Position numbers and translations under genes: made by a program
Shown: piece by piece, positions 1-64,000 of the stretch
How positions within the stretch are numbered: the first letter of the stretch is position 1
How the letters are laid out: each line of letters begins with the position of its first letter
The notes under the pieces: model-generated
Database searches by the model: none
What the model was told of the DNA's origin: nothing
What the model saw: the letters and a program-made list of their open reading frames with translations, nothing else
Origin: a virus
Taxonomy: Duplodnaviria > Caudoviricetes
Length of the DNA: 64,000 bases
IMG/VR virus record: IMGVR_UViG_3300031994_000022
Direction: 5' to 3' (one strand)

Positions 1-1688
1 CTCAATTTTATTGTGCTTTGAATACTCAAGCAACATTTTGTCAAGCTTATCAGTTAGCTCATCCGTAGAGAGATCGAAGTAATTCTCTCGCTTTGATAAC
101 TCGACAAATTCCTTGGTTTCTCGAATATTCTTCCAATCCTCTGACTGAAGAATTTCCTTCTTTGCTGGTTCGGACTCGTACTTTGCAAGTTTTTCCTCAA
201 TAGCAGAGTAGCTAGTTTTCATCTGTTCAAGAGCATTCTTCTCATCAGCAGATAAGAACGAAACAAATGTTTCAATTCTATCACCCTTAAGTGAATATAC
301 ATCTTTCTTTACAGAATAAGACTGACGATAGTGCTTATTATTCCACCAATCGTGGAATTCAACTATCTTAGTTTCTTCAATAACATCACAATCATACCAT
401 GCACCATCAGACTCACCGTAAGTATCATTTACAAGAATTGTAAGAGCATTCAGCTTTTCCTTGAGTGATACTGAATAATCTTTCTTTGCACCCTTAACAG
501 ACACAGTATAATTTACGGAATAGTAATTAACATCTTCTGGATCTTCGGTATTATCATCAGGTTCATCAGGTTGTTCTTCTTCCTCAGATTGTACTTCAGG
601 AGTATCGTCTTTATCATCAGGATTCTCATCATCGTCCTGATTTTCCTTGTCATCATCATCCTTGTCGCCATCCTCATCGTCATCGTCTTGATCCTCATCG
701 TCAACAATTACCGAATCATCATCTTCAGACTTCTTACGCTTTTTCGGACTATCTTCAAAGTTTTCTGTAGAAGGAGTGAAATGCTCTGCAAATACTGCTT
801 CGAGTTCCTCATCTGAAAGTCCTTCGTACTCAAAATCAATTTCATCAATTGACTTTCCATATTGTTCTAAAAGCTTTTCAAACATTGGTTTTGGATTACC
901 TCCTTCCTCTAGAATTTCGTTGTTTATATTAAGGTTATCTATTTTCTCGTTAAGAGCAGATAACATCTCAATAACTTTTTCATTCTGTGAGAATATACTA
1001 TTATTCTCGACACTAAAGTCGGCAATTGAAATATTGCTTCCAACCATACCAGGCTTTACTTCTTCGCCTGTGTAACGATTCTCTTCAAGTATTGTGACTC
1101 CACTAAATCTAAACTTGTCTATACACAATACTTTCTCTTTAGAGTCATAAGATAATTCATCTACAAATAACTCTACACTCACAGACAATCTCTTTTCTCT
1201 TTCTATAATTTCTGCTGCTTTACTGTATGTTTTCCAAATAATACCAGTACCGTCAACATAAGTCTTATCCATATCTACATCATATACTAATTTAAGATCG
1301 GCTGATTCCGGTATACAGCCAACTGGGATTTCCTCATATACGGTTTCACCATCATCATTAACATACAACTCATGACTAGCAAAAACATCTTTCTCACCAT
1401 TGTTATATATATATCCTAAGATTGGCATATTATACGCAGTAGGCAAAGCATTCTCCATAGCCTTTTCAGATATAAAACTTTGGTTGGCATTTTTCTCTGT
1501 GTGACAAAGTCTGATAGGACAATACATATTCAATTCATCATCTTCAGACTGATCATATGTAAACGGTTCATCTATATGAACTACAATGGTAGTGTCATTA
1601 TCAGCAGAACTGAATTTTACATTCTTATTCTGAGTTACATAATAATTATATAAATCAGAGAGATATAAGAGTTTTTTCACTTCTCCAT
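1..1688 (-). CDS. Prohead protease/scaffold-type head protein (SPbeta YonD-like), runs off the left edge
   Basis: Not in the ORF track because it has no stop in the window. Manual translation from ATG 1688 (RBS GAAAGGAGG) gives MEKVKKLLYLSDLY...CHTEKNANQSFIS...SVSVELFVDEL...FSGVTIL...PGM, then an Asp/Glu-rich linker; open to position 1. Lies downstream of the portal. Confidence 0.75.
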
Positions 1689-1699
1689 ATTCCTCCTTT

Positions 1700-3530
1700 C
1701 TTTAAAAATAACAAAACGCAGAGCAGACCTTTTACAATCTACTCTGCAACCGTAATCAATACGGTTCTCTCCTTATATGTGCCTCCATTGGACACTTCAT
1801 TGAGAGGTGTGGAGGCTTCTGTCAAAATGACCCGACGTGGTACGCATCAAAGTGAGAGGCGTGTCGGGTTCTGTCCAATATAAAAGGAGCTGTGTGTACC
1901 AGCTCCAATTCCTCGCAATATTGGCAGTAATTACAGTTTACTGCCGATAATTCCTTAGCGAGTCTCGGCGTTTTTCTTTTCAGATATCTGCATCCTAGTC
2001 AGGGTAAGACTGCCGCAGCTTACGGTAGAACCTCCACGTAAGAACCTGACAAACCTTACGCTTCAACGGTTAAACTTAACTAGTGAGTAATATTCTAACC
2101 GTTACTCGCGGTACGAAAATGTCACGAAAACTATATACTATTCGTGACACAATCTCAGCTCCTCCTACCAATAGGATAGGTGAGTAAGTAGATAATGCGT
2201 AGTCCCGGTGTTAACACATAACACTTACCACGACGGAGGCAGGATACTACGACTTACAATATCTGTCAGAGCGTACTCCACATGGAAGTCTGACAATCCC
2301 ATGCTTCACAGCAGATCCGCCAATACCCAAGGGCGAAGAGTAGTTTAAGTGCTTAACTCAGGCACAAACATTTTCAAACCGACCTTTTATATTGCGGTAA
2401 TCGGTCTCCGCATGGGTTCTGTTTATTTTGCAACTTTCATTTGATGGCTTATGGTAAGTTGCCACCTTTATACATCTCCACATTCACCGCATACCATCAC
2501 GGATTCCGCTTCATAGACATCTACACTTAGGCGGTGAACACCATGTATTGGCTCTGTTCTCGCTCCACTCTTGTGTCTTTACCACAGATTTAAAGTCTAC
2601 ACCTACGCTACTGACTACCAATATTTTGAATCGCTAGAAGTTTTAAGTCGTCCTAAAGACCATATGGTTATCCGATATTGCAGTGTTTTACAGATTCGTC
2701 ATCCAACCATATGAACACCTCTGGAAACGTGCCTCCTCGGAATAGGGCTACACCAGTACCATTACGCACCTACGTGTTTAGGTCTTTTCGTTGACCAAAT
2801 ATTAAAGCGACTCGGCGCGGATCTTCACCGCCATCGTGCTAGTTATAGGGAATTCGCCTCGGTTACCAACCTTAACGCCGCTTATAATAATCCACTTTTT
2901 ATTTGGAAGCGATGGGACACTTCGTTTGAATCACTAGGAGTTTTAGGTCATCCTAAAGACCGCTCGTAATGGGTTTAATGTCTCCATACCGACAAAAAGA
3001 ACGGCATTGATGCTGGCATCGCTACCGCTGAAAAACCTTTGGCTTTTCGTTCATAATCCACCGTTGTAGCATAGGTCGTGGGACACCTACCGCACCGTTC
3101 TTGGAATTTCTTTGTTGTGGGAGTTACCCACTTCATTATTTTTCCTCACACTTCGCCGCCACACTAAATGACTATAAAGGTTCTCACTTGAATTTTAAGG
3201 TGGACGAGATATTCCACCAGTAGAGTTATTGCGCATTACGGTAACTTCGCTTACCTCGGTACTGTCGGTTAAGGGAGCCGACTCCTATTGGATAGCTGAC
3301 AACATATCACCTATTGCCGAGCTTTCATGGTATATTTAACGCCCCCCACTAGGGAAAGAGGTGCTATCCGTTGTCCTCTTATATTTTACTGCCCTATCAA
3401 AACCATCATAGGACTCTTCACCCGGTCAATTTTTATTTTACCGACGAGTCAGAACCGTCACTCGTCATCTTCGCTCGGTCAGTTTTTATATTACCGACGA
3501 GTCAGAACCGTCACTCGTCTCATCTATTAT
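1700..3530 (-). ncRNA. Large structured non-coding RNA region: array of pseudoknot/hairpin modules
   Basis: ~1.8 kb with no credible ORF, visibly more GC-rich than the flanks, dense in stems, with duplicated modules carrying pairing-preserving substitutions. Strand inferred from G-U pairs and operon direction. Confidence 0.85.
3423..3519 (-). repeat. 53-nt-period tandem repeat (about 2 copies, plus a degenerate third at ~3380-3415)
   Basis: CCGACGAGTCAGAACCGTCACTCGTC at 3441 and 3494, each preceded by CGGTCA(A/G)TTTTTAT(T/A)TTA. Confidence 0.95.
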
Positions 3531-3584
3531 GGAATTATTTTTTGTTTTATTTGGTTGATTTGGATCATTTGCGTAATACCATTT

Positions 3585-3612
3585 AAAAAAGACGACAAAT
3601 TAACGTCGTCTT
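3585..3612 (-). terminator. Intrinsic terminator-like hairpin after the portal gene
   Basis: Minus strand AAGACGAC-gttaattt-GTCGTCTT followed by a T run. Confidence 0.65.
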
Positions 3613-3638
3613 AAAAATATTGTTTTATTATCTAAAAG

Positions 3639-5195
3639 TTATCCTTCGCTCCTTGCCCTAGAACGTTCACCTGAATCAGATAAATCTCCTTCATCTACTT
3701 GTGGTCTTCCTTGTCCAATTTCAGAAGTATATCCATCTTCAGTACCACTTTGGGTATAAGATGAATTTAGAGGACGAAGTTTATCACTAAGACCTAATAA
3801 TTCTTCTTCTACATAATTCATACAGATAGTGTCTTTTTCACTAAATCCATTAAGAGTATTGATAGCTAACTTAGTTGGTAATCCATACTGACCAGACGAA
3901 AGTAGCTGTTCTCTATAGTCTGACTTTGTATATGTTGAAATTGGCATAAAACGTACTTTGCAGTCATCGGCACCCTCATAACTAAGCATCCTCATTACCC
4001 AAGATTGTATTTGTGGTAGAAGAGAAGAGATGGCAAATTCTGTGTTGGCAATGGTAGCCATCTTAAATGCATAAGTATTATTGATGGTAGCACCATTAAG
4101 TATTTCAGCACCACCAGCCGTATTTAGTACTTGCTCTGTAGCTTTAGCAACTTTAGTAGTATCAGTTGCTTTATCATCACCAAAGCTTATTTCATGCAAT
4201 TGTCCAGGAACAATGGCAGTAGCTATATAATCCGGAATACTATCATTAAGCTTATCAAAATATGGTAATGAAAGATCCGGGTCGATTTTCCAATCGTCTA
4301 TTCGCTTCGATCCGGTTATGGTTTCTAATTCGTACCACAGAAGCTTGTATACGCTCGCAGCATCCCCCGCTGCTTGAATGTCCTCAAGGTCTGCAAGATT
4401 TATAATACTATTAAATATACCGCTCCAGGGACTGACTATTACATCCAAATCTTCAATTCTAAACTTCATACAAACTTGATACTTAGAATCTATCAGTTGC
4501 CACTTTTCACCAGTGCTTTGATAATTTTTCCAAACATCTTCAAATACTTCTGGTATATATTCAATAAGTTCTTGTCTATTTCTTAGCCATGAGGCATCAA
4601 AAAAATAAGACAGATCACCTGTCATAAATTTTCCAGCTATCTTACAATAATCAGCTGGTAATTGCATATGAAATACCCCAGTATCATCATGAATATAGAT
4701 ACCATAATAAATATCTTGAACAAAACAAGTAAATATTATTGGATAAAATTCCTGCTGTAATCTCATTATTGAAACTGCATCAAGAGTATTTTGATAAGAT
4801 TTCATTATCTTATCAGCATTATTTTCTTTGACTAAATCATATTTAGGAATAATGCTTCGACAATCTAAACAAAACATTTCACTAAAGAAATGAACAATCC
4901 TATAAAATACATGAGACCTATACAGAAGGTACCAGGCTAACGCTCGCAAATTCTTTTCTTGAGATCCGATATTTTGTAAATATTGTCTTAATCTTTCTTT
5001 ATCAAAAGTAGTAATTGTTTTATTATAAGTCTTACCAATATCTCTTAATTGTTTAAGCATCTTATCTTTATTTTCAGTAGCAAAATTTGTAACCATATCT
5101 AAACGGTCTTTATTTTTGCTATACCAATCTTTTATTTCAGCCACTGTCGGCTGTTTAGGTGCATTCGACACCTGTGTAGTCTTTGTTCGTGCCAA
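3639..5195 (-). CDS. Phage portal protein (YonE-like)
   Basis: 518 aa, TTG start with AAGGAGG RBS, directly after the large terminase; portal-like C-terminus PLNSSYTQSG...GRP. Confidence 0.8.
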   Translation of the reverse strand: MARTKTTQVSNAPKQPTVAEIKDWYSKNKDRLDMVTNFATENKDKMLKQLRDIGKTYNKTITTFDKERLRQYLQNIGSQEKNLRALAWYLLYRSHVFYRIVHFFSEMFCLDCRSIIPKYDLVKENNADKIMKSYQNTLDAVSIMRLQQEFYPIIFTCFVQDIYYGIYIHDDTGVFHMQLPADYCKIAGKFMTGDLSYFFDASWLRNRQELIEYIPEVFEDVWKNYQSTGEKWQLIDSKYQVCMKFRIEDLDVIVSPWSGIFNSIINLADLEDIQAAGDAASVYKLLWYELETITGSKRIDDWKIDPDLSLPYFDKLNDSIPDYIATAIVPGQLHEISFGDDKATDTTKVAKATEQVLNTAGGAEILNGATINNTYAFKMATIANTEFAISSLLPQIQSWVMRMLSYEGADDCKVRFMPISTYTKSDYREQLLSSGQYGLPTKLAINTLNGFSEKDTICMNYVEEELLGLSDKLRPLNSSYTQSGTEDGYTSEIGQGRPQVDEGDLSDSGERSRARSEG

Positions 5196-5207
5196 GTCGC
5201 ACCTCCT

Positions 5208-7253
5208 TTATCTGCCCACTATTTTTGCTGGGCGAATTGTTAATTTATCTAAAAGATAATTTGAAGATACTTTTGGCTTCTGAAGAAGCAACTTACGTCT
5301 TTCCTCAGCCAATGCGTGTCCAAGCATACAACAAGTATAGGCACGGTCGTCATGCATTTTATTAGCTTTTTCTGGGGTTAACTCAAAAGAGTCCTTACCG
5401 GATTCCCTTTTCTTTCTCACCATATTAACCAATTCTTCTTTCAAAGCATCGATATTTGCTAAAGCAATTTTATCTTTCCAATCCAACTTTATAGTTTTAG
5501 TATTAACCGATTGTACCTTACCTAATTCTTCTTGTAATTTATCTTCAAATTCTTTTTCATTTAGTTTTTTCTTTTTTAATTCTTCAATTATTCTTCCACG
5601 TTCTTTGTCTAATTTCTTCTGGTCAATATCAAATACAGTAAGATATTCTTTATTATCATATGTACTTGTGAAACCAATCTTATCTTGATTAAGCATTTCT
5701 ATTAGTGCTTCATACATCATCGATTTAAATTTAGCCGGTTCCATAAGATGAACCTTGTCCACCGCATTTGGGAATCTACCAACATAATCAGCAGAGTATT
5801 CTTTATCTATTAATCCTCTATGAATAATACCATCAGAAGTTTCCCAATCTGGCATCAAGTAATCGGCTATGTTCACACCGCCTCCTCCCGTACCAGCATC
5901 AATCCAAATACCGACAATATTTTCATATGCATCAGCACCAGCGTTGTAATCAAGAATCATTTGTTTTAAATATTCAATCTGATCAGGCGTTCTCATAGGA
6001 CTCTTGATTCGTTTACCGACATCCAAAAGATTAACACCATTAACAATCTTTGCTCTTTTATCAATGCTTCCATCTACTTGTATAAAATCATAAAACTCAG
6101 CCACAAGTATAAATGAGTTATCCACCTTACGAGCAGGGTCATAAAATAACCCATATTTCTTATCACCAGTTTCATTACAATGAATTGGCTTTCGAGTTTC
6201 CTCATTACGAGTAATAACACCACGTTTTACAATGGCATCCGAACCAGCTTCTGTTGTAAATTGACAGTAATACTCGCGCCTCGCCTTTTCTGGATTTGTT
6301 CTCATTTCAGATTCGACAGTAGAGCGAGAGAGTAGTGGAGCAATAACTTCACCATGTAATGTCGGTTTGAATGCGAGTTCACAATCAATGTGAAGAACAC
6401 AATAATCTGGGTCTCCCATAATCTGACGTTTAGCAAAATCTCTATATAAAGAATAAAACTTTGTATCAGTAGAAGATGCACTACTAATATAAAACTTTTG
6501 GTTTGGTATATCTGTGGCAAACGTTCTTTGTCTAATAGGGTCAATAGAACGACCACTTGCATCTTTACCAGTCTTTAAGCTTTTATTTACAATAGCAAAC
6601 GCCGAATATACATTCATCATTTCTTCCGATAAAAAACCGCTTTCATCGAAGATTACGTTTCCTCTCATTCCTCTCTTTTTATCTATATTACTGTTGAGCG
6701 TCTGAGTCATCGACCCATTATAGACTTCGTAATTGAATCCATTAGAAGAATGACTAAAACCATCGCCAGCTGCATTTTTGATTTTTATTTCATCTTTAAA
6801 TATTTTTCCTGTAGAACCTGCAAAGGTATCTATGTTATCATTTGCAATACGTTCGAGCGTTGTGAAAGTTTGTTCTGCCTGAGAACCAGATCCTGAAGCA
6901 ATATATGTCCAATAATTACAGAAACACATGTCCTTCATCATGGTTTCTAAATCTATAACTGTTGATTTTCCCCAACCTCGAGTCGCAACGATTAATACAT
7001 TTGGACAATTCCATGAACGCTGTACTGCTAAAGCTTGAGAATCCAAAAGTTCAATATTAAACCAAAAATCTATACCAGCTACGGGATTACATTGAAAATA
7101 TTTCTGCATCATCGCAATAGCCTGTAACGCTTCAATTTTTCTCGTAGACATAGGATAATCAATTGGCTTTACAAATATTCCATAATCTTTATAGAAATCT
7201 TTATCATATTGCAAATCATAATCAAAACTATTCGGTGTCCATATCTGACTCAT
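5208..7253 (-). CDS. Terminase large subunit (YonF-like)
   Basis: Walker A ATRGWGKST, Walker B IFDESGF, motif III ISSAS, nuclease acidic motifs YDPAR, IDAGTGGGG and HDDRAY. Confidence 0.92.
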   Translation of the reverse strand: MSQIWTPNSFDYDLQYDKDFYKDYGIFVKPIDYPMSTRKIEALQAIAMMQKYFQCNPVAGIDFWFNIELLDSQALAVQRSWNCPNVLIVATRGWGKSTVIDLETMMKDMCFCNYWTYIASGSGSQAEQTFTTLERIANDNIDTFAGSTGKIFKDEIKIKNAAGDGFSHSSNGFNYEVYNGSMTQTLNSNIDKKRGMRGNVIFDESGFLSEEMMNVYSAFAIVNKSLKTGKDASGRSIDPIRQRTFATDIPNQKFYISSASSTDTKFYSLYRDFAKRQIMGDPDYCVLHIDCELAFKPTLHGEVIAPLLSRSTVESEMRTNPEKARREYYCQFTTEAGSDAIVKRGVITRNEETRKPIHCNETGDKKYGLFYDPARKVDNSFILVAEFYDFIQVDGSIDKRAKIVNGVNLLDVGKRIKSPMRTPDQIEYLKQMILDYNAGADAYENIVGIWIDAGTGGGGVNIADYLMPDWETSDGIIHRGLIDKEYSADYVGRFPNAVDKVHLMEPAKFKSMMYEALIEMLNQDKIGFTSTYDNKEYLTVFDIDQKKLDKERGRIIEELKKKKLNEKEFEDKLQEELGKVQSVNTKTIKLDWKDKIALANIDALKEELVNMVRKKRESGKDSFELTPEKANKMHDDRAYTCCMLGHALAEERRKLLLQKPKVSSNYLLDKLTIRPAKIVGR

Positions 7254-8577
7254 CTACAGACACCTCCTCTTCTTCAGCAGAGAAAGGAGAGTAAAGTTCT
7301 TTTAAATTATGAAGATTAGTCGTAATATCAATATCTTGCTCCCCTAAATAATCTTTAAGATCAAGATTTTCTCTTAACAATAATCTATTTATTTCTTTAA
7401 AAGCATCTCTTTCTTTTCGTAATGTTTGATTATCAACTCTCATAGTCGCAACAATGTCTGCCCATTCAGATTCATCCAATGCTAATTGTTTCATAATAGA
7501 AGCATCAGATATTTCTTGGACTTGTTGCATACCCCGACATGTGGCAATATCAAAACCATTCACTTGTCCTTCTCGAAGATTTAAATCTTTAATTTTCTGA
7601 ATTTTACCAGTCCAAGTATTTTCACCCTTAATAGAATTCTTGCTATTTTTGAGAGAGATACAGTTTTCGCTTGCAAGTTTAGTAACGCTTAAAGTAATAT
7701 TCTTTTTCATTTCTTGAAGAGCTTTAACTGTAGATATATTTTTTTCTGCATTTCTAGTGTCTTGAACTAAATCTGCAATCATATCATCTATCTGATTTAT
7801 CTGTAGAAAGTTACGAACAATACTGATGATAGATGAAGTTCTCATCATATCATCATTACCATTTTCATCAGAATCCAAGAATCCAATAAGCTGAGAATAT
7901 AAAAATGGTTGGTCGGCTAACTTTTCCTTTTCAAAAGGAAGATAACCAAGCAACCTCAACGTATCATTTTTATTCTTTTCAAATTGGTCGAGTATCTCTT
8001 GATCTTTCGGAAGAGCATCCTCAGCCATATCTTCAATGCTAAACATTCCTCCCGTATAATTATCTGACTGTCTATAAGTCAAAGTGTAATACTGAGGCAT
8101 AGCCGCATTTTTAATATAACTCGTCCACACATTAGATTTTGCTTTGCCCGTAGATTGATTAGCGGCTTCAAGCAAAGAAGAATCCCATATGGAATCTAAC
8201 ATTGGTTTGTCGAGAAAATAACAAGCATCATCCACAGTTTTCTTTGTGGGTTGTTGCTTTTTTCCATTCACCGTCGGCATAGCAATGTCGGCAGCACATT
8301 GCTTGCAACCGTCCGTTATTTGACTCGCACAGTTAGGAGCAGTAGAAGAGTAGAAATCGCTTTTCTTCTTAACTTTTCCGCAGTGCTGACAAGTATAATA
8401 TTTAGAACCAACTCCAAGTATTTCTAAACATTGTAGTTGGTCTTTATCTTCTAATTTATCAAACAACTTTTGTATTTTATCTATTTGTTCTTTTATATCT
8501 TTAAGCCCGGTAATTTTGTCACTACGAGTATTTGTAGTTGACTTCTGCCCGACTTGTCTCATAGTTTTCGTAGCCAC
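7228..8577 (-). CDS. Zn-binding packaging-associated protein (YonG-like, possible terminase small subunit)
   Basis: 449 aa with CQHC...CKQC; overlaps the terminase start; position matches SPbeta-like gene order. Confidence 0.55.
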   Translation of the reverse strand: MATKTMRQVGQKSTTNTRSDKITGLKDIKEQIDKIQKLFDKLEDKDQLQCLEILGVGSKYYTCQHCGKVKKKSDFYSSTAPNCASQITDGCKQCAADIAMPTVNGKKQQPTKKTVDDACYFLDKPMLDSIWDSSLLEAANQSTGKAKSNVWTSYIKNAAMPQYYTLTYRQSDNYTGGMFSIEDMAEDALPKDQEILDQFEKNKNDTLRLLGYLPFEKEKLADQPFLYSQLIGFLDSDENGNDDMMRTSSIISIVRNFLQINQIDDMIADLVQDTRNAEKNISTVKALQEMKKNITLSVTKLASENCISLKNSKNSIKGENTWTGKIQKIKDLNLREGQVNGFDIATCRGMQQVQEISDASIMKQLALDESEWADIVATMRVDNQTLRKERDAFKEINRLLLRENLDLKDYLGEQDIDITTNLHNLKELYSPFSAEEEEVSVDESDMDTE

Positions 8578-8804
8578 AAATTCACCTACTTCCTTTTATT
8601 CAAAAATTAAAGTGTCAAATATTGCACGTTAATATCAAGAATCAATATTAACAAGACAAATACGACACTCTACACTTCGTCCTTAACTAATAAGGCTTAT
8701 ATTTTTCGCCTTTCGCATTAAGACTTTCGAGACGCATCTCTACTTATCACATATCCGCAAATATCTGTCTTTCACTGTCTCTCCGAAGATAACAGAGGGC
8801 ATTT

Positions 8805-8876
8805 TAGCAGGGGTAGGAATTGCACCCACAACCTCCGGAGCATGAATCCGGCAAACGTCTGTCGTTATGCCCTGCG
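8805..8876 (-). tRNA. tRNA-Met(CAT)-like, atypical D arm, C1:U72 mismatch
   Basis: CGCAGGG/CCCTGCT acceptor, CCGGA-TTCATGC-TCCGG anticodon arm, GTGGG-TGCAATT-CCTAC T arm; D loop lacks GG. Confidence 0.7.
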
Positions 8877-9012
8877 TTAAAATATAGAACACATCGGCTC
8901 ATTACCCCTGTACACTGGGAACACAACCGACCACTTACGGACAATACAGGTATCATCCTTTTCGCAGGCTCTCGTTCTATTTGCGTTTGCATGATTTAAT
9001 GTGTTTGCTCAT

Positions 9013-9081
9013 TGAAAATGTAGGATTCGAACCTCGCCCCTACAGCCCAAGTGTAGTGTGCTACCATTACACCACATTCTC
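9013..9081 (-). tRNA. tRNA-Pro(TGG)-like, degenerate
   Basis: GAGAATG/CATTTTC acceptor, D loop AATGGTA, CTACA-CTTGGGC-TGTAG anticodon arm, AGG-TTCGAAT-CCT shortened T stem. Confidence 0.65.
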
Positions 9082-9172
9082 ATTAAAATGGCGTGGGGTA
9101 TCTAGTATTCCCCACGCCTTATATATTAACTAGAATTATCCCCACTCTCCCTAGAGGGTGGCAGATTTGTCA

Positions 9173-10108
9173 TTATTCAACTAATGAGCCATCAGGATTA
9201 AATACATAATTCTTTAGTCCAATCCTTACCTTACCAGTTACCATATAACCGGTACTATCAAAGTAATACCACTTGCCATCAACCTTACACCATTCCTTAA
9301 TCGGATACCATTGAGATTCCACACCTTCTAACCAGTATCCTTTATTATTACATTTCCAAGCATAAGTTAATTGATCCCAAGCACCATTCTTATCTACATA
9401 ATAAAGTTTTCCATCTTCGGCATAATTCTTCGACTTAATGAATTCATCAGCAGCCATATAACCCGAAGGTTTAAAATAATAATCAACTCCGTCTATAGTC
9501 TTCCAAGTGTTGACTGGATATGTGCCATTGCTATATACATACCACCATCCATTGTCATCATTCTGCCAACCAGATTTGGATTGATTCAGTTTCTTATTAA
9601 CTGCCTCACCTATCTGTCCCATACGACTATACAAATAATCGCCAGGACATGCCTTATTTGCAAAGTCACGATGAACAGTCATATTACAACCATTCTTGTG
9701 ATTTATTCTATCAGATTTATTATTAGACCATATCATTTTCTGTATTCCATTTCTCTTACATATGTCTGTACATAATTCAATAAGAGAAGAGTATACAGCT
9801 GAATTAACCGCATATGGATTTGTAGTATCTGATGCACATTCTATTGTTACAGCACGTTGATCATTTGCTTGATTTGAAGTACACTGAGATGCCTTATTTT
9901 CCTCAACATACATAGCAATTCTTCCATCTGTACCAATTCCATAATTGGAAGAAGCTCTTGCAGAAGACTTAGAAAATATACTTCCGCAAGTCTCTACAGA
10001 CAATTGCCCTACCATACAGTGGATTGAAATAGTATCAATACTATGATTTCGTTTTCCGTATGTATTAGGAGAGAGTGCTGTGTATTTAACTAACGAACTA
10101 TTACTCAT
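9173..10108 (-). CDS. N-acetylmuramoyl-L-alanine amidase with C-terminal cell-wall-binding repeats
   Basis: Amidase_2 motifs SIHC, SSNYGIG, TIEC, VHRDFANKACPG; repeats such as WKTIDGVDYYFKPSGYMA and KWYYFDSTGYMVTG. Confidence 0.9.
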   Translation of the reverse strand: MSNSSLVKYTALSPNTYGKRNHSIDTISIHCMVGQLSVETCGSIFSKSSARASSNYGIGTDGRIAMYVEENKASQCTSNQANDQRAVTIECASDTTNPYAVNSAVYSSLIELCTDICKRNGIQKMIWSNNKSDRINHKNGCNMTVHRDFANKACPGDYLYSRMGQIGEAVNKKLNQSKSGWQNDDNGWWYVYSNGTYPVNTWKTIDGVDYYFKPSGYMAADEFIKSKNYAEDGKLYYVDKNGAWDQLTYAWKCNNKGYWLEGVESQWYPIKEWCKVDGKWYYFDSTGYMVTGKVRIGLKNYVFNPDGSLVE

Positions 10109-10133
10109 TGTCTTACCTCCAAAAAACGTGGAG

Positions 10134-11354
10134 TTATGACAACTCCACGTTATAAATACAATCTATACCATTTTCGTCACAAACCAAAACTGTTTGATTC
10201 GGTTTGCCAGATAATCTCTTTTCTATAGTGTAATCATCTCCGGCACCAGCTATAGAACCACCTTGAATTATCTTAACTCCATTTATGTCTGTACTACTTG
10301 GGAAGTGATTATGTCCATTCATAATAGCATATGGTATCTTACCGAGCATCATGCTGAGATTGCCAACTCCCGTTTTAGTCAGATTATCAAAGTCTCCGTG
10401 TACAGCCACATATTCTTTTCCATAAAGTTCAAACAATGAAATACCAGAGTCTATGCGATGTTCAGGTTCATCATGAACCTTGATATTATCTATATGCATA
10501 GTCATCTGCTTAACAATCCAAGTGATAAGATTATCTAGTCTTTCATCATGGACAGCCATTTCTTTATTACTTACAAGTCTGCTGTGATTACCCGCACACT
10601 CATATATGTTTACAAAACCAAACACATTTGCAAGCTCCACACAAAATGATGATATTACTTCGCTTGCAATCTTAATCTGTTCAATAACATTTTCTCTGTT
10701 ACTGACTTGAATTGTGTTATGAATGTTTCCGCTTATTTCGTCACCTAGTAATACTACGTTTACCATTACAGAACCATGTCTGTTTCCAATCTGTATTACT
10801 TTATCTAATAGCTGCCCTAATCTATCTTTTAATATATCAGTATCATATCTGCCAAATGGATTATTAAATGTTTCCCCAGTATGTAAATCTGACAACATTA
10901 CTATAAGAGAATTATCTCCATCGTTATAACAAATACTATCCGATACATCAAAATTAGCTCTACCTATTTCTTGAAGTTCTCTTTCAAGATTATCTAATTT
11001 TTCTTCTATACGTGCTTCAACACGATTTTGCTTATTCCAGCCATTACGCTCATCTCTAAATGCAACCTTGGCTCTCTCTAATTCACGCTTCTGATTATTT
11101 AGTTTTTCCGTATATTCATCTTCGGTAAATTTACTAAACACACCAGCTTCGTAAAATCTTTTAGCTTGCTGATATGGTTTTCTGTAAGCAGAAGAGGAGC
11201 GATACTCGTCCTCGTCATCTCTGCATTCTTTATTTATATATTCGGCTAATTCGTCCCAATCCATATCTAGAATTCCAGAGTCTTTCATCTGGGCAACTCG
11301 CCATATGTATTGTTCTTCGTTTTCATTCGGATGTCTTTTTAAACTATTCACCAA
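10134..11354 (-). CDS. Calcineurin-like metallophosphoesterase (YonJ-like)
   Basis: LSDLH, LGDEISG, GNHSR, VHGD and GHNH motifs. Confidence 0.8.
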   Translation of the reverse strand: MVNSLKRHPNENEEQYIWRVAQMKDSGILDMDWDELAEYINKECRDDEDEYRSSSAYRKPYQQAKRFYEAGVFSKFTEDEYTEKLNNQKRELERAKVAFRDERNGWNKQNRVEARIEEKLDNLERELQEIGRANFDVSDSICYNDGDNSLIVMLSDLHTGETFNNPFGRYDTDILKDRLGQLLDKVIQIGNRHGSVMVNVVLLGDEISGNIHNTIQVSNRENVIEQIKIASEVISSFCVELANVFGFVNIYECAGNHSRLVSNKEMAVHDERLDNLITWIVKQMTMHIDNIKVHDEPEHRIDSGISLFELYGKEYVAVHGDFDNLTKTGVGNLSMMLGKIPYAIMNGHNHFPSSTDINGVKIIQGGSIAGAGDDYTIEKRLSGKPNQTVLVCDENGIDCIYNVELS

Positions 11355-11363
11355 ATCACCACC

Positions 11364-11552
11364 TTACCCATTAAGGTCACGATCGACCTTTGTAGATACT
11401 TTTATAGTAAACTGTGTACCATCTTTATACGTCTTCTGAAGAAGTTCATATAAATTTACTTCAGCTCCGTCATCATCAAGAAGGGTAGTACCATCCATAT
11501 AAGCATCTTTAATAGTAAGTGATTTATTTGTCGTTTCCTTTATTGTTATCAT
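11364..11552 (-). CDS. Small protein, YonK-like by size and position
   Basis: 62 aa between HU and the phosphoesterase, as in the SPbeta yonN-yonK-yonJ order. Confidence 0.45.
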   Translation of the reverse strand: MITIKETTNKSLTIKDAYMDGTTLLDDDGAEVNLYELLQKTYKDGTQFTIKVSTKVDRDLNG

Positions 11553-11685
11553 CCCTTTTATCTCCTTATTATACCTTGAGTTAAAAACGTTCCCGTTTCA
11601 CCCATATGGTTCTCTTTTAAATTTTTCTCCTTAAATCACTGACGGCTTCTACCGAAGCAGAAGCCGTATTGTAATAAGGAGGTAT

Positions 11686-11943
11686 TTACGAAACAGGAGA
11701 GGTTATTTTGAAATATTTTCCAAAACGTGCTCTCGCAAACTTAACTTCATCTTTGTATGATGCTGGATATACAATAAGTCCCTTCAAAACAACTGTCTCT
11801 TTTCCTTCGTTTAGATTTTGCAAGGTAATCTTACTAGCACTATCCAATACGGCAGATATATCTCTTTTGGCGTATCCGGTATCTTTAGATATCTGCCCCA
11901 CAAACTCCGGATTATTAATCTTTTCTTTTTTCATCCTTTTCAC
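11686..11943 (-). CDS. HU-like histone-like DNA-binding protein
   Basis: INNPEFVGQISKDTGYAKRDISAVLD...VVLKGL...ARFGKYFK matches the HU fold, with a shortened arm. Confidence 0.7.
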   Translation of the reverse strand: MKRMKKEKINNPEFVGQISKDTGYAKRDISAVLDSASKITLQNLNEGKETVVLKGLIVYPASYKDEVKFARARFGKYFKITSPVS

Positions 11944-12275
11944 TCCTCGAATATTGTCATTCCTATATTTAGTCCTTTATCAGAAAGAATCTTTATGAAA
12001 GGTCTATGATCAACAACTTCCGTTCCATCATCTAATTTACGTGTGATCTTTTTGCCTTTACATTTTTCATTCTTACATACCACGACATTAGTGCCGTATA
12101 CGTATGTAGTAGGTTCTTTACAATAAGGACAGGTACCCAAAAACTTTTCTCTCTGAGATTCAAGTTTCTGTTTATCATTAGTTACTCGTTTGTACGGTTT
12201 AAGTCCAAACATTTCTTGTCCAATTTCATCGAAAGAGTAGTAGACTTTACCGCCTGTTTTTTTATCCATATCCAT
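11940..12275 (-). CDS. Zn-ribbon hypothetical protein
   Basis: CPYC...CKNEKC; RBS AAGGAG. Confidence 0.6.
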   Translation of the reverse strand: MDMDKKTGGKVYYSFDEIGQEMFGLKPYKRVTNDKQKLESQREKFLGTCPYCKEPTTYVYGTNVVVCKNEKCKGKKITRKLDDGTEVVDHRPFIKILSDKGLNIGMTIFEE

Positions 12276-12375
12276 TTATCTCCTTTAAAATATTGGGGAG
12301 AAATTTAATTTTCTCCTTTGTCTTCATTAGATGATTAAGGAGACCCTAAAAAAATAGGGGATAAAGCCATATTTT

Positions 12376-14997
12376 TTAATCCAATTTTTCGCTTACTGGT
12401 ACAGTTTTAAAGCATTTTTTAAAGGTTTTCGGGTTTAAATCATACAATATTTTAAGAAGTATTGGTCTGTTTTTACTAAGTTTTGTGTTAATAATATCTG
12501 ATTGTCTCTTTACCCCAGGTGTTATCATAAACGCTCGATTAATCAACCAAGACATTAATCCAATGTATTTACTTGAAAGATTGAGTCTTCTGATATCTTC
12601 TATCATCTTGTCGTAATCCATACGGAGCAATAACCAATCTTCATAGTCTGTATCAGAATTTTTTATAGTTGAATAATATTTTAAGGAATACTTTTCTATT
12701 AGCTCCTCTACTTGTTTGCATTTTTTCTTATAAGGTTTATCTTCATGATTAACAAAGAAATCTTGTATTGGTATAGATGGACAAGCATATCTCATTCTAC
12801 CAACCTTTAGTTTGCCTACTTCGTTCATTGGGCAAATGATATTTGGATTAATCTTACTTCTGACTTCCGGTTTTATTAACCCAAAGAAAGATGGGTAGCC
12901 AAACTCTTTAATATTAAGCTCGTTACGTATTCTTTGGATTTCCCCATGAATATCCACGTTGAAAGTTTTCTTGGCATTATCTATTGAACACTGCGCTAGT
13001 ACAGCCAAGATATCAACATACTTTTCAAAATCCTTCCCAAATTCATTATATGTATAACTAAGTCCTACTTGCGCTACATTTGATGATTCTCCAATATCTA
13101 ATTGGGTTGAAGCTATCTTGTTGTCTACTATTGCAAAGTTTTTAATATCTCGACCGTATATGTTTTTCTCCATAGGTATATTGTTATCTACGGTAGGATA
13201 GTGAGCATAACAATACTTAGCGTGCTCCACAATATTTTTCTCGTTGGTCACATATACCTGATCTGAGTCCTGGTCGCTACCATTTTCTCTAGCTTGGAAA
13301 TCCGTACCAATAAGATTAACGCAGATTATCAACTTCCCTAAATTAAAATATCTATCAAAATATTCATGGTGGTGATTATGAAGATACCCCAAGTTTGCAT
13401 CTGAATTGTATGGACTACGAAATGCGGCAAGATACTCTCCGTCATCGAACCTAGCAGTCCAACATTGTATTGTCCCATCCTCATGGTCTAGTGTGGGATC
13501 CTCTAATGGATTTTCACCAACTGAATGCATTAACATTCCATAAGGATTACCAACAATAACTAGATTATCTGCATTTTGAATTATATGCCCACTTTTTAAA
13601 TCTTTTAAATAAGCACTGATAATCTTAGTACGTCTTTCTCTAAAATAGTCGCAGTTGACAAAATCAGGATTCTGCTTACATAATTCATACAATACTTCGA
13701 AATCATTTGAAAAATTCTTCCACCTTTGGAGATAATCAAAAAAAACATTGTCATCATTCTTTAACTGCTCAATGTATTCAATACTATCAGAAAGCACCTC
13801 ACCCATAGTATTTATATTAAGAGAATTAACCATCTGATAACTCATACGCTGTTTATTTCCGTGCTTACTTTTATGGGCAGTCTTAACTATACCGAACCAA
13901 CAGCCATTCTCACGAACCCTGTCTGACCAATATTCATAGGACACATCAAACTTAAGCCACTTTGTAGCCTGGTCTGTAGTGATCAATTGAATATCTTTAG
14001 CTAAATGCTCATTACCCCACATGTCTATAACAGTGGCGGTCTCATAGTCTTCGCCAAAATAATCCCGAAAGTATTTCTGTATCTTAGTACAGAACGCCGC
14101 AGCCTTAAAGAAATGATGTCTGAGTAACACATATCCATTTCCCCATTCGGGAAATATAGATTCATCTATCAAAGCTTGTCCGTCAAATATGGTATTCTTT
14201 ACCTCATAATTATCACGAGGTATTCCTTGACAATGCCCATTTTCGTCAAGCTCAATACTTAATACTTTTGTTTTGAAAAAAGAGTCCACGTCTTTAAGTA
14301 TAAGAATATTCTCCGGTTTTATTTGAACCTTACCTTCAATAGAACTTGCAATAAGAGAGGAGTATGCTCCAATCTCTACTATTGGAGCATTTTTCTTCGG
14401 CAGTTTTAATCCCATCCAAAGAAAGTCGTGAGCTTTCTTCCACAAAGAGGATTTAATAAAGAGAACGGATCCCTTCTTGGCTTTTCCTGTGCTACGATAG
14501 AGCATCTTGTAATGTACGACCTCGTAGTCGTATTGTTTTGTTTTTTTATTGTACTTCGGATATTTAATATCAACCCCATTAACATAGTGATCGATACGTA
14601 TATCATCCGCAGATATCTTTTCGTATTTGTCTTTATTCTCTTCAATAATCTGAATTCGTTTTGCTAAATTATGTTTTCTATCTTCAGCTTCTTGTATTTT
14701 ATGTTTGATTCCGCGAGATTTCGCCACCTTACGTTCTATACGATTTTCTTTTATTTGTTTCCGCACACGTTTTATAGCTTCTTCGTATGAACAGCTTCCA
14801 TACTTATAATCAATACAAATAATATCTCTGGTGGATTCTTCTTTCCAAAGCTTAAGCCCATTCTCCATCAAAAAATCTTTAAATAGACTATTGGTTAACA
14901 TAGCCGGGGTAGTATCATATTTAAATCTTACCCCTTGATTTACTTCGCATATAGAACCTGCTGTGTAATTAAATATTTTTATTCCATACTCCGACAT
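12376..14997 (-). CDS. YonO-like single-subunit RNA polymerase (double-psi barrel, RdRP-related)
   Basis: 873 aa with FDGQALI, FRSPY, catalytic GSDQDSD, IGESSN and IDNAKK; upstream of late genes as in SPbeta. Confidence 0.85.
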   Translation of the reverse strand: MSEYGIKIFNYTAGSICEVNQGVRFKYDTTPAMLTNSLFKDFLMENGLKLWKEESTRDIICIDYKYGSCSYEEAIKRVRKQIKENRIERKVAKSRGIKHKIQEAEDRKHNLAKRIQIIEENKDKYEKISADDIRIDHYVNGVDIKYPKYNKKTKQYDYEVVHYKMLYRSTGKAKKGSVLFIKSSLWKKAHDFLWMGLKLPKKNAPIVEIGAYSSLIASSIEGKVQIKPENILILKDVDSFFKTKVLSIELDENGHCQGIPRDNYEVKNTIFDGQALIDESIFPEWGNGYVLLRHHFFKAAAFCTKIQKYFRDYFGEDYETATVIDMWGNEHLAKDIQLITTDQATKWLKFDVSYEYWSDRVRENGCWFGIVKTAHKSKHGNKQRMSYQMVNSLNINTMGEVLSDSIEYIEQLKNDDNVFFDYLQRWKNFSNDFEVLYELCKQNPDFVNCDYFRERRTKIISAYLKDLKSGHIIQNADNLVIVGNPYGMLMHSVGENPLEDPTLDHEDGTIQCWTARFDDGEYLAAFRSPYNSDANLGYLHNHHHEYFDRYFNLGKLIICVNLIGTDFQARENGSDQDSDQVYVTNEKNIVEHAKYCYAHYPTVDNNIPMEKNIYGRDIKNFAIVDNKIASTQLDIGESSNVAQVGLSYTYNEFGKDFEKYVDILAVLAQCSIDNAKKTFNVDIHGEIQRIRNELNIKEFGYPSFFGLIKPEVRSKINPNIICPMNEVGKLKVGRMRYACPSIPIQDFFVNHEDKPYKKKCKQVEELIEKYSLKYYSTIKNSDTDYEDWLLLRMDYDKMIEDIRRLNLSSKYIGLMSWLINRAFMITPGVKRQSDIINTKLSKNRPILLKILYDLNPKTFKKCFKTVPVSEKLD

Positions 14998-15321
14998 TTA
15001 ATTCTCTCCCTTGCGTGTCAGTAAATTATATAAGTCTTCTGCTGTACTAAACGGTATTGGATTACCCTCCGCATCTGTTACATCTCCCAAGTGTGTATTT
15101 CTGCCGTAATCACGTTCATAGCAAAAATAGCTAATCCATCCATCTGCGTCGCACATTACTTCTTCCAATACAGTGATAAGAGCGTCGCTGCAATCAGGGT
15201 ACTGCATAATACCCATATCTGCGAATGGGGCAGTAGTGTGCAAGAGATCCAATACGCCCCGTTGAAAATCATCAACGGCTTGCAATGAGCGAATAGCCTT
15301 GGTGAACAAATCTTTGGTCAT
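14998..15321 (-). CDS. Hypothetical protein
   Basis: 107 aa, abutting both neighbours, RBS AAGGAGG. Confidence 0.6.
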   Translation of the reverse strand: MTKDLFTKAIRSLQAVDDFQRGVLDLLHTTAPFADMGIMQYPDCSDALITVLEEVMCDADGWISYFCYERDYGRNTHLGDVTDAEGNPIPFSTAEDLYNLLTRKGEN

Positions 15322-16209
15322 TTAAATTCCTCCTTTTACCTTGAAGTATCCTATAGTTTCCTGAAGATCATTAATATTATTACCGCCGTAGTATACTCGC
15401 GGATTAACTAAATACATTCTTACGGACTTTTTGTCAGTAACCATAAGAATAGCTTTTTCACCTCCAACGGTTATTTCAAATAGTTCGTTTAATGTTCTAT
15501 TACCATTTCTATTACTTATATCTAATATTTCTTCCATTTGACCTGTATTAGGTAGTGATAATTTACTAATATCTTTTTCTTTTGTATTAAAGCAAATAAT
15601 ATTATGCCAAATATTAATATAGGGTAGTAGTAATATAAATTTTCCTAATAATTTATGTTCTCTGGAATCATTTGATCTTTCATAAAGGTCTTGAATACTG
15701 TTATTAAATATACGGGTACATTGTTGTTTATATCTTTTATCTTTAATAATATCTCCTCTATAACAGTACTCAGTATTGATTAATAAATATCCATCTTTGT
15801 CGGCGTATATTAATTCTTTTTCAAATAATACCTTTTTAATCTTAGTCATCGTATTTCTGCTGACATTAAAAATATCTATTAAGAAATCAACTTTTATTTT
15901 TTTTCCTTTGTATATTATGTATCCTGTATCATATTCCATAAATGTACAAAGATATATAAACCGAAAAGCAGTAGCAGTATCATTATTGATCTTATCTAAC
16001 AAAGCCTGATACCTTGTATGAATAAAATTACCATATTCTTCCTGTAATAAAGTCGGTAACGGAAGAATATTATTATTATAATAACCTAATCCTTTTATTT
16101 GTCTTCTATGTGATTCTTCTTTTTTCTGCATTTCTTCTGAAGATGTAAAATCTCCAGCTCCTAATTTCTCTCCGGTATCAAAATCAACCAAGTTTCTATA
16201 ATAGCCCAT
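15322..16209 (-). CDS. RepL-like winged-helix replication/DNA-binding protein with two repeated HTH domains
   Basis: Two RepL-type motifs (LLINTEYCYRG, YLVNPRVYYGG); ATG 16209 follows AGGAG; direct repeats just upstream. Confidence 0.6.
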   Translation of the reverse strand: MGYYRNLVDFDTGEKLGAGDFTSSEEMQKKEESHRRQIKGLGYYNNNILPLPTLLQEEYGNFIHTRYQALLDKINNDTATAFRFIYLCTFMEYDTGYIIYKGKKIKVDFLIDIFNVSRNTMTKIKKVLFEKELIYADKDGYLLINTEYCYRGDIIKDKRYKQQCTRIFNNSIQDLYERSNDSREHKLLGKFILLLPYINIWHNIICFNTKEKDISKLSLPNTGQMEEILDISNRNGNRTLNELFEITVGGEKAILMVTDKKSVRMYLVNPRVYYGGNNINDLQETIGYFKVKGGI

Positions 16210-16247
16210 AAATAATCTCCTCTCTGTCAAGTAAAAATACTTTACAA

Positions 16248-16320
16248 ATGTTCGTCATTCTGTGTGCATGTTCGTCATTCTGTGTGCATTTAGACCCAAA
16301 TCTTCGTCATTCTGTGACAC
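16248..16320. repeat. Iteron-like direct repeats (candidate origin or operator)
   Basis: ATGTTCGTCATTCTGTGTGC twice in tandem (16248, 16268) plus TTCGTCATTCTGTG at 16303. Confidence 0.8.
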
Positions 16321-16491
16321 GCCTTTTACCGATTTACCTATGTTTTTTGGGGGTGGTGCCTATATATGTATATGTCCAGCTTTAATTTCAGCCCTAACAA
16401 GCCCACAAACAATAACTCAACTATATATTAACACATAATACCTATAATGTCAAACAAAAAAAAGGGATAGATACTTCTACCCCCCTTGGTA

Positions 16492-16698
16492 TTACGCAGC
16501 TTCAAAGTATACCTCTATATCATTATCTCGGTATATAATGATATCCTGACCAATAACACAATGATCTTTATCTAAAAACATTTCCGTATTCCCCGATATT
16601 ATATTATAACTATCTTCTAATTCTACGACTTCGTCTATATCTAATACCTCGTAGCAAGTAAACCCCGGTATTGTAATACTAACAATACATCTATCCAT
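16492..16698 (-). CDS. Hypothetical acidic protein co-transcribed with the repressor
   Basis: 68 aa directly after the repressor, followed by a hairpin and T run at ~16456-16488. Confidence 0.55.
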   Translation of the reverse strand: MDRCIVSITIPGFTCYEVLDIDEVVELEDSYNIISGNTEMFLDKDHCVIGQDIIIYRDNDIEVYFEAA

Positions 16699-16699
16699 A

Positions 16700-17302
16700 C
16701 TAATTAACCACCTTTCCTAATACTTTAAATTCATTTACATCTGATAAATGTATAGGGTAATATTTTTTATTTTCAGATATAAGCATATTTTTCCCCAATT
16801 TTTTACAATAACACTGTCCATCTACGTAGAAGATTCCGACATCTCCAATATTTAATTCCAACGTCTTCTGCACCCATACCAGATCATTGTCCTTGTATAA
16901 CGGTTCCATACTGTCGCCATTTATATAAACCCCATAATCTGCTGTGATTGGTACTGAAAGAGGAACTGTCATCATTTCATATGTACTATCATCAACGTAT
17001 TCTCCTACACCGGCAGATACTCCCATTGTATACACCGGTAATTCACGGAACATTCTCGCATACATCACAAGACGATTTAAAGCAGTGTCTTGATCTAGGA
17101 ATTCCTTATTGATATCTGGTATATGCAGAACCTCACATATTGTTAAGAACTGATATGCATTAGGTATGGTGAGATTCTTTTCCCAGGATGATATTCCTTT
17201 ATTAGTAATAGGATACCCTTTAGCGGTTATCAACTCTGCGAGTGCGGTTTGTGATAGATTACGTTCTTTACGTAGTTGCTGCAGTTTATTACCCAAATCC
17301 AT
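16700..17302 (-). CDS. CI/LexA-like repressor (XRE HTH + S24 peptidase)
   Basis: LQQLRKERNLSQTALAE HTH, SAGVG cleavage-site motif, GDSMEP serine and KKL lysine. Confidence 0.92.
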   Translation of the reverse strand: MDLGNKLQQLRKERNLSQTALAELITAKGYPITNKGISSWEKNLTIPNAYQFLTICEVLHIPDINKEFLDQDTALNRLVMYARMFRELPVYTMGVSAGVGEYVDDSTYEMMTVPLSVPITADYGVYINGDSMEPLYKDNDLVWVQKTLELNIGDVGIFYVDGQCYCKKLGKNMLISENKKYYPIHLSDVNEFKVLGKVVN

Positions 17303-17488
17303 TTTTTCACCTCCGAGTACAATTATATACCTTATATCCGATAATTGTAAAGAGATAAATTGTATTTTATTATGCGAAAAATCCTTGAACTAAAGATTTT
17401 TGTGTTGATAAGTTGTTGACAAAATCTTGATATAGGGGATAAACAGTAGACAATTAGTATGATATAATAGATTCAGGAGGTGTTGATA

Positions 17489-17662
17489 ATGAAAAATAAA
17501 ATATGTCCAAGTTGTGGTCAATTATTATTGTTATTAAAATATCGTATAGGGGTAGGAACTTATAAATGTGATAAATGCAATATTTTTTATTTTAACGGTG
17601 ATCAGAAGAAAAAAATAATCATAAAAAATGGAATTATTTTTTATAATTTAAATAGGGAATAA
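17489..17662 (+). CDS. Small Zn-ribbon protein divergent from the repressor
   Basis: CPSCG...CDKC; RBS AGGAGG; extended -10 TGaTATAAT at 17460-17468. Confidence 0.5.
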   Translation: MKNKICPSCGQLLLLLKYRIGVGTYKCDKCNIFYFNGDQKKKIIIKNGIIFYNLNRE

Positions 17663-17705
17663 TTACGATTTCATATGCGACTTATAAAAAATATAAAAAA
17701 TATAG

Positions 17706-17734
17706 ATAAGACCTTGTTATTGGGTCTTATTTTT
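17706..17734 (+). terminator. Intrinsic terminator
   Basis: ATAAGACC-loop-GGTCTTAT followed by a T run. Confidence 0.6.
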
Positions 17735-17889
17735 ATTGCTGATTTTTCATGGAAGTGTGTGGATAAATCTGCAAGCCTGGTTTAGCCTGCTGCTGACCGG
17801 GTTTTTGTGAAAAATACCCCTATAAGTACCTAAAATAGTTATTTTACGTATTTTTAAAAATCGCATAAAAGTGTGAGATAATATAATTG

Positions 17890-18470
17890 AGCAAAGCAAA
17901 AAATGCTTATCGCACTTTGAAAATTCTATAACAACTGACGAAATCGCTCCCATAGTGTCAATCAAGAGGTTGTAGCACCGCAAGGTGTAGCACCTAAAAA
18001 GGGCTTGGGTAACGACCAAGGGCAAGCTTGAAAGACTCACAAAAACAAGGGCTGAGCAACTAATCAATTACAAGCCAAGTTTGAGTAAGACTTGAGAAAA
18101 GGGCAAAATGTGAGATGCGGAGAGTTTAAGAAAGTACTCAAAGTATTATAGATTTATATTGAAACAAGGTAGTGAGAATCTAGCTATATCTACACTTTAG
18201 GAGTTAACAAAAAACCCCTTTGATAAGTAAAGGCTATTATGACTCTATGTAGTCATTTCACAACTATGTTTGTGTTATAGCTGTAGACGAAAACAAGATG
18301 GTTGAGAGTCCATCAATAAAGATATAGGAGTAAATATTATGTCATACATAATAATAAGAGTTGTTATGTATCTTTTCGCATTTACGATACTTTACGAATT
18401 GATACATAACAACCATCACAACAACTAATTACTCCCCACTCTATGGTGACAGCATAGAGTGGGTCTTTAT
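17890..18470 (+). ncRNA. Long structured leader or ncRNA at the start of the early region
   Basis: No plus-strand ORF; boxA-like GCACTTTGAAA at 17912; hairpins CACC-GCAA-GGTG, CTTGG-gtaacga-CCAAG and GATGG-ttgagagt-CCATC; 13-bp inverted repeat 18360-18413; terminator-like stem 18437-18470. Confidence 0.55.
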
Positions 18471-18566
18471 TTAAAAATACACTATGTATTGATTAAAGTC
18501 AATAAAAAAGTTTGTTGATTTTAATAAATATATAGTCGACGGACTTTAAACGAATGGAGGTATTCT

Positions 18567-19208
18567 ATGTATAATTATCTTAAGAATGGCGTAACTGTTA
18601 ACAATGGTATTATGGCAATAGTTGAAGAGTTCAACACAATTGCTCGTGAATTAGCCACAAAGTCTATTGAAGCTAACACAACAAAAAAGGCACTCGAAAA
18701 GGCACTTGATGAGGCTATCGAGGCTAAGGACGCTGAGAAAACTGAAGAGGCTAAAAAGGCACTTGATGCACACGTTAAAGCTTGGAAGGCTGAGAGCGGA
18801 GAGTATAATATAAAGCTTTATGGTGGCAAAGTTGACGACAAAAAAACAGTAGGCATAGTTGATGGTATAGTTACTAATGAAATGTATAAAGCTTATGTTG
18901 AGTATATGAAAGGTGAAGCTGAGGACGGTAAAGAGGGATACAAAGCTGAGATTAAAAAGTTTATGTGTAAAGTATTCAATGAATATACGACTAAAGATGA
19001 CATCAAAGCTTCTGTATTCAACCATTTCTATACAGACATAGCAACAATGTCTAAAAAGAATAGTAATAAGAATATAGCTGAGGGTTGTGCTTATGTATCA
19101 GTAGTTAGCAAGCGTACTTATAAATATATGATTTGTGGGGCACTCGCTGATATAGTAGCTAACAACCACACACTTAAGGTTGCAAGACCTAAGAAGAATG
19201 GTAAGTAG
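18567..19208 (+). CDS. Hypothetical protein, first gene of the early block
   Basis: 213 aa, RBS GGAGG. Confidence 0.75.
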   Translation: MYNYLKNGVTVNNGIMAIVEEFNTIARELATKSIEANTTKKALEKALDEAIEAKDAEKTEEAKKALDAHVKAWKAESGEYNIKLYGGKVDDKKTVGIVDGIVTNEMYKAYVEYMKGEAEDGKEGYKAEIKKFMCKVFNEYTTKDDIKASVFNHFYTDIATMSKKNSNKNIAEGCAYVSVVSKRTYKYMICGALADIVANNHTLKVARPKKNGK

Positions 19209-19222
19209 GTTCAAAATATGGT

Positions 19223-19283
19223 AACTACGTTGGTACGAGGGGTTGTTAAAACCCCTTTTTAGGTTCGATTCCTATTGTAGTTC
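19223..19283 (+). ncRNA. D-arm-less tRNA-like element
   Basis: AACTAC/GTAGTT acceptor-like stem, AGGGGT-TGTTAAA-ACCCCT arm, TAGG-TTCGATT-CCTA T arm. Confidence 0.5.
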
Positions 19284-19517
19284 TTGTGTGCTCGATGGTG
19301 GGTTTTCCGGAGATTATCTGTTGTCGAGTCAACTCGTTAACTCGTCACAAGTGGGCGTGACTTGTGACAATGTGACCACGACATTTTCGTGAGTAGATTG
19401 TGAGGTGTGATATGGTAACAGTAAACAATGGTATCATCAAAGTTGATGGTGAAGTGGTTGGCACTCTCCACGAGTACGTGGAGAATGTACGCAAGAATAA
19501 TGAGGAGGTATAGGATT

Positions 19518-22500
19518 ATGGATTATGTAGTAAAGATGGACGGCGAAAAAGTCCGCAGTTTTAGTAATTGGGACTACGACAAGGTGTGCGAATGGGCAAA
19601 GTTACATTGTAGAGGTAGGGTAAATATTGTCCGCTTGAAGGATTGTGATGGACTACCTAAGGCTTCAAAAATGCGTTTCGCTCCAAAACTCGAAATGCCT
19701 GATTTACGATATAAACCTTTTGTATCATTGACTTAAAAAGGATAAAATTAAATATTGACAAGTGAAATTCTTTATGATTATATAAAGCGTAGAACGAGAA
19801 AACGTCCTACGCTTTGCTATAACCATAAGGAAAAAAGAAAAGGAGGACGCACTATGGCATACGTTATAATTATGGAAAATCCTCGCCATATAGACGGTGA
19901 GGAAAGGATAGACATCAAGGGAACTGTATCCCTTGAAAAGTACACAGATTCCAGGATACTGCGAATCTACCGCAAGGCAAAGCGTATCTATAAATTATAC
20001 GCAGATAATCACTGCACCATATTGAAAGGAGAAAATTAATATGTATAGATACTATAGGGAAAACGGAACTTGGAGTAGTCTTGTAAACAAGGCGTATCTT
20101 GAGGATTATTACCGCAAGAACTGTGCGGACTACGGAAGCGAATTTGAAGATTGGTTGGCAGATATGCTACGTTGCGACTTAATACGCCATATCACAACAG
20201 AAAGGAAATAGGGAAATGAAGAAATACGATTGGTACACGGTCAAGCTTGTAAGCGAAATCATACTATGGGTAATTATTGGTATAACAGTATACATATCCA
20301 CAAGGGAAATCTTAATGTGGATATTTTAACAAGAAAGGAGAAAATTAACTATGAAGATTTACGAGTTAGCAAAGAAGGTTGCGAACTTTGTATGGGATTT
20401 TGACCCATACAATGCAAGAGATATTTATGACAGTTTCGGTGAAGCAATAAGCGAAACATATATAGGATTATGTAATAAAGCAGACCGCAAGGGAATTATA
20501 GAATACCTTGAATCTATTATAAGCGAGAACTACGAAGTATCCTACGCAAGGGAATTGATAAGGGAGGTAACTGCGTTATGAGTAAAGATTGGATTTTTGA
20601 TAAGTGGACAATAAGAGATATTGAATCCGTAACAGAAGAGTGGTGCAAGGATATTGGTTTTGATGTAAGGGAAATCAAGGGACATAACGTATATCTTGTA
20701 GACTTCGGCGGATATTTCAAGAGAAGTTTATTAGTGTTCCGCAACGGAAAGCATATTTATTATGCTAACGATTATGAACTGCATCATCCAACAAAGGCAG
20801 AGTGTACCGATGAAGAGATCTATGATTATATGCTGAAGAATATGGAACGGAAACTGTTTGCAGATGATGAGTACAGCGAAATTACAGACTACGACGATTA
20901 TGACCGCAAGGCATATTATCTTCATAACTACTATGTAATGCAGACAGAAAGGGAAAGTATATTCGCTATAAATCCAACTGATGAAGAGAAACGAAGTTTC
21001 AAAGAGAAGACAAAAGATTGGACATATGACCCTGTCGGATTCTGTTATATACCTGATGCCGGTTTTGTGGCAAGGCATATTGAGTTAATGAATCAGCTTA
21101 ACAAGGCAAAGGAACGTAAAGCAGATGACTTTGAATATTACAAAGACGCCTTCAAAAGAGAGATGTACAATCACGAATATAGTATCAACTGGGAGGCTGA
21201 CCACGATACATTATCAGCTTTTGGAAATATTGGATGGCATGGAGATAATCTAGGTGCTTACTTCAAGGAACTTGGATTTACGGAAACGCAAAAGAAGGCG
21301 TATAGGGCTGCAAGAGCAGAGTATTACAAAGAAGTTAACTATGATTATGAATTAGATTGTGTAGTGTAAGAGAAAGGGAGAAGGGAACTATGATTATAGA
21401 TATGTGGTACGGAAATAAGGTAGAAGAGTGTGATGGTATAGACGTATTCTTCTATCCGAATGGTTGTATATACCGAGGAAATATATATCTCAAAGGGAAA
21501 CCTATTGGAGATTTTAGCACTACAGACAGTATAGAAATAGAGAAAACATTTAAAGGTAAATTTAGTTGGGAGGGTTAGATAATGAAAGAGGATATTAAAA
21601 GAATCAAGGGAATCATTGTTGAAGATGATGGTGAGGAAATTTATTACAGAATAACAGGAGATACCGACAAGTTAAAACAGATAAGACAAATGTTAGATAT
21701 TGCAGAATACAATGATGATACGGAAATAGCTTGTCCTATGTTTGGATTTATGCCGGCTAAGGAAACCATAAGTATGATTGTTGTAGCGAATTATATAGAT
21801 AATAAGGGATATATGGCGATAGCATAGTTTGTGCCTCCATATAAGGGTGGCAAGGCAAATCAAGTCTTGCCACCCTGAATGTGGGTATAAACGGAAAATA
21901 AATAGGAGGTAGATAAAATGTTTAATACAAAAGCAGTTTTACTATATTGCGAACGTTATGGAATATATGAATTATATTCCGAAAAGGGAAACGTAATCAC
22001 ATACTATTCCTACTACGGAAATGAGGGATTTATAAGAGTAACTAAGAATGTAAAGACTGGAAGAGAAGTGCGGAAACCTTTGAGATATAAAAAGATACCA
22101 AAGTTTTTGTTAACAGAAGATGGATGTACAAAGTACAACTACTTTACGGGTTAGGAGGTAAGGCAAATGTGGATAGTGTATTGGCACTCTGACACTTGGC
22201 AGTGTGGTTTTGAAGTACCAACGGAAAAGGAAGCTGTTGAGTACTGTAAGGAAAACGAAGGATATAGGTATGTATGGGTAGGAAGATAAACACGACTGAA
22301 AGGAGTAGGTAAGCGAAATGATAGAGATTAACAGAACTTGTCCAATGTGCGGTGCTATGAAGAGCATTAAGGTAAGCGAAGATGTATTACCTGCCATAAT
22401 GAGATATGACAACGGTATTGGTTATATCCAAGATATACCACTATCGGCAAGCGAAAGGGAGTTTATAAAAACCGGATATTGTATGGAGTGTCAAGAGATA

Positions 22501-25500
22501 CTGTTTGCAAATCCATGGGATGATGAAGAGGAGGATGAGGATTATGAATAAAATAGCAAAGGAACGCATTATATATAACAACTATGATTTATGGGATGAT
22601 TATCCAGATGAAGAGATTGACACAATCGCAAGGGAATGCGAATGGGTAGATGAAGACGAAGAGATTACAGATGAAATGCGCACACAGTGGAGATATTGGG
22701 AAGACGAAGCTAATTGGGATGCCGAAAAGGAAATGCTTGAAAACTTCTTTAAAGGCAAAACAGTTGGTTTCTTTGGAGAGGTTGGATTGTGGCATGGTAC
22801 TTATAAAGCTGGCGATATAGGAGATTTTTGGACACTGTATTATAAGGCAGTTCAAGATTGCGACTACATAAAGATATATGATGAAAACGGTCATATGTAT
22901 TTGACTTGTTCACATCACGATGGAACTAATCACTTTGAGATAAAGGAACTCACAGATGGTGCCGAAGATTACTACGACAGATGGAGTTACGGAAACGACA
23001 ATAGAAAAGAATATGAGGTTATAACGCAGATCTATAAAAGATTTTCTAAGATACCACGTTATGCACAAAATGTGTATGGCTGCAAGGCAAGGGAATATGA
23101 ACTAATAACCAAAGGCAGATTGATTGATATGTTAAATAATCAAGCGAAAAGTAATTATGCATAGGAGGTATAAATATGAATCCTGGTTTTGTCACAAATC
23201 CAAACAAATGGAAAGCAAAGTATACAGTTGAATATATAGATGACCCAAAGGTGTGGGATCTGTTCTGTAAAGACTACTACGAAAACGGTTGGGAAGCATA
23301 TAAGGTAAAGGAGTTTGATAACGCAAGCGAAGCGATGGAGTTCTTTACAATATGCCGAGTAAATAGAAGTCGTATATATGACTGTAAGTTATGGATGCAC
23401 ATAGAAACACCTGACGGAAACTGGTATGAGGAATTTATAGATACAATCGGTACATACCGCAACACAATGAATAACCTTGCCAATAGGGAAATGAATCAGA
23501 GGATTGATATGTTGGAGAAAGAAAATGAAAATTTGGTTGAGGTAAATAAAAAGTTAGTGGATTACCTACAAAAATACAATGTAAATATAAACGAGATTCT
23601 TAATGGTTAAGGGAGGTGGCGTAATGTTAGTAAGTTTAAGTACAGATATTTGCCCAATCGTAATTCCGGATACATATTGGGCAACGGAATGGTGTCACGA
23701 AGTGTCCGAAGAAATGTGGGAAGATTTCAAGAAGCTATTAGTTGACAAGGCAAAGGGAGCAATCACTTATGCTTTAGACGACTTGGGGATTCCATATACG
23801 GAAATCATAATGGGCGGTTTCCATAGTCCAAGAGAATACAACTTCAGTACTGATTGGATAGAGTTTGAATTAGAGATGCCTGATGATTATGTGGAAACTA
23901 TAAAGGCAAATGTAAGGAATGACGAAGATGGATTCTTTCGATTCGCCAAGGAAAAATTCGGTAGTTATGATGGTTTCATAAGTTTTTATCCATACGAAAA
24001 AGAAGAGTTTTATGAAAGCGAAGACACAAGCTTTATAGTTTCAATGTGGATCATGTACAGAATGAACGAAGAGAACGACATAGAAGCATATCAGCGAGAG
24101 TATATAGACGATGTAGATGAATATGCTAGATGTAACGGATATATGGAGGATTATGAAGATGAATAGAGATTTTACATATAAGGGAATTAAATTCCACCTT
24201 AATGATAATTGGAACGGAGCAAACCGTGAATATGAGGGAAAGTATTGGTTGATGTGGTGGAATGAGCCATATGAAAGATGGCAAAGTTTAATAACGGTCA
24301 ATACTAAAAAGGAAGCAGAATATGCAGTAAGAGAATTTTATAAAGCAAAATGTAGATGTTATGCATATTAAAGGAGGTAGCACTATGACACAAAAATTTA
24401 TAGCAATCGCAGTTAAAGGTAAAGAGTTTTTATACAGTAAGCGAAATATGATTGCTGTACCGACAAAGTCAGCACAACGCATAGCAGATATGTTAAACGC
24501 CGTTAATTACAAACTAAAAGATGGACAGTGTTGGTGGGTATATGACAACGATTGGTACACGAATGACTACATAACGGAAGAGATAAAGAAATGTGGCAAA
24601 GGCAACCTAAAGCTGTATAGATACGAAGGATAAGGAGGAAATTAAAATGGCAAGTAAGGTAATAGGCGTGATGCTACGTCACGATGATGGAGATAAGGAA
24701 TACTATGAACCACAATTTACTGAGGAAGATATGGAAAGCATTTATAAAATACTCGATAAATATGGAGATAATAACGAGAGCAAGCGAGGAGAATTGGAGG
24801 TAATTAAAAATGGAGAATAAACAGGAGATACTTAATGCAATATGTGCAGCACTCAGACTTACAGCCAATGCTGGTCGTGGTAATGCACTAAAGGAAATCC
24901 GTTATATGGAAGATAAAGGGATGGAATATGCAGTACCGATTTTTGAAAATGGAACCGGAGAACCTGATGAATATTGCCCACACGGTTACTACGGAGTCAA
25001 TATTACTGGTGATAGTGGTACGGCAATATTCAAGGATATTACAAACCGGTTTATAGATTATGTTTGGTAGGAGGTGAAACAAATGACAATTAACACAGTA
25101 GACATTAAAGAGAAAACAGTATTTCATATCTGGAGTACGATGAATGAATGGATAGATATGATGATTGAAGTTTATCCAAGAGATTATGACAAGGCAAAGG
25201 AAATAGCGAACAAGGCACTTGATGATTGGCACGATACAGATGAAGATATAACGGTGTTTGAGTATGTACAGAGAACACTATATGAAAATGAGATTGAAGC
25301 AAGTATATATGTATATAACGAATAGGAGGATTAAACATGATTATTTCAAGCGAAGATAAATGTGAATTTATAGGACAGATTATAGACATCTTTGAGGACT
25401 TCTTGGAAGAGAAAGGCATCAACATTCCTAATGAAGACCGCGATGAAAACGGAAGCGAAGCAATTATATATGGAATGGATTACGGACTGTTAAGCGAACA

Positions 25501-26057
25501 GATCGAAAGTACATTAAGAGCATGGGATTTGATTTAGAATGGAGGTAAATAACTATGGCAATGTTTAAAGCAACCGCAGAAATTACGGTTTCTGTTGAGA
25601 TAGCAGTTAACGCAGATAATATTGAGGAAGCAAAAGAAAAGGTGGAGAGCGTAGAAGATATAGGATTCTACCTTGAGGGAATGCAGTTGAGTAACGGAGT
25701 TGAAATTGTAGGATGTGACGAACCAAGTTGGTATGTTGAATACGATGGGTATGTGGATAAACATTAAGGGGAGGATTAAATATGGAAAAGAGATATTATT
25801 CAATTGAAATTAACAAGGATGATCCAACAGCATTGACATATTGCTTAAGGAAATTGGAAAACGCAATTCCTGACTATGAGTACGATTGGCGTATTGTGAT
25901 AAACGCTGGTGGTATTGATTATGGAATATATCTCAATATAGATATTGAGGATAAAGAAATTGAGATATGTAACCAACCAAGATATGGAAATGAAGCAGAA
26001 GATATGCTAGATGATGTAATCGAATTATTCGAAGAAGAAGATGATGATGAAGAATGA
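19518..26057 (+). other. Run of about 20 small, acidic hypothetical early genes
   Basis: Co-oriented ORFs with clear RBSs (e.g. 20351, 20578, 21582, 21918, 22318, 23176, 24810, 25337, 25555, 25782); no families recognised. Confidence 0.8.
19738..19784 (+). promoter_or_regulatory. SigA-type promoter preceded by the AAGGATAAAATTAA box
   Basis: Box 19738-19751, TTGACA 19755, weak extended -10. Confidence 0.6.
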
Positions 26058-29000
26058 AATGAATGTTTTATAGAAGGGAGAATGAATATGTTTAAGCATA
26101 GATTTTTTAATAAGGAAAACCGAAAGACAGACAAGGAAATAAGGGAGTTTATAACGAATACAAATAAGCCGTTGGTGTACACATATGGTTACGCTTGGAA
26201 ATCACCAACAACTTATAGAGTTCCTATGGATAAAGAAGAAGCGTTAAAGGCAATTGAAAAAAATGGTCTTACGGATATAACAGAAGAAGATGACGTTATA
26301 CACATTAATCAGTTTAGCGAAAATGATATGTGGTAAATAAAAGAAAGGATTTATTTAAAGGGAGGTAGAAATATGTATACAGAACTTACAACATTAAAGG
26401 AACTTGAGGATTTAGGTTCAGCACTTACTATTGAAGGACTTGCCGAGGATAGTATCAAAGATTTTATAGAATGGGTTAAGCAGTATACTCCGATGATAAA
26501 TGAAACGGCATATATCATTAAAGGAAAAACAATGAATACAGTATATGGATTAACAGGCAATAATGCATATCCTGATGATTGCAATATTGTTTCAATTAAG
26601 TTAGAGGATATGGAAAACAGTATGGCTGTTGTAATGCCAAGATTCCAAATAGGAGCAAGGTGGTTTGATGATATTGTTATGAATAACGCAGCAAGGGAGG
26701 AGTGAATATGTATGACAAGATAACTATTAACAAAGGAGATATAAATGAATTGTGTGAACACCTGGATATGAATGGATATTGTTTTGAACAGATTGGTCAG
26801 AATTTGTATGTATTCTATGAGGAAACAGATTATGTTCGGACAATTCTAAAGGAACGTGGTTATGAATATTGGGTAAACGATGAGATAGATATGTAATTAA
26901 AATAAGATTTTAAGGAGAAATGAATATGGGATACGAAAGTAAGTTTTATGCAGTAAAAGAATATAATTTTCCAGAGGGTATACATCATTCAGATATTATA
27001 GCTACATTAGATATGTGCAAGATGGGATATGACGATGATGTACTAACCTTCCGCAAATTGTTTGATACGGAAACGCCGTTCTCTATTTACATGTATGAAT
27101 ATGATCCTGAAACGGAAGAAGAAAAATATATGGATGTAATCGAAGACAAATATGGAGAGAGGTTAAAATATATTTCAGACAAGAAAAAGGGAATTGAAAT
27201 GCTAAAGAGAATTATAGACAACGATGATTATTGGAGATTTAAGTTGTTATTGGAATTTATGAGGACATTTGCAGATTATGATGATGTGTATATAGTCCAC
27301 TATGGTTATTGATAAAAGTAAGATTTTAAGGAGGTAGAGCAAATGAGAAGTGAAATAGAAATCAGAGAAAAAATTGACAGCCTTATGGAAGCTTTCAGAA
27401 AAGCAAAAAAAGCAGACATTGGAGTTGTTAAGAAAGCAAATCTTGTTGAAGATATAGCTGGACAGATAGATATGTTGTTATGGGTAGTAGAAGACGAAAG
27501 TGGATATGATCCATTGGATGAACGCATTGACGAGATACTGATTAATAAGGATTATTTGATGGAGATGATGATATGAATTGTTGGGATTATAAGGTAATGC
27601 AAATTTATAACGAAATCAATGTGTTGTGCGAAAACAATCGTAATGGCAGATATGATAAGCAGATTGCAGAGAAAAGAAGTGAATTGAACGAAGTATTAAA
27701 GAAGTGTAAATAAAAATCACATTTTAAGGGAGGTAGTAATTATGGGAAATAGTTTTTTTGATTGTATGATTGTAACAGACGGAAGAAACACTTGTAAGGC
27801 AAGTGATTTAGGAACTAAACGAAATCCATTTAAGTCTTCTCAACGTGAACTTTCACATATAGAACGAACAGAAGCTGAAGTATATGCAACTGATAATAAA
27901 TGGGCAATAGAAAATTATGAGGCAACTCATAAATAAAAACAACAATTTAAGGAAGGAGGAAATTAAGCTATGGTTACAGTAATATGCTATGGGCAGAAAA
28001 AGGAATATGTAAGTAGACAAACAGCTATCAATGAATACTTGGAGGGTATGATGTGCTGCGAAGGAAGTGAAAGGGATCGGTACACTAATGTGTATCTCGA
28101 TCTGATTGAAGGTAAAGATGTTTGTACAGATGAATGGGAGGTAAGAGATATGTATAGAAAAGCAACACAAGAAGAGATCAGAAACATTAAGGCAAAGGAT
28201 TGGTTCTTAGTACGAGATGCTTATGATACCGATAAAGTGTGGGAGTTTCAAGCATACCGCAATGCAAGTTGTACGAACGGAAGATGGTATGTGACAATGG
28301 AAACATATGGATTAGATGGAAGAACAGGAAATCTTATACTGGTTGGATATACATCTTTTGGCGATGACAGAATAGTTATTGAAGAATAAAACGAATATTT
28401 GATGGAGGTGGTTATATGGTTGAACCTTTTAAAATCACAAAGGAAATGATTGATAAGAGACAAGAGAAGAAAGACGAAATAATGGAACATATTAATAAGA
28501 AGATAGCAGAGGCAGTTAAACGTGGTTGGAACGAAACAAATTTTGATTGTTACGATGATAATTTATATGACGAAATAAAAAGAGAATATATAAATGCAGG
28601 GTATAGAGTGTATCCAAACATTTATGCAAGATGTGGTGGTAGAAATGATTTTATAGCATGGTAAATAAAACCAAGATTTGAAAGGAGAATGAATATGACT
28701 GGTGAAATATTTGCAAGAATATTAATAAACGAAAAGGAACGCAAAGAAATTGAAAAAGCAATATCTGTTATGAGTAATATTTTTGGAGCTTATGAAGAAA
28801 CTGGATTGCAAAGCGTTGAACCGTTGCTTGATACTTTGACAAATGGCGTAGCACTACTTGAAGAAATACTTAAGGAAAATGAATAATGAATACTAAATAA
28901 AACAAGGTTTTTAAGGGAGGTGTAATATGTGGACAGAAAAAGCAAAGGAATTATACAAAGTGTTAAATGAGTTTATGGACGAAATAGAATTTAGATATGA

Positions 29001-31051
29001 CGAAGATGAGGATGAATATTATATGTTAGGAAAACAGAATTGGGAAGATCGAGATTTTCTCAGTACTCTTGATGCATTAAAGGGAGATTTGGAATATTAC
29101 ATTGGGTTAGGGAGGTAAACAACATGGCAAAGTACAGAGTTTGTGTAGAAAGTATTGATTATCTTTATATTGACATTGAAGCAGATACACCGGAAGAAGC
29201 AAAGGAATTTGCTGACGAGTATGTAGATGGCGGTGAATTTCATAGCAACGCAACAGATGTTGGTTGGAGATATTCCGAAACAATAAAACTTAAAGATGAT
29301 GCGATAGTAGATTATAACGTAAAGGAGTTTATGAAAGGATTAGAAAGATAAAATAATGTTTTCATAGGAGGTAAAAGCAATGCCATATAGAGAATTTATT
29401 TTATACAAATGTAATGATGGTATTAGTTATAACATATTTTATAAAAATTCAGATGGAAATGGAGAGCATTTGATTTGTACTGTCGGTTCATTTGAAAAAG
29501 CAAAACAATGGGTTGACGAATGGTACAAGAGAAATAAATAAAATAACTTTTTGATAGGAGGTAACAATATGAACGTATTAGATTATGTATTTGCATATGT
29601 AACGGAAGAAGGATACAGAGGAATAATAAGGGCAGATAGTGAAGAGGAAGCAATAGAACGCCAAAATGATTTTGATCCGAATGACGAAGTGAAATATATA
29701 GTTAGATTATCAGATTTAGATAACGATTATGGTGTTATAGAAGAGTGTAGAATTAATGAAGCCATTGATAATCAAAGATATATAAGACAATACTCATTTG
29801 ATATTGATGGAGATACAGACGCAGATGAACTTGCAAGAGTAATAAATAAAGCTGGACTTGGAGTTAAAGTAATAGGGTCAGAATGGAAAGCAACGTGGAA
29901 ATATGGTGATTATAAAAAAGGTGAACCACCAATAAGTTCCAACTAATAAAAGCAGAGTTTCATAAGGAGGTAAAACAAATGAGAACACATAGAAAATGTA
30001 TCAGATGTAATACATATGTCAAAAGAGAAACGAGTAAAGGACTCCGCAGAGAGTATCCGTTTTACTGCCCGAAGTGTGACGAGAATATGTATAGATTTGA
30101 AACGATAAAAATAAATAAAAACAGATTTGAAGGGAGATAACAATATGATTAAAGAAACAATTATAGCACTTGTAAAACCCGGAGATATGGTAGAGATAAC
30201 ACCTATTTCTAACGTTCCAAATGCTGAACGCAGATTTAAGGTAAACGAAGTTCTTGATAACGGATTTTTATATGGATTATCCACTACTTGTGATGGTTAT
30301 GTAATACCATTCAGTTGGATAAAAGATATTAAAATTGTAGCGTAATGAAAGCTGGTTTGAAAGGAGATAATGCTATGAAGTATGTAGTGTTAGCAAGATC
30401 AAAAACGGATGATATGATACTAAGTAGTTTTGGTGTCTTCAGAAGTAAGAGAAATGCAAATCGACAGAAAGATACAATTACTGAGGAAGACCCTATAGAT
30501 AATGCATATTATTGTGTAGAGGATGTTGATCCAACAGGAAGTTTTGCAAACGATAATGTATGGGATTGAATTATTAAATGAAAGCTGAATTTCATAAGGG
30601 AGGCGATGAATATGGAAAACTATTGGATACAAGTAAACGATTATATGGAACCATTTAAAATAGCATTAACAGAAGAGGAAGCAAACGGAGTAAAAAAAGT
30701 TTTAGTGAAATTAGCCCAGGTTGATGAGGATGCTTTAGTACAAATGACAGATGAAGACGGCGACATTGTATTTGTAGACAATTATAAAAAGTGGATTAAA
30801 ACACACAGATAAAAAGTAAATTTCAAAGGAGATAAAGATATGAAATTAAAAGAATTTAAAAATACAATGGTGTGGAAAGTTGCGGATTGTGTTGAATATG
30901 TTGACGAAGATGGTGTTGAAATAGAACCGACTACCGAAGTTAAAAGAAGAAAAATGAACAATATGGAAGTTATTAGTCATGGAACAATGATTGATGGTGA
31001 CATAGCAACACTTGAAGTTGTTTTAGGTAAACGATAAAAGAATACTTTTAA
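26054..31051 (+). repeat. Cluster 1 of intergenic ATNAAA-N6-TTTNAW sites (17 copies) separating small hypothetical genes
   Basis: Sites start at 26054, 26337, 26896, 27312, 27710, 27933, 28386, 28665, 28897, 29348, 29538, 29946, 30114, 30345, 30578, 30809 and 31034. Confidence 0.92.
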
Positions 31052-31065
31052 AAGGAGATAAGGAT

Positions 31066-33320
31066 ATGGAAAAAACAAAATACAGATATGCGGTTATTGA
31101 AGAGCTGTTGCATGACTATAGTATCATACGATATTTTGATGACTTTGAAGAAGCAAAAGATTTCTGTTATAAGTTACGAATTAACAAATATGCAAATCAC
31201 GATAGACTAAAGGAGATTGAATATGAAAAATGTCCGTTTGATAATGGATATAATGTAGTAAAAATATCAGATGAAATATATTAAAGGAGAAAATTAAAAT
31301 GAAAACAATAACAATATCAATTAAACCACCGAATTGTTTCGGTAATCAGTCACCAACAAACAAACAGTGTAGTAGTTGTGTATTTTGTTTTGACTGCGCA
31401 GAGAAGAGAAATGATCAATCATCTCAAAAGAGAGATTGAAATATAAAAGGAGGACACGCTTATGGAGTACAAACTTATTCCTGTTGTAGATGAGTACGGT
31501 GTTGTAGAACATTGGGAAATCTATAAAGGAAAAGAGTTCATTATCAGTTGCGATGATAATGAACTCAATGGAACTCTTGCTAATCTTGGTTAACAACTAC
31601 AGATTAGCATAAGGCAACCGAGTAGTCAAGTAAACCTTGGCTATTCGGCGTTCTCTTATAAAGAAAGGAGAAGAGAGGAATGGGATATAAGAGTAAAGGA
31701 GGCGATGTAAATGAAAATATTACATGGTGGAGCATTTAGTACTGGCGGTGGTTGTATAGCAGTACTTGGGGAACTTGATAATGGAATGTGGTTTATCTCA
31801 GATAATATAGGATGGAGCGTAACTGATTTTGATACAAGGAAGACTTGTAAAGAAATGGGAGTTGGCGATGGATGTGATGATAATGATCTTGCAGTATTTT
31901 GGATTGACTATGACAGTGGACATTATATAGATGTTGACGAAAGAGAATTAGATAATGCATTTCATGATTTCTGTATAAGATATGATTGTAAAGAACCAGG
32001 AATTACAGATGGTTACGAAAAATTCGATGGTATATGGGGAAATCTGTGTGACTATATTGATTGGAGTCATACAAAAATAGATGAATACAGTAAGCCAATA
32101 CATTTTAAAAACATTATAAACAATAGACTTGATAAAGCAGTAAATGAAATAATATATGATATTCAAGACAGACTTGATATTGAAAATGGAATATATGATT
32201 CAAAAAAATTTAAGAAGGCAAAAGAATTATTAGTAAATGAGATAATTAAATTATTAGAATCCGATAATAAAGAGGAGGAATAAATATGAGTAAAGAATTT
32301 ATGGAATCTGAATTTAGATTTGCAATGTATAGTACGCTTATGAATACACTCGATATTTTCGCACAGTATGGAAAACCAATTAATGACATATGGAAAGCTA
32401 TGTTTAACGAGATTGAAATGGAAGTACTTGGATATGATAAATCTATAGAAGACTCAATCGCAAGTACGGCTGATGCGAACGATTGTGGATATTGTACCAC
32501 ATGGGAAGAACTTATAACAGAACTGAGATTAAATATGTTAAGAGGCGAAAGAATATATCATAATAAATGGACAAACGAAACCCACAAGATAGATGTATAT
32601 AATTGGAAAACTGGAGAAGTTGTAGAATATAACGAAGAAGAAGAGGAGGAGTAAATATGGCAAAGATAACATGTAGTAATTGTAAGAACCGCAGATATGA
32701 ACATTGGGGTGATTACGAATATTGTATGGATTATGAAATGAGTAGTGATCACGTAGAAACTGCAAAGGAATGTAGTAGATATGAGTATGATGATGGAGAA
32801 GATGATGACTACTATTGTCCAAGCGCAACACACGGAGATTATAGTCCATCATCGCCATGGAACGCTCCAGGGATGTCGATTTCGGATTTCATATAAAGGA
32901 GGGTAACATATGAAGTTTTATATAAACGAAACAGCAAATATGGGATATAACCCATATGATATCTTGCTTGATGATACAAACGAACTTAACTCAATAGCTG
33001 ACCGCATACAGAAAGCAAAAGGTTATTTACCATTGTTTGATGATTCATATGAATATGATGATGAAAACTGGTATAACTTCTATCTTGAATGTGATACTGA
33101 TGGAGTTAAGGGATTGTGGTTTGAGTACGGAATTGACGGATCTGAGGGAGATAGAATAGAAATTACTGAAGAAGATAAGGCAAATGCATTTAAAGCAGTG
33201 TGTGACTTCTTCGGTGGACTTGACGAATATAAACATTATATAGATGCATACGAAGGTAGATATGAAGATGCAGTTGAGTATCAAAAAGGATGGGGAATAA
33301 TTCTACAAACACTAATGTAA
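31066..33320 (+). other. Hypothetical early genes (31066, 31711, 32286, 32657, 32910 and two ORFs under 50 aa)
   Basis: ORFs with RBSs; no families recognised. Confidence 0.7.
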
Positions 33321-33334
33321 AGGAGGAAATTAAT

Positions 33335-33526
33335 ATGAGCCACGGTAAAGGAAGTATCCCTTACCGCAAAGTAGCAAAGATACTTAAGGATAATGGATAC
33401 AGAGAGGTTAGATTTAATGGTCATCACATTTATGAGAATGATAAAGGAAATACGATAGCAATACCGAAAACATGCTGCACATATGTAGTACAGAGGGAAT
33501 TTAAAAAGAACGGAATAAAGATGTAA
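33335..33526 (+). CDS. HicA-like small protein
   Basis: YRKVAKILKDNGYREVRFNGHHIYENDKGNTIAIP resembles the HicA dsRBD-like fold; followed by a terminator at 33530-33556. Confidence 0.65.
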   Translation: MSHGKGSIPYRKVAKILKDNGYREVRFNGHHIYENDKGNTIAIPKTCCTYVVQREFKKNGIKM

Positions 33527-33577
33527 TCCAAGGCAACTCGACGGAGTTGCTTTTTTAATGGAAAGGAGAAAAGAAAT

Positions 33578-34429
33578 ATGGGAAAGAACACAGTAGAGGA
33601 AACACGTAAAAAGTTTAAGGAGTTAAAGAAGCTAATTCTTAAAAAAGCAAAGATTAAGAAAGGAACGGCTGCTGACAATGTAAAGCTTGGTAATATGGGT
33701 TCTTGGGCAATGCTTTTTGGAAGTTGTGACTGGTATATTCCTGAACTTGATGTAACAGTAAAGGGAACTTGTGGACAGTATTGTCAAGGTTGTTTTAATC
33801 CTGATAATCCAAAGTGTTCGGCTTGTTATGTAGCTAAATCGTATGTAATGCATACAAATAGAAACGAAGACGGAACTATTGGTGATATACAGAAAAATCC
33901 TTGTACAGTAAAGCTTGGACATGCATATAGAACTATAGCAATGACAATGTTTAGAAAAGATCTTCTTCTTTCGTTAGATAAGCAGCTTACAAAGATGAGA
34001 GAAAAGCTTGGTGTTGTAAGAATAAATGAAAGCGGAGAATTTACTTGTTATGAAGATCTGGAACTGTGGTGTGAGTTAGCGAAAAGACATCCGGAGACAA
34101 TCTTCTATGTATATACAAAGAATTATAAAGCAGTTAGAAAAGCTTTGATTAACGGAATTGTTCCATCGAATTTCTTCATTAATATATCAGTTTGGCATCA
34201 ACTTGGTATTGAAGAGTATTTGGAAATGAAAGATCATCCGCAGATCAGAGCTTTTGTTTTAGTAGATAATGAATGGACAAGAGAAAAATATTATTCAAAG
34301 GGAATTGAAATAACAAGTATGTGTGGTGCTTACGATGAAAATGGAAAGATGAATCACGCAGTAACTTGTGACAAGTGTAAAAAGTGCTTTAGTAATTGTA
34401 GTAAATGCACTGGTTGTTTTGAACATTAA
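33578..34429 (+). CDS. Gp88-like (radical-SAM-related) Cys-rich phage protein
   Basis: TCGQYCQGC...ACY, VRINESGEF, YVYTKN and C-terminal CDKCKKC. Confidence 0.65.
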   Translation: MGKNTVEETRKKFKELKKLILKKAKIKKGTAADNVKLGNMGSWAMLFGSCDWYIPELDVTVKGTCGQYCQGCFNPDNPKCSACYVAKSYVMHTNRNEDGTIGDIQKNPCTVKLGHAYRTIAMTMFRKDLLLSLDKQLTKMREKLGVVRINESGEFTCYEDLELWCELAKRHPETIFYVYTKNYKAVRKALINGIVPSNFFINISVWHQLGIEEYLEMKDHPQIRAFVLVDNEWTREKYYSKGIEITSMCGAYDENGKMNHAVTCDKCKKCFSNCSKCTGCFEH

Positions 34430-34447
34430 TAAAGGAGGAAATTAATT

Positions 34448-37071
34448 ATGGCAACAGCTTATAAACTTTTTAGAAAAAAGAAAGATGGTAACCTTTATCC
34501 GCTTTATGTTGAAGCAAATACACCAATGCCAATAGGAGTTTGGATTGATGCGGTAGAGGGTGAGAGAAGAGAAGACGGCAGAGTAAAGGCAAGTGGTTGT
34601 GGCGGATCACTTGCTTACCGTCCGGGTCTTCACTTGGGTAAAATTCCAAAAGCAGATTGGATAGGTAAGAAGATGGAAGATGGTACACTTGCACAGAGAC
34701 CTGATACGGTATGGTGTGAGGTTGAATATAGTACAGAAATTAATTATCAGCCAGAAGCAAGAGAGAATGGTTGGAAAGCTGGCAAGTGGGCAGCAAAGAG
34801 AGCTTGTCTCGACCATCTTCCGGTTAATGGATACTATCTGTATAAAACGAATAGTAAGCAGATGGATCCTTGGATTATATGTGGATCAATGAAAATTATA
34901 AGGGAACTTAGTAACGAAGAAGTAGCAAGTATATGTAGAGAAAATGGCGTAGAACCACAGAAGATTGCAGAGTAAGGGAGGATATGTATGGCAACAATAA
35001 TAATGTTAATAATGATTGGATTAAAAAAGGAAGAGGTGTGAAGATGAGAGATTATAACGAAATGATTCAGATAATCGCAAACAGTGATAGAACCGTAGAA
35101 GAGAGAGGAGAGTTGGTTGTAAGAGATATGTGCCGGACAATCAACGCTATCCTTGATTATAAGTATACTCTGCAGCATTTTGCTGATAGAGGTACTGCAT
35201 TAGAAGATAAGCGAAATGTAGTTAAAAATAATTTAGCTCTCCTGGAAAATGATTTAGATATTTATAAGCAGATGCTCGGTATTAGCAAGGAAGTATTCGC
35301 AGCAAAAGTAAAGAGAGCTGAAAAAGTTGCTGGCAAGATAGAAGATAGATGATATAATAAAAGGAGAATAAATATGAACATTTGTGATAAACAAAGGATA
35401 GCGAAAGCTATCCTTAAAGATAGTAATATTAAGGTGTGGCAGAAAGATATAGATAAGGTGGTAATTTGCCCCATATATATGATAAGTGATGACGGTGGAA
35501 AATTCCCACATAGAGAGTTATATAGGATAATAATGAAAGATGGAATCATATATGAAGTCACAAGGGAAACAGTCGATGCAGATGGAAAATTTAGTAAAGG
35601 ATCTGCTAAATATGTCACAAAGGAAGTAAGGAGGTATGAATTATGAAAATTAGAGGAAGATATGAGGTAGCCAATGGTTTTACTACGGTATTTGCGAACG
35701 GTACTATATATACCTTTGCAAATAATAGTGATGAAGTGGGTAGTGTATCTATAGGTGAAAGAACCGCCTATGGGACAACATTAACCGAAAATGATTATGC
35801 TCGAATGGAAGCTGAATGTGACCGTGTGGGCACATTTGAGATATAGAAAAGGAGTAAGCGATTGGGAATATAGTGAAATGGAATTTAAGGAGGATAATTA
35901 ATGTATTATAATTATCACGCAAAAGCAAAACAACTTATAGCCGAAGGACATTTAACCGACTACCAAGTAGTACCAAGATGGAATTTAATAAAGCCAGCTT
36001 TGGTACTATTTTTTGATAATCATAAACCTATGCCGATACGGAAGTATAGATTTGAAGAGTATTGGGATATATTGGATGAATGGGATAACAAGAGAGAGGA
36101 GGAATAAGAGATGTTTGGAATTTTTTATTTGATTTTTAATCGTGCTATATTTGGCGTGGCAAAAATAAAAGAAGAGATAGACAATGAAGATGCGCGAGAT
36201 AGAGCTTACAAAAATGGAAATCTAACATATTATAGCACAAAAGGTGAAACGTTGGTATCTAATAATAGACAGGTGTATAGGACGATTGTAAATGGAGATG
36301 AAGTATTAAAAGATGTTTATAATGGAGACGTGTATAAAAATTATTCAGAAGAAAAAAGAAACATTAAAGAGCATAAAGCAAAAGAACAAGGAAAAACTGT
36401 TATACCTGTGCATTATGAAGAGAATCAAGAATATAATAGACTACAGAGATTTAATGCGAAAACAATATCAATTAAACCGACATATCGAGATATAAAAACA
36501 AGAAAATTCTACATAACAGTCCGCATAAATGGATTAGGTTTTTATATGGATATTATATCAGGAGAGTTAGTTAGATTACAGGATGAGGAAAATATGTGTA
36601 AAAAGTGGGGAAAACTCTCAGTGGAAGATATAATTGAAGTATTTAACCAAAGACAGAAAGCATTAGTTAATATACCTCAAGAAGATCATGACTTTATGTG
36701 GTGGGAAGAACATTTTTATTTGAAACATGTTGGATTTAATACGTTGTTTATAGATAATGATAAAAATATTATTGAAGGAAACTATAAAAATGATTTAAGA
36801 ATAAAACAAATAAGAATGAGATTAATAGAGGAGGGAAAGGTCAATGAATAAATCTAGAAGAAGACGAATTGAAAAAGCATTGTCGTTATTAGAGGAAGCT
36901 AAAGATATTATAATGGATGCGATGAACGAAGAAGAAAGTGGCTTTAATAATTTATCAGAAGGATTACAACAAACAATGCGCGGGGAACAAATGGAAGAAA
37001 ATATAAGCGAAATGGAAGAAGCAGTTGATAATATAGATGAATCTATAGAAAATTTACAAAATATTAACTAG
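34448..37071 (+). other. Hypothetical genes (34448, ~35044, 35374, 35643, 35901, 36111, 36844)
   Basis: Co-oriented ORFs with RBSs. Confidence 0.7.
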
Positions 37072-37087
37072 AAAGGAGAAAAACTAT

Positions 37088-38080
37088 ATGTGTGCCAGAG
37101 ATGATGTTGATAAGAAAAATTATGAAATAATAAAAAGAATTGCGGCTGAATATCCTAATGAATTAATGTTGTATATTAATAGTTTAACAAGAAAAACATC
37201 TTATACTAAAATGGTTTATGCTAGATATGTATCAAAATTTCTTAATTATATGGAAACAGAACTAAAACTAAATCCATATATTATAAAGAATTATATTAAA
37301 ATTAAACCAATGAATATTGATGGGTATATGGAAAAAATCAAATATAATGAAAACGGAAAAGAGAATTCAGGGATGTATCTTAACGCACAATTGGCGGCAA
37401 TCAATGGATATTTTGGATTTTTATTAAAAAATGAGATAATAAAATCGAATCCATGTGCTAATATAGAAAACCCAAGAGATAATAAGGAACATCGTATAAC
37501 AACTATTACTGATAATGACTTAAATATTATTGTGGATAATATAAAAAAAGGAACTGGTTCTTATAAAGCCAAAGCCACTCAGAAAAAATGGGTAAATAGA
37601 GATATAGCGATAATAACTCTAGGTATTACAACCGGCTTAAGAATTAGTGCTATAGTAGGGATTGATATTGATGATATAAATTTAAAAGAAAAATATATAA
37701 TGGTTACAGAAAAAGGAGATGTTCAAAAAGTTATATATATAGGTGATAAAACTATATTATCTTTAAAAAAATGGATTAATGATCGAAAGCAGATGGTGGA
37801 CAAAAATGAAAAAGCATTATTTATTTGTCAAGGTAATCATAGGATATCGGTTCGAGCTATAGAAAACAGATTTAAAAAGCTTTCAGAAGAAACAGGGAAG
37901 AAAATTACACCGCATAAGATGAGAGCAACTTGTGCAACCAGACTTTATGAGGAAACCGGAGATATATACTTGGTACAACAGCAGCTTGGTCATAAAAATA
38001 TAGAGAATACTAAGAGATACGCAGCAGTTTCCGAGCGTAAAAAGAGAGAGGCAGCAAGCATACTTGATAACTTATACTAA
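37088..38080 (+). CDS. Tyrosine recombinase (XerC/D-like), catalytically intact
   Basis: R (TGLRISA), K (TEKGD), HxxR (PHKMR), H (LGH) and Y (TKRY); lacks a lambda-Int-type arm-binding N-terminus. Confidence 0.93.
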   Translation: MCARDDVDKKNYEIIKRIAAEYPNELMLYINSLTRKTSYTKMVYARYVSKFLNYMETELKLNPYIIKNYIKIKPMNIDGYMEKIKYNENGKENSGMYLNAQLAAINGYFGFLLKNEIIKSNPCANIENPRDNKEHRITTITDNDLNIIVDNIKKGTGSYKAKATQKKWVNRDIAIITLGITTGLRISAIVGIDIDDINLKEKYIMVTEKGDVQKVIYIGDKTILSLKKWINDRKQMVDKNEKALFICQGNHRISVRAIENRFKKLSEETGKKITPHKMRATCATRLYEETGDIYLVQQQLGHKNIENTKRYAAVSERKKREAASILDNLY

Positions 38081-38126
38081 AAGGCTAAAATTAAATGTTG
38101 ACAAAAGTGAAATCGTTTGGTATATT
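38081..38126 (+). promoter_or_regulatory. SigA-type promoter preceded by the AAGGCTAAAATTAA box
   Basis: TTGACA 38098, 17-bp spacer, TGgTATATT. Confidence 0.8.
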
Positions 38127-38450
38127 GTAATTACAAAAAACAAAAAATCTTACTCATTACAACCAAGCCCCTACGGTAAAAACCATCTACCTCTGACCGT
38201 AGGGGTTCTCCATATAAAGGAAAGGAAGGTAAATGCATATGAATAAATTAAGAATTGGTGATATGGTAGTTGTAGCTGCTGATCTGGCATACCTCACGCA
38301 TGACAGCAGAAAAAGTCAAATAGCAGAAGTGGTTGGAATCTATCCACACTTCTTCAACGTAAAGTACGAAGAGGGGTATCAGCAGAGTATTCAGTATAAA
38401 GATATAAGCCAAATATCAAAGCTAAGTATCTAATAAGGAGAAAACTAAAC

Positions 38451-38759
38451 ATGAAATACGAAGTATGGCAATTGCCTACAAAACATCCAAATAAATTCAT
38501 GCACCTGGATTGGTGTACAAAGCCAGTAGATATACTTGATTATGTATTGGTTTACGCCGGTAAGATAGATAGGGAGATCGAAGATGTAGATGTTTTCTTA
38601 GAAGAACTGTTTCAGATGTTTAATCTGGATCAACCAGAAGATTATCACGCTGCATCTATATCGGTATCCGACCTTATCTGTCTTATTGGTAGTTGCGAAA
38701 AGAGATTTTGGTTCTATGTGGACGGTGTTGGATTTAAGGAGGTAGAGATAGGTGGATAA
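38451..38759 (+). CDS. YodL-domain protein
   Basis: YEVWQL...YVLVYAG...LEELFQMFNLDQPEDYHAASISVSDLI matches the YodL signature. Confidence 0.75.
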   Translation: MKYEVWQLPTKHPNKFMHLDWCTKPVDILDYVLVYAGKIDREIEDVDVFLEELFQMFNLDQPEDYHAASISVSDLICLIGSCEKRFWFYVDGVGFKEVEIGG

Positions 38760-41700
38760 TAAGGAGAAAATTAAATGATTGGATATTACTACCTTCGAGA
38801 TTTACTCGGAGACACAACAGAAGTGGTATCGGCGGTTAATGACCGCGGTGAAAATGTGCTGACATATAAGGCAAAAGAGAATTGCTATTGCGTCGAAACA
38901 ATACAAGGAAACGGTAAAATTCGTAAGAATTATTATTGGAAAGACGGTACAACGGAGGAGATATATGAGTCATAAATTATTATGGGTAAAAGACAATTCA
39001 CACAATTGGATAACCCCAGGTGGAGATCCGGTATGGATTTGTCCGGTATGTGGTGGTGGTTGGCATGTGTATGGAATTGAAAATCCTCGCAAGCAGAGCG
39101 AATGTAAAGATTGCGGAGCTAAAATAGAGGGGTATAAATATGGTAATGGATAATGTGTTTTTAAATGGAATTAACGTTATTGTAACAACTAAATATGTTC
39201 AAGTTCGTAAGCATAAAAAAAGACGTATTAATAAAAAATGGGCTAAGAAATATGGTTATAAGGAAATCAATACGCAGCAAGATGGTGAAATCTTATTTGA
39301 TGAAGAGAAACGAGTTATTTACTGTACTCATAATGATTTTCAAAAAATAAAAGACTGGGTACCACGAATGGTATTCGATGAATGTTCTACAGATAAAAAC
39401 CCTTATAGATATGAGCCTGGAGAAGTAAATTTGGAATATACAATCGATCCATATGTTAATTATTGTAATGATACATATATAGGAAGAGTTAGATGGTAAT
39501 ATCAAATTGTGATTTTATAGGAGGATGAATGTGGAAGATATAGTAGAGGAATTACAAAAAATAGTAACGGAACTGAAAGAGTACAGACGAGATGTCTATA
39601 ACTGCGATATGTGCAACAATCACACTACTCTGGCGAGCGAGTATCCGTGCAATGAATGCAAGAGGAGTTATAGAGATTATTTTACACTCAGAACGGAGGA
39701 TTAATCATGCAAGCAATAATAAGAGTAGATGTTCCGGATTGGCAGATTGAGAAGACGGTGTCTGTATATTTTCCAGACACTATGATGATACATAGCGTTT
39801 GTGAACAAGCACAACCAATAGGGAAATGGATAGGTGGAACTATATGCAGCACTTGTAATTATAAGAAGATGTTCCTGTGGCAGTATAACTACTGTCCAAA
39901 ATGCGGTACAAGATTGGAGGTAGAAAAATGTTAATAACTTTAATAGTTTTAGTTTTAATAATCATAGGTCGTTGGATGATGACTAAGAAGAACGATGATA
40001 TGGAATTTTATGGATCAATAATACTCATAATTGGATGTATAGCAATGTTTGTTTGCTTAGTAACCATATTATGCCAACAGACTATGACGACCAGAAAAAT
40101 AAACAGAAATACGATCAGATATGAAAGCCTACAAAAGAGATTAGAGATTGTTAATTCCGAGTATGAAGATGTTTCCAAGTCTGATGTAATAAAAGATATA
40201 GCAAAATGGAATCAAGAAGCTTACGACTATAAATATTGGAATAATAATTTATTTACGAACTGGATGCATAGTGATAAAGTTGCAGAATCATATAAGTATA
40301 TTGAATATTGAAAGTGGGGTGGTGATGAGAATGACTGATGCAGAATTAGAAAAAGTGATAGCCAAAGCAAAAAAGAAAGTAGGAGAAATGGAACTTAAAT
40401 CAGCACCATTCGATTGGAATGATAACTTTTCGGAGATAGCAATCGAGGACTTCAATCTCTTTAAGGATAAACTAAGCTATGGAATTTGCCAGTCAATAGG
40501 GTTGGCACTTGCAAAACTAGAGATATTAGAGAAACAAGGGTGCAAGGTAGAGGAGGTAGAGGAATGAATACTTTTCAATTAATTTGTTTTTCAATTCTAG
40601 TCTTATTATTTTTATACTTTTTCTATATAAGACCGATCGTCGCTATTGGTGACTTGCCGGGTTGCATAGACAGACTTACTAGAGAAGTCGAAGAATTAAA
40701 GGAAGTGTTGAAGAATGAAAATCATCGAACGATTTAAACGGAATCCGTGTAAAGAATGCTTATGGTACGTCAAAAAAACAACTTGTGTCAATCAAAGAAG
40801 TGTTCGGTACAAGGAGGAAGTTATCCGTTTGTCACGAAATTAGATAGAATGTTTTGTGAACCATACAAAAGGGAGGAAGAAAGAATGGAAAATGATAACT
40901 ACTCAGTAAATAAAGTTGATGCTAATTATATAAAGAAATTGAACGATACAAAGGACAGTCTTGAGTCATTCAAGAAGAAAATCGCATTATTAGAATCAAC
41001 AACCGAAGCAATAGATTTTGCTATTGAATTAATAGATAGAGAAATAGACATAATTAAATGGGTCAATGTAGTATCAGGAGATGAGGAGGGTGCTGATGAC
41101 GAATGAAGAAATGATTAAAGATTTAAGTCGAATAATGGATTTGCTCGATATGCATATTGACCTTAATCAATCATTAAATATAACTCAAATGGAAGTTGCA
41201 TACTTAAGTCTTAAGTGTATTGTAAGGGCATTAGGGCAACAGACTTGCGATGGTATGCGTGATGCTACAGAAGAAGAACGTAAATCAACTAAAGCTTACA
41301 TAGATTCCATAAGTAAGCCGACAGGACTACAATTTGATGATATATATGAGGAACTTGACTTTGTTCAACCACACAAAAAACTATCTGTGAAGCTTCAGCT
41401 TTGCGAAGATTGTATTAGTAGAGAAGCACTTTTGGAAGAATTAGGAGAAGAGCCATTTAATTGGAATGATTCGCCGGAAGCATTCCAAGAAGTGAGAGAT
41501 TATCAATGGTTTAGATCACTTATTGAAGATGCTCCATCTATCACACCGAGTTATAACTCAATTACAACCGAGTTAAAACCATCTGAGGATTGTATCAGCA
41601 GAGCAGCGGTTATTGGACTTGTTGAGCAATATTCATACATTATTGAAAACAGATATAGCGCATTTATTACTAAAATTAAACATTTGCCATCAGTAACACC

Positions 41701-43352
41701 ACAGCCGAAGGTAGGGAAGTGGATAGATACAGGAAGTGGTCAAGAGTGTTCTGAATGTGGTGAGATACAGTATGGTTATGATAGTTTCAGGAAGTATTGC
41801 CCTAACTGTGGTGCAGATATGCGAGGTGACGAAGAATGAATGACTTATGGATTGAATTATTTATATTCTTTTTAGTTGTAGATAGACCGGAATCGGTTAT
41901 GGATCTAATCAACTCTGAGGATTGTGAATATGAGTTTGAGAAGATAATGAAGGATGCTGAATGTATAGAGTCTGAAGAATTTAAAAGTAAAATCTTGGAA
42001 TATCTGAATGATAAGAAAGATAAAATTCTTGAATTGAACGACATTTATAAAAAACATTCGGTTGGGTGGAGTGTAAAAGAAGATGGAAAAGTAGAAAGTG
42101 AGGAATAAATGAGGTACGTTACTTTTTACTATGATTTATTGAGAGAAAATGTTTCTGATTTAAAAGTACATGAAAATAAAGAAAAAGCATTAGAGCATTT
42201 TAACTCACAATGTCATAGCTGGTTTGAGTTAAACATAAAATTTAAAGCAGATAAACTACCCGCAACTTATGGTTACCCATTTCGCAAATATTATGGAGTA
42301 TCAGCAAGAACTTTTAAAAAGATGTTTGATATTTCAATTGATGAAGCTATGGAGATTGCACAAGGTAGAAAGTGAGGGGTGATAATGAAACTCACAGAGT
42401 TTATAGATGAACGATATGAGAATCGGACGGATAAAGATAATATATTTGGTGTCGGTGTATCTGATGCAGAATTTAGACGATTTATAATTGATTATCTATT
42501 AGGCGAAAATTGGTATGTAGTTGATCCATTAGGACAAACACAAATAAATGAAATCGCCTTGTATGAAATTTTAGAAAAATATTCTAAACGATACAGAAAA
42601 GAATGTAAAGACAGAAAGCGAGAGTAATGCATGAACGCAAGACAGAAGGCGAAAAAACTAAAAAAGAAAATAAACACTCTTAAATCTGATAACAATTTGA
42701 TGCGAAGAATTATTGCAGACAGTCCTACCATGCAAGAGCTTTATGATGCATATAATAAACCAAAGTTTGCAACATATACCACAATGCAATTTCAAGAATT
42801 AACAGCAAAGAGAATAATTCCTGTATATATGGCAGATATTGAGGGAGTTATTGAACGTGCGAAACAAGCAGTTGCAGAAGATTTGTTCGAGAGCGTTAAA
42901 GAAAATATAACTTATGAAGTTGATGATAAAGATAGAACACCAACGATCACAGCGAGTATTTTTATTGGCAGAAAATGAGGAATAAAAATGAAAATAAAAG
43001 AACTAATAAAACAATTAGAGGATATGCAGTTACTTTATGGTGACAAAATAATATTAACAGTAACAGATGGAGAATTAGATTATTATATTAGGGATATAAA
43101 AGGAATTAGTTGTGCCAAGTATTTCGAGCCTTCCGATAATGTAGCTGAGGTTATCATTGCTATTAGTAGAAAGTGAGGAATGAATATGACAGCAGAAGAA
43201 ATCATAGCTGATGAAAGATATCATACTTGCGGAAGATGCAAGCATGGAGATACACCTTCTGATGATTATCCTTGTAATGAATGTGTGCATGGGTTTGATA
43301 ACAGGCGAGACTTTTGGGAATTGGCAGAAAGTTGCAAGGTGGGTGAAAGCGA

Positions 43353-43580
43353 ATGATAGAAGATTTAAAAACATGTCCATTTTGCGGACAATCTGTGGAA
43401 ATTAAATATTTCGTAGTTAATTATCCTTTTACTTTTACAAGTAATGGTTATCAAATTACTTGTCCTTTATGCGGTATTGGTTTTAAAGAAAACATTTCAA
43501 GACTTCCAGAATTTTGTCCTGATGAAGTTGCAAAAGCGAAAAGAAAGTTGATCAATAAATGGAATAGACGAGGGGGGTGA
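43353..43580 (+). CDS. Lar-family (restriction alleviation) Zn-finger protein
   Basis: LKTCPFCG...CPLCG...KWNRR. Confidence 0.7.
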   Translation: MIEDLKTCPFCGQSVEIKYFVVNYPFTFTSNGYQITCPLCGIGFKENISRLPEFCPDEVAKAKRKLINKWNRRGG

Positions 43581-44677
43581 GAGCGAATGACATTCGAACT
43601 TGACGAAGCAATTAAGCATTGCGAGGAAGCAGCAGAAGAAAAAGAGAACAATGCTAAGAGCTATCCTAGACCTGATAAGAATGTAAAGGGTGGTGGAAGA
43701 AAGTATAACGCTTGTATTAAATGTGCCAAAGAATACCGACAACTTGCAGAGTGGCTGAGAGAGTTAAAGTTTTATAAAGACCGTCAATACCTAATCAACA
43801 ATAGCTGGCAGGAGTCAATCAGATACAAAGAAGGGATTGAAAAAATAAAGATGCGCAGCCAGGCATACCGAGAGCGTGGCGAAACTATATTAGCAAGTGG
43901 TATGGAACAAGCATTGGATATATTGAAGGAGGTAAACGCTGATGACCGTAACTTGTGAAATAAATGATTATTCTAATCCATCACAACCAAAAATCAAAGT
44001 ACATAATGCGTGGTGTTATTCTGATACAATGGTGGAATTAGAAATTGAAGGAAAACGATATACAGTAAAGGGGTCTGAATTGATAGGAGCAATAAATAAG
44101 TGCTTATTAAGTTATGGAGAACAGTGAGGTAAATGCTTATGACACTTGATGAGACAATTGAGCATTTTGAGGGAATAGCCGAACGATTGGTAGTTACTGA
44201 TTGCCAAGAATGTGCTGTCGATTACCACCAGATTGCAGAGTGGTTAAAAGAGTTGAAAGAATCTAGGATAGTTCTGGATATATTGGGACAATTTCTTGTT
44301 GATACAGATATAGATGTTTGTTGTGAAGATTTGATTATGACAGATGACTATTGTGAGAAATATTGTGATAACAAAAAACCATTATGTTGGTATAGATGGG
44401 CGAAGTTAAAAGCAAGGGAGGTAAACGCTGATGAAGATTAAACATGAGTTTGATTACAAAGCCGATTGGGATGAGATAGCTGATGAATTTACTGCTAATG
44501 ATTCAGCTTATCAAGCACAAATACTTGAGAGGATTGGACAAACTTTTAGAAAATGGTCTAAAGATAAAACGAGAACGGCAACATATATTCAGCTTATGGA
44601 GATAGCGGAAGGTTTAGATAATGACGGTAAGTGGTTTATTGATACTTTACATGATTATATTCAGGAGGTAAATGCTG

Positions 44678-44977
44678 ATGAGGATAGTTAAAGATGATAT
44701 ATATATGGAGTATGATATCATTGTTGACGATAAAAAAGTAGGGACAGTTGAGTTGTGTCCTGGGCGTATGGAGATCTCAAGACTTGTAATCTTTGAACCG
44801 TATCAGAATATGGGATATGGAACTGAAGCGGTTAAAACACTTGTAAAAGATGGTTATAACTCTTTGTGGGTGAGGTCGGATAATCCGAGAGCAATCCATG
44901 TATACGAGAAATGTGGATTTAAGAGAGCAGAGACACAGATGTTTGAAATGAGGTGGGAAGATGGAGATAGTAATTAA
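44678..44977 (+). CDS. GNAT-family acetyltransferase
   Basis: YQNMGYGT motif A; DNPRAIHVYEKCGF motif B. Confidence 0.85.
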   Translation: MRIVKDDIYMEYDIIVDDKKVGTVELCPGRMEISRLVIFEPYQNMGYGTEAVKTLVKDGYNSLWVRSDNPRAIHVYEKCGFKRAETQMFEMRWEDGDSN

Positions 44978-45587
44978 GATACCAGATGAAATTTATAAGA
45001 AGTATATGGACGATAGAACCCATGTTACAGATGTGCTTCACGCTGTTCGTCATGGTACGCCGCTCCCTAAACATCACGGAAGAATCATCGATGAAAGCAA
45101 AATAAACGAGGTTTATGCATATACAGAAGCAAATATAATTAACAATATAAAAATTTTAAGAACAACAATCACACATACTGATGCACCAACCATAATTAAA
45201 GGAGAATAACTATGAGTAATTGGACACACGTAGCAGGAATTATAAGAGTTGATGGTATAGCAGATTTAGATTTTGATAAAGAGATCGGTAAAGAATGTTT
45301 ATGGGAGTCACCTAGCGAGATATGGGAGGATGCCGAAGCAAATCCGGATAAATACCTACCTATGGGTAGCGAAGGTAGTCTTCAGAAAAGTATATGGATA
45401 AATCCAAATGGTAACTGTTTAGCTCGTTACACAATCTCTATATTTGGAGATCTACGAGATCACCACAGCACCTCTGAGATTATAGAATGGTTTAAAGGGA
45501 AGTGTGAACCACTCTGGGTGAGAAACGCAGTGATTACTGTAAGCAATGAGTGGTATGGTACGGAAACATATACATATGTAGAAAATG

Positions 45588-45633
45588 AAGGAGAAAATTA
45601 AAAGTTGACAAAAATATCGCGTTATGATATCGT
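45588..45633 (+). promoter_or_regulatory. SigA-type promoter preceded by the AAGGAGAAAATTAA box
   Basis: TTGACA 45605, 17-bp spacer, TGaTATCGT. Confidence 0.65.
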
Positions 45634-45884
45634 GACAATAAAGGAGGAAATTAAATGATTAACTATAGACGTAATGATGTAGTTCAGTTTACTGAAAATC
45701 ATAAGTGGGCAGCTTGTTTGGGAATTATAAATGAAGTAAAGAAACTTGATGATGATGTGAGATATATGATTGGAATACCAATACCTGAACGTGGTACGGC
45801 ATATATATATTCAATGGAAAGTGATAAGGAATTTGAGCTGGTAGGTATCGCGGTATTGGGGTATGCAGATAAGGATGGTGAAGA

Positions 45885-46808
45885 ATGAAACACTTTATGG
45901 ATATATCAAGGATAATAGAAAATGAGGGTTCTGAATTGACAATGAGTAATACCGAGGCATTTAAACCCGGAGACATTATACAAATTTCCGAAAAGGTTGA
46001 TGGCGCAAATGCGTCTATAGCTTTAGACGATAACGGAAATCTTGTCGCTTACTCACGAAAGAATGAACTTAATTATCAAAATACCCTTCGTGGTTTTTGG
46101 AATTATGTGCAGACTTTGGATAGAGAAAAGTTTCGGGATTTAGGAAAACGTGTATGTTTTGGCGAATGGTTGGTATCACATACTGTCAAGTATAACGCAG
46201 ATGCTTATGACAAGTGGTATGTGTATGATATGTATGATACGGAAACAGAAGAATGGCTGCCACAGAGTGTTGTAAAGGAATTTGCAGAGACTCACGGACT
46301 TGAATATATACATGTTTTATATGAGGGAGAATTTATTTCTTGGGATCATTGTCGTACATTTCTTAACAGTCCGGCTTATGGAGATAGTCAGGAAGGTATT
46401 GTGGTAAAGAATCAATCTAAACTTAATTGTCCAGATATAAGGCGACCATTTTACCTCAAGATAGTTAATGATTCTTTTATGGAAACCAAAGCCCATAATC
46501 ATATTAAAAAGGTGCTTGATCCACAGCATCAGGAGGAAAAGAATCAAGCGGAAGAGATAGCCAATGAAGTAGTTACTAAGGCAAGAGTACAAAAAGAAAT
46601 TCATAAGATGATTGATGAGGGTATTCTTCCTGAGAAACTTCAACCTAAAGATATGAGTGTGGTTGCAAGAAATTTACCGAAGAGGATATATGATGACATA
46701 GTTAAAGAAGAACTAGAACGTATTTCAGATACTATTGGCAATCATTATTTTGGTAAAGCGGTTAATGCAGTAACTATGAATTATGCGAAAGATATAATAT
46801 TAGGATAA
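45885..46808 (+). CDS. ATP-dependent RNA ligase (Rnl2-like)
   Basis: Motif I EKVDGAN, plus FGEW, YD, EGIVVK and LKIV. Confidence 0.85.
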   Translation: MKHFMDISRIIENEGSELTMSNTEAFKPGDIIQISEKVDGANASIALDDNGNLVAYSRKNELNYQNTLRGFWNYVQTLDREKFRDLGKRVCFGEWLVSHTVKYNADAYDKWYVYDMYDTETEEWLPQSVVKEFAETHGLEYIHVLYEGEFISWDHCRTFLNSPAYGDSQEGIVVKNQSKLNCPDIRRPFYLKIVNDSFMETKAHNHIKKVLDPQHQEEKNQAEEIANEVVTKARVQKEIHKMIDEGILPEKLQPKDMSVVARNLPKRIYDDIVKEELERISDTIGNHYFGKAVNAVTMNYAKDIILG

Positions 46809-46837
46809 AATGAGTCTTTTAAAGGAGGTAATTAAAT

Positions 46838-48901
46838 ATGTTGGATTTTAAAGTTGTAAAAATTGGATTAGAGAATCATTTTAAAAAGATGTCGGAAGAG
46901 AATGAACGTCTATTTGTAGTTGATGTAGATAAAGATGAGATGTGGAATCTGTATTTAGACAGTATACCATCAGAAGATAACAAAATCTTTAGGCAAAGAA
47001 GAGAATATGACTGCTCTTGTTGTAGACATTTTATTAAATCCATTGGAAATGTTGTGTCAATTAAAGATGGAGTTGTTACATCAATATGGGATTTCGAAAC
47101 CACTGAACCAAAATGGAACATGGTTGTAAAGAAGCTTTCTGAATATATAAAGTCTAAGACAATATCAGATATATTTATTTCAAAGTTCGCAGACATAGGT
47201 ACAGACTACAATATGGAGCAGAGCGAAGATGGAAAGCTTATTAAGTGGGAACATTTTTATTGTAAGCTTCCGGATAAGTTTGTTTTTAGATCCAGATATG
47301 ACACGATTGATACTGAACGTAGTCAGTATAGAGATGTCAGAAATGTTTTTAAGCGTTCACTTGATGAACTTTCCATGGATGCGGTTGACACCGTACTCGA
47401 TCTGATTAATCAGGGTAGCTTGTATAAAGGTGACGAATACAAGAGAGTTGTGCAGAATTTTAGAGCATTAAAGAAAGAATATGACTCACTTTCAGATTAT
47501 CAGAAAGAGCTATTTGCTTGGGAGAAGTCGGTTGTTACCGATGTTGCAACTGCAAAAATCCGTAATACTGCGATAGGAACATTACTTATAGATATTTCCG
47601 AAAATCTTGATTTGGAAGTGGCAGTTAAGAAGTATGAAGCGGTTACAGCTCCAGCAAATTACAAGAGATCAAAGCCGATTTTTACTAAGCAGATGCTTGA
47701 GGATGCACAGAAGACTATAACAGAACTTGGATATTTAGATTCATTAGAGAGAAGATATGCAAATGCAGATGATATTACCGTAAATAATATAATCTTTAGC
47801 AATAAAGATACAGCAAAACGTGTGCAGGGTGGTAGTTCATTGTTTGATGAATTAAGCAAAGAGGTTAAATCTTCTCCGAAGAAATTCGACAGAGTAGAAG
47901 AAATTGGAATTGAAAAATTTATTAATGATGTGGTTCCAACGGCAACCGAAATAGAAGCATATGTAGAAGGAAAACATAGTCAAAATTTTGTGTCGCTGAT
48001 AGCTCCGGTAAACAAGGACTCAAAGACAATGTTTAAATGGAATAATAATTTTTCCTGGGCATATACGGGCAATGTTACTGACTCGATGGTCAAACAGAAT
48101 GTAAAGAATGCTGGTGGTAAAGTAGATGGAGTACTTCGATTCAGTATTCAGTGGAATGATTTAGGAGAATATGATGGTAATGATCTTGATGCTCATTGTA
48201 TCGAACCTAATCTAAATGAAATCTTTTACAGTAACTGTAGGAAACCTAGTTATTCAAGATTGGGTGGACAGCTTGATATAGATATTATAAATCCTAGTAG
48301 AGATACTCCAGCAGTTGAAAATATTACATGGGGAGATATTTCGAAAATGCAGGATGGTGTTTATAAGTTTTTTGTTCATTGTTACACTAACAGAGGTGGA
48401 CATTCAGGATTTAGAGCTGAGATAGAATTTAATGGACAGATATATTCTTATGATTACACAAAGGATCTTCGTCAGGGTGAAAAAGTTCAAGTAGCTGAAG
48501 TTACATTAAAGAATGGACAGTTTACTATAGAGGAAAAGCTCACATCTAATTGTTCTAGTAGAGAAGTTTGGGGTATAAAAACAAACGAATTTACCCCAGT
48601 TTCAGTTATATGTTATTCGCCAAATTATTGGGATGAACAGAATGGAATAGGAAACAAACATTATTTCTTTATGCTTAAGGATTGTGTTAATCCAGAACTT
48701 CCAAATGCTTATTATAATGAGTTCCTTAATGGAGAGTTATATCCTAAGCATCGTAAAGTAATGGAAGCGTTGGCTTCAAAGGCTCACGTTCAAGATGCAG
48801 ATGATCAGTTGTCTGGTATAGGATTTAGTTCGACATTAAGAAATGAACTTGTTGTAAAGGTTAAGGGTGCTACCGAAAGAATACTTAAAATAAAATTTTA
48901 A
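46838..48901 (+). CDS. Large phage protein with a YfaP/DUF2135-like beta-sandwich domain
   Basis: 687 aa; LRFSIQW...DLDAHCIEP...LDIDI...AVENITW; N-terminal CSCC. Confidence 0.55.
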   Translation: MLDFKVVKIGLENHFKKMSEENERLFVVDVDKDEMWNLYLDSIPSEDNKIFRQRREYDCSCCRHFIKSIGNVVSIKDGVVTSIWDFETTEPKWNMVVKKLSEYIKSKTISDIFISKFADIGTDYNMEQSEDGKLIKWEHFYCKLPDKFVFRSRYDTIDTERSQYRDVRNVFKRSLDELSMDAVDTVLDLINQGSLYKGDEYKRVVQNFRALKKEYDSLSDYQKELFAWEKSVVTDVATAKIRNTAIGTLLIDISENLDLEVAVKKYEAVTAPANYKRSKPIFTKQMLEDAQKTITELGYLDSLERRYANADDITVNNIIFSNKDTAKRVQGGSSLFDELSKEVKSSPKKFDRVEEIGIEKFINDVVPTATEIEAYVEGKHSQNFVSLIAPVNKDSKTMFKWNNNFSWAYTGNVTDSMVKQNVKNAGGKVDGVLRFSIQWNDLGEYDGNDLDAHCIEPNLNEIFYSNCRKPSYSRLGGQLDIDIINPSRDTPAVENITWGDISKMQDGVYKFFVHCYTNRGGHSGFRAEIEFNGQIYSYDYTKDLRQGEKVQVAEVTLKNGQFTIEEKLTSNCSSREVWGIKTNEFTPVSVICYSPNYWDEQNGIGNKHYFFMLKDCVNPELPNAYYNEFLNGELYPKHRKVMEALASKAHVQDADDQLSGIGFSSTLRNELVVKVKGATERILKIKF

Positions 48902-48924
48902 TATAAATAAAGGAGAAAATTAAT

Positions 48925-49320
48925 ATGGCAGATTTATTCAAGATTGCAACAAAGAAAAAGTATAGATTTAACTATAAGGGTCAGGCTACAGTGGAGGATT
49001 TATGGGATTTATCAGTAGAAGAACTTGATAAGATTTATAAAAATCTCAAGTCTCTACAGAAGAACGCATCAGAGGAATCTCTGCTGCAGACTGTAACAAA
49101 AGAAGATAAGGAACTTAATAATAAGATTGAAATTATTAAGACTATTGTAACTGATAAGTTAGCAGCAAAGGATCGTGCTATGAAGGCGGCATCGCAGAGA
49201 GCGCAGAATCAGCGTATCCTTGAGATTATGGCTGATAAGCAGGATGCTGCTCTTAAGGAAAAATCTATAGAAGAACTACAGAACATGTTAATTACAGAAG
49301 ATATTAATGATGAGGAATAA
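48925..49320 (+). CDS. Coiled-coil hypothetical protein, probable partner of the 687-aa protein
   Basis: TVEDLWDL motif; directly downstream. Confidence 0.6.
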   Translation: MADLFKIATKKKYRFNYKGQATVEDLWDLSVEELDKIYKNLKSLQKNASEESLLQTVTKEDKELNNKIEIIKTIVTDKLAAKDRAMKAASQRAQNQRILEIMADKQDAALKEKSIEELQNMLITEDINDEE

Positions 49321-49331
49321 ATAAAATTTAC

Positions 49332-49433
49332 GATGAGGTGGCGGAAAAGGTAGACGCAGTGAGAGGACTGATGCTTATAATGAAGGACTTACTGATGGAG
49401 CATCATGTAAGGTGCAAATCCTTACCCTCATCA
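49332..49433 (+). tRNA. tRNA-Leu-like class II scaffold with a 24-nt anticodon loop
   Basis: GATGAGG/CCTCATC-A acceptor, GCG-GAAAAGGTAGA-CGC D arm, GTGAG/CTTAC stem, TGATG-GAG-CATCA variable arm, TAAGG-TGCAAAT-CCTTA T arm. Confidence 0.7.
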
Positions 49434-49434
49434 A

Positions 49435-49530
49435 ACTACCATATCCCTCACGCCTGGGGCGGTGGAATGGAGCCTTATGGTGGATCGGTTCGAATCCGGT
49501 ACTGTCCTTGGTGGGCTAGGGTATGGTGGT
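49435..49530 (+). ncRNA. Mini tRNA-like element nested in a long closing stem
   Basis: GGGCGGT/ACTGTCC acceptor-like stem, ATCGG-TTCGAAT-CCGGT T arm, outer stem ACTACCATATCC/GGGTATGGTGGT. Confidence 0.55.
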
Positions 49531-50714
49531 AAACCATTATATAAAAAATAATTTTTAAAGGCGGAAATTAAAATGAAAAAGATTGTTTGCGGTTGCTTTG
49601 GAAACATATATTACGCAACGATATTAAAAGATGGTTTAATGTCGGATGTTAACAGAGTAGATGTTACAGACGATGCTATTGATGCGGTACTCCAACATAT
49701 AATTTCGATGGATAAATTTGATAAAGAAGGTTTTGCTGGATACGTTTTTCGTAAGACGAAAACTGATGGACATATATGTCTATGCGTATTTGATAAGGAT
49801 AAATACGAACTAAAAAAGAAATAATAGTTATTACCGCAGGGGTGGCAGTGGTACCAATCTTAGCGGATTATCCCTCCTGATGAAGAGGTTTCGCTGCGGT
49901 ATATAAATGAATATGTGCCCATGGTTATGTGGTAGTACCCTCATGTAACCTATAAAACTGAATTTTTATTGGAGGGTAAAAAATGGAAAATTTGCAAATA
50001 TATGGTGAGATGCAACTGGAAAGCGGAAGACTTGCGGATGAAGTCGTGAAAACCCTTATAGATAAAGGGTTTTTGATAGCTCGAACCGGATGTGATCAGA
50101 CAAAAACATGGTATGAAATTTCAAAAGAAAAGCAATTAAATCAGACTTTTATAGGAGAATAAGAAATGGTAAAGACTATTACAAAATATTATTGTGATAT
50201 ATGCGGAAAGGAAGCTCCTTACTGTTCAAAATATAAGATACCAGATATATATGAAAAGATATATCATGATGCGCATAATCTTGAACTTAAAAAAGAAATA
50301 GGTGGATTTCATCCGATAGAAGGAGATATATGTCCAAAGTGCGCAGAACTTATATATCTTGCTATAAAAAATGTAAAGAAGGTGGTGACTGAGAAATGAT
50401 AGATGCGATTAGAGCTTTTGAAAAAACAAAATATAATTTCGAGATTAATTTAGTAAAAGATAATATTGAAAATGGGATAAACAACGCTATAGAAAGAGGC
50501 GAGTACACTTGTAAGATAACTATAAAAGCAGATACGAAACAGTTTGTCCGTGATGAAATTACGAAGTGGCTTATAGGATTAGGTTATAGATGTACGATTC
50601 CTAAGTATGAAAGCCAAGACGGATGTCCTTCCGATCAAATGAATTATTGGAATGAAATAGATATATCTTGGAAAAGTGAAAAAATGATTAACGAGGAGAG
50701 GTATTCAAAGAAAA

Positions 50715-51236
50715 ATGTATAAAGTAGAATCAGATTTTACATATAAAGATTACAGATGTGTAGTTATCTTTTGTGGTATGGGACATCGCTGCGGTTATGT
50801 AGGTATCAAACCCGGACATCCACTATATAAAAAGGAATATACAGATTATTTAGATATTCCCAAGTCTGAATTAGATGGCGAAGAAATAGGCAAACGAGGT
50901 ATCATGCCAATATTTTTCACGGCATTTGATGATGACGACAGAGTAAGAATGGATGTATATTTCAATGTTCATGGTGGATTAACTTATTCGGGTGATAATA
51001 ATGGTACTTATCCTGTGGAAAGTAATTTGTGGTGGCTAGGATTTGATTGTGGTCATTATAACGATGGTAAGGATTTGGAATTGATGGAAAAATATTGGGG
51101 CGATGATCCACTTATTAAAAGAAGATTGGAATCGGAAAGAGAATACTATATTGATGCACCAATTCGTTCCAAGGAATATGTGGAAGATGAATGCAAGTCC
51201 TTAGTAGATCAGATAATTGAGTTAATTAGCAAATAA
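50715..51236 (+). CDS. Hypothetical phage protein
   Basis: HRCGYV...VHGGLTYS...WWLGFDCGHYND motif set; function unknown. Confidence 0.65.
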   Translation: MYKVESDFTYKDYRCVVIFCGMGHRCGYVGIKPGHPLYKKEYTDYLDIPKSELDGEEIGKRGIMPIFFTAFDDDDRVRMDVYFNVHGGLTYSGDNNGTYPVESNLWWLGFDCGHYNDGKDLELMEKYWGDDPLIKRRLESEREYYIDAPIRSKEYVEDECKSLVDQIIELISK

Positions 51237-51632
51237 TTATGGAGATAAATATATTAAAGGAGAAGATATGGATTATATAATAGACGAGATAAAAGAAGTA
51301 GTATTTAATGACGAAGACTTAATGCTTAAAGGAGTTACAACAGAGGGAGAAGAAATTCTAATAAAAATGCCAATCGAACAAGCATTTAAATTACTAAAAA
51401 ACAATGAGAGGGATGTTTAATAGGAGATTAATTATGAATGACAAGTGTAGTAACTGTAAATATTACCACAAACTTAAACATTCTTTCAGGCAAGGAAAAG
51501 GTTTTACCGAAACGGCTTGCTGCATAGTATTAACTAGGTGCGATGAAGATATTGATAAATTTGATAGTTTTGTAATTGAAGTTGAGCCGGACGACATGTG
51601 TGAGATGTTTACTGAAAGAGAGGAATTGCATT

Positions 51633-52202
51633 ATGATTAATTCTTTATACCCAATATTTCAGCGTTGGTCAGAACGAGGTTCTGCGTACATAATTTCAGA
51701 CACCCATTTCGAAGACTCTGATTGTAAGCTGATGGATTCTGATTGGATAATACCGGAAGAGCAGGTAAAAATAATAAATTCTATGGTACACAAGAATGAT
51801 ACTTTAATCCATCTTGGTGATGTCGGCAATCCCAAATGGATAACTAAATTAAAAGCTGGACATAAGGTATTGATAATGGGAAACCATGATCAGTCCATAC
51901 AGAAATTCAAACCATATTTTGATGAAGTATATAGTGGTTGTTTATTTATTTCAGATAAAATACTCCTGTCTCACGAACCGGTGCATGGTCTATCTTGGTG
52001 TTTGAATATACATGGGCACGACCATAATGGTGTTGAGCCGTATAAAGAGGGTTGTAAACACATTAACCTTGCAGCAAATGTGTGTGGATATACACCGATT
52101 AGCTTGGGGAAAATAATAAAGGATGGTGTGCTGAGTGGTATTCATTCTATTCATAGGCAGACTATTGATAGAGCAACAGAAAATAAAAGCGTTATTTTAT
52201 AA
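51633..52202 (+). CDS. Metallophosphoesterase (calcineurin-like)
   Basis: ISDTHF, HLGDVG, GNHD, SHEP and HGHDH. Confidence 0.88.
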   Translation: MINSLYPIFQRWSERGSAYIISDTHFEDSDCKLMDSDWIIPEEQVKIINSMVHKNDTLIHLGDVGNPKWITKLKAGHKVLIMGNHDQSIQKFKPYFDEVYSGCLFISDKILLSHEPVHGLSWCLNIHGHDHNGVEPYKEGCKHINLAANVCGYTPISLGKIIKDGVLSGIHSIHRQTIDRATENKSVIL

Positions 52203-52857
52203 GGAGAGAGAGAAAAAATGGAAGATAAAAAAATAGGATTAGTAACCGTTACATCTGAAGAAGATGGGAAAAGAATTTGCGATGCTTTAGCAGAAAATGG
52301 ATTAGGAACAACTTCTTATTCATATCCGAAAAATGAAGGAAAAATAGAAGTGGTTTTACCAAATAGTGATCGGGAATTTTATCAAGTAACAATGCCCCGT
52401 ATAGAAAAGTTTGATATTACTGATAAAACATATGAAACAAAATATATTCCATCTTCAAACGTAAAGTTAGTCTTATCTGATGATGGCAAGTATATTATAG
52501 TTCAATATAAAACTGAACTCCGTGGGAGAATTGTTAAGACAGAAGCTAATATATATGACGAAATTAAAGAACTGATGAAATAGAACTTTTATGGGAGGAG
52601 AGGCAGTTGATATGAATCCTGAGTTTGAATTACAAATGAAGTTCATAGGATATACCGATCATGGTGTTATTGTTGACATATGTGGACATCCTATGCTTAT
52701 GCCTAATATTGATATTGAAAAACTTAATAAAAAACTCGTTGAGACTGGAGAAAATCCATTGAGACCTATTATGGTTATGAGAATTAATCATGATGGAACT
52801 GAGACAGAAGTTGAGTTCGCAAAATAATAAAATGAAACTTTTGTGGGAGGATATTAT

Positions 52858-53292
52858 ATGGATATAAAAGAATATATGAAAAAATACTACGAAAAAAATA
52901 AAGAAAAAATAAAAGAACGCAGTAAAAAATACTATAAAGATAATAAAGAAAAAATAAATGAACGAACTAAAAAATATCGTGAAAACCATAGAGAAAAAAT
53001 AAGAGAATATCAAAAGAAATATTGTGATAAAAACAAGGAAAAGAAAAGGGAATACGAAAAGAACTACCGTAAAGATAATGAAGAGAAAATAAAAGAATAT
53101 AGGAAAGAACATCCTGCATATGATTACTATAGACCTACGGCTTATGCTCCCAATCATATGAAGAGATACACAGATGAGGAAATAGCATTAATAAGAAATA
53201 TGAATTTAAGCAACACAGAAGTAGCAGGAAAATTACACCGTTCAAGAAAAGCTATAGAGCTAAAGAGACAGAGATTAGGATTGTATCAGTAG
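52858..53292 (+). CDS. Protein with KEKIxEYxKKY helical repeats and a C-terminal HTH-like segment
   Basis: About 5 imperfect 14-aa repeats, then YTDEEIALIRNMNLSNTEVAGKLHRS. Confidence 0.6.
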   Translation: MDIKEYMKKYYEKNKEKIKERSKKYYKDNKEKINERTKKYRENHREKIREYQKKYCDKNKEKKREYEKNYRKDNEEKIKEYRKEHPAYDYYRPTAYAPNHMKRYTDEEIALIRNMNLSNTEVAGKLHRSRKAIELKRQRLGLYQ

Positions 53293-55756
53293 AGAGGCAG
53301 TGCTTAGACTTGTTGAGCAGTAGTATACCCAGAATAATTCGAAAATGTTGAAATTATGAGTATAAGTGGGAATTACAGAATAGATAAAATAAACTTTTTA
53401 TGGGAGTGTAAGAGATGAATGAAATAAAAGGATTAATATCTCTCTTGGGAGAGGAAAATGTAGAAGAATTAAAGAAAGGTCTTGTACGATTAATATTGGA
53501 ACAAGCCGAAAGTGACCTAAAAGATTATGGCGAATACCTTCTGTATCCACCTGACATGAGGAGCATAATTAAAGATGTTATGGAAAGTACTGATAAAAAA
53601 CTATCTAAAATGTATAAGGATGCCGTTATAGAAATCAATCAGGATTATATTGATAAGATGAAAGATTATATGACGCATCAGGTTAATGAAAAAGAATTGA
53701 GAACTAAGATATTTGATTATGCTGATCAGTTAAAATATAAGGGCAACGAATTCAGCAAGGAGTATCAGATATCTGAGGAGTTATTCAAGATACTAAAGGA
53801 AACAGAACAATAAATCAATATTTTATAGGAGAAAGATATGACAAAATATTATTGTGATTTATGTGGTCGAGAAGCCCAAAGCGTTGAAGAATATATGTTG
53901 CCAGATTTAAAAGATAAAGAATCTAAAGATTCGCAGGGTTACGTGATTAGGAGGACTTTCACATATGTACCTACTAAAATGGAATTATGTAGAGACTGTA
54001 GAGGAATAGTTGGTAGTTTTGTACATATGATCAAGAACACCCCTACGGAATTATATACTAGCAAAAAAATAACAAAAATCGAATGGGAATAATATGGGAA
54101 GAATAATAAAAGTACAATTTGATGGGAGGAATAATTATGAAAGTATATTGTACAGTTAACACATATGGCAGAAGACTTCCCACAGGACAGATGCCATTAA
54201 AAAATGATTTAGAAATTGAATTATCCAATAAATACAATGGATTTGCTGAAATGAAAATAGGAGATGAAGTTTTTTATATATATGTTGAAGAACTTAAAGC
54301 TGCTATAGATTGTATGCGTAATGAACTTAGATATCGCGGTTAATAGAATAAGTTTTAATAGGAGGAATGATTATGGATGTAAAAAATTTATCGTGGGAAC
54401 AGATTAAAGAGCTTGCAGAGATAGCTATGAAGAATAGGAGTGATTTTTCGCTAACATTGTGCGCAGATGGAGATTGTAGTTTAGATATTTCGAAACATGA
54501 TTATAGAATAACACCAATAACTGCATCACCAATGACTGGAACAGCTATTCCATGGAATGGTGGTATCAACAAAGAAATTCCGTGTTAAATAAAAATGTAT
54601 TTTATGGGAGAAAATTAAAATGATTTATTTAGTTATGTATGCCTTCTATAGTGATTGGGAAATATATGGATATTTTACCAATAGAGAAGATGCTGAAAAG
54701 TATGTAGTTAAATATCCAGAGAAAGATTTATTCATAGAAGAAGTTTCTTGTTTTGATAATAACGAAGATCTTCGAGGTATTAAAGTAAGATATGAAAAGC
54801 CAATAATATTTAGACGAAATAAAACTTCATGGGATTGTTCAGATAATGGAGAACCTATTTTGTATCAAAGTCAATTTGCTAGAAGTAATCATGTTGAGGG
54901 CGGTTGGGGTGATTGGGTGAGAGTATGGGTTAATACTGAAAAGAATGATATTGATTTACAAATGAAAATTGCTCAAGACATCTTTTATCAATTCTTAGAA
55001 TCATGTGATGGGAATATTACTCAAAAAGCCATTGACGAGTTTAATAAAATACTTTCCGCCGAAGAAGATGCGAGAAAAGAAGCTGAGAAACAAGAAAAAA
55101 TTAAAAAAAAGGAACTAGCAGAACTGAAGAGATTAAAAGAAAAATATGAGCAATAAAATTCTATGGGAGGAATGGTATGCAAAAACAACTACCAAAGACA
55201 GAACAATATTTGAATCATATGGAAGAACTATATAGTAAATATGCTGGTATTGATTGGGATACTTATGATTCTGCTTCTGATGAAGATAAAGGAATTATAG
55301 AGCATCCAATGTTACATCTTGCTGAAACAATTTATATGGAATCTCCCGAATGGGCAGAGGATTTAGCTAAATATTTATGTGTCCTTTGTGATATAAAACA
55401 AATTGGCGTTGAGGTAAATGTAGAATGAAAGTTAATATAGGCGACAAGGTATATATCCCAGAGCATAAACGCCCATTTCGTGTTAAAGCTAGAGATAATA
55501 GATATATCATCTGCACTAAACCATATAATCCGAAACATACGGTAATTTATTTTATTATCGATCTTCAGGATAAATGGAGAGCACCTGATGATAGAGTATT
55601 CTGCTCTGGATATGAAACCGATGATGATTGCAAGGAAAGATTAGAGGAGCTGCAATTGGGAAAAATAAGTTTAAGTAGGCGGAGGGGCGTTCCGTTGGAT
55701 ATAGATATAGAATAAAAATGTAGTTTCATAAAAATATTATAAAAAGGAGAAAAAAT

Positions 55757-56362
55757 ATGAATAATTTAATGAATGGAATGTTTGGAAAAGTAGCACCAGG
55801 TATGTGTAGACTCTCTATGAGTGGAGGTATTGCTGTTAAGACTTCGGATGGCACTTATAAAAGTTATAATCTAAAAACAAAGCGTCTTACAAATTGCAGC
55901 AACTTTGTATTTGATATTGGAGAAGATTTCTTCTTTGTTATTCCAACCAATAAGGTTGAAAAAGGAGATATTATTCTTATTTCTGGAAAACCAAAGTGCG
56001 TTATTGGTGTTGAAGATAATCAAATTAGGGTTATAAACTACGAGGATTCTACAATTGACACCATTCTTCCTGAAAGACACATTTTTATGGGGAATACTTA
56101 TTTCTATGGAAAGATCATCTCTATGTTTGGACAAGATGTGTTTAAGGGTAAGAAAGGTACTAACAAGATTATGCAGTACATGATGATGTCTGAAATGTTA
56201 AAAGGTAACAATAGTTCTAATAACGGAATGAGTAGTATGCTTCCATTTATGTTAATGGGTAATAGCAGTGGCTTTGGAGATATGTTTTCTGGTATGTTCG
56301 ATTTTGATACAGAAGCAGATGAAGATTTAGAAAATGATGATCAAAAGGAGGATGAAGAATAA
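55757..56362 (+). CDS. Met-rich hypothetical protein, first gene of the vWA/PurA-like module
   Basis: C-terminal MQYMMMSEML...MLPFMLM; its stop overlaps the vWA start. Confidence 0.65.
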   Translation: MNNLMNGMFGKVAPGMCRLSMSGGIAVKTSDGTYKSYNLKTKRLTNCSNFVFDIGEDFFFVIPTNKVEKGDIILISGKPKCVIGVEDNQIRVINYEDSTIDTILPERHIFMGNTYFYGKIISMFGQDVFKGKKGTNKIMQYMMMSEMLKGNNSSNNGMSSMLPFMLMGNSSGFGDMFSGMFDFDTEADEDLENDDQKEDEE

Positions 56363-57234
56363 TGGGTAGTGGTTCATGGGATGTGAATAATTTTGTAAGT
56401 TATACTACATCAACAAGAGGTGCAAGTACAACTCTCGATAGCCTTGGAGCTATTGTGACGAATATGAGTAATCAAGATATGTTTAAAGCTAGAAATCTTG
56501 ATGAGGCTCTTAATCCTAATGGTGTAACAAGGGAATGTAGGGATTCTGAAGAACATCCAAATACTATCCCAGTAATTCTAGCATTGGATGTTACTGGAAG
56601 TATGGGTGAAGCAGCTGTAGAGGTTGCGAAGAAAATAAATGTAATTATGACTAAGTTATATGAAAAGATTTCAGATGTTGAATTTATGATAATGGGTATA
56701 GGCGATTTCTACTGCGATAGTTGTCCGTTACAAGTAAGTCAATTTGAATCAGATATCCGAATTGCAGAGCAATTAGATAAACTATATTTTGAATTCGGTG
56801 GTGGTGGTAATGCATATGAGTCTTATACTGCTGCGTGGTATTTCGGATCTAGGCATTGCAAATTAGATTGTTGGGAAAGAGGCAAGAAGGGAATTATTAT
56901 CACTATGGGGGATGAATGTATTAATCCATATATTCCAAAATGTGGATCTAATGCAAGCATAAAAGGAGTAATTGGTGATGATGTTCAATCAGATATTCAA
57001 ACAGATGATTTATATAAGGAAACAATAGAAAAATTCGATGTTTATCATTTACATGTTAATCACGGAAGTAATTGGAATGAATCGGCAGTAAATAAATCCT
57101 GGAAAGAATATTTAGATGATAAGCATTTTAGAACTGTAAATTTAAATAGTATTGCTAATGAAATAGTTGATATTATTGATGAATCAATAAATCAACCTGA
57201 AAGCGTAAATAATACCGAAGGAATTTCTTGGTAG
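56362..57234 (+). CDS. vWA-domain protein
   Basis: MIDAS motif ILALDVTGSM, plus GGGGNAYESY and ITMGDE. Confidence 0.85.
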   Translation: MGSGSWDVNNFVSYTTSTRGASTTLDSLGAIVTNMSNQDMFKARNLDEALNPNGVTRECRDSEEHPNTIPVILALDVTGSMGEAAVEVAKKINVIMTKLYEKISDVEFMIMGIGDFYCDSCPLQVSQFESDIRIAEQLDKLYFEFGGGGNAYESYTAAWYFGSRHCKLDCWERGKKGIIITMGDECINPYIPKCGSNASIKGVIGDDVQSDIQTDDLYKETIEKFDVYHLHVNHGSNWNESAVNKSWKEYLDDKHFRTVNLNSIANEIVDIIDESINQPESVNNTEGISW

Positions 57235-57245
57235 GAGGATAATAT

Positions 57246-58364
57246 ATGACTACGTTAAAAGCCGTTATTGGGGCAAATTATGGAGATGAAGGAAAGGGTA
57301 AGATGACTGATTATTTTGCCTATAAATCAGAAAAAAAATGTATTGTAGTTTGTTCTAATGGCGGCGCACAACGTGGGCATACTGTTCTTACAATTGATAA
57401 AGGACAACATATATTTCATCATTTTGGTTCGGGAACATTTGCGGGGGCTGATACTTATTTACCTAGTCAATATATAGTAAATCCAATGATTTTTATGAAA
57501 GAGTATAGAGAGATTTACCCTATAAATTCTCAAGTATATGTTAATAAAAATGCTTTATGCTCTACTCCCTATGATATGATCGTTAATCAGATTATCGAGG
57601 AATCAAGAGGAATAAATAAACACGGTAGTTGTGGAGTTGGTATATGGGAAACGATATTGAGAAATGAAGCGACTATTGGTGATATGCTTAAAATGACATA
57701 TGAGCAAATGAAACGATATTTACAGGGCGTTCGTGACAATTATTATCTGTTAAGACTAAAGAGTAAACATATAGATATACCTTCTAACTGGGAATCCGTA
57801 TTTTTTAATGATAATCTTATTGAAAATTATATACAAGATTTTCAACATATGGTTAGACATATGAATTTCACTACAGATGATATATTGAAGAGATATTCAA
57901 CTGTTATATTCGAAAATGGACAAGGATTATTATTGGATCAAAATATTAAAAATTCCCAATATAGTACTCCGAGTAATACGGGGTCAAAGAATATTAAAAA
58001 GATGGTACAAGATGTGTTTGGAGACGAGTATGAAATGGAAGTATGTTATGTAACACGGTCATATTTAACCAGACATGGAGAAGGAGAACTTCCGTTAGAA
58101 ATTTCAAAACCACGATTCTTCAAACTCGATACTTCGTCGGAAACAAATGTATGGAATAAAAACCAAGGCTCGTTTCGATATGGAATATTAAATGTTAATG
58201 ATTTAATAAACAGAATTACGGAAGATTTTAATGATTATTGGGATATAAAACAATCTAGTATGAGTTTAGCTATTACACACTGGGATGAAAACCAAATTGA
58301 TACATCTAAAATTAAGTGCAAAATTTATTATGGTACAGGAGCTGAGAGAACTGCAATTATGTGA
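57246..58364 (+). CDS. Divergent adenylosuccinate synthetase-like protein
   Basis: GANYGDEGKGK P-loop, GGAQRGHT, HGSCGVGI, FENGQGLLLD and YLTRHGEG. Confidence 0.85.
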   Translation: MTTLKAVIGANYGDEGKGKMTDYFAYKSEKKCIVVCSNGGAQRGHTVLTIDKGQHIFHHFGSGTFAGADTYLPSQYIVNPMIFMKEYREIYPINSQVYVNKNALCSTPYDMIVNQIIEESRGINKHGSCGVGIWETILRNEATIGDMLKMTYEQMKRYLQGVRDNYYLLRLKSKHIDIPSNWESVFFNDNLIENYIQDFQHMVRHMNFTTDDILKRYSTVIFENGQGLLLDQNIKNSQYSTPSNTGSKNIKKMVQDVFGDEYEMEVCYVTRSYLTRHGEGELPLEISKPRFFKLDTSSETNVWNKNQGSFRYGILNVNDLINRITEDFNDYWDIKQSSMSLAITHWDENQIDTSKIKCKIYYGTGAERTAIM

Positions 58365-59885
58365 AAATGGCGCAGTTGATTGGAGAGTATATGAAAGATA
58401 TTATAGTTATATGTCCTACAGTTAGGATAGCCACTCAAAAATGTAAAGAATTTTTAAATGCAAATAAAGAATACGTGTATCGTTTTAATAAAGCGCAGTT
58501 ATTAGTTGGATTAGCCAATGGGATAAATATTTGTTTCAAAGGCGAAACAGAAGGACAGAGAGCGTTACGAGGAATGCATGCTGATATTATTCAGATAGAT
58601 GAGTTTCCGATGGATTTCAATGAAAACAAAGTTTGATGGGAGATAAATAATGTTACAAATAAAAAACAATAGGTTATTTTATAATACTGGAGATAAAGTA
58701 CATGGTTATGAACTTAGAATAGCAGTAGGAGATTCATTTTGTGGTGCTGATCCTTATAGTAAAGAAGAGTGCTTAGAACTTGAAAAACAATTTCGAGCAG
58801 CTGGATTTGAGACTAGAGTTGCACAACATGGTGAAACTAAAGAATGGTCTGTGGCAATTATAGGATAGAACAAAGTTTGAAAGGGGAATTATATGGAAAA
58901 AGTAGAAGAAAGACAAATTAATTTAAAATTTCATCAGTTTTATTGTGATGAATGTGGAAAGTTTCTTAAAGAAGATTTCGAAGATCAAGAAGGACGATAT
59001 GAAACTCCTGGTAAATTTTTAATCCATTTGAGCTATGGAGATTTTTTTGCAAAAAATCTAGATTATGAATATAAAGGTACATTTTGTGGGGATTGTAAGA
59101 CTAAAAAGTATAAATGGCTAGAAGAACAATTAGTTAAATTGGGGTTTACTAGAGTTTAAAGAGAAAAATAAGTTTGATGGAGGTGTGTATGTTATCTCAA
59201 GCAAATATAGATAAACTTTGTATGACCGGAATATACGAGTGTAAACCTGTACTCAGTTGGATAGAATCTTGGAGAAGAAACGATCCATATCATTGTATCA
59301 ATTGGACTTTTAAAATTGCGGCATATGAGGATCATAATAAATATTACATGCATGACACATATTGGTCTGGTGGTAGCGGTCTTAGTATTGAATTAACAGA
59401 CGATAATTTTGATAAATTCAAGTTATTATTTGATATGAATGATGTTCGTAAAGTAAGTCCACCTGATTTTTATGACTATAATGAAGAAGATAGATGGCAT
59501 GTTGCGTTAGATAGTGCTGGATATCAATTCAGTAGACATTATTATGTGCGGAAAGATGCAAAGAAAAATAAAGAGTTTTTATTAGAAAGATTACAAAATG
59601 AACTTAAATCTTTAAAAGACCAAGTGAGATGGAAAGAAGATGAAATTAAAAAAGTATGGGAGGAAGGTAAATGATAGGTATTAGAACGTCTATGAAATCA
59701 CTTCCGGAGTATTGCGATGATTGTATCTATTATGGGTGTAAACCACATCCATACAAAGGGTGGTCAAATAGTTGTGAATTATGCACACAATGCTTAGATG
59801 ATGATAACGGAGATGAAAACTGGATTTATGACGGAAATGGACGACCTAATAATTGTCCATTGATAGAAATAAAAGAATAGTTTTA

Positions 59886-59932
59886 AAGGATAAAATTAAA
59901 AAATTGACTTTCACTTACTCTTATAATATAAT
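59886..59932 (+). promoter_or_regulatory. SigA-type promoter preceded by the AAGGATAAAATTAA box
   Basis: TTGACT 59904, 17-bp spacer, TATAAT 59927. Confidence 0.8.
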
Positions 59933-59962
59933 TAATAAAAAAGGAAAGAGGGGTGAAGAAAG

Positions 59963-61183
59963 ATGTTAAAGCCGAGACATGAGTTGGAAAGCTGGCTTGC
60001 TAAATCATTTGCCAATATGGAAGATAAAGACAAAAAACAAGAAATATATAACAAGGCTTTATTTGAATATGATTTACCAATAGATATCACTTCAGATATA
60101 CTAACAATGCGTAGAGATTTATCTGAATATAATGACTTTGTCTTGTATATTATTACATCGATTGTGGCAGAAAGCAAGATAAAACAATACTATACAACTA
60201 AAGAAATTAAAATGTATTCCAACTCAAAATACAAAGTGGATAAAATTAAAAAAGATTTACATCTACCAATGTTTGAAGTTACGAACGATCAATGGATAGG
60301 TGCAAACTCCGCCAAGTTCTTAATGCAGCTCAGGGATGCACAACGGATTATCTATAATGCAGACACGCAAAGAGCACTCCAGGTTGTAGTAAGAGGAGGA
60401 AAAGAAATATATAAACCAAGCGTTAACTATAAATCGGTTCAAGAGATAGCAGATGCGTATAGTAAAGGTGAATTTATTCCAAATACCATATCTCTCAATA
60501 TAGATCTTGACGATGAAGATATGGAGCTGATTTACGATGACGAAACAAAAACATTAACAATTAAAAACTTTACCCATTTTGACATCTTCGACGGTTATCA
60601 CCGTTATCTAGCGATGGGAATCAACTATGATACGAATCACAAGTTTGATTATCCAATAGAATTAAGGATAACCAACTTCTCTATTAGTAAGGCTAAACGA
60701 TTTATTTATCAAGAAGACCATAAGACGAAAATGCAAAGGATTGCTGCGGCAACGTACAATACATCCGATTATGGCAATTTGGTTATAGACAAGCTGAATA
60801 ATGGAGATTCCAGCTTTAACTTCTATCATAGTGTCAATCTTAAAGACGGGCTTATTAATTCTGGATACTTATTACAGATTGTCAACGCCTTATACTTTAG
60901 TGGCAATAAGAAAGTAGAACGTAAGGACATAATTAGAATAGCTAAAGAATTAAAGGATAAGATAAATACATTCTCAGAAGAATGTGATGAATATCTGGGA
61001 AGGAAATGGAAGAAATATGAAACGCATGTGATAATATACGGATTGTATAATGATTTCGATACTCAAACAATAGTAAAGGCTGTTAGCAATCTTGCTCCCG
61101 AAACAAAAAAACGAACTGCTGAAGTTGAAAAAATAACACCAACGTATGTAAAAATGTTAAAGGAGGTGTATGATAATGGCTGA
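59963..61183 (+). CDS. ParB/DndB-like (DGQHR-family) protein, SPbeta YopQ-like
   Basis: IPNTISLN...IFDGYHR...FIYQED; directly upstream of the MrpR-like gene. Confidence 0.7.
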   Translation: MLKPRHELESWLAKSFANMEDKDKKQEIYNKALFEYDLPIDITSDILTMRRDLSEYNDFVLYIITSIVAESKIKQYYTTKEIKMYSNSKYKVDKIKKDLHLPMFEVTNDQWIGANSAKFLMQLRDAQRIIYNADTQRALQVVVRGGKEIYKPSVNYKSVQEIADAYSKGEFIPNTISLNIDLDDEDMELIYDDETKTLTIKNFTHFDIFDGYHRYLAMGINYDTNHKFDYPIELRITNFSISKAKRFIYQEDHKTKMQRIAAATYNTSDYGNLVIDKLNNGDSSFNFYHSVNLKDGLINSGYLLQIVNALYFSGNKKVERKDIIRIAKELKDKINTFSEECDEYLGRKWKKYETHVIIYGLYNDFDTQTIVKAVSNLAPETKKRTAEVEKITPTYVKMLKEVYDNG

Positions 61184-62123
61184 ATTTATTACCAAGGAAA
61201 TATACAATTACGATATTAAGACAAGATTTTTACAAGAAATTGATGTAACGAAATATCCGCCACGCTGGTGGGAGAGACTATTCGAGAAGTCATATAAGTT
61301 TGAAAGAAAAAACGGAAAAGATTTATTTGAGTTTACCACTACTGAAATTATTGAGTTTTATAAATACATGAACTCAAAGAGTTTTAATAGTTTAATGGTG
61401 ACGAATATCAATCTAACTAAGTATGGTGAATGGGCATTAGAGAATAATATGATACCTGATAACCAATGTCATTTTTATGAAATAAAAAACGAGACATTAG
61501 TGTCATGCTTAGATAAATCATTCGTTGATAACTGCATTATAAGTTGGGATGATCTAAAAACCAAATCACGAGAGTTAATAAACTTTACTGATGTCTATGT
61601 GGTTTATGCATTATTTGAGGGTATCAAAGGTAAAGACTTTTCTGAAATATGGCAATTAAGAATGTCAGATATAGATCGAGCAAACCATAGAGTCCAACTT
61701 TGTTCCGGACGTAATATAGAAGTGTCGCCAGAGTTTATATCCGTTTGCGAGAATGCTGATAAAGAAAAATTCTTAGTCACCACAAGTGGAACAAAAAGAA
61801 ATTTAACACCTTCTGCGGAGGGATATATATATAAGCAAGCAGCGAATGGTAAGATGGTTAAACCAGGACAGGCTATATATAGAAAAATAATATCATCATT
61901 GCAGTATTTGGGGCTTAATAAAGTTATTACTCCAAACGATATTGTAAAGAGTGGAATGATACATTATCTAAATAAAAAAGCAAAGGAGTTGAATATTACT
62001 GTGGCAGAGTTATTCTCGGATCCTAAATATGTAGAAGAACGTAATAAGATATTGTATAAATATAATTTCAACGTATCAACCAAGACTAGGTTTATGTTAC
62101 AGTACGAGGATTATTTAGTATAA
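61176..62123 (+). CDS. Recombinase-fold repressor (SPbeta MrpR/YopR-like)
   Basis: YNYDIKTRFL start, ALFEGIKGKDFSEIWQLRMSDI and IVKSGMI; integrase fold without the R-HxxR-Y catalytic set. Confidence 0.7.
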   Translation: MAEFITKEIYNYDIKTRFLQEIDVTKYPPRWWERLFEKSYKFERKNGKDLFEFTTTEIIEFYKYMNSKSFNSLMVTNINLTKYGEWALENNMIPDNQCHFYEIKNETLVSCLDKSFVDNCIISWDDLKTKSRELINFTDVYVVYALFEGIKGKDFSEIWQLRMSDIDRANHRVQLCSGRNIEVSPEFISVCENADKEKFLVTTSGTKRNLTPSAEGYIYKQAANGKMVKPGQAIYRKIISSLQYLGLNKVITPNDIVKSGMIHYLNKKAKELNITVAELFSDPKYVEERNKILYKYNFNVSTKTRFMLQYEDYLV

Positions 62124-62171
62124 TTATATAGTGGGTGTTCAGAAGTATCGACACCTACTATATAATTATAC
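62118..62171. repeat. Long inverted repeat (hairpin or terminator) after the MrpR-like gene
   Basis: GTATAATTATATAGTgGGTGT ... ACACCtACTATATAATTATAC. Confidence 0.8.
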
Positions 62172-62172
62172 A

Positions 62173-62218
62173 AAGGATAAAATTAAATGTTGACATATGT
62201 ATATGATTATGTTAATAT
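62173..62218 (+). promoter_or_regulatory. SigA-type promoter preceded by the AAGGATAAAATTAA box
   Basis: TTGACA 62190, 17-bp spacer, TGtTAATAT. Confidence 0.75.
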
Positions 62219-62642
62219 TAATATGTGACGAGGTTTCACTGGGGTGGTAGTTGTAGGTTCGATTCCTACAGGAAGCAATATAATTGAATAAGGCTTTAGA
62301 AAGGAGGGCTTTTATGGGTGATAACGCAAGAAGAACTACAACGTATGCAATGTATTAAATGTAAGCATACCTTTAATATAGGAGAAGCAGCAATTGTTTA
62401 TATAGATTATGCTGGTGTTAAAATACGTGAGAAGAAATGTCCCCAATGTGGGGGAAATTTCAGAGCTATTAGTATTCCACCTGATCTAGATAAATACTTG
62501 TATTGCGATTTAGATAGTAAATATTACCGATAAGGAGAAAATTAAAACTATAAAAATAGAAAATAGTCATTGGATACATACTCTGCCTTATGCAGAGGAG
62601 TTAATTTTTTATACAAAGGAAGAAAAAGGAGGAAATTAAATA

Positions 62643-63563
62643 ATGGCATTTGTAAAAGCTGTTAGAGAAAAAGTTAATGCAAAAGTTATTTTTGTAAGCC
62701 CAAGTGGAGGCGGTAAAACACAAAGTATGTTGGAAATGGCAACTGGTCTTGCAAAAAAAGTTGGAAGCAAAATTGCTTTCATAGGTACTGAAGGTGATAG
62801 AGATAAGTTGTATGCTGGTAAAAAATCTCCACATGGTGATTATACTTATGATTATGATTTATTACAGCTTACCGATTTTTCTCCAGAAAGTTATATTGCA
62901 GCAATAGATGAAGCTATTGATGCAGGATATAAAGTGATTATTGTGGATAGTCTTACGCATGAATGGAAATTTATGAATGATCTTCATGATAAAATGCCCG
63001 GCAATAGTTTTACTAATTGGTCAAAACTCAAACCTAGACATCATAAGCTGAATGAGAAGATTCTTGGAGCACCAGCTCATATCCTGTGTAGTGCAAGAGG
63101 TAAAGACGAATGGGTACTCGAAGAAAAAAATGGTAAGCAAGTGCCTAAGAAAGTTGGTATTGGTTCACAAACAGATAAAGATATTACATTTGAAGTAATG
63201 CTTTCTCTTCAGATAGACCAGGATACTCATATTAGTCATGCCGATAAGGATAATACGGGACTATGGGGTATTGATAGATATTCTGTAGTAACGGCTAAGG
63301 ATGGTGAGGCATTATATGATTGGTGTGAGAGCGGAGCAACACCTGTACCTAAGACCCCATCTATTCAAACAAATGTTGAGAGTTATGAGCCATCAAGTGA
63401 TCTCGATACTATTAAGAAACAGATTATAGCTAAGGCTACAGAACTTGGCGGTAGTAAAAACGCTAAGGTTTCTGCGGTGGCAAAGGAATTAGGAAACCCT
63501 AATAAGATAGATGATATAGAAGATGCTAAAAAATATCTTGAAGCACTTAATAATATAGGATAG
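62643..63563 (+). CDS. AAA-family ATPase (Sak4-like ssDNA-annealing recombinase)
   Basis: SPSGGGKT Walker A and IIVDSLTHEW Walker B; adjacent to SSB. Confidence 0.75.
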   Translation: MAFVKAVREKVNAKVIFVSPSGGGKTQSMLEMATGLAKKVGSKIAFIGTEGDRDKLYAGKKSPHGDYTYDYDLLQLTDFSPESYIAAIDEAIDAGYKVIIVDSLTHEWKFMNDLHDKMPGNSFTNWSKLKPRHHKLNEKILGAPAHILCSARGKDEWVLEEKNGKQVPKKVGIGSQTDKDITFEVMLSLQIDQDTHISHADKDNTGLWGIDRYSVVTAKDGEALYDWCESGATPVPKTPSIQTNVESYEPSSDLDTIKKQIIAKATELGGSKNAKVSAVAKELGNPNKIDDIEDAKKYLEALNNIG

Positions 63564-63581
63564 TAAAGGAGAAAATTAAAC

Positions 63582-64000
63582 ATGAATAAATTTATTTTTG
63601 TTGGAAGACTTGCTGCGCCAGTAGAAACCAGATATAGTGCTGGCGAAAATGCAACATGTATATCGAATTTTAATCTTGCAGTAGATAAGAGATTTAAAAG
63701 AAGAGATGATTCTGACGCTTCGACAGCGGATTTCTTCAGAATTACTTCACTAGGAAAACTTGGGGAATTTGCAGAAAAGTACCTTCAGAAAGGCACAAAG
63801 ATTATAGTTGAAGGACGTGTAGAAAATAACAACTATACCAATAAAGATGGACAGAAGGTGTATGGATTCCAATTTATAGCTGAGAATATCGAATTTGCAG
63901 AGTCTAAGAAGGCTCAGGAAGCAAATGGCGGTTCAGCTCCTACGCCATCAAACAATGATTTTATCAATCAGGGTATTGATGAAAATGAGTTAAAAACTGA
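63582..64000 (+). CDS. ssb: Single-stranded DNA-binding protein, runs off the right edge
   Basis: Manual translation: MNKFIFVGRL...FNLAVDKRF...ADFF...AEKYLQKGTKIIVEGR...NYTNKDGQKVY...IEFAESK. Confidence 0.93.
   Translation, partial: MNKFIFVGRLAAPVETRYSAGENATCISNFNLAVDKRFKRRDDSDASTADFFRITSLGKLGEFAEKYLQKGTKIIVEGRVENNNYTNKDGQKVYGFQFIAENIEFAESKKAQEANGGSAPTPSNNDFINQGIDENELKT

Follow-up and report, generated by a model that had tools for sequence, protein, structure and literature searches.

Results

Organisation of the tract between the portal gene and its neighbour

The window analysed here is the whole stretch of 64,000 nucleotides presented from the Caudoviricetes record IMGVR_UViG_3300031994_000022; the source is a large gut/rumen phage, and the full record is 141.8 kb long and 95% complete. 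Inside the late structural operon, a gap of 1958 nt (1681-3638) separates the portal gene from the next gene, both on the minus strand (Table 1). An earlier note, made from the letters alone, had taken that next gene for the prohead protease; this could not be demonstrated, and the match obtained is the one given in the table. Its description of the gap itself was correct, in that there is no credible open reading frame (the longest within 1681-3638 is 95 aa, on the opposite strand) and the GC content is raised, at 0.42-0.46 within the gap compared to 0.31-0.37 in the flanks.

The signal in the tract lies on the minus strand, as proposed. H-type pseudoknots with A-rich linkers were counted by a pattern scan, using a looser successor of a stricter first pattern that had missed validated units; seven were found on the minus strand and one on the plus strand. 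Shuffled sequence gave 0.55 +/- 0.64 such pseudoknots, with seven reached in 0 of 100 shuffles, and the same scan gave between 0 and 2 in each of 12 coding controls. The figure of at least 12 pseudoknots claimed previously is nevertheless too high; around ten are supported by pattern, homology or covariation. The suggestion that the tract is a string of self-contained folds also holds in part. Nested-fold z-scores are exceptional only at around 1660-2020 and 2080-2200 and are unexceptional elsewhere; the mean is -0.85 for the gap compared to -0.33 for coding DNA, but these scores are blind to pseudoknots and do not discriminate outside around 1660-2200. Among the proposed duplicates, that at 1781/1829 is real and the differences between its copies are compensatory changes, and that at 2625/2925 is 37 nt long and 89% identical; tandem 52/53-nt copies lie at 3415/3468 and are 92% identical. 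A duplicate at 2887/3053 was not found.

A canonical promoter was looked for on the minus strand past the portal terminator and none was found. It had been supposed that the whole tract forms one transcript, and this is doubtful because of the internal terminator at 1906-1886.

Table 1. Features of the tract and its flanking genes, in minus-strand order
Feature	Position	Strand	Basis or comment
Portal gene	5195-3639	-	phrog_2739, E 4e-79
Rho-independent terminator at the end of the portal gene, bounding the tract upstream	3589..3612	-	sequence conserved in L001
TenpI-type antitoxin repeats, 2.6 tandem 52/53-nt units	3366..3524	-	repeat homology and hairpin covariation
Individual TenpI units	3524-3472, 3471-3419, 3418-3366	-	third unit diverged or partial
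M2a, small RNA of ~80 nt with three helices	3290..3369	-	nearly invariant
H-type pseudoknot with A-rich linker	3178..3221	-	pattern scan; both helices compensatorily swapped in L006, L020
H-type pseudoknot	3054..3097	-	second helix CCAC/GUGG to CCUC/GAGG in L006, L020
37-nt pseudoknot-like unit, copy 1 of duplicate spaced by 300 nt	2925..2961	-	also in L162, L163
37-nt pseudoknot-like unit, copy 2 of duplicate	2625..2661	-	
drum-like RNA #2	2426..2519	-	Rfam drum 26.4 bits, E 0.03
Single CptI-type antitoxin pseudoknot	2371..2420	-	component match to CptI repeats
Mobile module M13	2143..2194	-	91-95% identical in L014, L022; also in L163, L178
drum-like RNA #1	1963..2071	-	Rfam drum 37.9 bits, E 6e-5
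Internal terminator-like hairpin and U tract	1886..1906	-	
Pair of abiF-type hairpins whose starts are spaced by 52 nt	1780..1868 (1868-1830, 1816-1780)	-	Rfam, homology and covariation
Terminator after the abiF pair, just ahead of the ribosome-binding site of the next gene	1717..1748	-	
Next gene after the tract	1680-1	-	phrog_3313

Turnover of the tract in related phages

Comparison of the modules across some 15 related phage contigs showed that cassettes have been gained, lost, exchanged and, in L021, reordered, which identifies the tract as an array. It is confined to relatives whose portals are 71% or more identical, and its length there ranges from around 600 nt up to 1958 nt; in more distant relatives an AT-rich spacer of 185-260 nt takes its place. 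Relatives with a portal identity of 61% or below lack the tract with their gene order unchanged, and therefore the operon does not need it. The junctions between cassettes are sharp and the identities mixed, with 98% beside 76%; in L021 the CptI-type unit is 98% identical and its neighbouring blocks 76%, and the order of M13 relative to the CptI-like unit is inverted. Modules that are 91-96% identical are found in phages whose portals are 32-71% identical, and some occupy other genomic sites in other phages. Different subsets are also carried: drum and CptI in L020, drum and abiF in L163, and abiF beside a tRNA in L173.

In two relatives (L007 and L009) the site between the portal gene and the next gene holds GIY-YIG/NUMOD1 homing endonucleases, and in L001 an HNH endonuclease follows the gene downstream of the tract. 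Portal homologues were not found in the five best-matching bacterial genomes. Among GenBank phages there was no DNA match at 1e-5, and at 0.01 the only one was an abiF-like match of 50 nt in MT835884.

Antitoxin-type RNAs in the tract

Modules with homologues adjoining toxin genes, which the decoy interpretation of the earlier note would call for, were found in four RNA families covering eight units (TenpI, CptI, abiF and drum). No cognate toxin gene is present in the window, as had been noted, and this extends to the whole 141.8-kb, 95%-complete phage record, from which TenpN, CptN, Abi_2, RhuM, PBECR4 and also ToxN are absent.

The TenpI-type repeats are 88% identical over 110 nt (E 4e-32) to the pair of repeats that precedes TenpN in G268, and 82% identical to repeats upstream of TenpN in G243; the two TenpN genes score 157 and 153 bits on NF047358, where the cutoff is 90. 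The bacterial layout is a promoter followed by two repeats, a terminator and TenpN. The phage TenpI is thus an orphan copy, since the phage record has no TenpN; it is confined to this phage among its relatives, and its third copy, at 3379, is diverged or degenerate. In the TenpI hairpin 100% of cells pair and five of the seven pairs have changed on both sides, while the pseudoknot helix is invariant and gives no covariation signal either way.

For the CptI-type unit, BLAST alone gave a weak match to CptI repeats (21 nt, 90%, E 0.07). However, the loop, linker, second-helix arm and tail of 2420-2371 match the CptI upstream of CptN in L107 and L110, with the first helix swapped, and the relative L020 carries a unit that shares 93-95% identity over 41 nt (E 2e-11) with CptI from L107 and L111. 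CptIN loci have around 2.2 tandem copies of CptI, with a terminator and CptN, whereas the phage has a single unit. Targets of this kind are common in the likely host lineage, CptN being present in 24 of 301 sampled genomes. TenpIN and CptIN loci (NF047358, NF047359; PMC12283969) resemble the phage units in repeat sequence, in predicted hairpin/pseudoknot architecture, in the A-rich linker and in repeat length (52-53 nt and about 45 nt); they differ in carrying a toxin gene.

The two abiF-type hairpins score 32.1 and 19.2 bits on Rfam abiF (RF03085), below the gathering threshold of 37, and are the only such matches in the whole phage. Their identity to bacterial copies lying directly upstream of an Abi_2 or RhuM gene is 81-94%; the bacterial homologues score 34.5-43.4 bits on the same model, and the two that precede Abi_2 score 36.7. 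The Abi_2 genes behind the RNA (L081, L082) are matched at E 1e-51 to 1e-54 (PADLOC AbiD, E 2e-102) and the adjoining RhuM gene (L160, L085) at E 3e-104. Several other bacterial copies (L076, L080, L083, L084 and L086) have no recognisable toxin neighbour, and therefore abiF-type RNAs may have other roles. The fold is a hairpin of two helices whose CACGCCUCU-type loop is conserved. In it 100% of cells pair, compared to 25-40% for slid controls, and five of the nine pairs have changed on both sides; compensatory changes are also seen among the phage relatives.

The phage pair closely resembles RCd22, the AbiF antitoxin of a C. difficile prophage, which binds the AbiF protein, neutralising it in trans, and needs its stem structure to do so (PMC12373285). 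Both consist of two abiF-type hairpins around 52 nt apart followed by a terminator, with the loop motif conserved and the stems free to co-vary. RCd22, however, lies directly upstream of its own abiF gene, which it attenuates in cis, whereas the phage copy falls below the Rfam threshold and has no Abi_2 or RhuM gene.

Both drum-like RNAs are reported by cmscan, though below the RF02958 gathering score of 43, and both were missed by a prefiltered genome search with the drum model. The 5' part of drum-like #1 is common to all array-bearing relatives, of which L001 and L004 score 32.7 and 33.3 bits on drum. Drum-like #2 is 81-86% identical to bacterial RNAs scoring 43.0 and 41.6, and one bacterial homologue (L077) is directly upstream of a PBECR4 gene. 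In the sampled family six drum RNAs score above the threshold, and each is followed by a PBECR4 nuclease gene; over bacterial drum or drum-like loci together, PBECR4 is directly downstream in seven of nine. One long-range drum helix was recovered from 15 phage and bacterial sequences, with double-sided changes at four of five pairs, and the UGAAG, GGAG and GAAAGAAA motifs are common to both groups. The association of the drum motif with a nearby protein was described by Weinberg et al. 2017 (PMC5737381), and the protein is here identified as the PBECR4 nuclease encoded directly downstream; the phage copies share its conserved motifs and covarying long-range helix but are divergent and without the nuclease gene. 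Judged by gene order only, drum may be an inhibitor of PBECR4. In the literature searched, drum and PBECR4 are nowhere described as a toxin pair, nor drum as a PBECR4 inhibitor, and a preprint on a bacterial tRNA mimic (skipping-rope) does not treat drum.

Other cassettes

M2a is 91-95% identical between phages whose portals share only 32-44%, and in the L165 clade it stands alone at a different locus. A 344-aa ORF beside it in that clade was considered as a homing endonuclease and rejected; it is a tyrosine integrase. Plasmid pRSJ17_1 of C. argentinense carries a stand-alone M2a with its own terminator and with compensatory changes in two helices. M2a matches no Rfam family, and the plasmid copy yields terminator-hairpin noise only. 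Covariation was looked for in the block 3385-3218 and none was seen, as the block is too conserved. The pseudoknot 3097-3054 is a separate block in L004. Taken over the tract, double-sided covariation is found in TenpI, abiF, drum and two further pseudoknots (3221-3178 and 3097-3054); the co-varying stems show that these RNAs are being maintained.

A likeness to ToxI had been suggested for the 37-nt duplicate (2625/2925), and this is unsupported by a comparison with 30 ToxIN loci: in 19 of these, ToxI repeats of 34-42 nt could be extracted ahead of ToxN, and none significantly matches any phage version of the array. ToxN occurs in 44 of 301 sampled genomes of the likely host lineage. In the relative L004, GP20-b (RF03003; cis-regulatory in the Rfam classification) scores 32.5 bits against a gathering score of 36.2; in the phage a 171-nt insert interrupts the homologous stretch (2994-2969 and 2797-), for which cmscan reports nothing.

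For around 70% of the tract, the sampled bacterial genomes offer no counterpart. BLAST of 2445-2075 against 401 genomes gave nothing, and 3000-2520 gave two 31-nt matches in the same set, which are put down to chance because both lie inside ORFs. A match in L092 was likewise judged to be chance.

Discussion

The antitoxin-decoy interpretation is supported, as far as comparison of sequences can speak to it, by the toxin-linked homologues, the absence of the toxins and the turnover of modules, and computationally it is well supported. The phage probably uses RNAs of the tract as decoys against several abortive-infection defences, since they are close kin of RNAs found upstream of toxins; for three of the four families (TenpI, CptI and abiF) such RNAs are known or have been demonstrated to inhibit the linked toxin. 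It seems rather likely that independent small-RNA cassettes, exchanged horizontally, make up the tract as a minus-strand array, and that among them at least eight toxin-less units of antitoxin type act as phage decoys.

Homology, structure, turnover and the absence of the toxins from the phage can be read directly from the genomes, and we infer transcription, processing, binding and toxin rescue by the phage units. The presumed targets would be TenpN for TenpI (2.6 units), CptN for CptI (one unit), Abi_2 (AbiD/AbiF) and RhuM for the abiF type (two units) and PBECR4 nucleases for drum (two units). When infection halts host transcription, the labile antitoxin RNA would decay and the abortive-infection systems would fire. 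The phage, however, may transcribe its own copies of the antitoxin RNAs; TenpN and CptN would themselves cut the precursor into units, which would then bind them, so that the toxins stay sequestered and the phage transcripts survive. The remaining cassettes, namely the A-linker pseudoknots and the M2a sRNA, are probably decoys for further partners. Several points count against this reading. A decoy expressed early would seem more effective than one in a late operon, where the tract lies; the search for a minus-strand promoter past the portal terminator was negative; the drum and abiF units of the phage fall short of the Rfam gathering scores; the CptI-like unit is single; much of the tract lacks a bacterial counterpart among the genomes sampled; and some bacterial abiF-type copies have no recognisable toxin beside them.

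It is also conceivable, though improbable, that the RNAs serve the phage's own expression or assembly, and that their similarity to antitoxins reflects shared ancestry only; they could form a regulatory leader for the downstream head gene, act as sRNAs on host or phage mRNAs, or be partners of phage proteins. The position just upstream of a head gene, with a terminator directly ahead of its ribosome-binding site, would suit such a role, as would the resemblance of an L004 block to the cis-regulatory GP20-b and the fact that M2a, found next to an integrase or on a plasmid, has no toxin link. However, the more distant relatives manage the same gene order without the tract, modules sit at other sites in other phages, and eight units match bacterial RNAs in a toxin context whose cognate proteins are absent from the phage.

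Alternatively, the site could be a recombination hotspot that passively gathers fragments of mobile toxin-antitoxin loci and RNA genes with no function for the phage. Remnants of toxin genes are nowhere in the tract; furthermore, compensatory changes keep the stems intact within the phage lineage, modules remain 91-96% identical despite diverged portals, and the same families recur in independent arrays. This explanation therefore appears quite improbable, in spite of the homing endonucleases at or near the site in relatives, the rapid turnover of its content and the degenerate third TenpI unit. That the tract is one giant ornate RNA with variable peripheral domains, GOLLD/ROOL-like or packaging-associated, was offered as an alternative in the earlier note and can be set aside as very improbable indeed: although the tract is long, GC-rich, ORF-free, phage-borne and next to a portal gene, and the 171-nt insert that sets it apart from L004 and L014 might represent a nested domain, neither GOLLD, ROOL nor any other large-RNA model matches at E up to 10, the length varies as whole blocks are gained and lost, their order is inverted in L021, internal terminators interrupt the mosaic, single blocks exist in bacteria as separate units that have promoters and terminators of their own, and long-range covariation was looked for in it and not found.

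To our knowledge, phages that mimic an antitoxin by means of an RNA have essentially a single precedent, PhiTE with ToxI. Blower et al. 2012 reportedly found that pseudo-ToxI, encoded by Pectobacterium phage PhiTE, stands in for the host antitoxin as this decays and lets the phage escape abortive infection; the case is said to have arisen from laboratory escape mutants. What pseudo-ToxI has in common with the tract is that a phage encodes an RNA copied from a type III antitoxin but not the toxin. PhiTE, however, mimics one system (ToxIN) with one repeat family, whereas the tract contains at least four unrelated RNA families, none of them ToxI, together with some ten further structured units, in a set that varies between related phages. 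The mechanism of ToxIN is summarised in PMC13728456. Phages also counter defences by means of orphan host-like parts, such as tRNA arrays against tRNA-cleaving defences and DarG-like antitoxin proteins (PMC13728456, PMC11825919). These resemble the tract in supplying spare copies of a molecule that the defence destroys or depends on and in being clustered in a variable locus, sometimes beside a homing endonuclease; they differ in being tRNAs or proteins rather than antitoxin-type RNAs of several families. Multi-family arrays of RNA antitoxins in phages are not described in the literature searched.

If the decoy interpretation is true, phages infecting gut and rumen anaerobes in the wild maintain evolving arsenals in which orphan antitoxin RNAs of several families are combined, with cassettes traded between phages that have very different structural genes, and RNA-based counter-defence would extend to the TenpIN, CptIN and AbiF/RhuM systems. 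The host range of rumen and gut phages would be affected as well. Drum and PBECR4 would then be an unrecognised RNA-protein toxin pair, which would give drum, so far an orphan motif in Rfam, a candidate function, and the bacterial neighbours of each unassigned cassette would offer a route to new RNA-inhibited toxins and defence systems. A further, tentative possibility, less probable than not, is that the tract is a natural catalogue of RNA antitoxins, in which each of the some ten further cassettes neutralises an unrecognised RNA-inhibited toxin and drum-PBECR4 is a new, widespread type III-like family. The cassettes that such a catalogue would include are 3221-3178, 3097-3054, the 37-nt duplicate, 2194-2143 and M2a.

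Locus of the tract

The features of the locus are listed below. In agreement with the earlier note, GC content is 0.42-0.46 within the gap compared to 0.31-0.37 in its surroundings, but the prohead protease which that note placed downstream was not confirmed; the gene there matches phrog_3313.

Features around the ORF-free tract (window coordinates)
Feature	Coordinates	Strand	Family or position
Terminase large subunit	7253-5208	minus	phrog_2
Portal	5195-3639	minus	phrog_2739, E 4e-79
Stretch without credible ORF, 1958 nt	3638-1681	minus	after portal in minus-strand gene order
Terminator-like hairpin	3612-3589	minus	
Terminator-like hairpin	1906-1886	minus	
Terminator-like hairpin	1748-1717	minus	
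Gene of >560 aa		minus	phrog_3313 (family without assigned function); 3' of ORF-free stretch

Ahead of the terminase gene, a 595-nt non-coding gap contains on the minus strand one tRNA scoring 51.8 bits and, just below threshold, another tRNA-like element (28.4 against 29 bits); the two lie at 8805-8876 and 9013-9081.

RNA structure in the tract

At gathering thresholds the only Rfam match in the window was one tRNA outside the gap. A scan of the gap at a permissive setting gave two drum matches (1963-2071, 37.9 bits, E 6e-5; 2426-2519, 26.4 bits) and an abiF RNA (1830-1868, 32.1 bits), all on the minus strand, and zero matches to known large-RNA models. Nested-fold z-scores were strongly negative at ~1660-2020 and 2080-2200 only, and their mean in the gap (-0.85) hardly differs from that in the coding flanks (-0.33), so that thermodynamics alone does not carry a claim of structured RNAs. 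When H-type pseudoknots with A-rich linkers were searched for with a pattern set to include the validated units, seven were found on the minus strand and one on the plus strand; shuffles gave 0.55 +/- 0.64, with 0/100 reaching seven, and twelve coding controls gave 0-2. The minus strand is enriched in such pseudoknots, as had been claimed; about ten can be supported through covariation, homology or pattern, and the claimed number of at least 12 is not established. Of the repeats proposed earlier, the tandem copies 3379/3415/3468 and the duplicate 2625/2925 were confirmed, and the 2887/3053 pair was not found.

Comparison of the tract between phages

With the portal protein as query, viral and metagenome collections yielded ~65 related loci. 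The GC-rich ORF-free tract occurs only in relatives with portal identity of at least 71%, where it is ~600 to 1958 nt long, the window phage carrying the longest version; remoter relatives have at this site an AT-rich spacer of 185-260 nt or a GIY-YIG/NUMOD1 homing endonuclease gene. Block comparison revealed sharp junctions and the presence or absence of entire blocks, and other versions hold different subsets of the same RNA families. Identity is highly uneven even within a single phage pair: between the window phage and its relative L021, 98% at 2412-2373 stands beside 76% elsewhere, and the order of two blocks is inverted in L021; identity to a further relative, L022, is 96% at 2622-2429. 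A 27-nt pattern taken from block 3385-3290 recovered more phages; L163 and L162 have portals just 32-38% identical, yet bear the same cassettes at the same site. It had been suggested that module gain and loss would mark an array and that the tract could instead be one giant, GOLLD- or ROOL-like RNA. The block turnover, the recurrence of cassettes in other phages and the internal terminators exclude a single ornate RNA and show the cassettes to be independent and portable. The tract is very probably an array of such cassettes, including orphan homologues of toxin-linked RNAs.

Homing endonuclease genes lie in or flank the portal-downstream site of several relatives (GIY-YIG/NUMOD1, L007:5178-6035 and L009:9692-10735; HNH, L001:5172-6764), in L007 directly 5' of the RNA array, and it is possible that they drive cassette exchange. 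In the relatives L004, L014 and L002 a stretch nearly matching GP20-b runs without a break; in the window phage (2969-2994 / 2766-2797), as in L001, it is interrupted by an insert of 171 nt carrying one copy of the 37-nt duplicate (2625/2925). The structural region of a remoter relative contains a group I intron (L008:9577-9833, 67.7 bits, above threshold).

Units with toxin-linked bacterial homologues

A related prophage of Ruminococcus sp. AM36-2AA was taken as the anchor, and bacterial homologues were sought in 300-400 genomes of its taxonomic order. The expectation that modules would have homologues beside toxin genes was borne out for TenpI, CptI, abiF and drum.

Repeat pairs in genomes G268 and G243 share 88% and 82% identity with the tandem repeats at 3524-3415; in each genome a promoter, two repeats and a Rho-independent terminator precede an ORF of 157-159 aa, a TenpIN-family toxin (157 and 153 bits against an NCBIfam cutoff of 90). 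Across eight units all cells of the TenpI hairpin pair, with double-sided change at 5/7 pairs; the putative pseudoknot helix is invariant. The insert was seen in the window phage but in none of its relatives. In genome G056 (L079:1440-1560) a lone TenpI-type unit with a promoter shows a further compensatory stem; no ORF of TenpN size lies within 1.5 kb, and the locus may be an orphan or decayed one in a bacterium.

CptN was above cutoff in 24/301 genomes, and tandem repeats of 45-47 nt (~2.2 copies) lie upstream in about a dozen of 29 loci examined. The unit at 2420-2371 shares loop, A-rich linker, second-helix arm and tail with CptI of the bacterial loci L107 and L110, while its first helix is swapped for another complementary pair; the phage relative L020 has a unit that resembles CptI of L107 and L111 at 93-95% identity.

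The abiF model matched the whole phage twice only, in adjacent copies 52 nt apart, and this two-motif spacing with a downstream terminator is that of RCd22, an AbiF antitoxin. Bacterial elements scoring 34.5-43.4 bits on the model share 81-94% identity with these copies, and some of them (L081, L082) lie directly 5' of Abi_2/AbiD genes. Over ten copies the hairpin shows 100% pairing, with 5/9 pairs changed on both sides, and phage relatives differ from one another by compensatory stem changes. Besides Abi_2, RhuM-family genes (PF13310) also adjoin abiF-type elements (L160:2492-3547, L085:1507-2635); the closest bacterial kin of a phage copy (94%) is a single hairpin with a promoter, directly 5' of a RhuM gene. 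In L021 an above-threshold abiF RNA lies beside the phage's own tRNAs (95-304), and abiF-type RNAs are also within or beside tRNA clusters in phage L173 and bacterial L080:815-1956, which suggests mixed RNA counter-defence islands.

In the anchor's family drum was above threshold in 6/151 genomes, each time followed by a same-strand gene for PBECR4, a Barnase/EndoU/ColicinE5-D/RelE-like nuclease (6/6, L093-L098), as is the RNA of L077. The 2426-2519 module is 81-86% identical to bacterial RNAs scoring 43.0 and 41.6 on drum, one of them followed by PBECR4, and in phage and bacterial copies alike a long-range helix is present, 4/5 of its pairs having changed on both sides. The layout is that of a type III toxin-antitoxin locus, and gene order suggests a functional drum-PBECR4 relation; no description of this pairing was found in the literature searched.

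Predicted function

The earlier note saw no cognate toxin gene in the window, and none of TenpN, CptN, ToxN, Abi_2, RhuM or PBECR4 was found in the whole phage record (141.8 kb, estimated 95% complete). From sequence, the tract is predicted, with somewhat better than even confidence, to be an anti-defence decoy; confidence is held there because the drum-PBECR4 link is drawn from gene order and the late-operon site is not ideal for a decoy. Phage-made RNA copies would keep toxins bound. The pseudo-ToxI of PhiTE is reportedly a precedent for a phage-borne antitoxin RNA copy. In the literature searched, no account was found of a natural array in which orphan antitoxin RNAs of several families are exchanged as cassettes. 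Type III toxins are kept inactive by their RNA and freed once host transcription stops (PMC13728456), and RCd22 binds AbiF, neutralising it in trans (PMC12373285). Orphan protein antitoxins and phage tRNA arrays are further precedents (PMC13728456, PMC11825919).

Unassigned cassettes

ToxN is common (44/301 genomes). The ToxI repeats, recovered at 19 of the 30 ToxN loci fetched, match no array version significantly, so that the 37-nt duplicate finds no support as a ToxI-like unit. The segments 2445-2075 and 3000-2520 had zero credible bacterial match in 401 genomes. Two pseudoknots, 3221-3178 and 3097-3054, show covariation when phage lineages are compared.

M2a, a core of ~80 nt at 3369-3290, matches no Rfam family and is near-invariant over very different phages. 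In the L165 clade a 92-nt sub-block of 3385-3290 stands alone 5' of a tyrosine integrase, ~7 kb from the portal, and L173 has an abiF-like unit after it. In L165 (4983-6221), as in L167-L170, L174 and L176 (phages of 80-160 kb), M2a is alone in a 456-nt gap just before the integrase gene and may be the marker of an attachment site or integration target. The C. argentinense plasmid pRSJ17_1 (L179:3003-3120) carries a stand-alone M2a-like sRNA gene with its own terminator and compensatory changes in two helices; it lies at an unannotated site between two hypothetical genes of a conjugation region.

Follow-up and report, generated by a model that had tools for sequence, protein, structure and literature searches.

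What does a phage gain from an antitoxin RNA when it carries no toxin to neutralise? This question was raised by a short stretch of a virus record (IMG/VR record IMGVR_UViG_3300031994_000022) assembled from a sheep-gut metagenome, a linear genome of 141,835 bp that is 95% complete and has a G+C content of 34.7%. We analysed a window of 64,000 nucleotides, given as the reverse strand of the record. An earlier note, made from the letters of this window, had read a solitary pseudoknot of the CptI antitoxin type here and had not foreseen that the DNA is phage DNA, a context that turns a solitary antitoxin into a candidate decoy.

Identity of the CptI-like unit

The unit and its parts lie on the minus strand at the following positions.

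2374..2418, minus: CptI-like unit of 45 nt, placed by direct reading, match to the published CptI and covariance model R1
2418-2413, minus: 5' tail of the unit, reading AACCCA
2412-2408 (UGCGG), minus: first strand of stem S1, pairing with 2397-2393 (CCGCA)
2406, minus: loop L1, a single G (G13)
2404-2400 (CCGAU), minus: first strand of stem S2, pairing with 2383-2379 (GUCGG)
2392-2384, minus: loop L2, A-rich, 9 nt
2378-2374, minus: 3' tail of the unit, reading UUUGA

From 2412 to 2371, the minus-strand letters and stems read exactly as the earlier note gave them, and the 45-nt CptI repeat of Eubacterium rectale that it had given proved to be the reverse complement of primer CptI-WT (PMC4627078, Table 2). 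Like the E. rectale CptI (PDB 4RMO; PMC4627078), the window unit has a 45-nt register and an H-type pseudoknot with 5-bp S1 and 5-bp S2, a one-base L1 (G13), a 9-nt A-rich L2 with U30, the same loop and S2 letters, A1 and A2, and a UUGA 3' end. The supposed sharing of loop, linker, stem 2 and 3' end was borne out by identity at G13-U19, A27-A33, G35-G40 and U42-A45 and failed at one linker position, where U34 is replaced by A. The unit also differs from CptI at U12, which flanks L1 and is likewise A, and in four of the five S1 pairs, in which both partners are replaced (ACCAC/GUGGU in CptI, UGCGG/CCGCA in the unit) in the compensatory manner that the earlier note proposed. The 5' tail reads AACCCA in the window unit and AAGUUU in CptI, so that positions 3-6 differ and only A1 and A2 are kept, a divergence that the earlier note had not foreseen.

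To search for the unit by model, we used a covariance model (R1) built exclusively from 40 distinct CptN-linked bacterial units. In the window, its single significant match was 2418-2374, covering model positions 1-45 with no indels (25.9 bits, E 3.4e-5), and in the whole 141,835-bp record it found one match, to the same unit (E 7.7e-5). A 21-base core pattern likewise had one occurrence in the window, whereas 100 shuffles yielded none. The unit is thus solitary, as had been proposed, by core pattern in the window and by model in both the window and the whole phage. All 10 pairs of the pseudoknot formed by S1 (positions 7-11 with 22-26) and S2 (15-19 with 36-40) are standard in the window unit. 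In a family alignment of 66 distinct units, 97.7% of the cells of the crystal-structure pseudoknot were paired, and double changes occurred in five pairs, with covariation in both stems; neither the pairing nor the covariation score observed was attained by any of 500 shuffles, and the signal collapsed in slid controls. The nested minimum free energy (MFE) fold of the 61-nt region was not unusual (z -0.98), a value that weighs neither way because a nested fold cannot show a pseudoknot. These findings support the reading of the unit as a solitary CptI-type pseudoknot and identify it, at the level of sequence, as a toxin-less, phage-borne homologue of E. rectale-type CptI. A 41-aa ORF that crosses the unit (2358-2483, minus) was rejected as a gene, as two relatives (L006 and L007) are interrupted by an in-frame stop just before it and have no start codon beyond that stop.

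Because Pfam has no CptN family, we built a CptN HMM from 28 ORFs downstream of the core pattern. Neither CptN (tblastn and the CptN HMM) nor ToxN nor Abi_2 (PF07751) was detected in the 95%-complete phage genome, which agrees with the absence of a CptN gene claimed for the locus; many proteins of this phage are without a known family. A cptIN locus is expected to have a promoter ahead of about two tandem repeats, with a terminator and cptN following within about 200 nt. In contrast to the E. rectale locus, we found a single unit with no promoter, terminator or cptN, and on a phage.

The RNA tract that carries the unit

The unit lies in an RNA tract between structural genes of the phage, with these features.

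1681..3638, minus: ORF-free RNA tract of about 2 kb, with no conserved ORF and mosaic among related phages
3639..5195, minus: portal protein gene, the upstream flank (phrog_2739, E 4e-79)
1..1680, minus: downstream flank gene, running off the window (phrog_3313, E 2e-45)
3589..3612, minus: terminator-like hairpin after the portal gene, opening the tract
3380..3519, minus: tandem repeat of 52-53 nt in about 2.7 copies, of type III antitoxin size (repeat families D1 and D2)
2426..2519, minus: drum-like element, 8 nt upstream of the unit (RF02958, 26.4 bits, below the gathering score of 43)
2338..2365, minus: small pseudoknot (stem-loop, UUAAAC, ACUC) next after the unit, accompanying it in all relatives
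1963..2071, minus: second drum-like element (RF02958, 37.9 bits against a gathering score of 43; E 4.7e-5 within the tract)
1886..1906, minus: terminator-like hairpin within the tract; RNA contig X4 ends just beyond it, at 1862
1830..1868, minus: hairpin resembling abiF RNA (RF03085, 32.1 bits against a gathering score of 37)

Bracketed by terminator-like hairpins, the tract shares its strand with the upstream terminase and portal genes and the downstream phrog_3313 gene, in the head region of the genome. Small knots abound in it: a motif of a stem-loop followed by U(U/A)AAAC occurs 7 times in the 1.96-kb tract, compared with 0.9 per kb in the window. In the pseudoknot next to the unit, the stem changes in a compensatory way from GUGC/GCAC to GUAC/GUAC in two relatives (L002 and L143). 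A 37-nt knot occurs twice, at 2625-2661 and 2925-2961 (minus), exactly 300 nt apart and 89% identical, with stem differences of G-U versus G-C. We also observed that the tandem repeat at 3380-3519 combines a 7-bp stem with a conserved loop and a linker rich in A, with no toxin gene nearby, and that RNA contigs X3 and X4 end before it. The abiF RNA, to which the hairpin at 1830..1868 is similar, is an RNA antitoxin in Clostridioides difficile (PMC12373285).

The earlier note had placed a second CptI-like module at 2062-2107. This segment can be drawn as a pseudoknot, yet it gave no match to the CptI model, and its AACCG..UUGAA end turned out to be the conserved 5' end of the adjoining drum-like element, an end that one relative (L142) keeps without the upstream hairpin. 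We therefore set the second module aside.

In one sheep-gut sample, contigs of the RNA library span 1693-3306 and 1862-3278 at a depth of 11-21, whereas the adjacent portal and terminase genes have a depth of 0-4 in the same RNA sample and depth in the DNA run stays even at about 15. As these contigs come from a single sample, show neither strand nor ends and may include DNA carry-over, the RNA depth is a hint of transcription of the tract and no proof of it. Both termini of contig X4, precisely 1862 and 3278, carry sequencing-adapter sequence and are possibly real RNA ends. In an RNA run of another study (X21), with relatives at 90-95% identity, contigs stop at 2357 and restart at 2520, and the unit is uncovered.

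The window's variant of the unit occurred only in phage-like contigs in the collections searched (L002, L006-L008, L142 and L143), and among the matches listed it was beside a toxin gene in none of these collections. It was absent from 401 sampled Lachnospiraceae genomes, 20 of which carry the canonical type. A window-specific pattern was found in 0 metagenome contigs, and a looser pattern led to four contigs, 0 of them with CptN. Across the window and its six mosaic relatives, positions 1-41 of the unit are invariant and the tail positions 42-45 vary. Around this constant core, the upstream flank has been exchanged in three different ways, other modules of the tract are present or absent among L002, L006, L007 and L008, and identity over the remainder of the tract is 72-96% among relatives. 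The unit and the two knots that follow it form one block, which is conserved together through "ggcggat" in the seven contigs. Megablast of window positions 1-8000 against GenBank phages gave no match, and a BLAST search for the 2-kb tract in three Lachnospiraceae genomes, too insensitive for 45-nt modules, returned nothing.

CptI units in bacteria and in other phages

In bacterial genomes, the core pattern marked at least 120 loci, nearly all of them in Lachnospiraceae among the matches listed. A gene of about 156 aa lies within about 200 nt downstream in 88 of 128 core-bearing loci, and one such protein matches the CptN of PDB 4RMO (E 7e-79), which together indicate that these 88 are true cptIN loci. 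A typical locus consists of a promoter, two repeats that are not identical, a terminator and cptN. In most bacterial cptIN loci (for example L010 5109-5198, L015 and L017), we noticed that the two repeats carry compensatory changes relative to each other in both stems, with ACCAC/GUGGU and a G-C pair in S2 in repeat 1 and ACCGC/GCGGU and an A-U pair in repeat 2; this pairing of repeat types is kept across the cptIN loci of many species. Lachnospiraceae chromosomes also contain toxin-less cptI cassettes of the same RNA family (for example L013 and L025). Unlike the phage unit, which has none of these parts, the bacterial cassettes still have a promoter, tails and terminator of canonical type, as remains of a decayed cptIN locus.

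Furthermore, single toxin-less CptI-like units are present in phage contigs unrelated to the window phage. Three of them (L052, L144 and L145) have another compensatory version of stem 1, GCCGU/ACGGC, and three others (L005, L135 and L139) keep the canonical AAGUUU tail and GUUGA end. In five lineages of phage or prophage contigs (L004/L009, L052/L144/L145, L132, L138 and L140), the unit is inside a tRNA array on the same strand. The unit at 14652-14696 of L004, which corresponds to 6318-6362 of L009, starts at the 3' end of a tRNA-Asn gene and is followed by another tRNA gene. A same-strand tRNA within 400 nt was found at 0 of 104 CptN-linked loci and at 6 of 44 toxin-less ones (Fisher p 5e-4, not corrected for relatedness), and the units in tRNA arrays have no adjacent candidate gene. 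As toxin-less units are associated with phage tRNA arrays, such arrays may be a route by which small anti-defence RNAs are delivered. In L052, a drum-like match (1949-2061, minus) lies just upstream of the unit, both inside the tRNA array.

Complete cptIN loci, with two repeats and CptN, were found on viral, prophage-like contigs of 4.7-74 kb (L129, L130, L131, L134 and L137), indicating that the toxin system also travels on phages or prophages. Two further observations concern elements next to the toxin-less units: drum-like matches below the Rfam threshold adjoin CptI-like units in two unrelated elements (the window phage and L052), and a DUF3800-XI-like match of 28 bits, below threshold, directly follows a toxin-less unit in a 107-kb phage contig (L003 567-594).

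A candidate decoy and the alternatives

A CptI copy without a toxin gene suggests that the phage probably uses the RNA to disarm a bacterial suicide defence. In its specific form, this reading makes the unit an RNA decoy against host CptIN, by analogy with the pseudo-ToxI of phage phiTE, and we regard it as evenly poised between right and wrong. The unit would be transcribed along with the ORF-free tract on the strand of the head genes, and its RNA would fold into the CptI knot and bind host CptN. By replacing the labile host CptI once infection shuts off host transcription, the phage RNA would keep CptN inactive, abortive infection would fail and the phage would benefit. An A-A junction that resembles the canonical CptN cut site is present at the 3' edge of the unit, with a possible one at the 5' edge that is one base off register; if CptN cuts at these junctions, the toxin itself could release the unit.

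The precedent is experimental. Intergenic repeats of phiTE act as mimics of ToxI, and in expanded form they hold ToxN in an inactive state (PMC3475682). Both phages, of about 142 kb, carry between genes a copy of a type III antitoxin RNA of the host and lack the toxin, and in both the proposed mimicry keeps a host RNase toxin inactive. In contrast to the window unit, one unit in a multi-module RNA tract with a putative function, pseudo-ToxI belongs to the 36-nt ToxI family, has 1.5 repeats that expand under selection and has an experimentally demonstrated function. Within the literature searched, no RNA mimic of a type III antitoxin other than pseudo-ToxI was documented and we found no report of a phage-borne CptI mimic; conceptually, the window unit would be an addition to this kind.

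The antitoxicity of CptI requires the single-base L1 (G13) and the 9-nt A-rich L2 with its U30 kink. In the crystal structure, the 5' tail of CptI makes the larger interface with CptN (interface 1), with bases 4 and 6 in hydrophobic pockets, and G44 and the scissile A45 take part in the 3' interface. The selectivity of CptI RNAs is high, and a non-cognate CptN is not neutralised. The window unit has G44 and A45, and position 45 is C or U in close relatives; U45 is also found in some true cptIN loci. Several points raise doubt about a decoy: the protein-contacting 5' tail is changed, 3' tail positions 42 and 45 vary among relatives, and only one unit is present, while wild-type phiTE with its 1.5 repeats is still sensitive to ToxIN (PMC3475682). 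In addition, the place of the tract between head genes suggests late expression. The cptIN system itself is not known to stop any phage, and it gave no protection against the six coliphages tested in E. coli.

A wider version of the decoy reading takes the unit as a single cassette in a phage "RNA counter-defence array", modular and recombining, that would bring together toxin-less CptI, abiF RNA, drum-type RNA and TenpI-sized look-alikes, with the CptI cassette also seeded into the tRNA arrays of unrelated gut phages and possibly released there by tRNA processing. We put this forward tentatively, as a proposal that is rather more likely to be wrong than right. If true, RNA antitoxin mimicry would be a general strategy of gut and rumen phages, and the array would be the first evidence of CptIN as a working anti-phage system. 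That toxin-less copies of CptI are conserved in several unrelated phages of one bacterial group is indirect evidence that CptN threatens phages in native hosts.

The strongest of the alternatives, which we consider unlikely, is that the CptI fold has been exapted as a cis-acting element that stabilises a long non-coding transcript, blocks exonucleases or punctuates its processing, with no dealings with CptN. Room for this explanation comes from what the unit has kept and what it has lost: S1 pairing, S2 and the A-rich L2, which build the fold, are preserved, and the protein-contacting tails are changed or variable. The wealth of other small stem-loop and U(U/A)AAAC knots in the tract is consistent with it as well. 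However, exaptation of the fold leaves unexplained why the loop and L2 letters are identical to those of the bacterial antitoxin across unrelated phages, the toxin-less units with canonical AAGUUU tail and GUUGA end argue against it, and the window unit is located in the middle of the tract, away from transcript ends.

We give little credence to two other explanations, and equally little to each. One is a neutral relic, in which a captured cptIN locus has lost its toxin and is now drifting. In its favour are the prophage-like contigs with full cptIN (L129-131, L134 and L137) and the bacterial toxin-less remnants with promoter and terminator, such as L013. The phage unit, however, has no trace of a canonical promoter, second repeat or terminator, and the four compensatory pair swaps, which require selection for pairing, together with a core that is invariant where the flanks of relatives were exchanged, make drift improbable. 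The other is that the RNA is an antitoxin or regulator of an unrecognised phage protein, such as an RNase unrelated to CptN that is encoded at another place in the genome or within the 5% that is missing. The many proteins without a family in a linear, 95% complete record leave space for such a partner, but there was no CptN, ToxN or Abi_2 signal, true loci have the toxin gene within 200 nt and no candidate gene adjoins the units in tRNA arrays. Chance resemblance, for which the ordinary MFE fold of the region might speak, is effectively refuted by 0 of 100 shuffles holding the pattern, a full-length model match without indels at E 3e-5 and the same variant kept in six other contigs.

Independently of which reading is right, the rewritten stem 1 and altered tails of the window unit provide a natural mutant series for asking what CptN reads in CptI.

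Follow-up and report, generated by a model that had tools for sequence, protein, structure and literature searches.

An array of 18-bp motifs at the gene junctions of a large SPbeta-like phage and its possible role in gene exchange

The 64,000 nucleotides of viral DNA analysed here (IMG/VR record IMGVR_UViG_3300031994_000022, Duplodnaviria, Caudoviricetes; "the window", and G000 in genome comparisons) carry about 32 exact and near copies of an 18-bp motif, ATNAAA-N6-TTTNAW, at gene junctions between positions 26054 and 59886. The sites delimit small genes, as a first-pass annotation had stated, and these are small accessory genes; almost no function can be assigned to the genes in the slots between sites, one phosphoesterase being the exception. 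Cluster 1 spans 26054-31051 and cluster 2 spans 49541-55729, single sites lie at 39501, 46805, 58620 and 59869, and two further sites follow past the window end (74553 and 76461 on the window scale). Assignment of the phage to the Herelleviridae was considered and rejected, since the YopR-like repressor, the recombinases and the shared motif agree better with a large temperate siphophage of the SPbeta/phiCD211 type. Near-identical cultured relatives were not found, and a head-region protein had no match in the phage collection searched. The sites, and three genes relevant to them, are:

26054..26071, +: junction site matching the motif exactly; RBS 4 nt further on
26337..26354, +: degenerate junction site, one mismatch in the right arm (PWM 13.0)
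26896..26913, +: junction site abutting RBS
27312..27329, +: junction site; centre is that of G006 111717
27710..27727, +: junction site
27933..27950, +: degenerate junction site; centre is that of the G006 site upstream of G006 gene 112413-112571
28386..28403, +: junction site
28665..28682, +: junction site
28897..28914, +: junction site; 18/18 identity to G006 113288, flanks unrelated on both sides
29348..29365, +: junction site; centre is that of G006 113594
29538..29555, +: junction site; centre is that of G006 113931
29946..29963, +: junction site; centre is that of G006 114180
30115..30131, +: junction site, 5-nt centre
30345..30361, +: junction site, 5-nt centre
30578..30595, +: junction site, arms fully palindromic
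30809..30826, +: junction site
31034..31051, +: junction site, last of cluster 1
37088..38080, +: gene for an Xer-like tyrosine recombinase, the candidate enzyme, inside the array (Pfam PF00589, 3.6e-33)
39501..39518, +: junction site
46805..46822, +: junction site; left arm and centre fused in G006 (3708) to right arm and leader of the 49952 site
49541..49558, +: junction site; weak RBS after it
49952..49969, +: junction site; centre also in L071
50135..50152, +: junction site; centre is that of G006 3892
52183..52200, +: junction site
52575..52592, +: junction site; centre also in L071
52827..52844, +: degenerate junction site
53384..53401, +: junction site; centre also in G006, L071, G011
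53809..53826, +: degenerate junction site
54106..54123, +: junction site; centre also in G006, L053
54589..54605, +: junction site, 5-nt centre
55712..55729, +: junction site; RBS 17 nt downstream
58620..58637, +: junction site; centre also in G006, G001, L071; whole site in G012
59869..59886, +: last site of the array; a sigma-A-type promoter (59904-59932) comes next, and no gene start
61170-62123: YopR/MrpR-like protein (Pfam MrpR_N_CB, 7.6e-15; PDB 8a0a, 2.2e-11, and 9rd5, 1.2e-13)
62643-63563: Sak4-like recombination protein, AAA_24

Across the whole window the motif yields 53 strand matches at 37 positions, against 4.56 +/- 2.84 (largest 11) in 100 dinucleotide shuffles, in keeping with the first-pass estimate of few chance matches. 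The interval 26054-59886 holds 27 exact plus-strand matches, 25 of them at gene junctions, which bears out the number of junction copies counted earlier; the remaining two (44437 and 49623) fall within genes and look like chance, as do the exact matches at 63947 and 6629 beyond the interval. Near copies have either a 5-nt centre (30115, 30345, 54589) or one arm mismatch (26337, 27933, 52827, 53809). All sites are co-oriented on the coding strand of their genes, and the conserved arm is the left one. The upstream stop codon lies at site position 2-4 in 10 of the 25 exact junction copies and overlaps position 1 in 5, and the next RBS usually starts ~0-3 nt past the site end (0-1 nt in 24 of the 25), so the described placement of stop and RBS holds. 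Likewise, the 6-nt centres had been called essentially all different, and those of the 25 copies are mutually distinct throughout. The geometry is of the Xer/dif type, in which inverted arms enclose a centre of 6-8 bp; it is 6-6-6 in at least 25 copies, with a 5-bp centre in three.

The annotation had further judged the sites to be poor RNA hairpins and rather the target of a protein on double-stranded DNA, and this view stands. Five of 8 sites examined by RNA folding gave no fold and the other three -0.1 to -3.7 kcal/mol, and arm positions 3 and 16 do not covary among sites; the hairpin reading was rejected on these grounds. The degeneracy is symmetric between the two half-sites, which fits double-stranded DNA. 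An Rfam search returned no family at the sites, a tRNA being the sole match. Neither a sigma-A promoter nor a terminator nor promoter-like hexamer pairs were found at the sites, and promoter-like sites in the array region are no commoner than in shuffles. A promoter for a YonO-type phage RNA polymerase was likewise rejected, since YonO makes a single late transcript (PMC5467207) and no YonO homologue was found, the 873-aa ORF at 12376-14997 being not detectably YonO.

The product of 37088-38080 matches XerA, XerC and XerS models at 1e-40 to 1e-45, under the model cut-offs, and aligned to XerD it shows all six residues of the R-K-H-R-H-Y catalytic set. The recombinase appears catalytically intact, and we infer that it may act at the sites. 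No longer dif/lox-like site adjoining its gene is conserved across G000, G006, G011 and G002. Homologues occur in G002, G006, G011, G013, G014, G021 and G012, and none was found in the motif-free relatives G023-G028. G003, G004 and MT835478 possess a homologue and lack the motif, with no variant motifs found in them either, and SPbeta and pCD1602_4 carry the motif and tyrosine recombinases only of other kinds. The association between the motif and this type of recombinase is thus imperfect, and it is confounded by relatedness. An ERF-type annealing protein is absent from this phage; a Sak4-like protein is encoded, so homology-driven exchange is available to it. YopR/MrpR, to which the product of 61170-62123 is related, is a repressor with a tyrosine-recombinase fold.

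The core genes of this phage and of its closest relative, G006, share only 64-77% nucleotide identity. Yet when 25 sites in G000 were compared with 15 in G006, 10 had an identical 6-nt centre in collinear order, whereas 2000 draws of the null gave 0.14 on average and never more than 3. These 10 pairs show 0 differences across 60 centre positions and 12 differences in total, all at the degenerate arm positions 3, 16 and 18, while identity over the 70 nt on either side is at random level. Most of the isolated exact matches of at least 16 nt between the accessory regions of both phages overlap the shared sites or the right arm plus RBS of one. A presence/absence difference of 3.1 kb, bounded by two sites, is marked in G006 by the hybrid site, and the flanks of the 58620 site are unrelated on both sides in all three genome pairs scored.

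The same pattern recurs in three further groups, namely an uncultured clade, the phiCD211 family of C. difficile, and SPbeta (42 motif copies) versus phi3T. The four independent groups yield 132 cross-genome pairs of sites with the same centre, and in 90 of these at least one flank is replaced. With both flanks exchanged, identity extends over just 12-25 nt (group medians 16-21), starting at site positions -4 to +4 and stopping mostly at 15-25. Ends of shared sequence accumulate at site edges at 10-12 times expectation: 36 of 201 block ends lie at sites in one comparison (about 3 expected), 35 of 156 in another (3.6 expected) and 6 of 22 between SPbeta and phi3T (0.5 expected). A breakpoint is present at 30 of 43 junctions with a site, compared to 98 of 292 without. 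Variation in the arms tends to follow the flank: the right arm is unchanged in 49 of 52 pairs with the downstream flank kept versus 25 of 51 with that flank replaced. Each site, its centre included, stays in position across related phages while the genes adjoining it on one side or on both are replaced.

These comparisons support the earlier expectation that presence/absence and replacement breakpoints between relatives fall at the sites. The tolerance of mismatched cores known from Tn916-type integrases, which had been invoked to accommodate the diverse centres, is contradicted, as every centre is preserved nucleotide by nucleotide at its respective place in different phages. The proposed system for capturing, excising or shuffling genes is upheld in part: genes are replaced at the sites, but one empty slot in phiCD211 retains both flanking sites intact, which argues against excision between neighbours. 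Other observations show a looser relation between motif and exchange. Numerous recent breakpoints sit just past the RBS and not in the centre, one insertion used the RBS alone as a repeat, and many mosaic boundaries coincide with junctions that lack the motif. Both ends of the published "s" fragment replacement between phi3T and phi3Ts lack it, and the sites are therefore not the sole route of exchange. The distance from site to RBS ranges from 0 to >20 nt in SPbeta and other lineages, and in lineages other than that of this phage some copies precede sigma-A-like promoters.

Conserved sites in the same order amid differing genes point to a gene-exchange scaffold that seems not to have been described; the searchable SPbeta and phiCD211 literature yielded no description of the motif. 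Judging from sequence comparison, we give a little less than an even chance to the view that the sites are dif/lox-type core recombination sites, which would split the accessory regions of this and further large SPbeta-like temperate phages into ordered slots. Each would consist of two 6-bp inverted arms around a 6-bp central region unique to its junction. With two relatives in one cell, a tyrosine recombinase, for which the Xer-like protein is the best candidate in this genome, would cross them over at sites with equal centre, and each crossover would reassort all that lies to either side. With every centre in a genome different from the rest, neighbouring sites could not recombine with each other; genes would remain undeleted and gene order kept. 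Since a site lies between stop codon and RBS, every exchange would join whole genes, and the process would be nature's equivalent of exchanging cassettes between heterospecific lox sites. The 6-bp length of the conserved arms is short for a recombinase site and counts against the dif/lox-type reading. More tentatively, and with doubt prevailing, large SPbeta-like temperate phages of Firmicutes may possess a natural cassette-exchange scaffold with common arms and incompatible, position-specific centres, which would let a phage tyrosine recombinase reassort, at every gene junction, the accessory genes of relatives residing together, never deleting any within one genome.

The sites could instead be short-homology linkers, that is, primarily intercistronic expression signals that secondarily provide islands of identity for general phage or host recombination. 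We consider this rather unlikely, although the PeSLs of T4-type phages likewise extend from an upstream stop to a downstream RBS between ORFans and mediate shuffling (PMC2839356, PMC4122927). The breakpoints past the RBS suggest that site and RBS behave as one island, the insertion with RBS microhomology alone and the Sak4-like protein suit such a mechanism, and in laboratory phi3Ts-SPbeta hybrids 15 of 16 joints fell at regions of homology (10.1101/2020.05.06.055103). However, islands of 12-25 nt, and of 12 nt where arm variants differ, are short for homologous recombination, and a plain linker requires neither inverted arms nor a fixed 6-bp spacer. It also leaves unexplained why all 12 differences in the 10 site pairs of G000 and G006 spare the centres. 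The sites have no promoter or terminator features, and the terminal site (59869) precedes no gene start.

It is improbable that the sites are operators of a dimeric regulator that, in the prophage, would form a roadblock on the accessory genes or silence them, like mycobacteriophage stoperators or SPbeta MrpR/SPBRE. Mosaic boundaries would then coincide with the sites solely because both lie at gene boundaries. Palindromic arms with half-site centres 12 bp apart, the many copies, all in short gaps between co-oriented early-type genes, a YopR/MrpR-like gene, the variable RBS distance and the sigma-A-like promoters after some copies in other lineages would all suit this account. Yet MrpR gives only ~10 ChAP-seq peaks in SPbeta, at SPBRE, a different 15-bp motif (PMC10516654), against the 42 motif copies there, and the sequence common to the yopV and yorE promoter regions of SPbeta, taken as SPBRE, differs from the junction motif. 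YopR-like genes do not track the motif: G012, G014 and the G011 clade are rich in it and lack them, G003 and G004 are free of it and possess them, and YopR/MrpR is thus unlikely to bind the sites. Nor would a regulator hold each site's centre, which it does not read, under a constraint of its own in different phages. The same conservation of centres is unaccounted for by a signal acting in the polycistronic RNA, whether for processing or for translational termination-reinitiation between cistrons, which we regard as very improbable. Its fixed position relative to stop codon and RBS and the restriction of all copies to the coding strand speak for it; the missing folds, covariation and Rfam family, the symmetric half-sites and the variable RBS distance in other lineages speak against it.

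Most unknown genes of phages sit in accessory regions, those for host takeover and counter-defence among them. How these genes can be shuffled with breakpoints so exactly between them has been asked ever since the "linker" idea of modular phage evolution. The junction described here takes the form of a defined 18-bp element shared by distant phages, and two kinds of carrier that can be handled in the laboratory, SPbeta/phi3T of Bacillus subtilis and phages of the phiCD211 family, make the question directly testable. If a recombinase reads the sites, they would represent a new mode of programmed gene exchange in viruses and a natural source of orthogonal recombination sites.

Several known systems resemble the array in part, pdif modules and PeSLs most closely. 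The pdif sites of Acinetobacter plasmids are 28 bp long (11-6-11), are bound by host XerC/XerD and lie in inverse orientation around their modules. In such plasmids, many dif-like sites are spread over a single replicon's accessory region and bound small modules of adaptive genes that are met in different contexts (PMC6449649), and the array likewise has multiple dif-like sites flanking gene modules. In this phage replicon, by contrast, the sites measure 18 bp, all share the orientation of the genes, carry individual conserved centres and stay fixed while genes change; 28-bp XerC/XerD sites in alternating orientation were not found. Like the array, PeSL cassettes are repeated stop-to-RBS elements that separate ORFans in hyperplastic regions, and they form the end points of insertions, deletions and replacements when relatives are compared (PMC2839356, PMC4122927), as the sites here do for indels and replacements. 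A PeSL comprises a sigma-70 promoter and a stable stem-loop terminator and recombines by homology, whereas the sites tested have neither a sigma-70-type early promoter nor such a stem-loop and instead show a recombinase-type geometry with a unique centre.

The single-recombinase systems XerH/difH and XerS/difSL share with the array inverted arms, an inner A-run and T-run and a 6-bp central region, and an Xer-like enzyme is encoded near the sites here; at difH, which has a 6-bp centre, sequence-specific reading of each arm by XerH is confined to its inner 5 bp (PMC3325230, PMC5241119, PMC5357621). A dif site, however, occurs once per replicon, serves dimer resolution under FtsK control and has 10-11-bp arms, unlike the ~32 sites with different centres found here. 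Integrons, to which the annotation had likened the array, are similar in their co-oriented, mostly promoterless small genes, recombination-type sites and a tyrosine recombinase in the locus. This comparison does not hold further: there is no IntI signature (integron integrase models give the recombinase 56 bits for TIGR02249, cut-off 265, and 26 for NF011946, cut-off 435) and no attC fold or length, attC sites being long, imperfectly palindromic and folded as single strands; sites stay put and do not travel with genes, whereas each integron cassette takes its own site along, and neighbouring sites are unconsumed. Recombinase-mediated cassette exchange with heterospecific lox or FRT sites is a laboratory design in which common arms and incompatible spacers allow exchange between matching sites without deletion between neighbours. 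We know of no natural phage counterpart; the conserved, unique centres of the array suggest that the same logic would operate here.

The motif ATNAAA-N6-TTTNAW, an 18-bp site with two inverted 6-bp arms around a 6-nt centre, matches 53 times on both strands of the window, which is taken from the reverse strand of a 141,835-bp IMG/VR virus record (approximately 95% complete). Dinucleotide shuffles yield 4.56 ± 2.84 matches, and the excess over chance proposed in the first-pass annotation is therefore borne out. On the plus strand between 26054 and 59886 there are 27 exact copies, 25 of them at gene junctions and two (44437 and 49623) within genes, accompanied by at least seven near copies; the 25 match the number of exact copies initially reported, beside about ten near ones. 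The centres, described then as nearly all different, are distinct in all 25 junction copies. A ribosome-binding site starts 0–1 nt past the site in 24 of the 25, and the upstream gene has its stop codon at site positions 2–4 in ten copies and overlapping position 1 in five. According to the position table, conservation outside the 18 bp is confined to a purine at -1 and the downstream ribosome-binding site.

Apart from single copies, the sites fall into two clusters (26054-31051 and 49541-55729); they are nearly absent from 18.5–26 kb and 31.3–46.8 kb, where comparable small genes occur. The function of nearly all accessory genes in the slots between neighbouring sites is unknown; the following are found among them:

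45885-46808: RNA-ligase-family gene
46838-48901: 687-aa protein, shared with Bacillus Herelleviridae and pCD1602_4 (~57% identity)
57246-58364: adenylosuccinate-synthetase-like gene

The window contains several further elements:

17617-17648: palindrome, almost perfect, whose 13-bp arms consist of A and T only and are separated by a 6-bp spacer, located in the divergent region heading the plus-strand genes; lox/dif-like in geometry, with arms unlike those of the junction sites
42090-43200: second repeated leader, a purine-rich 13–16-nt block with ribosome-binding site before several genes (starts at 42109, 42385 and 43186), with isolated exact matches at two junctions of the closest relative, G006
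49403-49426: exact 24-nt match to G006 9449, isolated and hairpin-like
49829-49946: 118 nt without a called ORF, 92% identical to 4045-4163 of the phage contig L071
61170-62123 (+): homologue of SPbeta YopR/MrpR (PDB 8a0a, 2.2e-11; 9rd5, 1.2e-13; Pfam MrpR_N_CB)
62643-63563 (+): AAA_24 (Sak4-like) protein, directly after the site array
9013-9081 (-): tRNA gene (Rfam, 51.8 bits)
9173-10108 (-): endolysin with an amidase_2 domain and choline-binding repeats

For 49829-49946 as well as 49403-49426, a small RNA or terminator is conceivable, and the AAA_24 protein is likely a phage recombination or annealing function. In SPbeta, YopR/MrpR is the master repressor and adopts a tyrosine-recombinase fold; its homologue, together with the recombinases, suggests a temperate, SPbeta-like lifestyle, and the endolysin domains point to a Firmicutes host.

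Many large IMG/VR phage contigs carry the same element adjoining a ribosome-binding site. The complete genome of G006 (123,919 bp) is collinear with the phage under study, with core genes of 64–77% nucleotide identity and accessory regions that have hardly any gene in common. Ten of the 15 G006 sites nevertheless share their centre with a site of the window, in the same order (null expectation 0.14, maximum 3 in 2000 draws). These pairs differ exclusively at arm positions 3 (two pairs), 16 (five) and 18 (five), and at none of 60 centre positions, while identity is random over the 70 nt on either side. Isolated exact matches of at least 16 nt between the two accessory regions mostly overlap these sites or their right arm with the ribosome-binding site. 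The gene at 29124-29351 (91% amino-acid identity) occupies different slots in the two phages, and one G006 site is a hybrid, its left arm and centre corresponding to site 46805 and its right arm and leader to 49952; it marks a 3.1-kb difference with both ends at sites. The centre of 58620 recurs in G006, in the phage genome G001 and in L071, and the entire site in G012; both flanks are unrelated in all three pairs scored.

The first-pass annotation had advised aligning relatives, and replacement breakpoints do concentrate at sites. In the uncultured clade G011/G013/G014/G021 (85–99% identical), the scaffold of sites is common and the genes between them vary. Ends of shared blocks fall at sites in 36 of 201 cases (~3 expected), clustering at 0 (-4 to +3) and at 14–29 nt from the site start. 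Breakpoints occur at 30/43 junctions with a site and 98/292 without (odds ratio 4.6, from counts that are not independent and crude gene calls). At individual sites one downstream gene follows three different upstream flanks, or vice versa. Among 103 same-centre pairs, the right-arm variant is the same in 49/52 with the downstream flank kept, as compared to 25/51 with it replaced, and at the site with centre CGATGA a change of upstream flank goes together with a change in the position-3 variant and in the stop codon formed by it.

The element is general among SPbeta-like phages. In the phiCD211 family of C. difficile the site takes the form WTAAAA-N6-TTTTAW, with 20 copies in pCD1602_4 (two in the control). 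The centres are common to pCD1602_4, phiCD211 and ES-S-0107-01 in the same order; a flank is replaced in 19 of their 23 same-centre pairs, and sites account for 35 of the 156 block ends (3.6 expected). One slot is empty in phiCD211 (25327-25368): its two sites are separated by only 6 nt, and in pCD1602_4 and ES-S-0107-01 the slot is filled by a gene of ~45 aa. SPbeta contains 42 copies (five in the control), located at stop codons of early-region genes; in comparison with phi3T, block ends coincide with sites in 6/22 cases (0.5 expected) and a flank is replaced in 6/11 same-centre pairs. Pooling these four groups (the pair with G006, the G011 clade, the phiCD211 family and SPbeta/phi3T), a flank is replaced in 90 of 132 same-centre pairs. 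Identity over the sites sets in between positions -4 and +4 and in most cases stops at 15–25, and where both flanks are replaced, the identical run spans 12–25 nt. The comparisons show the sites to be conserved, position-specific islands at gene junctions, where exchange of the flanking genes stops.

The sites are not an integron: the analogy drawn in the first-pass annotation fails, as there is neither an integron integrase signature nor an attC fold. Its view of the site as a poor RNA hairpin stands, since positions 3 and 16 show no covariation among sites and five of eight sites give no RNA fold. An Rfam search found no match at the sites, and no sigma-A-like promoters or terminators coincide with them. 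A YonO promoter is excluded, because no YonO homologue was found and YonO gives one late transcript (PMC5467207). The YopR/MrpR-like gene allowed us to assess the sites as operators; yet MrpR of SPbeta binds a different motif at about ten places (PMC10516654), and YopR-like genes fail to track the motif across phages.

The main rival is a short-homology linker with a role in expression, akin to the PeSLs, the repeated intergenic cassettes of T4-type phages. The terminal site 59869 precedes a promoter, not a gene start, which argues against a purely translational role, and the identity islands are short for homologous recombination. The best reading is a site-specific enzyme that would act at the sites. 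The combination of inverted arms and a constant 6-bp spacer characterizes tyrosine-recombinase core sites. Conservation is perfect in the unread centre, with variation at degenerate arm positions that follows the flanks; strand exchange that requires matching centres and leaves each arm with its own side would produce this pattern. XerH, which works as a single Xer recombinase, has a target site of the same format: in difH, inner arms made of an A-run and a T-run enclose a centre of 6 bp (PMC3325230, PMC5241119, PMC5357621), and specific reading is limited to the inner 5 bp (PMC3325230, PMC5241119). In the phage genome G002, two identical 18-bp sites, centres included, enclose one unique small gene (record positions 55028 and 55223); no other observed arrangement would permit excision or be consistent with the insertion of a circle carrying one site.

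A candidate enzyme is encoded by gene 37088-38080, an Xer-like recombinase with six of six catalytic residues. Homologues occur in the motif-bearing G002, G006, G011, G013, G014, G021 and G012, which favours a site-specific enzyme, and none was found in the motif-free G023-G028. Against this link, G003, G004 and MT835478 have a homologue without the motif, and in SPbeta and pCD1602_4 the motif is accompanied solely by other tyrosine recombinases. The enzyme reading is further weakened by many recent breaks that fall past the ribosome-binding site, by one insertion that relied on ribosome-binding-site microhomology only, and by exchange at motif-free junctions. Downstream of the recombinase gene, an apparently non-coding stretch (~38095-38205) contains a sigma-A-like promoter and, after it, a perfect hairpin of 10 bp.

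No description of the motif was found in the accessible SPbeta and phiCD211 literature. Among known systems, the pdif modules of Acinetobacter plasmids (PMC6449649) and the PeSLs are most alike in working to the sites described here. The sites differ from both in size, co-orientation and their unique, conserved centres, and in that they remain in place while the genes change.
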